From NCBI RefSeq assembly GCF_004010195.1, contig NC_057716.1, positions 10,784,064 through 10,848,063 of the forward strand: a stretch of 64,000 nt of DNA, in the 5' to 3' direction. Origin of the DNA: Chiloscyllium plagiosum (lineage: Eukaryota). Under the pieces are notes generated by a model. The model worked only from the letters and a program-made list of their open reading frames with translations. It did no database searches and was not told where the DNA came from. How positions within the stretch are numbered: the stretch's first letter is position 1; every line of letters starts with the position of its first letter. The position numbers and the translations under genes are program-made. Positions 1-64,000 of this stretch are shown one piece after another.

Positions 1-172
1 ACGCTAAATGTCTTCAAGGCAGAGATTGATAAATTCTTGATGTCACAAGGAATTAAGGGCTATGGGGAGAATGCGGGTAAGTGGAGTTGAAATGCCCATC
101 AGCCATGATTGAATGGCAGAGTGGACTCGATGGGCCGAATGGCCTTACTTCCGCTCCTATGTCTTATGGTCT
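1..172 (+). mobile_element. CR1-type LINE 3' end
   Basis: FKAEIDKFL-type ORF2 C-terminus, 3' UTR and a TCTTATG-repeat tail; same tail as 21722-22155. Confidence 0.7.
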
Positions 173-917
173 TAATCAATGTCATTTTGGTGTATACTAC
201 CTGACACTTATTTCTAATGTAGCTGAAGTTGTATTGTAATATTAAATAAAACAAGAGAAAGGCAGATGGTGGTTGTACTGAAATGAGATTGAGAATCAGA
301 GATCAACAATTGCATCCAGATTTTGGGAAGAGAGGAATGGCAGCACAGTACTAGAGAGTTGAGCGTTACTTTTCTGTAAATTGAAATGTAAATAACACAT
401 TTACTGGAACCTCTGAGTGTTAGACCGTAATAGCTCTAAGAGAAAAGCAGAGATGCAGTAGATCAGATTAGGAACAGTCTAGATAATGAGAGCTATCTCA
501 AGAGTGACATGATGCCTTTTCAAACTGAAAACCATTTGATTGGATTGGCCATGTTACTCCACTATTTAAGAAAATTGACAGAGGAAAACCATAGACTGAT
601 TGCCCAGTGACCTTGGCATCTGTTCTTGGGAAGTTATAAGAAACCATCATTGAAGATAGATTAACGATACACATGGAAATTTTCAACTGATCAGAAACAA
701 CCTGTTTGGATTTGTGAAGACTAGGTCATGGCTGGCAAATTTGACTTTGAAAATATGAATCAAGTAGTGGTCAGATGAATGGAAGAAGGCAAGTTCATAA
801 AAATTAAGAGCCAATGGAGGCCATTCAGCACCAGAAGCCTGCTCATCTATTCAATAAGAGCATAGCCAATTTCACTGTGGCCTCAACTTACTCTCCTGTC
901 TCCTCCACAACTCATTG

Positions 918-1668
918 AATCATAGAGTCATAGAGATGTACAGCACAGAAACAGACCATTCGGTCCAACCTGTCCATGCCGACCAGATATCCCAATCTGG
1001 TCCCACCTGCCAGCACCTGGACCATATCCCTCCAAACCCTTCCTATTCATATACCCATCCAGATGCCTTTTATATGTTGCAATTGTACCAGCCTCCACCA
1101 CTTCCTCTGGCAGCTCATTCCGCACACACACACACCACCCTCTGTGTGAAAAGGTTGCCCGGTAGGTCTCTTTTATACCTTTCCCTCTCACCCTAAACCT
1201 GTGCGTTCTAGTTCTGGACTCCCTCACCTCAGGGAAAATACCTTGTCTATTTATCCTGTCCATACCCCTCATGATTTTATAATCCTCTATAAGGTCACCC
1301 CTCAGCCTCCAACACTCCAGGGAAAACAGCCCCAGCCTATTCAACTCTCCCTATATCTCAAATCCTCCAACACTGGCAAACATCCTTTAAATCGTTTCTG
1401 AATCCTTTCAAGTTTCACAACATCCTTCCGATAGGAAGGAGACCAGATGCAAACTCCACACAGTCAGTCGCCTGAGGCGGGAATTGAACCTGGGTCTCTG
1501 GCGCTGTGAGGCAGCAGTGCTAACCACTGTGCCACCGTGCCGCTGCCTTCTTCACTCCTATCTGCCTTCGATCCCACTTTCAAGGAGCTATGACCCTTCA
1601 CTCCAAGGTCCCTTTGTTCAGCAAAAAACACTCCCTCAGACCTTACCATTAAGTGTATAAGTCCTGCT
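918..1668 (-). mobile_element. CR1/HER1-type LINE 3' fragment, interrupted by a SINE piece at 1448-1543
   Basis: ORF 928-1344 reads [22 protein letters not shown] and ends in a (CTCTATGA)n tail. Confidence 0.85.
1448..1543 (-). mobile_element. HE1-type V-SINE 5' fragment
   Basis: tRNA-like head with A box (TGGCACAGTGG) and B box (GGTTCAATTCC). Confidence 0.8.
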
Positions 1669-2210
1669 GCTTGCTGCCTTACAGATATTTAGATTCTATT
1701 AAAATTTCCCATAAAAGACGTCTAGTCAAAGTTGAAATTCTTGTGATTGAAAATTATTAGTCTGTTAGAGAAACAGGTGGAAGGGAATCAGGTTTAATGG
1801 GAATGTACCCAAAACAGCAGAATGTGACCTGTGAGAAACTGTATTGATCACAAATATTCGGCGTATTTATTAATAAGTTGGATCATCCAAAATTTCAAAT
1901 TTTATAGAAACTAGACCATAGGCAGTATTGTAAACAAAATCAATGGAAGCATGTAATTACAGAAATGATGATAAGTGAATGGGAAAATATGGGACAAGTG
2001 CATTTCAGTGTAGATGGCATAAGGTCATTTGGTTGGGATTTATGGCAGATAGAGCATACCATAATACCATGAAGTGTGGGAGCAGAAATAGGCCATTCAG
2101 CCCATTGAATCTGCTCCACCATTCAATGAGATTATGGCTGATCTGCTCATGTGTCGGCACAGGCTTGGAGGGCTGAAGGAGCTGTTCTTGTGCTATTTTG
2201 TATTTTTTTT

Positions 2211-2530
2211 ATTAGATGCCCTACCGTGTGGAAACAGGCACTTCGTCCTAACACCGACCCTCTGAAGGGCAACCCACCCAGACCCATTTCCCTACATTTA
2301 CCCCTGACTAATGCACATAACACTATGGGCAATTTAGCATAGCCAATTCACCTAACCTTCACATCTTTGGACTGTGGGAGGAAACCGGAGCACTCGGAAG
2401 AAAGCCGGAGCACCAGGCAGACACAGGGAGAATGTGCAAACTGCACACAGGCAATCGCCCGAGGCTGGAATAGAACCTGGGTCCCTGGTGCTGTGAGGCA
2501 GAAGTGCTAACCACTGAGCCACCGTGCCGC
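2211..2530 (-). mobile_element. HE1-type V-SINE
   Basis: tRNA head, V-domain-like core (TTTGCACATTCTCCC...GGTTTCCTCCCACAGTCCAAAGATGTG) and LINE-like tail. Confidence 0.85.
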
Positions 2531-2815
2531 CTCGTGCTGTTTGTTCCTTGTTCTTTATAAATCCTCAACTCCACTTTCCTGCCTTTTCCCTTTAACCCCT
2601 GATTCCCTAGTGATTAAAAATCTATGTCTCTGTCTTGAAATACATAATAACCCAGCCTCTATCGTGCTCAGCAGTAAAGAATTCCACAGATTAATTCTGA
2701 GAATTAGATTTGGTTCAACTCAACTTTATTTATAAAACATTTTTATTAAAAACACAATAGCAGCATTTCCCAAATTCACGCAATATTTGCTCTTTATTTA
2801 GCTCTCTCCATGTGA

Positions 2816-3260
2816 GGAGAAAGTGAGGACTGCAGATGCTGGAGTACCAGAGTTGAAAAATGTGGTGCTGGAAAAACACAGCAGGCCAGGCAGCATCCGA
2901 GGAGCAGGAGAATCGACGTTTCGGGCGTAAGCCCTTCTACAGGAATGAGGCTGGTGTGCCAAGCGGGCCGAGATAAAAGGTAGGGGGGAGGGAATTTTGG
3001 GGAGGGGCGCTGGGAATACGATAGGTGGAAGGAGGTGAGGGTGAAGNNNNNNNNNNNNNNNNNNNNNNNNNNNNNNNNNNNNNNNNNNNNNNNNNNNNNN
3101 NNNNNNCCCCCAAATTCCCTCCCCACTACCTTTTATCTCAGCCCGCTTGGCACACCAGCCTCATTCCTGTAGAAGGACTTATGCCCGAAACGTCGATTCT
3201 CCTGCTCCTCGGATGCTGACTGGCCTGCTGTGTTTTTCCAGCACCACATTTTTCAACTCT
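2816..3260. mobile_element. Penelope-like (PLE) derived inverted-repeat insertion, with a gap in the centre
   Basis: The arms are reverse complements of each other. 17-bp TSD with 1 mismatch (2802-2818 / 3257-3273). Hammerhead-like core in both arms (CUGUAGA variant). Confidence 0.75.
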
Positions 3261-3472
3261 CTCCATATGAGGAAGGATATTACCTGCAATAATCCACTTG
3301 TTTGAGCTGGGTCATTGGAATCATCTTCCTCTCTGACCTAGGGTTCACTCTCTTCCCTGAAGATGGATCTTGCAGGTCAGGATGGATCTCCTCTCTCTCT
3401 TTCCAGGTTGTTAGAGCTCTACTGCTGGGCCAGGTTGAGTCTTCATTGAGTCTTCACAGGGTCTTCGCACTT

Positions 3473-3598
3473 GGAGACAGTGAGGTCTGCAGATGCTGAA
3501 GATCAGAGTTGAGAGTGTGTTACTGGAAAAGCACAGCAGGTCACCAGCATCTGAGGAGCAGGACAATTGATGTTTTGGGCCTGAGCCCTTCATCAGGA
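3473..3598 (-). mobile_element. short PLE-derived element with a decayed hammerhead
   Basis: Same 125-bp unit as 2816, 14878 and 62387. The core at 3569-3596 has GAAA changed to AAAA. Confidence 0.7.
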
Positions 3599-5620
3599 TT
3601 CTCACTGGAAGTCTGGCTTCCATGTGTGTGTTTTTTATCCATCCTTAGATCTTCTAGAATATTCTGTGGCCTTTGGCCATAGGGATCATGAGCAAGATTC
3701 TAAGCATCCAATGGGGTTGCACGAACAGCCTTCACTGTTGCTGTGAAATGCACATACTCAGGTAGTCAAGATGCCAGAATATCTGATCAACACTTCTCCA
3801 GTACACAATCTTCAGGCTGGTTGAAACTAGTTCTCCTGTAACTTGTTTGACTTTGGTTTCCACTGTTGTCTGTAGCTGCTGGCTGCTGCTTAATTTAGTT
3901 TGGCTAATTTTCTATCTGTCTCAATTTCTCTGGTTGTCGGTCAATTTTGAATGTCCAATTTTGGACCCGTTTCCATCCTGTTGATCACTTGAAACTTCTG
4001 GTGAAAATGTGATCATGGGCTCAGAACACACTCTTGTGCAGGCATGTATCAAATCTCAGATGGTGAGCTGAACTTACTGAGTATCTGGTTTCCTCACTAT
4101 ACATAGACAAAAATATCTTATACACAAACCATCTTCCTTACACACATAATGAGCCTAACAGGATTTTTTTTACAAATAACTTAATATATAAATTGAGAAT
4201 TAACCACTATTTATATACATTGCCTCTTTGGCAGTTAGCTGTACTCGATAGGGTAAAATTGATTCCGTGCAACAATTTACCTTTCACGATGCAGTCTATG
4301 TTCATTAACCTCTTGGCTCCCGCTTTAGGAGCACAGAGTTTGTAGTTAGTTTCAGGATGAGTTCCTTCTTTCAACAAACAAATTTCACTGTGAGGAGGGT
4401 GAGGTAGATTAAAGTAAAGAGGATGAACAACACATCCAGGTGTGATAGGAGTCGTACCCATGGGGGTGCCTGCATGTTTGAGCCACAGTGCCAGAGCTCT
4501 TCCCACCAATTAGTCACTTTGTTTTCCCTGGTATTCTTTTGAATTTGCTCTGTCTGCTGAATGACTGGAGTAAAAACTTTATGTACACTTGCCCATTGTG
4601 TCTGAACCTACTGTAATTTTTCTGCCATGAGTTCAATGCTGGTGTCCCAGTGATTCCATAATGTTTGTCTGAGTTTGTCACTGACATTGACAATATCTCA
4701 ATCCTCATGTAGATGTCTGTGAGCTTGATTCCATCTAACCTGGCTGGTATGTGTGGTGTTTTTGGATGTTACATACAAAGATCCCATCCTGATAGTGTTT
4801 TCTGGAAGTTGTGATATAGTATTCTCCCTTCCTTCTACACATTGCCCTGGTAGTGTCTGTGTTCAGGCTCTAGTTCTCTACAGTACAATTTAGAACGTTG
4901 TTTGTCTGAAAACCATACAAGGCATGTTCATTTGAATATACAGGGTAGGGGCACATGGTGACTTCTTTAATCTGCTGACCTTTATCCAGAGTGGTACTTA
5001 TGAGCCTTCCCTCTTTCTCAACAGCACATAGAAGGGTGGCATTGAGTTCTAATCATGCTCCACCTCAGATAATGCCAACATTTTCCATCTTGAAGACTTA
5101 GAACCTATAGACACATGGAAACTCTTTAACCAGTCAATATGCAAGGGAAGCAGACCAACATGTGAGACATGGGAATCTGCTTTCCTCCAATACATGATAG
5201 TGCCAAGCTTTCCAAATATCAGCCCTTCCCCTCACCTCCCAACACGTTTCTCTACACCCCTTATAGAGTGAACATGAGCTCCACGATCAGACCCAGATGT
5301 GGCAAAGCAAAGGGGAACCTCTTCCACAACCCATGTCACCATCTCTTCAAATGACTTGCTTGATCCGTGTGTTACATATAATGTCTAGTTTTATGTTGGT
5401 CACCCTGTTATGCAGAAAACACCTAAGTCTTTTCCTCATCACTGATGGAAAATCTAGTTTCATTGGAAACAATTTAAACCACTGGGACAACCTCATGACC
5501 CTTTAAGTAAGATATCCTTCTCAGTTCAAAGTTAAAAATCACACAACACCAGGTTATAGTCCAACAGGTTTAATTGGAAGCACACTAGCTTTTGGAGCGA
5601 CGCTCCTTCATCAGGTGATA

Positions 5621-7281
5621 GACAATAGACAATAGACAATAGGTGCAGGAGTAGGCCATTCAGCCCTTTGAGCCTCCACCGCCATTCAACATGATCATGG
5701 CTGATCATTCCTAATCAGTATCCTGTTCCTGCCTTATCTCCATAACCCTTGATTCCACTATCTTTGAGAACTCTATCCAACTCTTTCTTAAATGAATCCA
5801 GAGACTGGGTCTCCACTGCCCTCTGGGGCAGAGCATTCCACACAGCCACCACTCACTGGGTGAAGAAGTTTCTCCTGAGCTCTGTCCTAAATGGTCTACC
5901 CAGTATTTCTAAGCTGTGTCCTCTGGTTCGGCACTCACCCATCAGTGGAAATATGTTTCCCATTGCCAGAGTGTCCAATCCTTTCATAATCTTATACGTC
6001 TCAGTCAGATCCCCTCTCAGTCTTCGAAACTCANNNNNNNNNNNNNNNNNNNNNNNNNNNNNNNNNNNNNNNNNNNNNNNNNNNNNNNNNNNNNNNNNNN
6101 NNNNNNNNNNNNNNNNNNNNNNNNNNNNNNNNNNNNNNNNNNNNNNNNNNNNNNNNNNNNNNNNNNNNNNNNNNNNNNNNNNNNNNNNNNNNNNNNNNNN
6201 NNNNNNNNNNNNNNNNNNNNNNNNNNNNNNNNNNNNNNNNNNNNNNNNNNNNNNNNNNNNNNNNNNNNNNNNNNNNNNNNNNNNNNNNNNNNNNNNNNNN
6301 NNNNNNNNNNNNNNNNNNNNNNNNNNNNNNNNNNNNNNNNNNNNNNNNNNNNNNNNNNNNNNNNNNNNNNNNNNNNNNNNNNNNNNNNNNNNNNNNNNNN
6401 NNNNNNNNNNNNNNNNNNNNNNNNNNNNNNNNNNNNNNNNNNNNNNNNNNNNNNNNNNNNNNNNNNNNNNNNNNNNNNNNNNNNNNNNNNNNNNNNNNNN
6501 NNNNNNNNNNNNNNNNNNNNNNNNNNNNNNNNNNNNNNNNNNNNNNNNNNNNNNNNNNNNNNNNNNNNNNNNNNNNNNNNNNNNNNNNNNNNNNNNNNNN
6601 NNNNNNNNNNNNNNNNNNNNNNNNNNNNNNNNNNNNNNNNNNNNNNNNNNNNNNNNNNNNNNNNNNNNNNNNNNNNNNNNNNNNNNNNNNNNNNNNNNNN
6701 NNNNNNNNNNNNNNNNNNNNNNNNNNNNNNNNNNNNNNNNNNNNNNNNNNNNNNNNNNNNNNNNNNNNNNNNNNNNNNNNNNNNNNNNNNNNNNNNNNNN
6801 NNNNNNNNNNNNNNNNNNNNNNNNNNNNNNNNNNNNNNNNNNNNNNNNNNNNNNNNNNNNNNNNNNNNNNNNNNNNNNNNNNNNNNNNNNNNNNNNCTTT
6901 CCCACCACTGAGGTCAGATTAACTGGTCTATAATTTCCTGCTTTCTCTCTCCCACCTTTCTTGAAAAGTGGTATAACATTAGCCACCCTCCACTCCTCAG
7001 GAACCGACCCCGAATCTATCGAACTCTGGAAAACAATTACCAACGCATCCACGATTTCTCGAGCCACCTCCTTCAGTACCCTGGGATGTAGACCATCAGG
7101 CCCCGGAGATTTATCAACATTCAGACCTAACAGTCTCTCCAACACCAAATCCTGGCAAATATTAATTCCCTTAAGTTCAGGTCCTTCAGCCACTGTTACC
7201 TCAGGGAGATTGCTTGTGTCTTCCCCAGTGAACACAGATCTGAAGTACCCATTTAATTCCTCTGCCATTTCTTTGTTCCCC
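5621..7281 (-). mobile_element. CR1 LINE ORF2 (RT), 5'-truncated, gap at 6034-6896
   Basis: KSPGPDGLHPRVLKE...NYRPVNLTSVVGK and EFRRLRGDL; (CTATTGT)n tail; flanked by GTGATA at 5615-5620 and 7282-7287. Confidence 0.88.
6034..6896. other. assembly gap (other gaps at 3047-3106 and 10758-11298)
   Basis: Runs of N, all inside repeats. Confidence 1.
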
Positions 7282-8076
7282 GTGATAATGGAGGGCTCAA
7301 TCCTAACACAGAATTTGTAGCAAAAATTTACAGTATGATGTAACTGAAATTATACATTGAAAAATTGATTGTCTGTTAAGCCTTTCATCTGTTAGAATAC
7401 AGTGATAGTTTCACTTCTTTCATGTGTAAATCACAAAACCTTTTTTTAAAAAAGTTGCATTCTCGGGTTAGCTGTTAACAATGGTGATAACTAGACAATA
7501 TGTTCTCAGTTCAGTTGTGCTTATTTTGCTTACAGCACAATCCCGCAGTATTTTTAAGTTGGTGCCTCTGTCAGATTGTCGAATTAATTTTATTCGGCCA
7601 CATCCACAAATGCCAGCTGGTTGTGTTAACTATCTAGTCATCCAGGATATGTTGACTGAATGGATACAGGGTTTCCCAGTAGATGCCAACATAGTTTTAA
7701 TTGCAGCTTGTGTATTTTTGATAAGGTAATCTACATGGTGGAGATACCACTATGGATGGACAGCCATCAAGGTGGCATATCTTGCAGGGAACATGTTAGT
7801 TTTAGGGTTTTTTTTAATTCTTACATGGCTGAGTGAGTGTCATTAGCTGGATCAGACTTTATGTCGTATTGCTAATTGCATGTGAGAAGTTGGTTAAGAA
7901 ACTTCCCCTCGATGCACAGTAGCCACCTGTGCGCTCACAATGGTATAAGGATTCCAGGTTTTCAATAAAGTTGCAGTGAATTGATTGTTAAAATAGTTCA
8001 AAGTCAGGATAACATATGATTTACATATGGTTGTCTTTCCATCTGTCTGATGCTATTGTACTGCTAAGTGATAGTG

Positions 8077-8742
8077 GCTCCTTATAAGTGGAGTCACAGG
8101 TAGATACTATAATGAAGATGGCGTTTGGTATGAGTATTGAGTACAGGAGTTGGGAGGTCATGTTGCGGCTGTACAGTACATTGGTTAGGCCACTGTTGGA
8201 ATATTGTGTGCAATTCTGATCTCCTTCCTATCGGAAAGATGTTGTGAAACTTGAAAGGATTCAGAAAAGATTTACAAGGATGTTGCCAGGGTTGGAGGAT
8301 TTGAGCTACAGGGGAGAGGCTGAACAGGCTGGGGCTGTTTTCCCTGGAACGACGGAGGCTGAGGGGTGACCTTATCGAGGTTTACAAAATTATGAGGGGC
8401 ATGGATAGGGTAAATGGACAAAGTCTTTTCCCTGGTGCGGGGGAATCCAGAACTAGAGGACATAGGTTTAGGATGAGAGGGGAAAGAGAGCTAAGGGGCA
8501 ATGTTTTCACGCAGAGGATGGTATGTGTGTGGAATGAGCTGCCAGAGGAAGTGGCGGAGGCTGGTACAATTGCAACACTTAAAAGGCATTTGGATGGGTG
8601 TATGAATAGGAAAGGTTTGGAGGGATATGGGCTGGGTGCTGGCAGGTGAGACTAGATTGGGTTAGGATATCTGGTCGGCATGGATAAGTTGGACCAAAGG
8701 GTCTGTTTCCATGCTGTACTCTATTATTCTATTACTCTATGA
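8077..8742 (+). mobile_element. CR1/HER1-type LINE 3' fragment
   Basis: Same family as 918, with the VWNELPEEV motif; inserted in an older LINE. Confidence 0.85.
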
Positions 8743-9526
8743 TGGGTTTGTAAGATGCTATCGAAGAGACTTGATGGTATAATGATAGTGTACAATACTG
8801 GTCAGAATGCAGTCAATATTTAAGGTGATGAATGGGATGTTAATCAAGCAAGCTGCTTCTTGGTGGAGGAATTAAACAGAATTCACACATTTCCTATCAT
8901 TATAAAAGACCATGACTAGAAGCTTGATAAACTGGAATATTTGGCAAAGTGACACCAAATTGAAACTGTATTGATAGATCATGCTAATGATGGTTTAAAA
9001 TAACAGTTTGGTGCTACATGCCACTAATCACAATTTCAACATGTCTGGAAGTGTTAAATAGGGCCACATTTACCAACTAACTGCTGATTAGACATAACTT
9101 TCGTGGAGATGGATTTGCACTCCAAGCACTCATCTTCACCCAAGCAGTAGCATGCACTGACTCTCCCAAAGTTGGGTTTTGCAAGATGGCTAAAGCACAG
9201 AGCCAGCTTCTCAGACGTGTTTTTGGAGGAGATACTGAGGACAAAGGATTCGCTGCCTGACGTCTTCCTGTTGATATTAGCCCAGGTGAGGGGAAGACCC
9301 AGCAAGATGGCCTTGGACAAAATATCATTCTTACTGACGTATCTTACAAAGTGTCCCAAATGACGCAGTTGCACAATGTCTAATCTTTTTACATAAGGAT
9401 CTCAGAGAACTTCTGAATATAATTCCCTATTTTTAACATTATGGTCTCAAATTCATAAAAGTTTTGTGCTAACAGAGGCACAAAAACATAATTCAAAGAT
9501 AAGAAATCAGTTCTAATGAAAGGACA

Positions 9527-9532
9527 TTTATT
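9527..9532 (-). terminator. polyadenylation signal of copy 1
   Basis: AATAAA about 48 nt after the stop codon; an equivalent signal follows every copy. Confidence 0.7.
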
Positions 9533-9579
9533 TATGTTTCAGAACATTTCTGCACGCCAAAATCTAGTTCAACGAGGAA

Positions 9580-12500
9580 TTAGAAATCCCTCATGCGCCT
9601 GAAAGATCCGATAGTTGCACTGTAGCCTCCCCAGTCACTGTATCTCCTGTATTCACCGGGCCTCATGAAGTACTGGCGCCCTCTGTAGTTGGGATGCTCA
9701 TAGAAGATCCAGTAACCGTCCATCACATGGCAGGAGTGGATGTCACGGTAACGGAAACGATCGTAGACAGATGGACAGTCATCCATGAATTCCATCATCT
9801 GTCCTCCAAAGTCAGGCCTCTCGTAAATCTTCATTCTGTAGGACCCTCCTCGGTACTGGAATAGAAAGAAATGAAAGATTTATGACATAGCTATGTTGGT
9901 TTGACATTGAGCAGAGTACATGTTAATGATGGGATCAGAGGATCATAAGAACTGGGGTGAGTCGTTGTGCCCTTCAAGCCTGTTCCAACATTCAAGAAGC
10001 TTGTGGCTGATTTGTGATGTAATCCCATATTCTTGCCTTCACTCAATTTCATTTAATAACTTTGCCTAACCAAAATAACCATTGATCTGGCATTACCTTT
10101 TGAAAAAAAAACCTACATCTCCCACTCTTAGCAAGCAGGATGGTGTGCTAAGTTCAGCCTGAAAGATCGAGCTCTAATTTTCTCAACACGTTCCCTATAC
10201 TCCCCAAACAGCAGAAATAATTTGGATGCGAGCATAAGAGGTACAGTTAGTAAGTTTGCAGGCGACACCAAAATTGGAGGTAGTGGACAGTGAAGAGGGT
10301 TACCTCAGATTACAACAGGATCTGGACCAGATGGGCCAATGGGCTGAGAAGTGGCAGATGGAGTTTAATTCAGATAAATGCGAGGTGCTTCATTTTGGGA
10401 AAGCAAATCTTAGCAAGAAGTACACACTTAATGGTAAGGTCCTAGGGAGTGTTGCTGAACAAAGAGACCTTGGAGTGCAGGTTCATAGCTCCTTGAAAGT
10501 GGAGTCGCAGGTAGATAGAATAGTGAAGAAGGCGTTTGGCATGCTTTGGAGAAAGTGAGGACTGCAGATGCAGTCTATCTGTAGATAGTCAGACTATCTG
10601 TAGATAGTCAGAGTTGAAAAATGTGGTGCTGAAAAAGCGCAGCAGGCCAGGCAGCATCCAAGAAGTAGGAGAATCAACGTTTCGGGCATTAGCCCTTCTT
10701 CAGGAATGAGGCTGGTGTGCCAAGCGGGCTGAGATAAAAGGTGTGGGGGGGTGGAGGNNNNNNNNNNNNNNNNNNNNNNNNNNNNNNNNNNNNNNNNNNN
10801 NNNNNNNNNNNNNNNNNNNNNNNNNNNNNNNNNNNNNNNNNNNNNNNNNNNNNNNNNNNNNNNNNNNNNNNNNNNNNNNNNNNNNNNNNNNNNNNNNNNN
10901 NNNNNNNNNNNNNNNNNNNNNNNNNNNNNNNNNNNNNNNNNNNNNNNNNNNNNNNNNNNNNNNNNNNNNNNNNNNNNNNNNNNNNNNNNNNNNNNNNNNN
11001 NNNNNNNNNNNNNNNNNNNNNNNNNNNNNNNNNNNNNNNNNNNNNNNNNNNNNNNNNNNNNNNNNNNNNNNNNNNNNNNNNNNNNNNNNNNNNNNNNNNN
11101 NNNNNNNNNNNNNNNNNNNNNNNNNNNNNNNNNNNNNNNNNNNNNNNNNNNNNNNNNNNNNNNNNNNNNNNNNNNNNNNNNNNNNNNNNNNNNNNNNNNN
11201 NNNNNNNNNNNNNNNNNNNNNNNNNNNNNNNNNNNNNNNNNNNNNNNNNNNNNNNNNNNNNNNNNNNNNNNNNNNNNNNNNNNNNNNNNNNNNNNNNNAT
11301 GCTTTCCTTTATTGGTCAGAGTATTGAGTACAGGAGTTGGGAGATCATGTTGTGGCTGTACAGGACATTGGTTAGGCCACTGTTGGAATATTGCATGCAA
11401 TTCTGGTCTCCTTCCTATTGGAAAAATGTTGTGAAACTTGAAAGGGTTCAGAAAAGATTTACAAGGATGTTGCCAGAGTTGGAGGATCTGAGCTACAGGG
11501 AGAGGCTGAACAGGCTGGGGCTGTTTTCCCTGGAGCGTTGGAGGCTGAGGGGTGACCTTATCGAGGTCTACAAAATTATGAGGGGCATGGATAGGATAAA
11601 TAGTCAAAATCTTTTCCCTGAGGTCGGGGAGTCCAGAACTAGAGGGCAACTTTTTCACGTAGAAGGTGGTACATGTACGGAATGACCTGCCAGAGGATGT
11701 GGTGGAGGCTGGTAGAATTGCAACAGTTAAGAGGCATTTGAATGGGTATATGAATAGGAAGTGTTTGGAGGGATATGGGCCGGGTGCTGGCAGGTGGGAC
11801 TAGATTGGGTTGGGATATCTGATTGGTGTGGACGGGTTGGACCGAAGGGTCTGTTTCTGTGCTGTACATCTCTATGACTCTAGTCTATTATTCTAATTCC
11901 TCTCTATTTTACCTCTTATTCCATTATACAGCGTCAAACCTCCATCACACCCAAGACAAACTCTAATCTCTCATCAGACTAATGATAAGGCCAGGTTAAA
12001 ACCTTCATGACAAAAGCAATCGAAAATGGTTTGTTTTGAATTCAACTGTTGGGGAAGACATGGCTTAGCTCAAGTCTCAGTGGACTCGGAAGTCAAGAAG
12101 ATGATTACTTATCATGTTTGTTTTTATAGATAAATGCCATTGTATTTTCATTGCTTATTTGATTTGAGAGATCTCTAAACTTTGCATCAACTACGAGGGG
12201 AGCAGAAGATAATCTCGGCAGTTTGCTTCAGTGCAATGTTTCCGTGTGAGATAGTTGACATGTGGTGCCAGCCTTAGCTTTAAATAAGTTGCTCTCTGAT
12301 ATAACTTGATGTGTTCTCCCATTATTTTAGTGCCTACTTTACTGTAATTATGTATGCACTCTATATATTGCCCTTCACAAGTGATTTTTCATTGGGATTT
12401 TGTTCAGAGATTGTCCTGATTGATCACCATTTGAGAAGACTGAGAAAAATCCATCCATCAGTCACTCCTTCCCCTTGCTCCTATCAAGATAATGACATTC

Positions 12501-13090
12501 CCATTCATTTTCATCGACAATCAATCAGGATAGTCCTGAGGTACTTACTGAGCAAGCATAGCCTACCAATTTGCAGGCTACAATTTTGAATTCAAATTAA
12601 AATTTCAATTAATTATCAATGAAATTCATTACATGGAAATATGAATTGAAAATCACTACATTTTTCTTGAAATAAATAATTAAACAGACCTTTCCAAATA
12701 TAAGTCAATTGACAAGCTCATTTCATCTGAAGGGCAGTCAATTTATGACTCACATATCGGTAACTGCGACATGATCTGACACAGTCATTGAATCCCATCC
12801 AGCGCTGGTAGTCAGAATATTCTCCCCTGGTCAGAACATACTGGTATCCCATGTAATTGGGTCTCTCATACAGCACCCACCAGTCACTCTCAACACGGAT
12901 GGAGTTACAGCTGCTGAAGTAAGGGGACAGGTCGGCACAGTCACTGCTGCACTCATAGTGCCGCCCCTGGAAGTTCCTGTCCTCGTAAAAGATGATCTGT
13001 GAGGAAAGGAAATGAAACAAACTATTTCTATTTTCTGATGAATCATGGATAAAATGTAAATAATATCAGAATCTACCTCACCTTTCCCAT
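9580..13090 (-). CDS. cryg: gamma-crystallin copy 1 (shark gamma-S1-like/gammaM-type), 3 exons, 175 aa, intact
   Basis: Exon 1 13082-13090 (ATG GGA AAG|gtgag), exon 2 12754-12996 (cag|[20 protein letters not shown]...[10 protein letters not shown]|gtgagt), exon 3 9580-9855 (ttccag|[18 protein letters not shown]...[11 protein letters not shown]). Four Greek-key motifs and phase-0 introns. The symbol is family-level only. Confidence 0.95.
10548..10757 (-). mobile_element. PLE-derived terminal repeat
   Basis: Matches 2816-2985; runs into the N gap. Confidence 0.7.
10676..10703 (-). ncRNA. minimal hammerhead motif in intron 2 of copy 1 (sense to the gene)
   Basis: CUGAAGA-A-GGGC(UAAU)GCCC-GAAA-CGUU; stem I is weak. 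Confidence 0.5.
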
Positions 13091-13146
13091 TTTGAGCTCA
13101 CATTGGTATAGCAGAGCCTGAACATGCTCTCATTCTGGGTGTTCAG

Positions 13147-13222
13147 TATTTATACCTTTCAGAGACAGTTGCAGAAATTGCCTTCGTAATTTTAAACAAT
13201 CTCAAGCACAGATCAGCAAAAA
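13147..13222 (-). promoter_or_regulatory. class A crystallin promoter: TATA box, Sox site, half-MARE
   Basis: TATAAATA at 13147-13154, ATTGTT (Sox consensus) at 13195-13200, and TTTTTGCTGA (AT-flanked Maf half site, TGCTGA at 13213-13218). The same arrangement is present in copy 3. Confidence 0.7.
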
Positions 13223-14873
13223 TAAGCTAAAATGTGTTACAGATATTTCAGCAAATCACCTTCATTGAGAATAATAGGAGTGATTGGCTCTTTGAGTTTT
13301 GCTTTCATGTCATTTTGATTTGTCCTGCAGGAAAAAAAAGGAACAAAAGTCGAGGGACCCTAGTTATACTCAGAATAAAATACACAAAACATTGAACTGT
13401 GAACTTTGCTGAATTGTCATAAGCCAGACAACCTTCTTTTGTTCATTAACTATTACACACACAAATAGAAAAGAGGTGAATCCTAGTCACATTGACTAAA
13501 CATAAAGTTAGACAATTATTCTGACTTTTTATGGCTTGCAAATCAGCAACCATTAGGTGATGGTTCATTGTCACCCCTTTCAACCCCTCCACTATTCCCG
13601 TGTACACACTTAGCCAGCATCTCAACATCTATTCTTTGCAAACTCTAACGCATCTACCCTGCCTCCCATCACTCTTGAGTTCAATAACTCACATTTACTT
13701 CCAGTTTAGCAACATCTCAATTTCAAAATTCTCAATTTGTTTTAAATTATTCCATATCGCCCATCCCTGACATCCCCTTATATTACCATGCAGCAAAAGG
13801 ATGGAATTTGAACATAGTTTTCATCTTTTATTTACAGCCATATTATACACCTACAAACCTACAATCACAGGTAAATCCCCAATTACTGTCTATCATCTGA
13901 ATGCAATTCAATACAAACTTAACATGCAATTAACATATTTTTGTCATGCAGCTCCCCAGTTATCCAAGATGTCCTTGTGTGCTCCCTATTTTGGAGTCTT
14001 GAACAGACTTAGTTTTACTTCCTCCACCCATATAAAGCTGGTCTTCAACTGCTTCGGTCATGAATTTGGAAATTCCTTGCTAAATCACTCCTTCTCTCCA
14101 CAACTCTCTGCTCCTTCAAGAGGTTTTGTGAAAGTTAATTCTTGGATCAAGACTTTGATCATCTGTTGTAGTATTTCCTAAGTGCTTTGATGTCCAATTT
14201 TGGTTGATAATATTTTCAAGCATGTGAACTTAACTCCATATTCTTTCTATATGGTATATATTTTCATAACAATATCTTAAGATCTAAAGAAACTTAAAAA
14301 AAATTCAAATCCCTGATATTTGAAAATAAACTCAAAATGCTGGGTTTGCTCAGTGTGTGGCAGCATCAGTAGAAAGAGAAACAGCAGGATTTGACACCTT
14401 CTGATTATTGTTCACTGAATTGATATCTTAAGAAACTTGAGAAAATGCTCATTTCTCAGTTACGATTTATATGTAAGTGTGAGAGATCTATGAATTAATA
14501 CTCCTACAGATCTGAATAAAATTCTTTAGCAGACATTTTTTTAATGCTGGCATCATATATTTCTGCAGCACTTATAGAGAATTATTTTTAATTGTATAGT
14601 AATTTGATAAATTCCACCGAAATGGTGAGCACCTAGGGTTCAGTCTTTATATTTGGCAGAACTAATTATGCCTACAAAATAATGGTGATATTGCTGGCAT
14701 GGTATTTGAGCTCAATCAATTTGGAACTGTCTGAATATGTTGAATTGGATGGAGGCTGAGGACCATCAAAAATCATGCTGCTGTGAAAATTATTTCACTG
14801 GGATTCGGGCACAAATTGCCTTTTTAGTAATACCAAGAGCATTTATTATACAGCCTGACTGTAAAATATTCAC

Positions 14874-15005
14874 GATGCTGATGAAGGACTTTTGCCTGAA
14901 ATGTCGATTTTCCTGCTCATTGAATGCTGCCTGACCTGCTGTGCTTTTCCAGCACCACTCTAATCTTGACTCTAATCTCCAGCATCTGCAGAACCCACTT
15001 TCGCC
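14874..15005 (+). mobile_element. short PLE-derived element with a perfect 15-bp TSD
   Basis: CTGTAAAATATTCAC at 14859-14873 and 15006-15020. Begins CUGAUGAAGGACUUUUGCCUGAAAUGUC. Confidence 0.8.
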
Positions 15006-15634
15006 CTGTAAAATATTCACATGTAGTGAAAGACTGTATATAGATTGAACTGAGAAGCTACTGAAAATTGAAACATAATAAAATTGGCACGCCAGAGTGG
15101 TGGATTCATATTTTTAATTAAAAGAATAATGTGGAGTGAAGGAAATGCAAAGCTGAACTTAGAACGTGATTATTTTCTTAATGACCATTCCTGTCACCTT
15201 GTGGTATTTTCCACTTCCGCCAGTACTTGGTGACAGGTATGGGTTGTTTTTACTCTGTCTTGGGCCTACCTAGAGATTATTGGTACAGGATTCACCACCA
15301 TTGAGTGTCTACAGAGGAAGCATTGTTATTAGATGGCAAATAGGTTTATTGCATGAGAGCAATGATTACAATTCTATTTCATCAAGTTCAATTACCAGGA
15401 TTTTAAGAAATGGGTATAAATAGATCTTCTCCCTCTGAAAGCTAGCACAATCCAATCAAGTTCTGAGCAACGTGGCTAAGGGAAGATGTGTGGCAGAATT
15501 TTAGCAAGATCCATCTTGATGTCGAGATCATCTGGCCATGCCTCATACCCTTCTTTCAAGCAGCACAACGAGAGTCTCGCTTAGGAACGACGGATTTCTA
15601 AGTGACTCTCATTATTATTTGTTGAACATCTATT

Positions 15635-16828
15635 GGAGAAAGTGAGGACTGCAGGTGCTGGGAATCACAGTCGAGAGTGTGGTGCTGGAAAAGCACAGAT
15701 GGTCAGGCAGCATCCGAGGAGCAGCAGAATCGTCGAGTTGGAAGGTTAGACCTGGGATAAGGTGGGGGGAGGGGAAATGAGGAAACTGGTGAAATCCACA
15801 TTGATCCCATGTGGTTGGACAGTCCCAAGGTGGAAGATGAGGTGTTCTTCCTCCAGGCGTCGGGTGGTTAGGGTTTAGAGATCTGCATGTCCTTGGCGGA
15901 TTGAGTGTGGGGTGGAGTTGAAGTGTTCAGCCACAGGGCAGTAGGGTTGGTTGGTGTGGGTGTCCTGGAGATATTCTCTGAAGCATTCTGCCAGTAGGCG
16001 TCCTGTCTCCCCAATGTAGGGGCGATCACATCGGGAGCAACGGATATAGTAAATGACATGTGTGGAATACTGGTAAAACTCTGATGAATGTGGAAGACTC
16101 CTTTTGGGGCCTTGGATGGTGAGGTCGCAGGTTTTGCAATTCCTGCAGTGGCAGGAGAAGGTGCTGGGAGGGAAGGGTGAGTTTCTGGGAGGTGTGGACC
16201 TGACAAGAGAGTCGCGGAGGGAATGGTCTTTACGGAAAGCAGATGGGGTGGGGAGGGCACTATATCTCTGGTGGTGGGGTCCATTTGTAGGTGGCATCTG
16301 CACCAGCTAACCCCACTACCCTGTGGCTGAGCACTTCAACCTCCCCTCCCACTCTGCCAAGGGCACGCAGGTACTGGGCCTCCTACATCGCCAAACCCTT
16401 ACCACCTGACCCCTGGAGGAAGAACACCTCATCTTCCGCCTTGAGACTGTCCAACCACGCTGCCTACACCCATCCCCTCTCAGCCCTATCTGCCTCCCAT
16501 TTGTCCCCCCCCCCCACTTTATGCAGATCCAACCTTACAACTCAGCACTGCCCTCGTGACTTGTCCTACCTAACCATCTTCCCTCCCACGTGTCCGCTCC
16601 ACCCTCCTCTCTGATCTATCACCATCACCCCCACCTTCATCTACCTATCGCACTTTCAGCTGCCTACACCCATCCCCTCTCAGCCCTATCTGCCTCCCAT
16701 TTGTCTCTCCACCCCTTTGGCTCACAGGTTTCATTCCTAATGAAGGGCTTTTGCCCAAAATGTCAAATCTGTTGCTCCTTGGATGCTGCCTGACCTGCTG
16801 TGCTTTTCTAGCACCACACTCTCAACTC
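15635..16828 (-). mobile_element. Penelope-like retroelement: GIY-YIG endonuclease fragment with an inverted pseudo-LTR
   Basis: ORF 15875-16303 contains CHCRNCKTC...HVIYYIRCSRCDRPYIGETGR...PVAEHFN. 16300-16828 is an inverted copy of the 3' part. 12-bp TSD with 1 mismatch (15620-15631 / 16829-16840). Confidence 0.85.
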
Positions 16829-16840
16829 TGTTAAACATCT

Positions 16841-18080
16841 TAAACAATTTGTCATAGGTTGCAATCATATGAATTAGCCCTTGAAAAAACTCGACATGGA
16901 AACCAAAGAAGTTTTTTAGTGAATTCAACTCTAACTTGCTCAAAATGACCTCTATGGTGGACACCATACACCTACTTCTAAGGCACCTCCGTGGACAATA
17001 TTGAAACAGAACCCCCACATCCAAAGCCATTGGATCTGACATGCACCTGACTCTATAAGCCCTTATGATACATGTCCAATTCAACTTGCAGGAAATTCTT
17101 CTGCACTTCAATGCTGCAACTTGGGCTACAAGTAAACTATGTGTTCAGCAACACACTCCCAACTCACAGATTAGGACAGGTTACATCTCAGCGCTTTTTG
17201 CTTGCTGTCATAATACTCACTCACAGGGTCACTGATCTGACAGGACAATAACACTTAATCCTGAATCAAACACAAAATCATTTGGATGTCCATTATCATC
17301 TCTCTGTCATCTGGTTGACTCATTCTGTAAGAGTGTCTTGACTAATTTCTCTATTGGAAGTATCTCAACAAATACGGGTATGTTTTCTAATGGTGGTGCA
17401 TAATGTACTGTGTGGACCACTCTACATATGGAACAATCAATACTTCCAAGTTTCTGAAGCTGTTGCTCATTTTGCATATCTTATGGAAATAGCCTAGAGT
17501 TTTATGAATGTAGCTTTCCTTAGCAATGGCTGGATATTATCTGTGTCTGGGAGGTCTCATTATCCCACAGACCTGCCTCTGGCTTTATGCATTAGGTGTC
17601 TGGCTTTTTCTCTGTGTAGGCTTCTCAGGTTGCTCTTTAGAGTGCCCATATCTTATAAAGTTAATAAAATCTGCTTCCTTCTTGACATCGTGCTAGTCTT
17701 TTCATCTCACGTTCTGTCTGTGAGTCTTTTTACTTTCTGCTTCCAGCAAAATTTTGAAATAACTTCTCCAAAGTATATTCTACGTTTGACTGTAAGACAT
17801 CTGACAAAAGTTCATGAAGAATTCCAACAACAATTCTGTCACTTATGAATTCTGACTTCAAAGCTCCATATTCACAACTTTCCACGCATCTATAGAGGTT
17901 ATTGATGAAATTGTTTATGGAATCTTCTGGAAGCTGAACTCTTCTTGAACCTTTTTCATTCAAGAATTTTACTTGTTCTTAAAGTGAAGTAATTGTTAGA
18001 AGGGATAATTTCTGGAATATCTGATTAAGGTAAAGCTTTTAAAATATATTCAAATGTATCTGTGCTCTCTTTGAAGTCTT
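16841..18080 (-). mobile_element. decayed Ty3/Gypsy gag-pol remnant
   Basis: ORF 17730-17963 RRVQLPEDSINNFINNLYRCVESCEYGALKSEFISDRIVVGI...TLEK is gag-like. A weak RNase H-like trace lies at 16850-17110. Confidence 0.6.
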
Positions 18081-18287
18081 GACTGTTGATAACATTATTC
18101 CCAAAGTATCCATTGAATATACTGTAATAGTGTATTCATTTGCTCACTCTCAGTTTGAAAGCAGACCTTTCCCCTCCTTGGATGGAGTGAGAGAGGTGAC
18201 AAGAAGGGTACGTGATTGGGTGAGTTGGCTTTGGCAAGATGGCACTCTCCTCTTGCCTTCAACCCCTGACCCCTCTCCCCCAACACT

Positions 18288-20168
18288 TGTTATAGACAAG
18301 GCCAGACCACTCAAAACATTCTTAAGCAGGCAGCCCAGACCGTAACTTTGCAATTTATTTCGGTAATTGATTGCTGGGATCCTTGCTGAGATATTTGCAT
18401 CGTCAATAGTCACAGGTGAGGTGCTGGAAGCATGGAGGTTGGCTAACATAGTACCACTATTTCAGAAAGGTGGTAAGGAAAAGCTAGGGAACTACAGACC
18501 GGTGAACCCGAAGTCGATAGTGGGGAAGTTGTTGGAGCGTATCCTGAGGCACAGGATTTACATCTTTTGGAAAGGCAAGGACTGATTAGGGATAGTCAGC
18601 ATGGCTTTGTGCATGGGAAATCATGTCTCACGAATTAGATTGAGTTGTTTGAAGAAGTAATAAAGAGGATTGATGAGGGCAGAGCAATGGACGTGATCTA
18701 TATGGACTTTGGTAAGGCGTTCGACAAGGTTCCTCATGGGAGACTGGTTTGCAAGGTTAGATCTCATGGAATACAGGGAGAACTAGCCATTTAAATAGAG
18801 AACTGGCTCAAAGATAGAAGACAGAGGGGGTTGGTGGAGGTTTGCTTTTTAGACTGGAGGCCTGTGACCAGTGGAGTGCCACAAGGATCGGGGCTGGGTC
18901 CTCTATTTTTTGTCATTTACATAAATGATTTGGATGCGAGCATAAGAGGTACAGTTAGTAAGTTTGCAGAGGACACCAAAATTGGAGGTGTAGTGGACAG
19001 CGAAGAGGGTTACCTCAGATTATTAAGGATCTTGACCAGATGGGTCAGTGGGCTGAGAAGTGGCAGATGGATTTTAATTCAGATATCCTTCCTATCAGAA
19101 AGATGTTGTGAAACTTGAAAGGGTTCAGAAAAGATTTACAAGGATGTTGCCAGGGTTGGAAGATTTGAACTATAGTGAGAGGTTGAATAGGCTGGGGCTG
19201 TTTTCCCTGGATCATTGGAGGCTGCGGGGGGACTTTATAGAGGTTAATAAAATCATGTGGGGCATGAACAAGATAAATAGACAAAGTCTTTGCCCTGGGG
19301 CCGGGGAGTCCAGAATTAGAGGACATAGGTTTAGGGTGAGAGGGGAAAAATGTAAAAGAGACTTAAGGGGCAACCTATCACACTGAGAGTGATGGGTGTA
19401 TGGAATGTGGTGGAGGAAGTGGTGGAGACTGGTACAATTATAGTATTTAAAAGGCATCTGGATGGGTTTATAAATAGGAAGGATTTACAGGGATATGGGC
19501 CAAGAGGGACTCGATTAGGTTGGGACATCTGGTTGGTATGGACGAGTTGGACCAAAGGGTCTGTTTCCGTGCTGTACATCTCTATGGCTCTACGACTCTA
19601 AGTGTACAATGAAAGTTACCCGGCGTAAGTTAGCTAGGTTGACTACCAGGTTTTAAAACAGACAAAAATGTATTCACAAAATTACACAATGAAACACAAA
19701 GAACAGGTTAAAGAACCCCTACAGAACTCAGTCTATCCAAACTAGACTTAATTATGCTGTTCCGAATATACACAACAGTCTCTATAAGCAAACCCCTTAA
19801 GTACGGTAAAAATGAAACAAAGGCTTACAGGTTGAAGTTAGAAGGGCAGAAGGAGAGACAGCTTAGCAGCCTGTTTCTACACAGCCCACAGCTAAACTCC
19901 CAATAGTTCTGAACTAAACTGTTCAGCCATAGAGCTGGCCATGCCCCGTTGACTTATACAGGTTACTTCTAAAACATAAAAGCTTTGGCATAAAATCACA
20001 TCTGTTTATGTATAAACAAAAAGGCATCTCAAACTCTTTAATCTCTGTACCAGACCGGTCTAACTGGGGTCAGGAGCTCTTTACGACCCCTCTGCAAAAA
20101 AAAAACCCAAGATCACGGTATCCTTGAGAAAAGGAACAGCTTTTAGAAAAAAGGACCAGCTTTGTGAT
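18288..20168. mobile_element. probable solo LTR (18288-18366 plus 19601-20168) split by a CR1
   Basis: Starts TGTTAT and ends GTGA(TG); non-coding and continuous across the CR1. No second copy is in the window. Confidence 0.35.
18367..19600 (+). mobile_element. CR1 LINE RT fragment with an internal deletion near 19085
   Basis: NYRPVN, YMDFGKAFDKVPH, SGVPQGS.LGP and KFAEDTK motifs, then the family 3' UTR. Confidence 0.88.
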
Positions 20169-20640
20169 GAACTCCACCCCATCACAAGAAGAAAGAAAGA
20201 ATTCAGCTTCTCACTTCTGGTGCCCCAAGGATCAGGCCTCAATCAGTGCTCTTGATATACAGACAGTTTCTGGCGACTTCAGATGCCAGTGTTGAGACAT
20301 GCAATAGGTTGAAAAACTCACCTATATTCATCTGTCAACTCTTAATGAGCTGACAGGGACACTAGTGAATGGTGTTCACTCAGCAATGGGGGGTGGCTTG
20401 TTAAAACCTAACACTCTCATCACACACTTGCAATACAACTTGGGAAATTATGCCCTGTAAGTTTTGGGTCACAATATAAATTCTAACTCTAATATTTATT
20501 TGTTAATTTGAGACTTTAACTTGTCAGACAACAGCAGACAGTCTGGAGAAGGAACTCAAGAGATTTTTGCTTAAGTTACGATATAACCCTTATCAAGACA
20601 AGGCAATGAGTTTCCAAGCTTGCTACAATTCTTGCTTTCT

Positions 20641-21390
20641 TGATTGATTGATTGTTATGTGTACCCTTGTACAGTGAAAAGCTTTGCACAGAGATTAGAT
20701 TAAATTCTCTACAGTGTGGAAACAGGCCCTTCAGCCCAACAAGTCCACACTGACCCTCCAAAGAGTAACCCACTCAGACCCCTTTCCCTCTGATTAATGC
20801 ACCTAACACTATGGACAATTTAGAATGGCCAATTCACCTGACCTGCACCCCTTTGGACTGTGGGAGAAACCCACGCAGACAGGGGGAGAATGTGCAAACT
20901 CCATACAGAATGTTGCCCAAGGCTGGAATTGAACCCAGGTCCCTGGCGATGTGAGGCAGCAGTGCTAACCACTGCACAACAGGCAGATCATCATAAGCAA
21001 AAATGTGCAGTTTCAAAAGATTTAGACAGAGGCACACAGATTGTATTACTTATTGAGGCTAGAGGCTCCATTCATCAGTCTGATAACGGCTGAGAAGAAA
21101 CTACTCCTAAACCTGCTGGTGCTGCTCCTGAACCTGCTGATGCATATGTTCAGGCTTCCGTATCTTCTGCCTGATGGAAGAGATTATAGGAGGTCATTAC
21201 CAGGGTGTGAAGGGTCTTTGATGACATTGGCAGCCTTTCTGCAGCAGCAAGCCATGTAGATGGAGTCCATGGATGGAAGGATGGCTTCAGTGATGGTCTG
21301 GGTTTGCACACCAACTTATGCTGTATCTTATGGCCCTGGGCAGAGCAGTTGCCAAACCAGGCTGTTATGCACCTGGATAGTGTGCTTCCA
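20641..21390 (-). mobile_element. Rex1/Babar-type LINE 3' end (SINE inserted at 20692-20975)
   Basis: The minus strand encodes LPSGRRYGSL...SRFRSSFFSAVIRLMN. Confidence 0.6.
20692..20975 (-). mobile_element. HE1-type V-SINE
   Basis: tRNA head, V core and (AATCT)n tail. Confidence 0.8.
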
Positions 21391-21721
21391 ACAGATATGC
21401 TGAATTTACTGAGCCAGTTTGGCTTTGGGGTTTATTAAAGTTTGCTTGTGATGTTGGAGTCACTAACTTGACTAGTGTTAATGCCAGTCACTAGTTTCCC
21501 TTGAAAAGCTGAAGGTGAGCTCCCTTCTTGAATTACTGTAGTCCATGTGCTGTTAATTGACCCACAATCCAAAGGAGGGGAGAATTCCAGGATTTTGACT
21601 CAGTCACTGAAGGAATGACAATGTATTTCCAAGTCAACATGATGAATGACTGAGGAGGAACTTGCAGATGGTAGTGTTCCCTTGTATCTGCTGCCATTGT
21701 CCTTCCAGTGTTTGTGACCAC

Positions 21722-22155
21722 AGACCATAAGACATAGGAGCAGAAATTAGGCCACTCAGCTCATCGAGTTTGCTCTACCATTTAATCATAGCTGACAGGG
21801 TTTTCAACCCCATTTTCCCACTTTCCCCCTGTAACCTTTGATTCCCTTGACAATCAAGAACCTATCTGTTTCCGTCTTAAATATACTCAATGGCTTGGCC
21901 TTCACAGCCTTCTGTGGCAATGAATTCCAGAGATTCACCACTCTCTGGCTGAAGAAATTTCTTCTTATCTCTAAAAGACTTTTTCTCTAAGGCTGTGACC
22001 TCGGGTGCTAGTCTCTCCTGCCAATGGAAGCATCTTCCCAACGTCCCCTCTGTTCAGGCCATTCAATATTCGGTAAATTCCAATCAGATTCCCCCCTCAT
22101 TCTTCTAAACTCCATTGAGTATAGTCCCAGAGTCCTCAAACATTCCTCATATGTT
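21722..22155 (-). mobile_element. CR1 LINE 3' fragment
   Basis: YEECLRTLGLYSMEFRRMRG motif and TCTTATGGTCT tail. Confidence 0.8.
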
Positions 22156-22185
22156 GTGGTTTGGAAAGTGCCATCTAAAGTGGTT

Positions 22186-22500
22186 GGCATGTGCACAGTG
22201 GTTAGCACTGCTGCCTCACAGTACCAGAGACCCGGGTTCAATTCCCACCTCAGGCAAATTCTGGAGTTTGCACATTCTCCCCGTGTCTGCATGGGTTTCC
22301 TTCGGGTGCTCTGGTTTCCTCCCACAGTCCAAAAATGTGCAGATTAGGTGAATTGGCCATGCTAAATTGCCTGTAGTGTTAGGTGAAGGGGTAAATGTAG
22401 GGGAATGGATCTGGGTGGGTTGCTCTTCGGCGGGTTGGTGTGGACTTATTGGGCCAAAGGGCTTGTTTCCACACTAAGTAATCTAATCTAATCTAATCTA
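22186..22500 (+). mobile_element. HE1-type V-SINE
   Basis: Near full length, with an (AATCT)n tail. Confidence 0.85.
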
Positions 22501-23913
22501 AAGAGTTTTGGTGAATTTCTGCAGTGCATCTTGCAAATGGTATTCACTGTTGCTACTCAGCAATCTCATAAAACAGTGCCTTGATACCTGGGGATCAGCC
22601 TAATGAACCTTCCCCGGACTGCCTTCAAGCTGCTATATCTTTTCATAAACAGGAGACAAAAGTTTTTCCCAGTTTTCCAGCTGTAGTTTACCTCATGGTT
22701 TACTTAGTTTTCACGAGGTATTCCTATTTTAAATCTCCATTCCTTTAAAAATAAAGGCCAACATTCCATTTGCCTTTTCTACTAAATTGAATGCCAGCAT
22801 AGTGTATTATATACACTGAACTGCAAAATTCATCTGTGCTGTAGATTTCTGCAATCTTTCTTTATTTAAGTAAAATGCAGCTACTCTATTCTTCCTCCAA
22901 CGTGCATAATCTTACATTTTCCTACATTATTTTCCAGCTGTCAGGTTTTGGTCACTCCGTTAAAATGTCTGTATCCCCCCAAACTCCTTGTGTCATTCTC
23001 ACCACATGCCTTCCCATCTAATTTTTGTGCTTAATCTGACCTAATCATGAACCATCAATATCCTTGTTAGTCTTGAAGTGCTTAATGTTTAATTTTGAAG
23101 CAATGACGTATCTTAAGAACTGACACCTCCATGAAGTCCAAACTTGTGTACTGTGTGGTCCTTCTCTGACCTTGAATCCAATAGAAATATTATGCATTTT
23201 TCCATTTAAATGTGCTGATAAGGGTTATGACTGCAATGGTATGTTATATTTGTATCATTTCCATATCGCTTTAAGTCAGCTGTTCTTTGTATATTTGCAT
23301 TCACTGTTGTAACACCTCACTGGGGTAACACACTGAAAATCAAGCCCCGCTACTCCCAGAGTTGTCACAAAAGTTAAAGATTTTAAAACACGCACAAAGT
23401 TCCCCAAATTACCTAATTTTCAGACCCAGGCTAATAGAAAGCATAGACCATGAAAGCAGGACCATGGACAAGAATTACTATTTAGTGCAAGTGTTTATAC
23501 TCTAACCATAGGTACACAGATAAAAACCACCTATTTGTAGATATACTAATTAAAACTCTAATCCTGTTTGAAATAAACTTCCCCATACACACATGCAGAC
23601 ACACACAGACATAGACAGGGGAAAAGAAAGCAACTTGGACAGAGGGAAACTGGAAAAGCAGTTCCGGCATCTTTGTTCACAAGATGTGTTACGTTAGTCC
23701 TTCCTGAGCAAAACATCATGCCCTTGCCACCTAATGTTTTTCTTACTGAATAATTCACATTCTCCAAAAGTATTCTCAGCTTGGCTGCCTCTGCCTCAAT
23801 TCCCTGAGCTTATTGGGATAAACGCCTCCATGCCCTATTCAAGCACATTTTGCCTCAAATATGAGCTTTGATTCTAATTCCAGAAAATGTATGACTGTAC
23901 AATGTTGCATTCT

Positions 23914-24427
23914 AAGATGTTGTGAAACTTGAAAGGGTTCAGAAAAGATTTACAAGAATGTTGCCAAGGTTGGAGTATTTGAGCTATAGGGAGAGGCTGA
24001 ACAGGCTGGGGTTGTTTTCCCTGGAGCATCAGAGGTTGAGCATCAGACCTTATAGAGGTTTACAAAGTTATGAGGGGCATGGATAGGGTAAATAGGCAAA
24101 GTCTTTTCTTTGGGGTCAGGGAGTCCAGAACTAGAGGGCATAGGTTTAGGGTGAGAGGGGAAAGATATAACAGAGACCTAAGGGACAGCTTTTTCAACAC
24201 AGAGGGTGGTACGTGTATGGAATGATTTGCCAGAGGAAGTGGTGGAGGTTGGTACAACTGCAACATTTAAAAGGCATCTGGATGGGTATATGAATAGGAA
24301 GGGTTTGGAGGGATATGGGCCGGGTGCTGGCAGGTGGGACCAGATTGGGTTGGGATATCTGGTCGGCATGGATGGGTTGGACCATAGGGTCTGTTTCCAT
24401 GCTGTACATCTCTATGACTCTATGACT
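23914..24427 (+). mobile_element. CR1/HER1-type LINE 3' fragment
   Basis: VRVWNDLPEEVV motif and (CTCTATGA)n tail. Confidence 0.85.
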
Positions 24428-24594
24428 TAATGGTTTACTTTCCACTGCTATTGCTCCATTTTCTTAAATTTTGCCTCGATTGTTCCTGTGTTCAGGTTAA
24501 CCATATTGGTGGAGCATAGTGGGTGAAGGCAATATGTTACAAGTTCCTGATTTTCTCATTGTTGTGGCACAGTCAGCCCTTTTGTATGAAGATG

Positions 24595-24812
24595 AAACCA
24601 ACAACTGGGGATGCTGGAGATCTGCAACAACAACAGAATTTGTTCGAGAAACTCAGCGGCACTAGCAACATCTGTGAGGAAAAAACAGAGTTAATGTTTT
24701 GGATCCGGTAACATACAACCGATGAAGAGTCATCAGAGTTGAAACATTAACTTTGCTTTCTCCCCTCAGATGCTGCAGGACCCTGCTGAGTTTCACCAGC
24801 AATTTCTGTTCT
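24595..24812. mobile_element. older palindromic PLE-like element (family 3)
   Basis: Inverted arms around a decayed GAUGA...GAAACAUU core. Relatives lie at 45503-45620, 45927-46050, 53160-53260 and 14310-14385. Confidence 0.5.
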
Positions 24813-25382
24813 TGAATGAAAAGTCATGATGTCAATGACCAATTGTATGCGTGTCATCCCGTTACCCAGAGAACATCTTCCAAATGCTTCCCCAGTCTCC
24901 TGTGGGCAGTCAAGCGTCACTGGAAATGATTACCTTCAAAACCAAAGAATTAGTCCAGTGACACTTTAATTCTGATACTGTTAATAGTGTTGAAAAATAT
25001 TTAATTTGTATGCAGCTCAACACAAGTGTTAGTGTAAGTAGTGTATTTTTATGATTCTTACTTCTGCCGAGCTGTCCTTGAGATGGGTGTATGCCCGCAA
25101 CTTTGATTCTGCTGCTCCTCGGATGCTGTCTGTCATTTTTTTCGACTCTGACTCTCCAGCATCTGCAGTCCTCACTTTCTACCTGGCCTTGGAACTCATT
25201 GAAATTGCCTTTATTGGGCCACTACCACAGGTTCCAGGCAGTTTTGTTTTCCATCTACTCATTTTGCATAGGTTTATTTTGTGGGTCAAGGGCATCGCAA
25301 CACACAGTAATGCAGTTAACTGAAGTACACATTATGTTATGCAAACTAACCTGTCAGTTGAGAATGCCATTAATGGTGGAAA

Positions 25383-25620
25383 ACCACAACGCCATAAACA
25401 AACATATAGATCTAGATACCATCTATCAACCCCTCAGAAAATGAACAGGAAATGACCTCACCAAAACCCCCAGGAACCCCATCCAGGACAAACATATAAA
25501 TAGAAAACAGGAGACAACAGCTTCGCTTCACTTGGAGGTCGCCACTGATGATGTTACCTAGCCAGGTAATGAAACGTCTGGATATCAAACCTACAGATCG
25601 GCGAGCAAACCTACACCCTA
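25383..25620 (+). mobile_element. Penelope-like element 3' end (family 4)
   Basis: NAINKHIDLDTIYQPLRK* resembles PLE ORF C-termini and is followed by a 3' UTR with the intact hammerhead motif. Confidence 0.65.
25542..25581 (+). ncRNA. minimal type I hammerhead ribozyme motif (Penelope-like 3' end)
   Basis: CCA-CUGAUGA-U-GUUACCU(AGCC)AGGUAAU-GAAA-CGUC-UGG: complete core, 7-bp stem II, 3-bp stem I, palindromic ACGU in place of stem III. Confidence 0.75.
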
Positions 25621-25976
25621 AATGGTGGAAAATGATGACAATTTGTGTCTCACTGACAAAAGTTTGCTGTTATGTTATTATTAATTCTGAGGCTATGTGC
25701 ATCGTTAGCATGGACAAAATTTATTGTCCGTTCCAAATTGCCCTACAGAAAGTGGTGGTGAATCACCTTCATGAACTATTGCAGTCTATCTGACGTAGAT
25801 ATGTTGACAAAGCTGTAAGGAAGGGGGTTCCAAGCTTTGACTCAGTGACAGTGAGGGAACAGCATTATAGCTCCAAGTTAGGATGATGTGTGAACTTGAA
25901 GGTAATTTGTAGGTGGTGACGTTGATATGCATTCACTGTGCTTGACACGGTAAGTTGCACTTTGGATAGTGCCAAC

Positions 25977-26324
25977 GCAGCATGGTGGCTCAGTGATTAA
26001 CACTGCTGTCTCACAGCGTCAGGGAACTGGGTTCAATTTCAGTCTCGGGCAACTGTCTGTGTGGAGTTTGCACATTTTCCCTGTGACTTCGTGGGTTTGC
26101 TACGATTTCCTCCCACAGTCCGAAGATGTGCAAGTTAGATGAATTGACCGTGCTAAATTGCCCATGGTGTTCAGGTATGTGAAGGTTAGGTGCATTAAAC
26201 AGGGGAAATGTAGAGAAATACAGTAGGGGAATGTGTCTGGGGGGCTTACTCTTCAAAGGGTTGGTGTGGATTTGTTGGGCCAAGTGGCCTGTTTCCAACT
26301 GTGGGGATTCTATGAAATTCTATG
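25977..26324 (+). mobile_element. HE1-type V-SINE
   Basis: tRNA head, V core and ATTCTATGA tail. Confidence 0.8.
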
Positions 26325-27372
26325 AAGGAGCTTTGGCAAAATGCTGCAATGCTTCTTTCACATTGTACCAACTGCTGTCCCTGGTATATGCCCTGGAGGA
26401 AGTCAAAATTGGAAGTGTGGGATCTAGTGCCAATCAAGTGGATCATTTTGAAATGCTTGGAATCAAACAGAAGTCAGGTATTTCACATCATTGTATTCAG
26501 CCATGACCAGACATTGCTGAAGGGCAAAATATATGACAATGGCTGCGAGCAGGAGCTAAAGTGATATTGTGTGGAAAAGGTACATTAATTTGGGAGTTAA
26601 GATTTTACCCAACAATTTGGACATAATTGCTGAATACCGTAATTTCAACTTGCCTGGAGGTAGTAGGCAGGATGGGTTTACCATTCAAGTGCTGATTTAA
26701 TACAATGTAAAAATCTGTATATGTGCATTCCTGGCATTTCAATCCAGTGAATGTTCATCATCCAATTCTTAGTACAGAGTGGCAAGTTACAGAATGGCTG
26801 AGGGACCACAGCGAAGGTGCACAGGGTCTCAGAGATGGCACTGCAAGCACTAGTGTGAGAGGTACGGAGCAGAAAGATAGTTCTGTGCTTAGGAAAGATA
26901 TCGCCTTACCCTCCTCACCTTCTCTTCTGCAACTAGTATCGTTCTACCTCGTGTGACTTAGTTGTATGTCATATTCAGTCCTGAGTACAGTGAGTGAAAT
27001 GCCCACAAGTGAGGGCTCCCGTTCTATTCCTGACCCTTGTAAGGTGTCAAATGAAGTGGAATAGCACGACACTTAATATTTTTAGGTTCAACCTTCAGAG
27101 AATTTCTAGAATAAAAATTCCTAGTGTCAGTAAATCTTGATTAAGTGCCCTAGAATGTCTGAAAGAGATGCAAAGTGCTTGAAATTCTGAGTTTGATACT
27201 TTCATAAAACTCAGTGGGGACAATACCTTGCTGCTGTATATTATTTCATTTTCAATAATATAGTTTAAATAATTACTCCTTAATTATTGTCCTCCTAAGG
27301 TAATATTGTTAATAGATGGCTGGTGTAAAGAAACACAATCCAATAAAGGTTATTAGTTATGCTATTCACACA

Positions 27373-27378
27373 TTTATT
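27373..27378 (-). terminator. polyadenylation signal of copy 2
   Basis: AATAAA about 46 nt after the stop codon. Confidence 0.6.
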
Positions 27379-27423
27379 ATGTTTGGGAATATTTTAATTT
27401 AGCAAAATCTAATTTTTAAGAAG

Positions 27424-28608
27424 TTAAAAATCTCTCATTCGCCTGAAAGATCCAATAGCTGAGCTGTAGCCTCCCCAGTCACTGTATCTCCTGTATTCAC
27501 CGGGTCTCATGAAGTACTGTCGCCCTCTGTAGTTGGGGTGTTCATAGAAGGTCCAGTAACCGTCCATCACATGGCAGGAGTGGATGTCACGGTAACGGAA
27601 ACGATTGTAGACAGATGGACAGTCATCCATGAATTCCATCATCTGTCCTCCAAAATCAGGCCTCTCATAAATCCTCATTCTGTAGGAGCCTCCACGGTAC
27701 TGGAATAGAAATGAAATGATATTACTGAGGAAACTACAAATCCATGTTGAGTACTTTTAGAAAAAGAAAAACCTTATGAAGAAATGAATACAGTGAGGCA
27801 CAGTCGAAGACACCAACAATGAGAGCAAAGGTGATATAATTTATTAACATTGATTCAACAGTTCGATTATAATTGAGGTTTCTTTACCAATAACTAGCTC
27901 CTACTTTGCACACATAATCAGTGAAGTGTCTATGAGAGTAGATGAGACTGATATTAGTTGGTGCACTGTTAGAGTGGTGCTGGAAAAGCACAGCAGATCA
28001 GGCAGCATCCGAGGAGCAGGAAAATCGACGTTTTGGGCAAAAGCCCTTCATCAGAATTCCTGATGAAGAGGTTTTGGCCGAAATGTCGACTTTCCTGCTC
28101 CTCGGATGCTGCCTGATCTGCTGTGCTTTTCTAGAACCACTCTAATCTTGACTCTGATCTCCAGTTTCTGCAGTACCCACCTCTGATTGGTTGGTGCACA
28201 CAGACTGAAGTTTAGTAATATCAGTAAAAGTCTAAACTAACTTCCAGTCTAAACTACTGTGAGGAATCTGAGGACAGCTTTGTCTTTCCTGTAATGTCTT
28301 AATTATTTACAGTCAGTGAATGGAGTGTGTACAAATATATTTCTCAACAAACTGGTATCCCATGTAATTGGGTCTCTCATACAGCACCCACCAGTCACTG
28401 TCAACACGGATGGAGTTACAGCGGCTGAAGTAAGGAGACAGGTCGGCACAGTCACTGCTGCACTCATAGTGCCGCCCCTGGAAGTTCCTGTCCTTGTAAA
28501 AGATGATCTGTGAGGAAAATGTATTGGTCAGTTAATAATTTCACAAGTCGGACAATTTTTAATGATAAATAACATACATAAACTATGACTTATCCTTGCC
28601 TTTACCAT
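27424..28608 (-). pseudogene. cryg: gamma-crystallin copy 2, exon 2 truncated
   Basis: Exon 1 28600-28608 (ATG GTA AAG|gcaagg). Exon 2 is present only at 28351-28507 (IIFYKDRNF...NYMGYQ); the last 86 nt and the donor are missing, and read-through stops at TGA 28313-28315. Exon 3 27424-27699 is intact. Confidence 0.85.
27967..28185. mobile_element. palindromic PLE-derived element in intron 2 of copy 2
   Basis: About 85-bp inverted arms centred on CATCAG-AATTC-CTGATG. TSD ATT(A/G)GTTGGTGCAC at 27953-27966 / 28186-28199. The paralogous site in copy 4 (about 50065-50080) is empty. Confidence 0.8.
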
Positions 28609-28662
28609 TTTGAGCTCAGAGTTAGATTATCACCGAATGATTCACTGTTTCAACCAGTTTGG

Positions 28663-28749
28663 TATTTATACGCTGGGCAGTCTCCCTGGATTGTACTTCT
28701 GTCATTGTAATGAATTCAATGGTTTCAAATCAGCACAAAACCAGCAAAA
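28663..28749 (-). promoter_or_regulatory. class B crystallin promoter of copy 2
   Basis: TATAAATA at 28663-28670. TTTTGTGCTGA (Sox-like plus Maf half site) at 28730-28740 is shared with copy 4. Confidence 0.6.
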
Positions 28750-31082
28750 CAAATGCCATACATGCTCATTGTAAGGAAAGCTAATTAAGGCACTGAAATA
28801 TCATTGTGTGATGAATGAAAGTCCATTGTGTTTCCAATACTGTACTTGCATTATCATTTTCAAATGGTTGGCATTACACATTCAACTAGGTATGTTTCCA
28901 AAAGTTCAGCATTCTGATTGAAATTGTCTCCAATACTGGTCAAGAAGCAAATGCACATTTCCAGAACCATTTGCTTTATTCCCAGTGTTTACACAGTGTG
29001 CTGCTTTATAATTGATTGTACATTTAGATTTCCAGATTGTGCTCTAAAGACCATGAAGATTTATCAGCATGTACATCTATTTAGTCGGGTTACTGTAGTA
29101 TTGAATATTTGGTTTCATATTGTAATCAATGTCATTCAGTTGCAGACAATCTAAATTTTCAATTAGCCAAGGTCACACAGAAATGTCAACATACAATTTC
29201 GGAACAGAGGTAGGCAACTTGACATTTCGAGCCTGCTCCAACACTCACAAAGCTCAGGGCTGACCTGACTGTGGCCTCAACTCTATCTCCCTGTCTACCC
29301 ACAATCACTTTTGCCTGCCTTGCATGTGAAGAATCTATCTTTCTCTGACTTAAAAAAAAAATCAATAATCCATTGCTGTCTGAAATGACAATTACAAATA
29401 TTCACAACCTTCTGAAAGCTGATGATTTTCCTCATCTCAATCTTAAATGCGAGATTCCGTAGCTTTACAGTGTACACTAGTTCTCACACAAGATGAAACA
29501 ACCATTCAGTATCCAACCCATCAAGTCCCCTCAGGATTTTATATATTTTAATCAGAACACCTCCAACCTTCTAAAATTCAGCTCAGCCCAGAGGAGAGGA
29601 CAATGACGCTTTGAATTCCTCAGTGGGATACAGTGTTATTATATGTTTTGCATTACAATAATTACATGCTACATTGTCATTGTTCCTTTCCCCTTAATCT
29701 ATACATCCCTATGGACAGACCTAGTTTCCCCATCATCTCATGATGCTTACCAGACATTGTAATCATCAGGCCTTGGGATCTTACAATGCATCCCATTAGT
29801 TCCCATTAATCCAATATATTCCTTTGGACATTTCCAGACTTGTTTATCTCTAAGGACTACTCGAATTCTGTTATTCATTTTACCCCTATCAAATTCCATT
29901 GCTAATCTTATATTTCCCACTATCCTAATCACAGGAGATACAAAATATAATCAGATCTTGCTATAATAGTTAAGAATCACAATATTAGTTCTTCTATAAC
30001 ATTAGTTATATGAATAGTTTTATGTATACACCTACTTTAGCTAATGAACTGTGAGCAGATTCAATCCCACCTGAGCCTTGGAGGCTCAGTTAGAACCTGC
30101 CCCTCTATCCTGCAACTGCATTACAACTCATTCTAGTCACATACTGTCTACTGGAGTGAAATTTACTGCCCTTACTCTGACTAACTCTTTCTTCCTAATA
30201 AAAAACATCTTTCTCATTGACAAGACTAAAACTCAATCACTTGCACAGCTCAATGAACTTGTCTGATCTTTTTAGGAGCCACAATCCCACCCTTATCATC
30301 GGTGTCTGTTATTGTAGGATCCTACTTTTCTCTTTAATGCTTGCTACAACCTTCAGGCTGTTTGTTCTTAGACATTTCTTATCAAACTGCCTTGTGCAGA
30401 CCTTTGTAGCTGCTGTTTGTGCGGACCTCCCTGTATATTAATTTGTATGATGCTTTGTTCAAAATAGACCCTGTTACCTTGCGATACCCCCTTCCTAGCA
30501 CTAACATTGTCATAATTATGATGTCACTTAAATGCTGGAACAGGCAAGCTAATTCTATTACTGCTGTCATATTTATGCCACTTTGATCAGGGGCTAGCTC
30601 AACATCATCACATCTTGTTAGCCTAAAAACATGACCTATTTACACTGACCCTCTGTTTTTATTTGATAATCAATCCTCTATCCATGGTAAAATATTGCAT
30701 CCTGAACCTCATAAGCTCTTATTTTGCTTAATAGCCTGAGATATTGCATGCCTTTTGAAATTCTAAAGTAAAGGATACCCAACAGTTTTCCTTTATTCAA
30801 GTTGTCTGCTACTTCCTCAAATAACTACAATATGTCAGTCCTGCATGATTTTACTTTCACAAAGCCATGTCGACTCTGCTTGATTGCATTAGGAATTTCT
30901 AATTGCCCCCCAAAAAACTCCTTTGTAATCCTTCAAAGAGTTATTTTAGAACACAAAACAAAAGTATAGTAACGAAGATGGCAATGTGGTTAAAGTTGCA
31001 TTTCTACTGTGCTCACTGAAGAAGGGGATCTCGGTTTTTTTTGTGTTTCTAAAAAGAAATGCATTTAACAAGGTTCCATATA

Positions 31083-31911
31083 ATTGACAGGATGTAGAGC
31101 TGTGCTAAGAAGAGACAGATGGAGTTCAACCTGGAAATGTGTGAAGTGATTCATTTTGGAAGGTCAAATTTGAATGCAGAATACAGGGTTAAAGGCAGGA
31201 TTCTCGACAGTGTGGAGGAACAGAGGGATCTTGGGCTCTATGTCAATAGATCCCACAAAGTTGCCAGTCAGGTATAGGGTTGTTAAGAAGGCACCTGGTC
31301 TGTTGACTTACATTAGCAGGGGGAATTGAGTTTAAGAGCCATGAGGTTATGCTGCAGCCCTATAGAGCCCTGGTTAGACCACACTTGGAATATTGTGTTC
31401 AGTTCTGGTCGCCTCATTATAGAAAAGATGTGGAAGCTTTAGAGATGGTGCAGAAAAAATTTACCAGGATTTACCAGAAAATATTACCTGGTCTGGAGGG
31501 CATGCCTTATGAAGAAAGGTTGAGGGAGTTTGGGCTTTTCTCAATGGAGCGAAGAAGAATGACAGGTGACTTGATAGAGGTGTACAAGATGATGAGAGGC
31601 ATTGATAATGTGGATATCCAGAGACTTTTTCCCAGGGCGGAAATAGCTATCATGAGGGGGCATAATTTTAAGGAGGTTGGAGGAAGTTTTAGAGGAGATG
31701 TCAGAGGTAGGTTCTTTACACAGAGAGTGGTGGGTGTGTAGAATGCACTGCCAATAGTGGTAGTAGAATCAGATATATTAGGGACATTTAAGGAACTCTT
31801 GGATAGGCATATGGATGATAGTAAAATGTAAGGTACGTGGGTTAATTTGATCTTAGAGTAGGATAAAAGGTCAGCACAAAGGGCTTGTACTGTGCTATGT
31901 TCTATGTTCTA
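31083..31911 (+). mobile_element. CR1 LINE RT C-terminal fragment
   Basis: ORF 31349-31741 ALVRPHLEYCVQFWSPHYRKD; CTATGTT tail. Confidence 0.85.
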
Positions 31912-32575
31912 TAATGGGTTATTTTGTAAAATAAGAAATTAACGTATAGGGACTAACACTAGCATGGATAGAAGTTTGGGTCTCTGGCAGAAAATAGAGT
32001 ATTCATAAATGATTTTTTTTCCAGATTGGTAAGGTCTGTTGAATGGGGACCCACAGGGGTCTTTGCTGGACCCTGAACATTTTACAATTTATATTAAGGA
32101 GCGTGTTGAAGACAAGGACGCCAAATTTGCAGATGACACCAACATGGGTAAGAAAGTATTTTAAGAAGTTGACATAACAATGTTGCAGACTGATATTGGT
32201 AGATAAAGTGAGCGGCAGAAATACGGCAGATGGAGTATAATGTGAGAAAGTATGAAGTTATTCACATTGGTAAGGTAAGGATGTCATGCTTCAGTTGTGT
32301 AGGTGAGACTATATCTCAAATAATGTGTGCAGTTACACCTCCTTATTTCAGGAACCATATAAATACAATGGAGGCAGTTGAGAGGAGGTTTACAAGATTG
32401 ATAGCTTGAATGAGTGGGCTGTCTTATGAGGAAGGATTGGACAAGCTGGGCTTGTTTTCACTGCTACTTAGAAGAGTGGGGAGTGAAGGTTAAAAGATGT
32501 TGAATGATGTTGACAGCATGGATGTGAAAAGAATGTTTTCTCTTGTGGGGAGTTCCAAACTAAAGAATATTGTTT

Positions 32576-33227
32576 TGTGATGGTACTATGCCTTTAAGAG
32601 AGATCTGTTCTGTCCTGTTTCTCTTGCAGAGAGGTTTTGCCACAGTGATTTCTCCTTCTGACAGCCAGTTGGTAAGCAGCTCTTGAGTTTTCCCTGGGAA
32701 TTTTTTTATAAAGGAACATGAGTAGATGCAGTCAGGGCTCATATAGATCGAGGAAGGCTTTGAGCTTTGCTTCAGTTATATGAAGGTTTCTGCTGGCTGT
32801 TCCAAGATGTGAGACTGAAGTCTTAGATGAGAGGCTTCCTCTTAAAAATCAAAAGGAGCAAATTATGTCTTTTGACTGCACTGGAGAGAGATAGCACATG
32901 AGAACCATAACTGTTTTGCTAGGTGGTATTTTTGCTAAAGGGTATATTTGTGTGATGCTGCCTATATTTGAACAGCTAATAATTAATGGTAAAATAGTAA
33001 TTATCTTGTCAAGTATTTCAATAGAGTAAAGTTATGGCAATTCTTTATTTTTTTGCATTTTAACTGCGCTGTAAGAATAAAGTGATTGAAGACGAGCAGT
33101 GAACCAGTTGAATCACATATGGAACACAGCACCTTCTGCTTGCCTTTAAATGAATATATAAGTTAGGGCCTAGGCTACCTCCTTACAACACTTTGGAGGG
33201 AGTTGTGATCTGGTCTGGTCCATAATA
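32576..33227 (+). mobile_element. probable solo LTR inserted in an old CR1 (31960-32575 plus 33228-33440)
   Basis: Starts TGTGAT and ends ATAATA (decayed ...ACA), has a 4-bp GTTT duplication and an internal AATAAA; the CR1 sequence resumes after it. Confidence 0.55.
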
Positions 33228-33589
33228 GTTTTACCATTAGGGATTACCTTGTAGGCCAGAGATGAGAGGGTTTTTGTTTCCTCTCAGTAGATTATGTTAC
33301 TTTGAAACTCTCTGTTTCAGAATTTGGTGGAGGTGGGAGTCATCAAGTATTTTTAATGCAGACATAGATATAAGCTTGTTAGGCAGAGGAATCAAAGGTT
33401 TTCAGAACATAAATAGATCAGCCACGATTGTTTTGACTTCACCTGACAAAGGAGCAGTGCTTTGAAAGCTTGTGATTTCAGATCAACCTATTGGACTATG
33501 ACCTGGTTGTTGTGTGATTTCTGATGATTTTATTGAATGGCTGAATAGATTGGGCCAAATATCTTAATCCAATTTATTTTCACCTAACA

Positions 33590-34326
33590 CATAGAGTCAT
33601 AGAGTCATAGAAATGTACAGCATGAAAACAGACCCTTCAATCCAATCTGTCCACGCCGACCAGATATCCCAACCCAATCTAGTCCCACCTGCCAGTACCC
33701 AGCCCATATCCCTCCAAACCCTTCCTATTCAGATACCTATCCAAATGCCTCTTAAATGTTGCAATTGTACCAGCCTCCACCACTTCCTCTGGCAGGTCAT
33801 TCCATACACGTACGACCCTCTGTGTGAAAAAGTTGCCCCTTAGGTCTCTTTTATATCTTTCCCCTCTCACCCTAAACCTATGCCCTCTAGTTCTGGACTC
33901 CCCCAACCCAGGGAAACGACTTTGCCTATTTATCCTATCCATGCCCCTCATAATTTTGTAAGCCTCTATAAGGTCATCCCTCAAACTCTGACGCTCCAGG
34001 GAAAACAGCCCCAGCCTGTTCAGCCTCTCCTTACAGCTCAAATCCTCCAACCCTGGCAACATCCTTGTAAATCTTTTCTGAACCCTTTCAAGTTTCACAA
34101 CATCTTTCCGATAGGAAGGAAACCAGAATTGCACGCAATATTCCAACAGTGGCCTAACCAATGTCCTGTACAGCCGCAACATGACCTCCCAACTCCTGTA
34201 CTCAATACTCTGATCGATAAAGGAAAGCTACCAAACGCCTTCTTCACTATCCTATCTACCTGCGACTCCACTTTCAAGGAGCAATGAACCTGCACTCCAA
34301 GGTCTCTTTGTTCAGCAACACTCCCT
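33590..34326 (-). mobile_element. young CR1/HER1-type LINE 3' fragment
   Basis: ORF 33679-34182 is open for 167 aa ([17 protein letters not shown]...). Confidence 0.9.
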
Positions 34327-34955
34327 GCTGTTGAAGGCAAAACCTTCACAATGAGTTACTTCCATCAGTGAGCATAGATTTCAATGGAGCCCTTCTCTGA
34401 TTTTGCCCACGAGCACAATATCACTTCCTATAATTCTGTCCATATACTGCTGGAACAGATCCTGGCTGATAGATAAACCAAGAAGAAGTCTCTGGCATCA
34501 TCTTCCAAATGGTGTTCTGAAAGTTGTGATTTCTTGAGGTTGAATTGCCAAGTGAGTTGACCAGTACCTATGTATGGCAAATTGCTTGGAGAAAATTTTA
34601 ACTCCTGTGAATTTGGGATTTAGTTCAAATAATGTTGAAATTGTGTGTGAGCATATTTTATGGGAAGATTAGGGTCTAAACATACTCTGATCGTGTCATT
34701 TATCTTTATCATGCATGTAATAGAATTCATTGGTCTGTTCTGATATGCATGACAGATAACGTCATTGTGTTTCATACCAAATATCTCACTCTAAAGCTTC
34801 TATTGTACATGAACACTACAGTTTTGAGACAGTCAATTGACTGAACTATATCTTTTCTCAGATGCAATACAATGTGATCTTTAAAGTGTCCTGTGATACT
34901 GAATCTGTCTGGGTACAATTGTTGTCGTCCCACAGTAACTCAATGTAAGTATTTT

Positions 34956-35269
34956 GGGCAGCACGGTGGCACAGTGGTTAGCACTGCTGCCTCACAGAGC
35001 TAGAGACCCGGGTTCAATTCCCGCCTCAGGTGACTGACTGTGTGGAGTTTGCACGTTCTCCCCGTGTCTGTGTGGGTTTCCTCCGGGTGCTCCGGTTTCC
35101 TCCCACAGTCCAAAGATGTGCGGGTTAGGTGAATTGGCCATGCTAAATTTCCCGTAGTGTTAGGTAAGGGGTAAATGTAGGGGTATGGGTGGGTTGCGCT
35201 TCGGCGGGGCGGTGTGGACTTGTTGGGCCAAAGGGCCTGTTTCCACACTGTAAGTAATCTAATCTAATC
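34956..35269 (+). mobile_element. full-length HE1-type V-SINE
   Basis: A and B boxes, V core, (AATCT)n tail and a possible TSD AAGTATT (34947-34953 / 35273-35279). Confidence 0.9.
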
Positions 35270-35419
35270 AAAAAGTATTCTTACTTTTTCCTGCTGCAAT
35301 GAGTGTCTTGTTGATCTTGTGAATGGCTACAATATTGAGATCCGTGCGTACCAGTAGACTTGCAGTAGGGCGCTCTTCCAAGTTTGAATGCCATTGAAAA
35401 CTAGGAGGGTCCCGATTTC

Positions 35420-35925
35420 AGGAACGTCAAGATTCATTGCAACATAAACTGCGGCTCTAAAAGAAGGAGGGAGAAGATTAAATATGAGGATAATCCAACC
35501 GGTAATATAAAAGAAGATTGCAAAAGAGGGCAAAGAGAGGCAGAAATGGACATTGGGCTATTGGAAAATGATGCTGCAGAAGTAGTAATGGGAAACAAAG
35601 TCATGGTTCAGAAACTGAACAAGTACTTTGTGCCAGCCTTCACAGTGGAAAACATGAATAATATCCCAAACGTTGAAGAGATTTGGAGTGCAGAGGTGAG
35701 TATGGTGGCCATCACCAAGGAGAAGGTGCTAGAAAACGTGAAAGGTCTGAAGGTAAATAAATCATCAGGATCAGATGGACTACACCTCAACGATCTGAAG
35801 GAGAGAGCTAAAGAGATAGTGGAGGCTTTAATAAAGATATTTCAGGGATCACTGGAGTCAAGGAGGGTCCCAGAGGAATGGAAATTCACTTATATAACCC
35901 CCTCGGTTTAAAAAGAGAGTAAGGC
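35420..35925 (+). mobile_element. CR1 ORF2 internal fragment
   Basis: LNKYF..AFT.E...KSSGSDGLH..LKE in ORF 35546-35911. Confidence 0.75.
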
Positions 35926-37260
35926 AATTTCGATCTGTGCCACAAGCTCATTTACCTTATTTCATATATTGCATTCATTCAGATGCAACACCTTCAGTCC
36001 TGTATTTACTGTCCCTCTCCTCACTGTCATCTCTTTCTCCAGTTTGATTGAGGTTAGATTCTTAACCCTTTTGAAACTCTCTGACTTGTTTTATGTTCTG
36101 GACTCTTTAATAATGTCTCCTGAGTTCTCTTTCCTTTGCATTTCATTTCATACTTTTCCATGCAGCTGAATTCACCCCCACCTGCTGCTTTGTTTCCCAT
36201 TAGCCATTATACTTCTTGGAGTTTTGCCATTCTCTTTGCCCCTCACTTTTTAGTTTAAAGTCCTGTTGACAACCCTATTCACCCTTTTCACCAGAACATT
36301 GGTCCCAGCACGGTTCAGCCAGAAAATGTCCCAATGGTACAGATCCCTTCTGTTCCAGTACTGATGCCAGCCCTCCATGAAATGGAACTCCTCTTATTCA
36401 CACCTCTCCTTCAGCCATGTGTTTATTTCCCCTATTTTTGCATCCCTAAGCCAATTTGCATGTGGTTCAGGTAGCAATCTGGAGATTGTAACCCTTGAGG
36501 ACCTGTTCTTTAATTTAGTTCCTAGTTCCTGATAATCGCTAAACAGGTCCTCTTTCTTAATCTTGCCTACGATGTTTGTTCTGACGTGGAGCATAACAAC
36601 TGGATCCTCCCCCCTCTTTCCAATATCCTTTCCAGCCAGTTAGAGATGTCGCTCACCCTGGCACTTGGCAAGCAACATTCCATCCTGCTTACAAAGGGTA
36701 CTATCAATCTCTCTAATCGTACAATCCCTTACAACTACCATTTGTCTTTTTGCTCCACCCAGTGGCTGACCTCCTGTGTCACAGTCCTGTAGTCTGCTGG
36801 CTCATCCTCCTCACAGCTCTGTTCCTCATGCACACTGGAGCAAGTACCCCGTACCTGTTGGACAAGGTCAAGAGCTGATGCTCCTCTGTTCCTGAATACA
36901 TGATCCCTCTACCTGCCTCACCTGCAGACACACCCTCCTGTCCCTGACCACAGACTGAATTTGAGCTGGTTAATCTACCAGTTGTGACCACCTCCTGAAA
37001 CAGTGCATCCAGGTAACTCTTCCCCCTCCCAGATGTGCCACAGTGTTTGAAGCTCAGACACCAGCTCATCAATTCCAAGCCGGCGTTTCTCCAGCAACTG
37101 ACCCTTGCTGCAGATGTGGCCATTGCAATTCACAATGAGATCTGCCAGCTCCCCCACCATACAGCCATAGCACATCACCTGCCCAGCCATCTCTACTTAG
37201 TTAATTAAGTTATTAGTCAGTTAATCCAGAATTAGTTGATTAATGTATTCATTAGTTTTG
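35926..37260 (-). mobile_element. CR1 LINE 5' part: ORF1 (zinc finger/coiled coil plus SGNH esterase-like) and start of the ORF2 endonuclease
   Basis: CYGC...HICSK...IDELVSELQTL (36975-37190); LHVRTN...LKNRSSRVTISRLLP...INTWLKE (36394-36594); LKVLHLN...NKVNELVAQIE near 35930-36000. Confidence 0.75.
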
Positions 37261-37423
37261 CAGGTTGTTTTCAAATTTAGGACAGATTTCTGACAGTCAA
37301 TTAGGTCACGGCTCCCCTGTGATATCACTTTTTCAGTTTGCTCCTCTCTGTGTGCTCCTCTCTCCGACTCCACTCTCTGGAATCAAGGCCTCGAATCCCT
37401 GAGGTAAGTTAGTTTTATACTCA

Positions 37424-37545
37424 CTGTTGAGAGTGTATTGCTGGAAAAGCACAGCAGGTCAGGCGATGCTGCCTGACCTGCTGTGCTTTTCCAGCAACAC
37501 ACTCTCAACTCTGATCTCCAGCATCTGCAGACCTCGCTGTCTCCT
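37424..37545. mobile_element. palindromic PLE-derived element with the centre deleted
   Basis: Inverted arms GCTGGAAAAGCACAGCAGGTCAGGC / GCCTGACCTGCTGTGCTTTTCCAGC. Confidence 0.7.
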
Positions 37546-37775
37546 ACTTTAAACTCACCGTGCTCTGTGTGCTCCATGTGCTCCTCTCTCTGATTCCATT
37601 CCATGGAAACAAGGCTATGTTTGGCATGCAAGCAGTCCTGTGTTGTATCTTCACCGGGATGCATCTCATTTTTAGATATACCTAATGCTGGTCCTAGCAT
37701 CCTTCTTGCATGCTTCACTGAACCAGAGTTAGTCCCCCGTCTTGATAATAAAGACTGAATGAGGGAAATGCTAAG

Positions 37776-37849
37776 CCATGACATAACAGATTGTGTGTTT
37801 GAATAAAATGCCAATCCATGACATAACAAATTGTGTGTTTGAATAAAAT
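37776..37849. repeat. local tandem duplication, 40-bp period, 2 copies
   Basis: CCATGACATAACA(G/A)ATTGTGTGTTTGAATAAAAT occurs twice. Confidence 0.8.
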
Positions 37850-38500
37850 TCTGCTAGTGCTGATGGTTCACAGCTCTTCACGGGTTTGAGTTGCTAGATC
37901 TGTTCAAAATCCACTCCTTTTAGCACAGTGATAGTACCACACTACACAATGGAGATTATGCTCAGTGTAAAGATGGGACTTTGTCTAGCACCCATGTCCT
38001 TTCGGACTCCACTACCTTGGTCAGCAGTGTTGCTACTGAACCCATCACAGAGATGCACCTTACAATTCCCCATCCAGAATACTTTGTGCAAATCTTCCAC
38101 CCTCAGTACATTTTTCAATTGCTGTTCAACACACAGAAGAACTGATTCATCAGCTAAGGTGGGGCAGTAGGTGATCACCAACAGGACCTTTCCTTCCCAT
38201 TTTTGATCTGAAGCAATGAGACTTCATTAGATCTGAAGTCAACGTTGAGGACTCCCAGAGTAACACTCTCCTGAGTGTATGCCAGTGTGCTGCCACCTCT
38301 GCTGGCTCTGTGCTGGTGGTGGGAGAGGAAATATCCAGGGATGGTAATGATGGTGCCTGGGACATTGTCTGTAAGCTATGATTCCATGAGTATGACTCTG
38401 TCAGGCTGTCGCTTGAGTAGTCTGTGAGACAGCCCTTCCAAGTTTGGCCCCGATGTTAGTCAGGAGGACTCTGCAGAGTAGACAGGGCTGGATTTTCCTT
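37850..38500 (-). mobile_element. old LINE apurinic-endonuclease fragment
   Basis: ORF 37942-38181 VITYCPTLADESVLL...VFWMGNCKVH (decayed YRPP...GDFNxH). Confidence 0.6.
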
Positions 38501-39868
38501 TATTGTTTACATGGCCTTGATCAGAGCTGGGTACGTTAACCAGTTTCTTCCCTTTTCTGAGATTTTGTAGCAGTTTGATAAAAACTGAATGCCTTGTTAG
38601 GCCAGTTCAAGCAGCATTTAAGAGTCGACCACATTCCTGTGCATCTGGAATCGCATGAAGGCCACACCAGGGGAGAATGCCAAATGTCCTTTGCTGAAGG
38701 GGATTAGTGAATGAGTTACATTTTTACAACAATCATTAATGCTTTCATGTTCACCATTAGACCTTTAATTCCAGAGGTATTGGGCCACAGAACACCACGC
38801 AGTTTTGATTGCTATCTAAACGTCTTGGATAAATTTATTGAATGGATACAGGGTATCCTTGTGAATAGCATAGCGTTTTATTTGGTGTCATAACCTTCAG
38901 GTATAGAATGCAATCAGTACGTCATATTTCGCAGGGAAATGTTTCCATGAGTTACAAATAATGGAACTAAAACAGAATTACATATTCCTATCCCAGGAAC
39001 AAAGCTTTGTTTTATTCTAGTAAAAGGCAAAAACAAGCTCAAGATGGATACTGTACTAATAAGACCTGTAAATGTGAAGGTCCAGGTTTTGCACACCATT
39101 TGGTCCTGAATTGCCAATTGCAAAATGGTCAACTTGCCTGAAGGTGCTAAACAAGAGACCTTCAGGTTTGCCACTCAAGTGCTGATTAGACAAGTCTTCA
39201 TAAAAGTGTGTATATGGATTCCTAGCCATCAATCCCGTTGAAATAATGGATTGTGCTGTCTCGCACACATTACCACTTTACAGGTTAACTAAAGCATTGA
39301 AATAGAGAGCGTACAGATTCACAGTGTTAACAGTGGAGGACACCCAGGGAAGGAGAAATGGCCTATGTACACTGGGAGGAAAGACAGGACCTTGTTTCCT
39401 TGCACTCTCTACCTGCGGCGACTGGAGCTACTCTGCCCTGAGTCTTCCTCTCAATCCCAGACCAGTCAGTGGAAAATTGAGCAAGGTGTCTATGAGCAAG
39501 CATATCCTTTCTCCTGTGAGCTATGTAAAGTGCCCAGCACAGTACAGAAGCACACTGCATAATCTTTTTAGGGAACAACTTCAGAGAATTTCTGAATTTG
39601 GCAATGTGTCCCCAAATGTTGGAAATACAAACCAAATGTTGGGAGTGCTGTGCATGGTATCTTTCATAAAACATAGCACAGTTCATCCATCTGCAAAGCT
39701 GTCTGAATTCAAAATGAATTCCAAATATAAATATGGTTGCTTGTGTCCTTCCTTAACTTCAATGTTATGGCTCAACTGTATGTCTCCATAATAGCCCTCT
39801 TAAGATAAAATAATTGTAACATCAAGGCCAAGAAAGCACAATTCCAAATCTGTTAGGCTGATAGCATA

Positions 39869-39874
39869 TTTATT
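39869..39874 (-). terminator. polyadenylation signal of copy 3
   Basis: AATAAA about 48 nt after the stop codon. Confidence 0.7.
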
Positions 39875-39921
39875 ATGTTTCAGAATATTACGTATGTCAG
39901 AATTCTGTTTTCAACAAGGAA

Positions 39922-41873
39922 TTAAAAGTCTCTCATGCGCCTGAAAGATCCAACAGTTGCATTGTAGCCTCCCCAGTCACTGTATCCCCTGTATTCACCA
40001 GGTCTCATGAAGTACTGTCGCCCTCTGTAACTGGGATGTTCATAGAAGATCCAGTAACCGTCCATCACATGGCAGGAGTGGATATCACGGTAACGGAAAC
40101 GATCGTAGACAGATGGACAGTCATCCATGAATTCCATCATCTGTCCTCCAAAGTCAGGCCTCTCGTAAATCCTCATTCTGTAGGAGCTTCCTCGGTACTG
40201 GAATAGAGAAAAAACAAATTAATCATTTACTGGATGAGATCATCCCTGGTCAGGCCAGAAATTATTGCCCATTCCTAGTTGTCCAGAGGGCAGCTAAGAG
40301 TCAACCATATTGCTTTGGAACTGTAGGCTGGATCATGTAAGGACAGCAGTTTCCTTTCCTAAAGGACATTAATGAGCCAGATGGGTTTTTCTGACAATGG
40401 CAATGATTTCATGCACAATATTAAATTCTTAATTCCATTGCAGGATTCAAACTCAGATCTCCAGGAGGTTAGTTGGGTCTCAACGTTAATAGCCTAATGA
40501 TAATACCACTAGGCCATCAACTCCTCTGAAATGGAACATGTGTGATGGCTCTATAAACATATGTGTACCAAGTGCAGTAAAATTGTATAAAAGAGGATGT
40601 GCTTTCTACTTGTAACATTATCAGGGAAACTACTTACAGTTTTAATGAAAATTCTCAAGCAAAGGCATTAAACAGCCTGTTTTGTATCAAGCTGTTCATG
40701 TCTCTTTTTGTATGTTGCAGTATTTGGTATTTGGCTCCCAGGCGTTTTGTAATCACTGTTTTGATAATATTCAATACTGTCAAACATTGAATAAAAATTA
40801 CTGTTGATAAAAATAAAACCATGAGCGGAAAAGGTTTTGGAATGAAATTACAGTGCAGCCAGCCTTGGAACTAGAAATGGATATCCAGTTTGTGAATACT
40901 AACTTTGGAAATATGGGAACAAAGAAACAGGAATAGGCTATAGTGCCCTTCAAGCCTCTTCTGGCACTCAATCAGGTCATGGCGGATTATGACCTAAAGA
41001 GTTGCTTCCAATTAGTATGTCCTGGGAAAGAAGTAGAAGAAAGTCTAGAGAGCATTTTGATGCAATGTTTTCTCATGAGTTGTCCAATAAGTAGGTGCAA
41101 GTATGAACATTTGGCTCCTGAAAAAATTCTGGTCCCATTTCTCTCACCTTTCCAGCATGTGGTTTATCATGAATGCTTAGCCACACTATTTATTATTTAT
41201 TTTGTTAATACATGTATCAATGAGAGTTTACACAGAGATTGTTTTGACTGGTCCCTGTGTTTTCTTGGAAGATGAGTCCACCCTGACTCTATCAGTGTAT
41301 CCCAACAGTTCCATCCATTTCTCCATCAAAGTTACAGCTATCAATCAGGCCAGTCCTGAGGAAAATCATGCATGTTACAGCAGAGGCAAATTAGTTACGA
41401 GCAGACGCAATGCAGGAATGTGGAAATGACAAACCACTGAACCTTTTGATGAACTAAAGCAATAGGTGAACAATCCTTTGTAAATATTAACCAAGTGACC
41501 AGCTCATTTTGTCTATAAGGACAACGTTTGACTTACATGTGGGTAGGAGCGACATGACCTGACACAGTCATTGAATCCCATCCAGCGTTGGTAGTCAGGG
41601 TACTTCCCCCTGGTCAGAACATACTGGTATCCCATGTAATTGGGTTTCTCATACAGCACCCACCAGTCACTCTCAACACGGATGGAGTTACAGCGGCTGA
41701 AGTAAGAGGACAGGTCGGCACAGTCACTGCTGCACTCATAGTGCCGCCCCTGGAAGTTCCTGTTCTCGTAAAAGATGATCTGTGGGTAAAGGAAATGAAA
41801 CAAAATATTTCTGTTTTCCAAGTAATTATTAATAAAAGGTGACAACTATGAAGGTTAACCTTACCTTTCCCAT
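39922..41873 (-). CDS. cryg: gamma-crystallin copy 3, 3 exons, 175 aa, intact ORF
   Basis: Exon 1 41865-41873 (MGK|gtaagg), exon 2 41537-41779 (IIFYENRNF...SYPH|gtaagt), exon 3 39922-40197 ([11 protein letters not shown]...RRMRDF TAA). All splice sites are canonical GT-AG. Confidence 0.95.
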
Positions 41874-41930
41874 TTTGAGCTCACAGTTGGTATAGCAGCG
41901 TCTGCACATGCTATCACTCTGGCTGGTCTG

Positions 41931-42008
41931 TATTTATACACATGAGAGACCATTGCAGAGACTGCCTTTGTTATTTTAAACAATCTCAAGCACAGATCAG
42001 CAAAAAAA
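41931..42008 (-). promoter_or_regulatory. class A crystallin promoter of copy 3
   Basis: TATAAATA at 41931-41938, ATTGTT at 41979-41984, TGCTGA at 41997-42002 with a T-rich 5' flank. The block TTTTAAACAATCTCAAGCACAGATCAGCAAAAA (plus strand) is identical to copy 1. Confidence 0.7.
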
Positions 42009-43936
42009 ACCAAAAATGTGTTACAGATATTTCAATAAAACCCCTTTACTCAAAGCAATAGATTCTATTAGCTGTTTTTCGTTTGCTTTCATGTTGTTTC
42101 AATTGTCCTGTAGAGGAAAAAAAAGAACAAAAGATTAGGGGCCCTAGTTATTCTCAAAGTAAAATACACAAACAGCATTGAACTATACACTCTGCTGAGG
42201 TTATAACCAGATATTATTGCTTTGTTTATTATTTATTTTGCATACGCCACTTTCACCAAACTTTATATCAATAGAACTATGTGGATGTTTTTGAATTACA
42301 TAATCAGCACACTTTAGTTTTAATATGATCCCTTCACCTCTTTCAGATCTGCTGCTGAATTGACCTTTAGCACAGTCGAACTGTTCCAATGCCAGCCTCC
42401 AACCTTTTGCACTTTATCAACCTCAAGTGCTCTAAACTACATCTTGCCATTCTCGAAATCGCATAGGTTTTGTTCACCTTTCACCCCTTTGCATCATGAT
42501 GTGCATTGGCTTCTCATTTTGGCAATATCTCGATTTCAAAGTTTTCCTTTTTATTTTTAAATTGTTCCATTTCTTTTCCCTTTCCACACTGCAACTCAGA
42601 AATCCAGAGAGTAAATGTTAAAACTGGAGGCTCGTCTTTAACTATAATCTTTTCCTGACAAAGACATGCGCTGTATACCACAGAATCTTGGAAACTGGTG
42701 TAACTGGAGGCTTTTGGTCCCATTACTGTGGGTCTGGAGTCACACGTAGGCCAGACCAGATAAGGATGGGCAGATTTCTTTTGCTAATGGACATTAGTGA
42801 ACCAGATGGGTTTTTGTTTAGAACAACTGGCAGTGGTTACATGATCCCCATTAGCTGGCCTTTAATTCCAGATCAGAGTATATGTCAATTTTGCTCAATG
42901 AAAGCTCAGTATTATACATCCTATTTCTATGCTGCTGCTTCAGAATGACAAACAAGTCATTGGACTAATACATCACAAAATGTTGAGGTGGGTAGTGATT
43001 GACAGCCATTTAAGATACACTTTTTAAAGGTACATGCACATCAAATCTCAACACCCCCATTTTCTAATAAAATGTTATCCTTAAATAGTCAACGTTATCA
43101 CATGCCAAAGCAACAAATACAGAGTAATAAGTTTACCAGCATCTAAAATGTATCAACAATTTGATTTGTTGTTGAAACATTTCTGACTGTGTTCTAGTCG
43201 CATAAGGATTTTTCAGTTTTTTCTTATTGTGGTACTGTTCAGAATTAGTATTTATTTCCTCACGCAATTTGTTTCTGGATGTAAGCTAACAATTTTGACC
43301 GGATTCCAAGACACATCAGTTGGACATTGTATTCAAACTTCCTGTCTTATATTCAGATCAGGTGATATGCCCACATGCTGCTCATGGAGGTCTTTCATAT
43401 CCTCCCTTCAACCACTTTCATCCAGTCAATGCATTGTGTATTCCTTGGAATATCCATGAGTGAGCTAGGGCAGTATTTGTTTGAACATGCCTGCCAAATA
43501 ATCTTTCCCTATCAGTTCTGTGATATAACATTTGCAAGTTCAGAATAGCTGGTCCAAACTGTGTTATGTAGCCCATTGGCTGATTATCTTTGTTGAGTTA
43601 GGTAACCTTCTCCCATTATAAGCATAGGGGTTTCATTGGTGCTTCTTGTGATCTGTGGTCCTTAGCATTGTCTTGGGGCTACTCTGCTTGCCATTTACCT
43701 CCAGGCACTGGAACCATGGTGTCCACAACATAAGATATTTGAGGTGCGTATAGTGAATTTTCATAGTGACACTTATGTGTAATGGATTCTATTCAATGTG
43801 CTTGTTATCCTCATCACCTGATGGTGTCACATAACTGGGGATTTTATGGATCTTGTCTTGATATTGTCTGGGACACTGTCTTGGTTGGTTAGAATACTGC
43901 GCCTGTCTGGATTTTAGTTCTGGCTTCCCATAACAT

Positions 43937-44487
43937 TGCACCTGAGCCTTCTTCTGGAGTACTGCATGCAGTTTTGGTCCTCCTGTTATTGGAAGGATGT
44001 CATCAAATTGGAGTGGTTTCAGGAAAGATTTACTAAGATGGTGCTGAGAATGGAAGATCTGAATATGAAAATAGACTTGAAAGGCTGGGACTTTATTCAC
44101 TGGAGCATTGGAGGTTGAGGGGTGACTGTACAGAAATTTATAACATCATCAAGAGCATAGATAAGGGGAATAGCAAAGACCTGTCCCCTATGATGGGGGA
44201 GTTCAAAACTAGGGTACATGTTTTAAGGTGAGAGGAGAAAGATTTAAAAAGGACATGAGGGACAACTTTTTTACACAGAGTGGTTAGTATGTGGAAAAAT
44301 CTGCCAGAGGAAGTGGTGGATGCAGGTGCAGTTACAACATTGAAAAGACATTTGGATATGTTCATGAATAGGAAAGGTTTAGAGGGATGTGGGCTGGATG
44401 CAAGCTGATGGTCTAGTTTAGTTTGGGAACATGGTGGGCGTGGGCTAGTTGGACAGAAGAGTCTGTTTCCATTTTGTATAACTCTAT
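43937..44487 (+). mobile_element. diverged CR1 3' fragment
   Basis: [21 protein letters not shown] motif. Confidence 0.8.
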
Positions 44488-46371
44488 TTAATTTTTTTTG
44501 CATTGATGCTTCCAATATCCTCTGGTGCCACATTCCTTGCAAACATCATAAAAGCTGAGCATTTTTAGGGTGCATGCTTGAGGCTGTACTACCTGCATTG
44601 CCCATGAGGTTTGCGTGCATTGGCTACCATGTGAATGGTGCATAAATTATGTATAACCTGTAGGCTCTGTCAAAAGGACTGGGTGGCCATGCCATTCAGG
44701 CAGCTGTCAAGGTCACAGCTATCCAGAATTTTAGTGCCAGGGCTTTCATTTCAAGGAGCAATTGGGGAAGTGTGTGGCACCAACTCATCTTCGACACATA
44801 AACGCATCCAGGATATCACTGATATCTTTTTATCTAGATCCCATCTGTTACTGTCATTCCCTCATAATTAGCAGAGTCAAGCAACTTGCACAATAGTACG
44901 GTCCATCACCACTGACTGCTCCTGGGTTTAGAACACACCTATGTTACTTTAAAAATGCTCTATCATCAAATGGCAGCATTCATCAACAGAAGGGTCTTCC
45001 ACTCCATCAATGATTAAATTATATCCAATCACAAATGCCAGATCTTGGAGGTCTGTGCAAGATATCCTGGGAAGTGCCATGACTCTTGTCTTCCTGAGAA
45101 TTGACAAGTTTCTGCCTTCTTTCAAGATCCCCAAGCTATACAGAGATACTACTGGAATACAAGGACTGCCCTCAGCAAGCATGGCTCATGACACCTTTAT
45201 AAGACCCTCAGATTGACACAGGATTATAGTGGAACAGACGATAAGCCTGCTTAAAATGAGGTTCAGATGCCTGGACAACTTGAACATAACCTCGTAGGGC
45301 AACCCAGAAAAGTTGTATCAGATTGTTGGGCAGGTGGGGAGGGGAGTGGGGGGTGGTCCCTGGATTCAGAGGAAATAGAGAATTGACAGCAATATTCTGA
45401 GGGAGAAAATACAGACAAGCATCAGGATGTTGACCTGTGTGAGAGAACAATACTTCCTCAAATGTGAAAAGGCAGTGATAGTCTCATTCTACAACAACAA
45501 AATCTGAGGAAGGGTCACTTGACGTGAAACGTAAACTCTAACTTCTCTCCAAAGATACTGCCAGATCTACTGAGCTTTTCCAGCAATTTCTGATTTACAG
45601 CATCCGCAGTTCTTTCAGTTTTTAAATAACCTCATTCTAACGTGCTTCCGGAATGAATGTGCTGGGCTTGTATTTCCTTGAATTGTTTAGCATTCTGCTG
45701 TTAATTTGAGAAGCAACTCCTGCTAGTGCAGAGGACATGTGATCAAAATTACAGTAGATTTATTTACATAGTAACGGGGTCCATCCAATCACATTAAATG
45801 TGGGAGAGTCTTTTCATGCTGAGATTGGAAGAAGAATCGTGAGGCTTGCACTTTGCTGTCCTCACAGTTGTTTTACCAGGTCACTGTTAGACACAGAGGG
45901 CCCTGCAGCAATTCTAAAGCAAATGATTGTAGGAAGGGTCACTGGACCTGAAACATTGACTCTGTTTCTCTCCAAAGATACTGCCAGATCTGCTGAGTTT
46001 CTCCAGCTACTTCTGTTTTTGTTTTAGGTTCCCAGCATCTGCAGTTCTTTGTTTTTTGTTTGTAAGATGTGGCAGTCAGAAGTTAGTCTATGATATGTCT
46101 TTGGTGGAGTTCCCATTCAAGTTGAAATAACACTAAGAATTGGAAAGAATGAAAATCTGCCATTCGAACTACCTTAGACGCTGAGAATGAAACGATAGCC
46201 TGGGAAGAGAAATGAAATTCCTAATCTAAATTCTTCAGTTCCTTGAGATCTTGGCATAATCTTGTTCTTTTTGAGACTAAGTATGGTGATGGCACCTAAA
46301 GGCAGGAAGTACTTGAGGTTGGGCCCAGAACAAGATGTCCTATGCCAATACATTCTTCTCAGCTCATTGAA

Positions 46372-46588
46372 TAGTTCATTCTGCTATAACGCGTGTTTCG
46401 TTAACATGAGTTCACAATAACATGATTGATAAATTGGGAACACTGTTACTAAAGTACAAAGTTTTAAAGCATGCATTGCTTATAACGCAATTCCGGACCC
46501 AGCAGTTTAAATGGTGCTGCTATTACATGATTTTCTTATAACACAGGATTGCACAAGAACGGAGCTACCATGTTATTGTGAAACTGAT
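46372..46588. mobile_element. possible MITE (Tc1/pogo-like)
   Basis: Imperfect terminal inverted repeats and internal repeats of (C/A)TATAAC(A/G). Confidence 0.35.
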
Positions 46589-46679
46589 GATATATACATG
46601 CATAAATAGAATATCAAATCCATAGGCAGGCACAAAGCATGATGGCGACTGTATCATTTAGGCTCAAACTTCCAGATGC

Positions 46680-47120
46680 CATATTTACCCAGATAACACT
46701 TCACATTTCTCTGCATTGAATTTCAATCGGCCAAATGTCTACCCATTTGGCCAACTTGTCAATGTCCCTCTGAAGTCACTCAGCATCATCCTCACGATGC
46801 ACTATTCTCCCTAGCATAGAATCGTCTGCAAATTTAGAGATCTTTCCCTCAGCACCTAACTCCAAATTGTTTATATAAAGCAGACAAATCAAAGGGTTCT
46901 AACACTGATCCCTAGGGAACACCACTTTCAACTCATCTCTAATCTGAGAAATATCCATCTGTTTGCCATCTTTTAGCCAACTTCTAAACAATGCTGCCAA
47001 AAAAAACATCAATCCCAAACATTTTTCATTTACTAGCCAACTGCTATGTGTCATCGTAAAAAATGCTTTCTGAAAATCCAAATATACAACATCCACAGCA
47101 CTCATCTCATCCTTTGCCTG
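46680..47120 (-). mobile_element. old CR1 RT fragment
   Basis: AVDVVYLDFQKAF in ORF 46899-47216. Confidence 0.7.
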
Positions 47121-49300
47121 TGACAGCCAATGTTGCATTTCTTTCACAAAAGGACAATTGGCTATTACACATCTGCCAGGTTTTACAGTTAAAATATTAA
47201 AAGAGCTGCAACACATACGAACTCCTGCATCATCAGGTCACAGGGGCTTCCATCTCAACTGGGAGAACTTACACATTTGATTACACCCTTCACCAGAGGG
47301 TTGCACTGGACAAAAACACAACTACAAATGTTGGCGCTGAGCAGAGGTCAAGCAGACATAATAAGTAACACTTTATTGTCTTCCACCTACTCTAATTCTA
47401 TAAAGAAACGCCATTCATTTGGAAATCTTCACTCTTCAAATTTCCTCAACCAAATTCTTCTTATCAGTCATGGTAAACCAGACCTTCATGGCATGAGGGA
47501 CTAACATTTCAATCTGTGTTCATGAATACAAAGGAAGTGCTTATGTGCCCACACTAATGTCTCTTAATGCCTCTGTCCTTCTGCAGGTGAAAAATATACA
47601 CAACCGATGTGAACATACACAGACATGTGGATTGGAGGTTGGTGGGTTGGGAATAGAGTGGCTGGTATGCCTTATGTAGAGAGGACAAGGTAACAGAGTT
47701 GTCAGGAAAGTAAGGTGTCATACCAGCGCTGGTGGTGAGTTTGGAAGTGTACACTCCTCAATGGATTCTGCTACTTATGTGAGGGCCACAACTCATGATG
47801 CTACCATCTCTTTTCGTTTTACTTAGCAGTCTCTAGGTCCCATTCCCAAACTGCGAGAAGGAAGCAGAAGAGTTCTATCCTGCAGTCCCATTTCTAGCGC
47901 CACCTCTGAGGAGGATGATGTTGAACCCTCAGCAGATGCATTATCAAGGCATTCTTCCTCATTCTCCACCAGTACAGAGACATTCATTTCAAAGGTAATC
48001 TACTGAGAACAGGTTCACTGTTGTGATCTGGCAAGCACTGCACTGACACAGATCTCAGTGTGAGGACAGGTCTTTATTTCCATAATGTCGATGCTGTGAT
48101 CACTCCTGCAAATACCCAGATGAACAGACACATTTGCAACAGGAAGAATGAGGACAAAACAAAATAGGTCTTTCTCTCATTTAGTTATAAGTTGACTTTA
48201 ACTAGTCAAAAGTGCAGTTTGGTAGATATGTCCTTCAGGCTCATGCATGCTGTTCCATACCAGTTCTACTGAGGCACCCAAATAGAACTCCCCCACTCAG
48301 AGTACATTCTGTGCCATTGCATCCCTCATTTTCTCTTTCAAATATTCCTCAACATGAAGGAATATTGATTCATTAGTTGAGGATGATGATAGATGATGGC
48401 ACTGAAAATAACGAAAGAAGAATTTGCATTTACATAGCACCTTTCGTAATCTCAGAATATCTCAAGGTTCTCCGCTTATAATAATGTATGAAATAGCCAC
48501 AGAAACAGATGGTGGGAATAGATCACTTTCTAGCAAAGCTTGTTGAAATAGTTTTAGTGTGTGATATGTTTTCCGAAGTGTTTTTGATTTAATGAATTAC
48601 ATTCTCCTGGACAATTTCTTGTGTAGCTACCACTACCCCATAGGAATAAAGTCATCTGAATATCTCCCCTAACCAGACACTGACCATGCAACGTTCTGCA
48701 ACTCCTTTCCAGTCACCTCTCATGCCTCCGCCAATCATATCTTATCCAAATAAATGTCTCCTCATCCCTTGGTGCTGCAGATGTTAAATTGCTAATGACC
48801 CCACTTTCCATCTTGTCTACTGCCTTAGTTGATGTTGCTGTTGGTTCCCTCTTTTCAGGTACTGTCTGCCTCAGTGGGGAAGGTGTTACAAGTTGGGGAC
48901 TATGTGTTGCAAGTTACCCCTTTTGCAGGCTACAGTTGCACTGATAGAACACTGGAACTTGTGAGGCTGAGTGAGCTGAAACAAAGCAGCCTCAGGTGAT
49001 CTTGGTGCATTATTTAACAGAGTAAAATCAAAAGATCGGCTGGTTCTAATTAATAGGATGAGCCACTTTGAGCCATACAAATCCCTGCAATAGATAATCC
49101 CCTCAGGCTCTATACCAGCTGTTCTGGATGTGTGGTGGTCCACTCATTTTCTGCTTTTCTAATTGTTCCTTTTAATGATGATATCACTAAGATTATTGTC
49201 GTAAAGGATTCTGCATGAGATCACCAACTGCAAGTACTATTTTGCGCAATTATTATGCAAACCCCAAAATTGAACAATATAATAGTGTAATGGAGAGTAT

Positions 49301-49306
49301 TTTATT
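49301..49306 (-). terminator. polyadenylation signal of copy 4
   Basis: AATAAA about 29 nt after the stop codon. Confidence 0.55.
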
Positions 49307-49334
49307 AGGATGGCAAATATTTTACAAGGACAAG

Positions 49335-50903
49335 CTAGAAATCCCTCATTCGCCTGAAAGATCCGATAGTTGAGCTGTAGCCTCCCCAGTCACTGTATCT
49401 CCTGTATTCACCGGGTCTCATGAAGTACTGTCGCCCTCTGTAGTTGGGATGTTCATAGAAGATCCAGTAACCGTCCATCACATGGCAGGAGTGGATGTCA
49501 CGGTAACGGAAATGATCGTAGACAGATGGACAGTCATCCATGAATTCCATCATCTGTCCTCCAAAGTCAGACCTCTCATAAATCCTCATTCTGTAGGAAC
49601 CTCCTCGGTACTGGAATAGAAATAAGATGTTATTGTAGATATATATTTAATATATACAAAATAGTTAGCCATTGTTCAAATGGACTGTAGGTATCATTCC
49701 CTGAAAAAAAAAGAGAGACACAAACACACATGGATCTTGGTTCTCAGGTACTACCTTATACTACTCATAGGGAGGGAGAGTGAGCAGACCTCCATGAACT
49801 GCTCCAGTTTTCTCAGGGACTGAAAACACACTTGGTATTCATCTGCATTTCACATCGAGCTAACTGTACTAGCCAAATCCCACATATGGCAGTAAACAGA
49901 AAGCAAGACTGATATATAACAAGGCCCATTTGATGACATTAACCATTGGAGCGAAGCTGAGGTGACCTATTATTATCAGTTTAATAGGTTGCTGTGTTTG
50001 AAGCTTCGATATAAACTTGTGCAGGTAATCACAGAAGTGCCTGTAAGAGTACACGTGAGATTAATACTAGTTGAACACAGACTGAAGTTTTTCAATGTCC
50101 ATAAAATTCTTTTGCAATTGCTATCATTTTGTGTTTCTCCAAGTAGGACAATTTGTTTTTTCCTATAATATATATTAAATAGTTAAAATTAGCTGAAGTG
50201 AGTAAGTAAAAGTATATTAATTAACAGATTGTATTCAGTTATCTCTTAGTCCAGCTGTAGATTACCTTATTGTTTCAATTTGGATGGACTGCCATCATGT
50301 GGTGCACAAAGCTAAGTTTGCATAACTATTGCTTTAAGAAACAAACTGCCTAACTTAATCTCAAGATCAGAAACATGTGGATCAGTAAATCAGATCAGAT
50401 GGGTGACAGACAGACAGTCTCCTGCCTGCTAACACCATTGGCAGAAGTTAACTTCTGGCCTGTGGAAATAGCCAATGATTGTACAGACTTGTTGTTCATG
50501 ATTTAAAATTTTGAGCATTTTGATCATTTCTCAGTGTTAGTTTGGGTCAGAAATACAAACCACCAGAAATGACTCACATATGGGTAACTGCGACATGACC
50601 TGACACAGTCATTGAATCCCATCCAGCGCTGGTAGTCAGGATACTCTCCCCTGGTAATTGGGTTTCTCATACAGCACCCACCAGTCACTGTCAACACGGA
50701 TGGAGTTACAGCGGCTGAAATAGGAGTGCAGGTCAGCACAGTCACTGCTGCACTCATAGTGCCGCCCCTGGAAGTTCCTGTCCTCGTAAAAGATGATCTG
50801 TGGAAAGAGATAAATCCTTGTAAATTACTCATTTCTCAAACTCAGCAATACTTTATAGAAAATTCTGACAATATATAAACAATGTAATTCTTGCCTTTCC
50901 CAT
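49335..50903 (-). pseudogene. cryg: gamma-crystallin copy 4, frameshifted
   Basis: Exon 1 50895-50903 (MGK|gcaaga). Exon 2 50578-50797 is 220 nt: 23 nt (plus strand cagaacatactggtatcccatgt) are deleted at about 50655, giving ...KPNYQGRVS* with TGA at 50636-50638 (56 aa). Exon 3 49335-49610 is intact. Confidence 0.85.
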
Positions 50904-50958
50904 TTTGAGCTCAAAGCTTAGTAACTGACTGAATATTTCAGCTCCTCACACAACTTCG

Positions 50959-51045
50959 TATTTATATGCTGGGTAGAAATACCTCTCTGGGCCATACTTT
51001 TGTTATTGTAATGAGCACCATAGTTTAAAATCAGCACAAAAGCAG
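50959..51045 (-). promoter_or_regulatory. class B crystallin promoter of copy 4
   Basis: TATAAATA at 50959-50966 and TTTTGTGCTGA at 51031-51041. Confidence 0.6.
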
Positions 51046-51604
51046 AAAAAAACCATGTCATGTTCATGCATTGTAAAGCAAACTATTTTAAGGCACCAAT
51101 ATAGCATTGAATGTGTTTTGCCTCCATGCCATTTTAATTGTGCGAAGAAGGCAACGTCATTATGTTTCAATTACTGTATCTGCACAGAAGTTCTCGAACA
51201 GTTGTCACTAGATATTCAATCAGGTACATTTCCAAAAGGTTGGGGTAGTGACTGAAGTTGACTTTTAAACTGTTCAAAAGACAGGTGTATATATCCAGAA
51301 CAAATTCCTTTATTTGCAGCACTCTCCGTCATGCCTAATCTGTAACTGCCAGGGTGATTTAACTCTGTATTGTTCTCCACAATCTATTAAAGATTTATCA
51401 CTGCATGTATCTATTTGGTTTTGTGCATGTTATTTATTAACAGAAGTTACAGCCCATACTCAGTATCCTACCTTAATTAATGTCCATTGGTCTTGCTTCT
51501 GTTTTGTTGCATTAGGTTCCAAATTTCAGTCTAGCTGAGACCATTTTGCAGGTATAAGCAGACCAATCAAAAGACAGACGATGGTGTGATCATACACATT
51601 AGAA

Positions 51605-52631
51605 GCCTGGACGAAATTTCAAGCCCGGACGGAATTTCACATTGGCCCCAAGGTCCCGTACTTCCCGCGGGAGCCTGTATCCCACAACCTGAGCCGCCTC
51701 CGGAATTTTAATTTTGTCCCAATTAAGGACATAAAAAGGCAGGCCCTGAATTGACTGCAGCTGCACACCATCCACCTCTTTTCCCTCATCCACCGTCCGG
51801 ACATACCTTGGCGTGCCCATTTGCCACCGGGCGGTGGGGATCCCCAGTGGAGGGCTCTCTACGTGGGAGTCCTCCCCCTTTCTCTCGGGGATCTGGGGTG
51901 GAGGGTGCTGCACACAGCGGTCCCCTGCAACCGCAGATTGCGGTGGTTCACGGACTCCCAGCCCAACTGCTTGTTCTGTGGCGTTGTAGAGTCCATGGAC
52001 CATGTGTATATTGGGTGTGGGCGTTTGCACTCCCTTTTTGATTTTCTTAAAAAAACGTCCTCCTCTGCTTTTGGTTGCACTTCAGTCCCATGCTCCTGAT
52101 CTTTGGGCACCCGGTACAGAGGAGGGAGTGCAGGTCAGAAGACCTCCTCATGGGTCTGCTCCTGGGCCAGGCCAAACTGGCCATTAACAGGTCCAAGCAG
52201 CGGGCCGTGGAGGGTGTCGTTAGGGCCGACTGCCTGCCCCTCTTCCGCGGTTACGTTAGAACCCGGGTGTCCTTGGAGAAGGAGCACGCGGTGTCGACCA
52301 ACACCCTGGAGTTGTTCAGGGAGAGGTGGGCCCCGCAGGGAGTGGAGTGTATTATTTGCCCCTCCAACTCTATTTTGATTTAATCCCTGCCCTCCCCTTC
52401 ACTGTTTGATCACACAGCACTGCCCTTTGATGTGAAGGGCACGGCTTGTCACTGGTCACTCGGGTGTTTCCTTTCTTCCTGGTGGTGGAAAGTGAATAAA
52501 GATTTGTGCAACTTGTGTCTCTCACTGTGTCTCACACCTGCACACACACAACATGGGTGCTGAGGGAAAAAAAATAAGCACTATCGCAGTTAGGCGGTAG
52601 TGTGGGGGTTTAAAAAAAAACAACAAAAAAA
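51605..52631 (+). mobile_element. Tx1/L1-clade non-LTR retrotransposon, 5'-truncated 3' end
   Basis: GDLGWRVLHTAV...CLFCGVVESMDHVYIGC (CCHC zinc finger after RT)...AKLAINRS; A-rich tail; perfect 14-bp TSD CATACACATTAGAA at 51591-51604 / 52632-52645. Confidence 0.85.
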
Positions 52632-52700
52632 CATACACATTAGAATCCACATACTGTTGGGAGGTATCTTGATTCTTTTAGTAATGACTAAAAAAAAATC

Positions 52701-52921
52701 AAAGTTAAATATCACACAATACCAGGTTAGAGTCCAACAGGTTTATTTGGAAGCACTAGCTTTGGGAGCACAGCTCCTTCAGAGCAATACTCCACAACCA
52801 CCTGATGAAGGAGCGGTGCTCCGAAAGCTAGTGCTTCCAAATAAACCTGTTCAGCTATAATCTGGTGTTGTGTGATTTTTAACTTTGTACATCCCAGTCC
52901 AACACCGGCATCTCCAAATCA
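52701..52921. mobile_element. palindromic PLE family-2 element
   Basis: 52701-52780 is the inverted copy of 52806-52886; contains the hammerhead at 52799. Confidence 0.75.
52799..52833 (+). ncRNA. minimal hammerhead ribozyme motif
   Basis: CAC-CUGAUGA-A-GGAGC(GGU)GCUCC-GAAA-GCUA-GUG with palindromic AGCU. Confidence 0.7.
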
Positions 52922-53929
52922 AAAAACAACAGTGCAACATTGATCTGACCCTATTTGGAGAAATAAGTAGTGTTACAACAAGAGTCTGAAGCGATGGCAA
53001 ATATAATACGAGAAGAAATCGTACTAAATGCTAGTTAATGGTCCTCACATCAGTGAACTTAGTGTTTCTGTAGAAAAAAAGGGAGCTGATGGCCATCATT
53101 TGTTGGACTGAACCAGACACAAGCGGATTACAAGATTCAAGCAAAATGCTTCACGTGTTAAAGATCTGAAATTGAATTGCTCAAGAAACTCAGCAGGTCT
53201 GGCAACATATGTGGAGAGAGAAAACAGTTAATGTTTTGAGTGTGGTGTGGCCTCTTTGGAACAGATTGCGAAAACTTGGCTACAAAATAATCAGGTTTGG
53301 GTATTAAATATTGTAGGTTATACCATATTTGAAGAAAATAGAGAGGGAAAGTGAGGGAGTTGGAGGAGCTGTGATTATCAAAGATGACTTAATGGTCACA
53401 AAAAAAAACAGTTATTTACAAGATAAAAATTAGAATGGATATGAATCAAGATAAAAATAATAAAGCATCAATCGCATTTGGTGAAAGATAGGTGATTAAA
53501 ATAATATGCACACAACTTAGGGAAATGAATGAAATAAAATACAATAACAATGTTATAAGATTTCATATAATCTGATGTTAATTAGAGATAAAAGATAGGC
53601 ACAATAGTAAAGGGATAACAGATCAGGGAATAGAGTTCCTCCAATGTGTTCATAACTCCTTTTTCTACAAATATAAAGAAAAACCCAGCAATGGAAGATT
53701 CATTAATGGATTAAAGAATGGGCAATGAACTAGAACAGACAGGAGAAGTACATGATATTTCTCAATAAAATACACATTCAAATGATAACAGAGAATGTCT
53801 TAAGATGAAAACCAAGTCAACAGGTTGGAATAAAAGTGATTTTAAGAGGCTAAGTTAAGTTAATAATGTATCCAACATCTTATTTGCATAATTAGTGAGA
53901 AGAAAAACAGAAAATATTGTGAGAAAACT

Positions 53930-54305
53930 TAATTGATCTTGAGAAGGTGCTGGTAAACTGCTTCTTGAATAGCTGGAAATCATCTAGATATACTGCCAGA
54001 AACATTTTTATTCAGAGACAGAGGGGAACAGCAATATAGTTTCAAGTCAAGATATTATGTGTTTGTGAGATGAATTTACAGATGATGAGGTTCCCATCTA
54101 TCTTTTTAGATGGCAGTAGTCTTGAGTATGAAAGGTGCTGATGTTGGAAGATTGGTGAAATACCACAGTGCATATGGGACACACAGCTGCCATGGTGCTT
54201 TAGAGAGAATGGACATTTAGGTGTTTCTGTGGTGCCAAGCAAGCAGACTGCTTTGTCCTGAATAATGTCAAGCTGCTATGCATGGTTGTAGTCATACTCA
54301 TTCGG
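53930..54305 (-). mobile_element. old CR1/L2-group LINE 3' end, uninterrupted copy
   Basis: Colinear by eye with the joined pieces of the 7830, 21500 and 25722 copies. Confidence 0.5.
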
Positions 54306-55902
54306 TAATTATTTTGCAGTATCAGCAGCCCCACAGGCAGAAATTCCCTTTACATTGTAATCACTGCCAAAATAATTTTGATGGACTATATGCCAAGCTT
54401 CTGTTAGGTTATTAACTTTCTAAATCCTCTGCCACCATTGAAACCTCAGATTAATGTGAAGAGTGTTTAATTCCATGCACAGTATCACCCACCTATTAGA
54501 TAGCACTGCCATTCACTAGTACAGCCAGATCCTTTACAATTACAGTTCCGGTGCTTATTAAACTTTCCTGATTTCCAGACATTGTACCTGACCCACTTGC
54601 TTTTGATTGTTTGCAATGTCCATCTTGATTTAAGTAGAAATTTTTCATAGTTTTGTTTCCATTCTGATTTTTAAATTAATAATATGCAATATGAATGTTA
54701 AAGGGAACAGCTCTGAAACCAGGGTTTTCCTCAACCACTTTTTATTATTGAAGCTATTATATTTTCACGACTCCCTCTCTCTCGCTCTCTCTGTCTCTCT
54801 CACAAGCATTATTTCTACCTCAGTTCATTCAGTTGTTTGTAAATCAGCATTACTTGGTGGTCACCAAAAGCAAGCAGCTTATCAAAGTCTACATAAACAA
54901 TAACATCATAAGTTTCAATATATCCCTAAAGACCTCCAATAAGGATGTGTTTATTTTATGATTGCATCTTCTTTTGTGTCAATTAATGTCTTTGATTAAG
55001 GTAGTCTTTTTACAGTTCCTCCAAAACAAATGTCTGATGTATGAGCCTATAATTTATAGCACTTTCCACTAATCTTTTTAAACTTGATGGTAATTTTAAT
55101 TTTTCTCCATAATTTTGGTACAAATCCTGATTCTAAAGAATTCCTACAAAAGATGACTGACTTTCTTGCAATTTGGCTGAAGACCCTTGGGTCTTACCCT
55201 GTTCCTGTTCCTTGAACAGTTTATTCAGTTCTCTTTCAGTAGCAATCTATAATCTATGCTTTGATTGAACAGTGATAAATGGAAGTGAAAGTAAACAGTG
55301 TAACTGCTGCTTTTCAGTTTATATCTGTGCTTTACTTAATATTGCACATACACTGATCAGAAGAGACTCAAAATGAAATAGTTGTTTCTTGTCTTCAGCA
55401 GATAAAATATCAAAATCCTTCAGTAGTAAAATGTGTCAGAGGTGTGATTACCATGCACATGATCTCACTGAGAATGTGAGATTCGGCAAGTCTTATGATC
55501 ATCAACTCATATTTTAGCGTATCAGCAACCTTTGAACTATGGCTATATCAGAAATAGTGATATACAACAACAAGTGAAAGAACAATTTGTAGAATTTAAA
55601 AGAGTGCTCAGGGATAGAATCGACTTTGTGGAACTGAAAAGAAATTAATGAAGGAAGATTCCACAGCTAAATATTTTAATTTTAAAATGCATTATTAAGT
55701 GTACACATTATGTGGTCAATTGCTCACATCCTGTTGTGTAAAAATATGTATGAATCAATGGTATGACATTGTTCCTGAAAACATGTGAAGATATGTAAAT
55801 GATGGGCAGGAAAATACCACCTTGGGTCCTCAAACCTGTCCTACAGTTATAATGGATGAAGTATCATGAGGGGACAGTTCCTCCCTCCTCAAAGACACAT
55901 CT

Positions 55903-56432
55903 GGTTATTCTGGCTATTGAGGGAGTGCAGCGTAGGTTCACGAGGTCAATTCCTAGAATGGCGGGACTACCTTATGCTGAATGACTAGAACGACTGGGCT
56001 TGTATACCCTTGAGTTTAGAAGACTGAGAGGGGATCTGATTGAGATATATAAGAGTATTAAAGGATTGGACACCCTGGAGGCAGGAAACATGTTTCTGCT
56101 GATGGGTGAGTGCCGAACCAGAGGATACAGCCTAAAAATACAGGGTAGACCATTTAGGACAGAGATGAGGAGAAACTTCTTCACCCAGAGAGTGGTGATG
56201 TGTGTGGAATGCTCTGCCCCAGATGGCAGTGGAGGCCCAGTCTCTGGATTCATTTAAGAAAGAGTTGGATAGAGCTCTCAAGGATAATGGAATCAAGGGT
56301 TATGGAGATAAGACAGGAACAGGATACTGATTAAGGATGATCAGCCATGATCATATTGAATGGTGGTGCAGGCTCGAAGGGCAGAATGACCTACTCCTGC
56401 ACCTATTGTCTATTGTCTATTGTCATATTGTC
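55903..56432 (+). mobile_element. CR1 LINE 3' fragment (family of 5621-7281)
   Basis: [15 protein letters not shown] motif and (CTATTGT)n tail. Confidence 0.85.
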
Positions 56433-56589
56433 TATCACCTCCTCCTCTCTCCAACAATCCACTGGAACACCACCATTTATCGTCCACTGTCATTAGAAAC
56501 TCATGGATTCAAACCTTCTCATATCCTTTTAACTTTTCTTTCAGCTTTGAAGTCTTCTTTCCGAAGAAATGTCAGAATCATAATCAAAA

Positions 56590-57070
56590 AGTGTGGCACT
56601 GGAAAAACACAGCAGGTCAGGCAACATCCAAGACCAGGAGAGTCGAGAGCCAACGTTTTGAGCAAATGCTCTTCATCAAGAATGTTGCAAGGTGGGGGGC
56701 TCAAGTAGGCTGAGAGATAAATGGGAGGGATGCGTGACTGGGGAGAAGGTAGCTAGGAATGTGATAATAGGTGTGATGAAGGTGGGGGGTGATGGTGATA
56801 GGTCGGAGTGGAGGGTGAAACAGATAGGTGGGAAGGAAGATGGACAGGTAGGACAGTTCAACAGGGCGGTGCCAAGTTGGAGGGTTGGATCCAGGATGAG
56901 GTGGGGGAAGGGGAGGTGAGGAAACTGGTCAAGCCAAAATTGATTTAGTGTGGTTGGATGGTCCCTAGTGGAAGATGAGGTGTTTTTTTTCCAGGCGCTA
57001 GGTGGCTAGGATTTGGCAGTGGAAGAGGCCCAGGCCTTGTATGACCATTGTGGAGTGGGAGGGGGGAGTT
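56590..57070 (-). mobile_element. Penelope-like 3' fragment
   Basis: Homologous to 15635-15930 and to the reverse complement of 16300-16828. Confidence 0.7.
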
Positions 57071-59229
57071 ATAGTGATGTCAGAATCAGAATCAAAGCTG
57101 ACCTCCATCAAATGCTCTGAGAAAAGGTTATAATCCTGTTAAATTAACTCAATATACGTTCTATGGAGTTGTGGGAGAAAGTGAAGTTACACTAAATGAT
57201 GCATAAACATTCTAGTTTAGATGTTTTGATTATTCTTCCAGATTTCCCTTAGCTAACTAAAATGATATAAAAATCTTTTACAATGATTCATAAAATTACA
57301 AGTTGATTTCAACACAGAAGGAAGCCATTTGATTGCCATGTTTGTACAAGAGTGAGAGGCACCATTTTTATCCCAAACTTCCAACCAAGGGCTCTGAGAC
57401 AGTGAGTGGAAACTTCTCAGGCACTTACCACTTTGGTAAGAAAGTTACGATAATTGTGGGAGTTTGTCAGTGAGGTGGTTGTCAACATCCAGATTAAAGT
57501 GTCCCATTTTCCAACAATTATGGAGCACCAAGAAGAAAGTCTCATTACTGAGCAGCAAGAGGCCTAATTGCACACATTATCATGCACTAACATCTCACTA
57601 TTATTTCAGCTCGCCTCACTTATAAGCACATTCCCATTCTTCCACCTACAATGCCTGATATAAAATCAGAACAGTAACCTGACAAGTTGAACTCTGGCCC
57701 TCCATCTTTGGAGATGAGTCCCCAACCTCTCGGGGTCTACTCCATGAGCAATAATGGCATGCACCAAGCATCCACAGGTATTGGCACCAGACACTTAACA
57801 GCTGCACTACAACCACAGGAAACATTTTCAGTCCATGTACAATATGATGCTGCACTTCAATGCTGCAATTTGGAGCACCTCAGTACCTTTCATTGTAATG
57901 CTGCTGTCAGCATACTGGGACAGGAACACATATCATGGATTTGACCAAGGTGCATCTCAGGGCTCTTTGCTCATTCTCTTAGCCCTCATTACCTTTGCGC
58001 TGCCATGGACGCACTGTGCATTTCTGCCTTGTGTTTTTATGCTTTTCCCTCTCAGCCACATGTTAAAGGCTCACAACACTTATGCCCTCTTAGTGCACAC
58101 AAGACCAGGCAGGCGTCATAACTTTCAGCAGTGAAGAGGTTGGACATGTTGACATACATCACCAGACTACATCAGTCTCACATCTGTATCATGTGCCAGG
58201 AGTATATGCAGCAAGACCAATATATGTGCCTTAACCAAATGGCCATGTCGCAAAGTCGAAGTGGAATAGTCTTCCATCAAATCACGGAGATGCCCTTCAG
58301 CGATAGATTTCCAATGCAATCAGTCAGGGGTGGCCTCCAACATCAGTCTAGGGGCATGGTCATGGTCACTTTGCCACTTGGGGCTGGCAGAGGTCAGGTT
58401 CCTATCATCAAAAGGGGGCAAGGAGCTCAATGTTGGTCTCTTCACCACCCATCTTGACTTTCTTTCTGCCTGATTATGAGCCATTTCTCTTGGAATAAGA
58501 AAAGGAGAGGGTAAAGATGAAGACTTTTGGAAATCTGTCAGTTTTGCCAAAAGAGCCGAGGCGATCTGTAATTAATGTAACCACAGAACTAATGAGGAAC
58601 AATAAGCCATCCCTCTCTCAAATCCTGTTCTACTCAGAAACCTTCTCTCTCTCAATGCCTGAACTTTCTAGAAACTTTCTCTCTCAAAGCCTGTTCTACT
58701 ATTGAGGCTAACTACACAAATAACTTCAAATATTCAGCTACAGAAACTATTGCAACTGATAATTTTGACTTCAAATATCTAACCTCTTCCCCTCTCACAA
58801 AGAGAATCTGCAGCAAGTAATGAACAAATCTGAATTTCAACTTGATAAATATGTTTTATTTGTAATGAGTTTTAATCTTTGCATTTACATTTTACTTAAT
58901 AACTGTAATATATTTTACTTATTAGCAATGGTTGGATAAGAAACTGACTTTCATTCTCACTTCAAACTAAAGCTCTGCTGCTCTTTATCTTTTGCGTTGG
59001 AACATTAAAAAAAATAAAAGAAGCTAACGAGCAATACAAATTGGCAGTTAGTGGAGCATGTTTTTGTGCTGTGATTGTGTCTGGCACCATTGCACCCCAG
59101 GAAATCTATCCCAGATCCCAAACCCACCTCAGATACCAATGTTCTACTTCCTGTCACCTCTGGTGTGCTGCTAATCACCTCAGATCAGTTACCTGTATTT
59201 CTTGATACTTCTAGGAGAAAGTAGGACCC

Positions 59230-60022
59230 GATCTTTGGGTGACCATCCCCCAAAGTGGACTTCAGGACAGGCAATATGCAAAGTGGCCAAGCAGAGGCTG
59301 ATGGCCAAGTTTGATACCCATGGGGATGACCTCAATCGTGACCTTGGGTTCATGTCACATTAGAGCTGATCCCACTGCACTATACACTCTCTCTCGCTCA
59401 CACACACAAGCGCACACACATTCTTACTTACTCACATACTCATGCTGATCCTTTCTCATACACAAGCTGTCTCTCATACCCACACACATACATACCCCAT
59501 ACTCACACCCACACACGCACCCTCTCACAGGCTTACCCCATCACACTTACACACATACTTTACAAAGCTTACACGTATGCAAACACATTCTCTCACGTGC
59601 ACTCACACCCACACGCACACACTCACATGCATACTATCACCCACCAGTCTGACTCAAGATTGGGGAGGGACAAACTTTAACTGTGCACCTTTAATACATT
59701 GTCTGAGCTGAGATGGCACCTTTTGTTAGAAAAGCTGACATTATTTTGAGAATGTGACTTAAAAGAAGTTCTTGAATTTGCATACTAAAGAGCCGAAATG
59801 AGCAATACCATTATAAAAGATGAAAGACTTAATCTAGGTTCATCATTTCAGCTGCATGACACTGTAATCTTTTGCTATACATTCTGTGTCTTATGATCCT
59901 GTTTCACAGCTACCTGATGAAGGAGCAGCGCTCTGAAAGCTAGTGCTTCCAAATAAACCTGTTGGACTATAACAAATTTTTAATTTTGTCCACCCAATCC
60001 AAAACCGGCTCCTCCAAATCAT
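59230..60022 (+). mobile_element. PLE family-2 3' end with a CA-rich 3' UTR
   Basis: KQRLMAKFDTHGDDLNRDLGFMSH-like C-terminus, degenerate (CA)n at 59385-59640 and the hammerhead at 59911. Confidence 0.65.
59911..59945 (+). ncRNA. minimal hammerhead ribozyme motif
   Basis: UAC-CUGAUGA-A-GGAGC(AGC)GCUCU-GAAA-GCUA-GUG; same family as 52799. Confidence 0.65.
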
Positions 60023-61365
60023 AGCCTCAACAAGACTTTGAAAATGTTTATCACATTTTCTCTGAGTTGTCTTTACTTTAAGAAAAACAATTCTAGCTTC
60101 CCCATCTATCCATGCAACTAAAATCCCACGCTTAAAACTATTCTCCTGAATCATTTCTGCAACGTCACTAAAATTAAAAATGCTTCCTCAAGCATTTTAC
60201 CCAGTATAAAAAGTAATACTCCAGGTTAGACTAAACAATGCATACACTATCAACCTTTTTATAAACCTTCTGATGAATCTGCCTTTCTGGTCACTTTTTC
60301 AATCACTACTGACCCTTTCAATAATTATTGCTCATATATTTCCAGCTCTAGTAATTCCTGTACTTCCTTTAGAATTGTACATTTTTTCTTTTTTAAATTG
60401 ACTCCAATCATTTGTCCCCACCAAAGTCAATCAATTCACCCTTCTCAGGATTGAATATCCACCCATCTCACCTACCTACCCAGATCTTCTTAAAGTCTGT
60501 AACCACTCTCCTCACAATGTAAAATACTTCTGAGTTTGTATGATCTGCAAAGGGTGAAATTATACTGTGCAAACCCAAATCTAGTACATTATTATATGTA
60601 AAGAGAAGTTGTCAAAAACATCTGAATGTCCTTAGTGCATAGTTACAGGCAGTCTGAAAAAATCCTGTGCACTACGACCTTCTGTTTCCTTTAACTTTGT
60701 CAACTTCATATTGATTTTGTCACTTTCTCTTCTTTTTTTCTGTGAATTTTAGTTTTGCTGCATGTCTAATAAGTGTTATTCATCAATCTCTATTTGGTAC
60801 TTCACATAGACCATATCATTCACATTCCACTCATCAATCGTCTGTGTACTTTAACCAATAAAGTTCAATCAAGACAGATAAACATCTGTCACCTTTAACC
60901 TACTAATGCTGCCTTTTTTTTCTATTTATGTATAAGTGCCAAGCAACTGGAAATTGTACTTCAAATAAGCTAAATGTTTTGCTGCCACTAAGGTTAAACA
61001 GATTATCCTTTAGATGCTGGATTTGCACTTAACCCCATTTTTTGTCAAAAGATGCACCATTTGCAACTCTTCAGTTCTTTGTCACTGTTTCTGGATCTAA
61101 GGAGGATTGGGTACCATAGGCAGTACCATCACAAAATCTACCTTTAATTCCCTTGGCATCCTCATTACGATTGTGAGATTCATTCTCATTTTCACTAAGT
61201 CTATATATTAAATTAACAATGACATGGGCAACATTCATTGCTAAATCTGCATATATTTGTTAACTGAGAGAAGAGATGTAAATTAAACAAGAATTCCACG
61301 AGAGTTGTATTGATCTCCACAGAAATGCTTAAATGAATGAGAATAATACTGTGAAGTTCAGAATG

Positions 61366-61371
61366 TTTATT
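61366..61371 (-). terminator. polyadenylation signal of copy 5
   Basis: AATAAA about 49 nt after the stop codon. Confidence 0.7.
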
Positions 61372-61419
61372 ATTTTTAAGAATATTCAGCAAAATAAAAT
61401 CATATTTATCAAGAGCAAT

Positions 61420-63252
61420 CTAGAAATCCCTCATGCGCCTGAAAGATCCGATAGTTGAGCTGTAGCCTCCCCAGTCACTGTATCTCCTGTATTCACCGGG
61501 CCTCATGAAGTACTGTCGCCCTCTGTAGTTGGGATGTTCATAGAAGGTCCAGTAACCGTCCATCACATGGCAGGAGTGGATGTCACGGTAACGGAAACGA
61601 TCGTAGACAGATGGACAGTCATCCATGAATTCCATCATCTGTCCTCCAAAGTCAGGCCTCTCATAAATCCTCATTCTGTAAGAGCCTCCTCGGTACTGGA
61701 ATAGAGAGAAATGAAACATCGTGAAGCAGCTATAATTGTATCTATGAAAAAAAATTGTAAAGTAGTTGCGTTATGCTTGTAAAATTGGCTGCCATTTTGA
61801 TGAAAATTCTCCACCCAAAGCATTAAGCAGTCTTTTTTGCTTCTAAATATGGGAAGGACTATCGTATATGTTCAACACTTTTTTGGTTTTCATGGATGTT
61901 CAGCAGTATGGTATCAGTTTTCGTCCTCAAATGTAAGAGCCGCAGCATTTTGAATTGAAATTCTACTCAAGACAACTGTGAGAAGTGGAAACCAGCATGT
62001 GGTATCTGAATATTGATTTGATATTCCGCTGATTATTCACATTTAATGGGAAGACAGTGAAAGGACTCAACCCTTTGAATCTCTTCAAACATTTCATGAG
62101 ATCTTGGCTGATCTGTCACCTAAATCCCCGTGTGGTGTGTAGTGAGTTACTCTTGGCTGCACTACTTAGGAGTGAAGTAAAAGAAAGTCTGGGGCCCTTG
62201 TCCATGCAGTATTTTGTGGCAAGTTGCTCAAAATGTCATGTTATCTCTATCAATCAAACGTTTGAAGACTGGAATCATTCAAGTCAGATTTCAAACAGGT
62301 TTCCAAATCTTGATTAATTTAAATATTCAGGCAAACTATTTCTTTATTTTAAGGATCATTTTACTCGGGGCTTGCTCAGAGATTGTGGTGCTGGAAAAGC
62401 AGAGCAGACCACGCATAATCCAAGGAGCAGGAGAAGGGCTTATGCCCGAAAGTTCAATTCTCCTGCTCCTTGGATGCTGCCTGACCTGCTGTGCTTTTCC
62501 AGCACCACACTCTCGGCTCTGATCTCCAGCATCTGCAGTCCTTACTTTCTCCTTGCTCAGAGATTGTTTTGACTGGTCCCTGTGTTTTCTATGGAGGATG
62601 AATGGAAATCTGCCCATTCCCCGATCAGTGTATCCAGCAGTTCCATTGATTTCTCGCAAAAGTTACAGCAATAAATCAGGTCAGTCCTGAGGAATTGTTA
62701 TTGTGAATGATATGGCATTGACAAACAATTAAAACTTACAACTTTCGAATTTGGATGAATGATGAAGAATTTGATGAAGGGAAAGTGGGAATGCAAAACA
62801 ATTGGAATAGCTTTGATTCAATCCATAAAGGAAAAAGAAACCAACAATTACAAGCATAAATTGATTGACCTGTTCATTTTGTCTGTAAAGACAATGACTT
62901 TATGACTCACATGTGGGTAGGAGCGACATGACCTGACACAGTCATTGAATCCCATCCAGCGCTGGTAGTCAGGATACTCTCCCCTGGTCAGAACATACTG
63001 GTATCCCATGTAATTGGGTTTCTCATACAGCACCCACCAGTCACTCTCAACACGGATGGAGTTACAGTGGTTGAAGTAAGGGGACAGGTCGGCACAGTCA
63101 CTGCTACACTCATAGTGCTGCCCCTGGAAGTTCCTGTCCTCGTAAAAGATGATCTGTGGAAAGAGATAGATTTGTGTTATAATCTTGTCAAGCTAGGAGG
63201 TATATAATGAACAATTCCAAACAAATTCTTAAATCTCTCTTGCCTTTCCCAT
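61420..63252 (-). CDS. cryg: gamma-crystallin copy 5, 3 exons, 175 aa, intact, GC-AG intron 1
   Basis: Exon 1 63244-63252 (ATG GGA AAG|gcaaga), exon 2 62911-63153 ([32 protein letters not shown]...SYPH|gtgagt), exon 3 61420-61695 ([11 protein letters not shown]...RRMRDF TAG). Confidence 0.92.
62387..62551. mobile_element. palindromic PLE-derived element in intron 2 of copy 5
   Basis: Perfect 16-bp TSD CTTGCTCAGAGATTGT at 62371-62386 / 62552-62567, with inverted arms. Confidence 0.85.
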
Positions 63253-63309
63253 TTTGAGCTCTGTTTGCTGAGTAACTGAGCGAATGTGTCACTGCTACAC
63301 ACAGCTTAG

Positions 63310-63390
63310 TATTTATAGGCTGGACAAAAATATCCCCTAGGCAAGACTTGTTATTTTAATGATTACAACAGAACAAAAGCCACAAAACTC
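63310..63390 (-). promoter_or_regulatory. class B-type promoter of copy 5
   Basis: TATAAATA at 63310-63317. The upstream 600 bp aligns by eye with 50903-51560. The Sox-like CTTTTGTT is kept but the TGCTGA half site is altered. Confidence 0.55.
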
Positions 63391-63969
63391 ATGACATATG
63401 CACTTACTGTTTGAAAAAATATTTTAAGGCATTTGTATGTCACCGGTTGCATTCTGCCTCCATATGATTTTAATTGTGTGAAGAAGATAACAATGGGTTA
63501 CATTCCCAATGCTATATCTGCATAGAAACTCTCGAACAGTTCCCATTACCTAATTGCCCAGCTCAATTTCCAAAAGGTCAGTGTCATGACTAAAGCTGAC
63601 TCCAAATTTGGTTAAGGTGTGGATGCACATTTCTGGAAGTGATTGCTTTACAAAGTGATATATGCAATTGCTGATTTATAACTCACAGTACATTTAGTTT
63701 TCTAATTGTGCTCCATAGACCTTAAGCATTTATCATTGAGTATGATTGCATGGTGAAATTATAATGCAATGTTGAGGAGTGATGTTTGTTAAAACTGATT
63801 ACAGTCCATACCCATTTTCATGTATTAATGAGTGTCCTATTGTTATATATTATCTTTCATTTAGTTCTAAATTTCAGTTTTGCTGAAACCATATGGGTGC
63901 AGTAAGCAGAGGGGAAGGGGAGATGGACTCTTTTGTGGTTATGAAAAGAAAATCAAGGAGAAAAGATAC

Positions 63970-63993
63970 ATGAATGAATGAGTGAATGAATGA
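63970..63993. repeat. (TGAA)n microsatellite
   Basis: atgaatgaatgagtgaatgaatga. Confidence 0.6.
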
Positions 63994-64000
63994 TTTTATT

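Follow-up and report, generated by a model that had tools for sequence, protein, structure and literature searches.

Coding exons of an old gamma-crystallin gene cluster in a shark are probably kept alike by gene conversion

Neighboring genes in the shark Chiloscyllium plagiosum raise the question of how copies can be nearly alike in their coding exons and yet barely alignable in the DNA between them. The 64,000-nucleotide stretch analyzed here (the window) carries five minus-strand gamma-crystallin copies of three exons each, at the coordinates that an initial annotation had given them. These five belong to a tandem cluster of ~32 genes that predates the split from two related species, and sequence comparison suggests that repeated nonallelic gene conversion at the level of DNA is the likely reason why their coding exons stay so similar.

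The gamma-crystallin cluster and its genes

The annotated features of the five window copies are as follows.

9580..9855, minus strand: copy 1 exon 3, coding sequence with stop; C-terminal beta/gamma-crystallin domain
Between exons 2 and 3, minus strand: copy 1 intron 2, 2898 nt; assembly gap 10758-11298 and interspersed repeats
12754..12996, minus strand: copy 1 exon 2, 243 nt; N-terminal domain
13082..13154, minus strand: copy 1 TATA box (13154), short 5' UTR, 9-nt exon 1 (ATG 13090), GT donor
27424..27699, minus strand: copy 2 exon 3, frame intact
28346..28507, minus strand: copy 2 exon 2, broken; first 159-162 nt only, remainder and donor missing
28600..28670, minus strand: copy 2 TATA box, 5' UTR, exon 1 (ATG 28608), GC donor
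39922..40197, minus strand: copy 3 exon 3
41537..41779, minus strand: copy 3 exon 2
41865..41938, minus strand: copy 3 TATA box, 5' UTR, exon 1 (ATG 41873), GT donor
49335..49610, minus strand: copy 4 exon 3, frame intact
50578..50797, minus strand: copy 4 exon 2, broken; frameshifting 23-nt deletion near 50654
50895..50966, minus strand: copy 4 TATA box, 5' UTR, exon 1 (ATG 50903), GC donor
61420..61695, minus strand: copy 5 exon 3; PF00030, E 9.7e-35
61696..62910, minus strand: copy 5 intron 2, 1215 nt; chance-level against most paralogues, 94-96% alike in two related species
62911..63153, minus strand: copy 5 exon 2; PF00030, E 5.4e-31
63244..63317, minus strand: copy 5 TATA box, 5' UTR, exon 1 (ATG 63252), GC donor

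Exons 2 and 3 of copy 5 each match PF00030, giving two beta/gamma-crystallin (Greek key) domains, and the gene structure is of the gamma-crystallin type: three exons, a coding exon 1 of 9 nt and one domain per large exon. PMC3554465 gives the same three-exon structure for CRYGA-F. The best solved chains are gamma-B and gamma-M7 (E ~5e-50), with beta-crystallins appearing only from 4e-30, and the top shark protein matches bear the names "gamma-crystallin S-1-like" or "M2-like." Judged by these matches, the five copies and the cluster are gamma-crystallin genes, closer to gamma than to beta crystallins; their catshark relatives are expressed in the lens, according to PMC11979771.

The initial annotation had spoken of five paralogs, a number that proved too small: the cluster comprises ~32 copies across ~430 kb, lying in an analyzed region of 464 kb that holds 17,121 N (assembly gaps). 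At least 10 of the 32 copies are broken, and second introns range from 0.6 to 3.7 kb and are unrelated between copies. Twenty-four copies form the "core" set used below (276 pairs). In sequencing run X1, the summed contig depth over exons is 30-55x the intron depth, which fits ~30 copies and is not a copy number.

Coding similarity, noncoding divergence and the age of the copies

Among the 10 pairings of window copies, the number of exon 3 differences ranges from 7 to 20 over 276 positions, and pS over exons 2 and 3 is 0.085-0.169. Copies 1 and 5 differ at 10 of the 276, just as first counted (six synonymous differences, three nonsynonymous and one in the stop codon). The 115-bp identical run to which the annotation drew attention (9708-9822) is present and holds five CpGs; it is not itself strong evidence, because P = 0.045 for 10 randomly placed differences (unadjusted) and the pair is the best of 10. 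Outside the coding sequence, ungapped identity reaches background within ~6-12 nt of the splice sites and immediately after the stop codon, and gapped identity of window pairs over intron 1 and the ends of intron 2 is 0.57-0.73 vs. 0.59-0.68 in shuffles, bearing out the abrupt collapse and patchy alignability noted earlier. Weak homology is left in window pairs only in the promoters (0.59-0.80; those of copies 3 and 1 are ~80% alike) and the 3' flanks. The UTRs have a mean identity of 0.71 vs. 0.60-0.64 when shuffled, so the boundary of homogenization is that of the coding sequence, not of the exon.

The broken copies had been described as equally similar, which holds for both in the window (5-6 nonsynonymous codon differences from the majority) and fails for two others in the cluster (20 and 24). 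Uneven decay between the exons of broken copies is significant in two of five cases (g07, p 0.034; g19, p 0.011; uncorrected) and is suggestive only. A sensitive profile search of the 464 kb for strongly decayed exon copies gave, as the 14 weakest matches per exon, cross-domain matches to known exons or ~40-bp remnants; deletion instead of conversion may be the cause of this absence.

Comparison of dS with intron and flank divergence, a check proposed at the outset, places dS far below intron divergence and flat across promoter distances of 0.3-1.2. In bins with mean promoter distances of 0.28, 0.56, 0.91 and 1.23, dS is 0.135, 0.137, 0.136 and 0.136 (Spearman 0.00 over the 276 core pairs; rho 0.03, p 0.66 with alignment identity), the deeper distances being rough values from 350-bp alignments of barely alignable DNA. 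Noncoding counterparts of copy 5 were found in two other organisms, differing at 84/1773 (X5), 83/1828 (X7) and 61/1444 (X12) letters, and in a same-species run, differing at 13/1866. Because its intron 2 and promoter recur in two related species at a difference of only 4.2-4.7% while paralogous introns are at chance level, the copies are old duplicates, as the initial annotation had proposed, on age evidence that comes from one copy only. The duplication of copy 5 is older than the speciation. In concerted evolution, the converted DNA of paralogues within a species is typically closer than that of orthologues between species; with dS of ~0.13 and species only 4.5% apart, this hallmark would be partial at best in the shark cluster.

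Probable traces of exchange among copies and the alternative explanations

Promoter and 3' flank distances reflect a common history (Mantel 0.39, p 0.0003). In the exons, pS tracks neither of them (-0.21, -0.01 and 0.11, all not significant), and exon 2 and exon 3 distances correlate weakly (Mantel 0.34, p 0.012). Separate trees of promoter, exon 2 and exon 3, another suggested check, reject one another (AU p<0.01). Moreover, 47.9% of informative site pairs are incompatible vs. 34.4 +/- 3.5% in 200 clonal simulations on the fitted GTR+I+G tree, the highest of which reached 47.4%, and multi-base exon blocks are common to copies with unrelated promoters. Together with the flat dS, these results favor the proposal that old duplicates have been overwritten by conversion. 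Decay of incompatibility with distance is not significant (p 0.33; 0.06 without CpG sites), which fits very short tracts, as it would fit mutations recurring at a small number of free sites. The edge gene g01 departs from the majority at 50 codons, yet over one stretch of 173 nt it matches g20 exactly (p 0.0013 for the synonymous-only run); the corresponding runs in g32, g25 and g31 have p 0.31, 0.25 and 0.11, leaving significance in one of four edge genes.

Homogenization weakens toward the exon ends, with synonymous diversity of 0.21 within 15 nt of the edges, falling to 0.055-0.08 farther in (p 0.008 for edges of <30 nt against the interior), and pS is higher in exon 3 (0.159) than in exon 2 (0.084), making the 3' exon the less homogenized one. 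GC3 is raised in the core copies, as is typical of converted regions. Tracts also occur in noncoding DNA: the g22 and g30 promoters share a 306-bp identical run, and g26 and g27 share ~1.2 kb at 99-100%, with flanks at 70-90%. The description "exon-confined" thus captures the usual outcome and no rule, since tracts extend into those promoters and introns that are still homologous. A DNA-level route is supported by these tracts elsewhere in the cluster and by the unhomogenized UTRs, and not by the shared intronic acceptor on which the initial annotation had leaned. That acceptor, CTATTCCAG, is present in 5/5 window copies and exact in 8/24 core copies, and splice-site selection could explain it.

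A first alternative is that old duplicates evolved without conversion, under selection on the protein and on most synonymous sites (acting through translation, folding of the mRNA or splicing, in a lens gene of very high expression), so that the few free sites toggle and produce both the plateau and homoplasy. The C-terminal domain is indeed 87-98% identical across sharks, rays and chimaera, incompatibility hardly decays with distance, and GC3 is raised: 0.64 in core copies vs. 0.44 in the divergent neighbor g02, 0.47 in a distant gamma-crystallin and 0.38-0.39 in background (copy 5 vs. g02, Fisher p 0.0002), for which codon selection could be another cause. However, g02 is near saturation, with differences at 17 of 35 four-fold sites, so the same sites can vary; every base occurs at four-fold positions (C 388, T 352, A 320, G 210); and the fixed codons are specific to position rather than to amino acid, the same residue being fixed with different codons at different positions. 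The clonal simulations, furthermore, already included invariant and fast sites, and such selection leaves the multi-base blocks and the promoter and intron tracts unexplained. We consider this alternative improbable.

Recent duplication at a hotspot, which is how Mayeur et al. 2024 interpret the catshark and others, would make the copies young and their noncoding DNA quickly scrambled. Consistent with this reading, proteins group by species or lineage (in a biased sample, 14/14 sawshark, 13.5/14 chimaera and 18/22 horn shark records have a member of their group as nearest neighbor), broken copies are frequent, and the inverted block g22-g24 vs. g29-g30 is a real segmental duplication. Yet none of the pairs looks young along its entire duplicated unit: mean identity in the best low-copy flank blocks is 85%, a divergence three times the 4-5% between species, while the copy 5 intron has changed little between species and dS does not rise as flank distance grows. 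We regard a recent origin of the copies as very unlikely.

In PMC6993855, RNA-templated conversion of fungal ribosomal-protein genes is argued from dS below intron divergence, and the shark cluster shows the same relation. Reverse-transcribed crystallin mRNA acting as donor would overwrite only exons. The UTRs, however, are not homogenized, which argues against an RNA template; intron 2 is kept in 29/29 copies having both exons; no processed copy occurs among the 30 and 72 own-genome matches listed; tracts lie in untranscribed promoter DNA (the 306-bp run); the 3' exon is the less homogenized; and catshark expression is eye- and embryo-biased (PMC11979771). This route, which the initial annotation had already called more speculative, is further weakened by the unhomogenized UTRs, kept introns and promoter tracts, and we give it very little credence.

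Finally, a short-read assembler that collapsed or shuffled exon sequence among copies can hardly be the source of the pattern: the assembly has 101,977 contigs with gaps inside the cluster, and an unplaced 1237-bp contig is 99% alike to both g26 and g27, a third version that, with the gaps, means some mosaics may be assembler-made, but exon 2 and exon 3 are each distinct in all 24 core copies, long single-copy contigs end 14-45 bases inside the copy 5 exons in four independent runs from three organisms (as expected if several copies have exon words in common in the reads), run X1 contains two letters private to copy 5 at single-copy depth, and catshark copies in a PacBio-based assembly are only ~5% apart (PMC11979771).

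A proposed conversion network and its relation to known systems

Repeated conversion could operate in this cluster as follows. Strong purifying selection on the protein would keep two homology islands of 243-276 bp per copy, and short tracts would pass from any island to any other through germline recombination or repair. Lacking such selection, introns, UTRs and flanks would have drifted below the similarity needed for conversion and so escaped; conversion would be limited to the coding sequence, where selection alone preserves homology. The outcome would be a mutation-conversion balance at ~12% synonymous difference, with tracts of 0.3-1.2 kb extending into promoter or intron in pairs still at 75-85% noncoding identity. 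As an effect, one abundant lens protein may be encoded by many genes that can stand in for each other, and a new variant could spread from copy to copy.

Tentatively, and with slightly more doubt than belief, we extend this model to the species-specific gamma-crystallin clades of sharks, rays and chimaeras, perhaps of all aquatic jawed vertebrates. These may be not recent duplication bursts but ancient positional orthologues in a 30-gene conversion network, kept alive by protein selection via two exon-sized homology islands, in which even broken copies sit at the same plateau and new residues sweep the whole cluster. If old copies overwrite one another, the age of such clusters would exceed what published gene trees indicate. 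Should this hold for sharks in general, coding trees of fish gamma-crystallins give dates of duplication and "expansions" that are too young, introns and promoters are the proper basis for orthology, and promoter clades, carrying the true history, are the unit for studying how lens expression is split among copies. Thirty short-exon copies would also provide a natural gauge of the minimal homology that sustains conversion in a slowly evolving vertebrate genome.

Gene conversion is already a known mechanism, mammalian gamma-crystallins included: Plotnikova et al. in 2007 reportedly described it among these genes, and den Dunnen et al. in 1986 are said to have found concerted evolution of exon 2, and of exon 2 only, in the rat. 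The gene family, the three-exon structure, exon-level homogenization and, reportedly, divergent second introns are the same in the shark cluster. Mammals, however, have six or so gamma-crystallin genes and the shark cluster ~32, and both shark exons are homogenized, exon 2 more strongly, whereas in the rat reportedly only exon 2 is. Our literature search, which covered sources outside subscription journals, listed no work that addresses gene conversion in the gamma-crystallin clusters of sharks or fish.

Concerted evolution limited to the ORF is reported for mosquito Hsp82 (Benedict et al. 1996), and there, as in Drosophila cuticular protein arrays (PMC2793513), homogenization is reported to end at conserved coding limits and to be weaker toward the ends. 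These insect cases concern pairs or small arrays; the shark case is a large vertebrate cluster with two short exons and unrelated introns. Long-lasting conversion in the mammalian pairs BMP8A/B, DDX19A/B and TUBG1/2 (PMC2720389) and in clustered protocadherins (PMC2764143) shares the mosaic of concerted and divergent DNA, raised GC3 and trees that mimic independent duplications; unlike in the shark cluster, the tracts of PMC2720389 include whole introns by search design, and for elephant shark protocadherins PMC2764143 reports only limited conversion. The chondrichthyan cluster of Mayeur et al. 2024 (PMC11979771) is a locus of the same kind: gamma-crystallin genes are clustered there by the tens, ~30 of them differing by some 5%, with clades specific to species, with pseudogenes and with more divergent old copies within the cluster; "gene conversion" and "concerted" occur 0 times in the main text. 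The cluster described here is an unusually clean, large case that bears on the 2024 claim of recent duplicates: there the clades are read as hotspot duplicates without one-to-one orthology, whereas here the noncoding DNA reveals old copies, at least one of them with orthologues.

Composition of the crystallin cluster

The window holds five minus-strand genes (copies 1–5), each with a TATA box and three exons: a coding exon 1 of 9 nt, exon 2 of 243 nt, and exon 3 of 276 nt, separated by an intron 1 of 85–97 nt and an intron 2 of 0.6–2.9 kb. Each large exon (exon 2, exon 3) encodes one PF00030 domain. The closest solved chains are gamma-B and gamma-M7 crystallin; among named proteins the closest are those recorded as "gamma-crystallin S-1-like" in bamboo and epaulette sharks (95–100% over the C-terminal domain). 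Two copies are broken: exon 2 of copy 2 has lost its final third along with the donor, and copy 4 carries a frameshifting 23-nt deletion. In the same genome, 30 of the 30 exon-3 matches listed fall on one contig (G000:C7) and span ~430 kb; the fetched region contains 32 exon-2 loci (g01–g32; window copies 1–5 are g08–g12), 29 with a paired exon 3 of the same type and at least 10 broken. Statistics were computed on 24 "core" copies, with smaller subsets given case by case; this set leaves out g01, g25, g31, and g32 (more divergent), g21 (truncated), g02 (a distinct old gene), and g14 and g17 (exon 3 partner absent).

GC splice donors are usually rare; here intron 1 starts with a noncanonical GC in 11 copies and with GT in the other 18 of the 29, and intron 2 has a GC donor in two copies, g26 and g27. 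The window also contains interspersed repeats of several families (65–96% identity), which lie at nonequivalent places in the five gene units and therefore arrived after the duplications. The one at 62432–62553 reaches millions-fold contig depth and is a SINE-like candidate. Elsewhere on the contig (L016–L017, ~10.862–10.874 Mb) is a dismembered copy, in which an orphan exon 3 with a 21-nt deletion adjoins a 38-nt exon-2 remnant; 12 kb off, on the opposite strand, lies a 61-nt stretch of exon 2 that retains the donor.

Splice donors and repeats in the window
28599, minus strand: GC intron 1 donor, copy 2
50894, minus strand: GC intron 1 donor, copy 4
63243, minus strand: GC intron 1 donor, copy 5
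909–1636, 8077–8741, 11301–11882, 19076–19605, 23914–24427, 33586–34326, 43955–44488: interspersed repeats, first set
2815–3260, 14875–15008, 27969–28180, 62432–62553: interspersed repeats, second set

Synonymous divergence, copy age, and mosaicism

The initial annotation had counted about 10 differences in 276 nt between exon 3 of copies 1 and 5, with an identical run of 115 bp (9708–9822); the comparison gives 10 differences, and that run is the longest. The run is not itself the evidence, because it has P = 0.045 for 10 randomly placed differences and is the best among ten pairs. The evidence is the level of divergence: among the 10 window pairs, synonymous differences (pS) are low, at 0.085–0.169, against introns whose identity is at shuffle level. 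Ungapped identity reaches background 6–12 nt into every intron and from the first base past the stop codon, and the UTRs have a mean identity of 0.71 on both the 5′ side (23 genes; 0.60 for shuffles) and the 3′ side (20 genes; 0.64 for shuffles). Thus, the homogenised unit is the coding sequence rather than the exon.

Mean dS is 0.135, 0.137, 0.136, and 0.136 at mean promoter distances of 0.28 (13 pairs), 0.56 (20 pairs), 0.91 (50 pairs), and 1.23 (191 pairs), respectively (Spearman 0.00); the two pairs closest by promoter have a dS of 0.097. Synonymous change merely slowed by constraint would be expected to give a slope, not a plateau, and a plateau under conversion is standard theory (PMC3924837). 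Promoter and 3′-flank similarity agree with each other (Mantel 0.39, p 0.0003; 23 copies), and exon pS tracks neither. On 19 copies, the tree of any one of the three regions (promoter, exon 2, exon 3) is rejected by the alignments of the other two (AU p < 0.01), a result that is only supporting, as the exon trees are almost star-shaped.

The age of the copies was assessed by placing contigs of four public runs on copy 5 and comparing long single-copy pieces, which cover its 3′ flank, intron 2, and promoter and include a few dozen exon bases; pieces on the SINE-like repeat (62432–62554) and exon-only pieces of other copies were left out. Over these pieces the organism A run differs by 13 of 1866 letters and the organism B run by 84 of 1773; the two organism C runs differ by 83 of 1828 and by 61 of 1444. 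The copy 5 intron therefore changes at an ordinary rate, and copy 5 is older than the splits from the related species B and C. In the 3′ flank of copy 5, at 61273–61289, organism C carries a 19-nt stretch missing from the window, and the same-species run X1 apparently does too (19 gaps, its piece 1), reflecting a polymorphic indel or an assembly slip. Nowhere in the cluster is a pair young across its entire unit: identity averages 85% in the best low-copy blocks (g22/g30, g26/g27). Clades are well supported in a tree of the 24 copies built on 350 bp of promoter, where path lengths have a median of 1.14 substitutions per site; its deep distances are rough since the DNA is barely alignable, although 91.5% of 351 promoter pairs score over all five of their own shuffles.

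Within the exons, all four gametes occur in 47.9% of informative site pairs (19 near-intact copies), a value that none of 200 clonal simulations attained when run with invariant and fast sites as fitted (mean 34.4%, maximum 47.4%). Multi-base blocks are common to copies from unrelated promoter clades, such as three adjacent changes at exon-2 positions 232–234 in g03, g04, g08, and g11. Although the edge gene g01 departs from the majority at 50 codons, its exon 3 matches that of g20 over a run of 173 bases (p 0.0013 for the synonymous-only run); in none of the other three edge genes is such a run significant. At the cluster ends (L004, g01; L040, g32), exon ends and N-terminal domains are divergent and the exon 3 core is majority-type, and these two genes are natural chimeras of old and homogenised sequence. 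Synonymous diversity is ~3× higher within 15 nt of exon edges, an excess to be expected if adjoining nonhomology impedes exchange. Two results count against a homogenised-exon reading: incompatibility shows little decay with distance (p 0.33, or 0.06 when CpG sites are excluded), and the distances for exon 2 correlate weakly with those for exon 3. The age of copy 5, the flat dS, the incompatibility excess, and the shared blocks support the original proposal of old duplicates overwritten by conversion, and DNA-level conversion among such duplicates is likely.

Alternative origins of the exon likeness

Across species, 138 of 249 proteins, hand-picked from cartilaginous-fish records, were aligned with 21 cluster copies; four records were left out as possibly the cluster's own products. 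In this biased sample, drawn from 90% clusters, the nearest neighbour lay in the own group for 14/14 sawshark, 13.5/14 chimaera, 18/22 horn shark, and 15.9/19 batoid proteins, and for 0.8/8 epaulette and 1/6 brownbanded bamboo shark proteins, both of which mix with the C. plagiosum cluster. Some residues are lineage-wide; for example, aligned position 56 is T in the cluster and all carpet-shark groups and mostly S in other sharks and rays. Such grouping fits conversion as well as it fits lineage-specific duplication.

Selection on synonymous sites could also make exons alike, and the protein is strongly constrained across cartilaginous fishes. However, all four bases are in use at four-fold sites, the same amino acid has different codons fixed at different positions, and g02 departs from the majority at 17 of 35 sites of the four-fold class and 24 of 63 of the two-fold class. 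Against a background of 0.38–0.39, GC3 is 0.64 for the core copies, 0.44 for g02, and 0.47 for a gamma-crystallin lying 1.2 Mb off; raised GC3 is a known mark of conversion (PMC2720389) but may also reflect codon selection. The g02 locus (L007–L008, G000:C7:10710350–10714444) is a divergent gamma-crystallin inside the cluster (protein identity 68% in exon 2, 61% in exon 3) that appears to have escaped homogenisation.

Alternatively, the likeness may be the assembler's work. Against this, the core exons are all distinct (24 exon 2, 24 exon 3); in all four runs, long flanking contigs stop 14–45 bases inside exons, as would fit exon words shared among copies in the reads; and the copy 5 private letters 63068 and 63106 are present at single-copy depth in run X1, where 61681 and 63071 do not appear. 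Catshark copies in a PacBio-based assembly are ~5% apart (PMC11979771). Some exons of the cluster may still have been threaded chimerically.

Since dS below intron divergence is the criterion for cDNA donors of fungal ribosomal-protein genes (PMC6993855), the RNA-templated route offered in the initial annotation needed testing, and four of its predictions fail: the UTRs have escaped homogenisation, all 29 two-exon copies retain intron 2, it is the 3′ exon that varies more (pS 0.159 vs. 0.084), and tracts of near-identity are present in untranscribed DNA. The g22 and g30 genes lie 84 kb from each other in opposite orientations; their promoters are identical over 306 bp, inside a 600-bp stretch at 99–100%, with 75–96% elsewhere. 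The g26 and g27 genes share ~1.2 kb at 99–100% from intron 1 into intron 2, with surroundings at 70–90%. Because such tracts occur in promoter and intron where homology remains, the restriction to coding exons is best understood as a restriction to DNA whose homology has survived. The g26/g27 near-identity appears real, though the assembly there is uncertain; an unplaced contig (L041, G000:C27141, 1237 bp) carries a third version of this tract, 99.0% and 99.1% identical to g26 and g27 over its whole length, and is an allele or a collapsed second version. The cluster flips strand at ~10.97–11.06 Mb of G000:C7 (L027–L036; g22–g24 minus, g29–g30 plus), and promoters and flanks pair g22 with g30 and g23 with g29 across the inversion, an old inverted duplication in which tract exchange is still going on.

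Relation to known gene families

Conversion among mammalian gamma-crystallin genes was reportedly described by den Dunnen in 1986. It is also the subject of Plotnikova (2007), and concerted evolution confined to reading frames is that of Benedict (1996) and Cornman (2009). A literature search outside subscription journals found no account of gene conversion for the gamma-crystallin clusters of fishes or sharks. Mayeur et al. (2024; PMC11979771) describe the cluster in four species (catshark, white shark, skate, and elephant shark), attribute the species clades to recent duplication at a hotspot that leaves no one-to-one orthologues, and do not discuss conversion in the main text. The published duplication reading is directly testable on existing shark assemblies. 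The feature in C. plagiosum is real and adds a further example, in an already known family, of a process that is itself known: the mechanism is not new, and the cluster provides a large, clean case at odds with the recent published reading.
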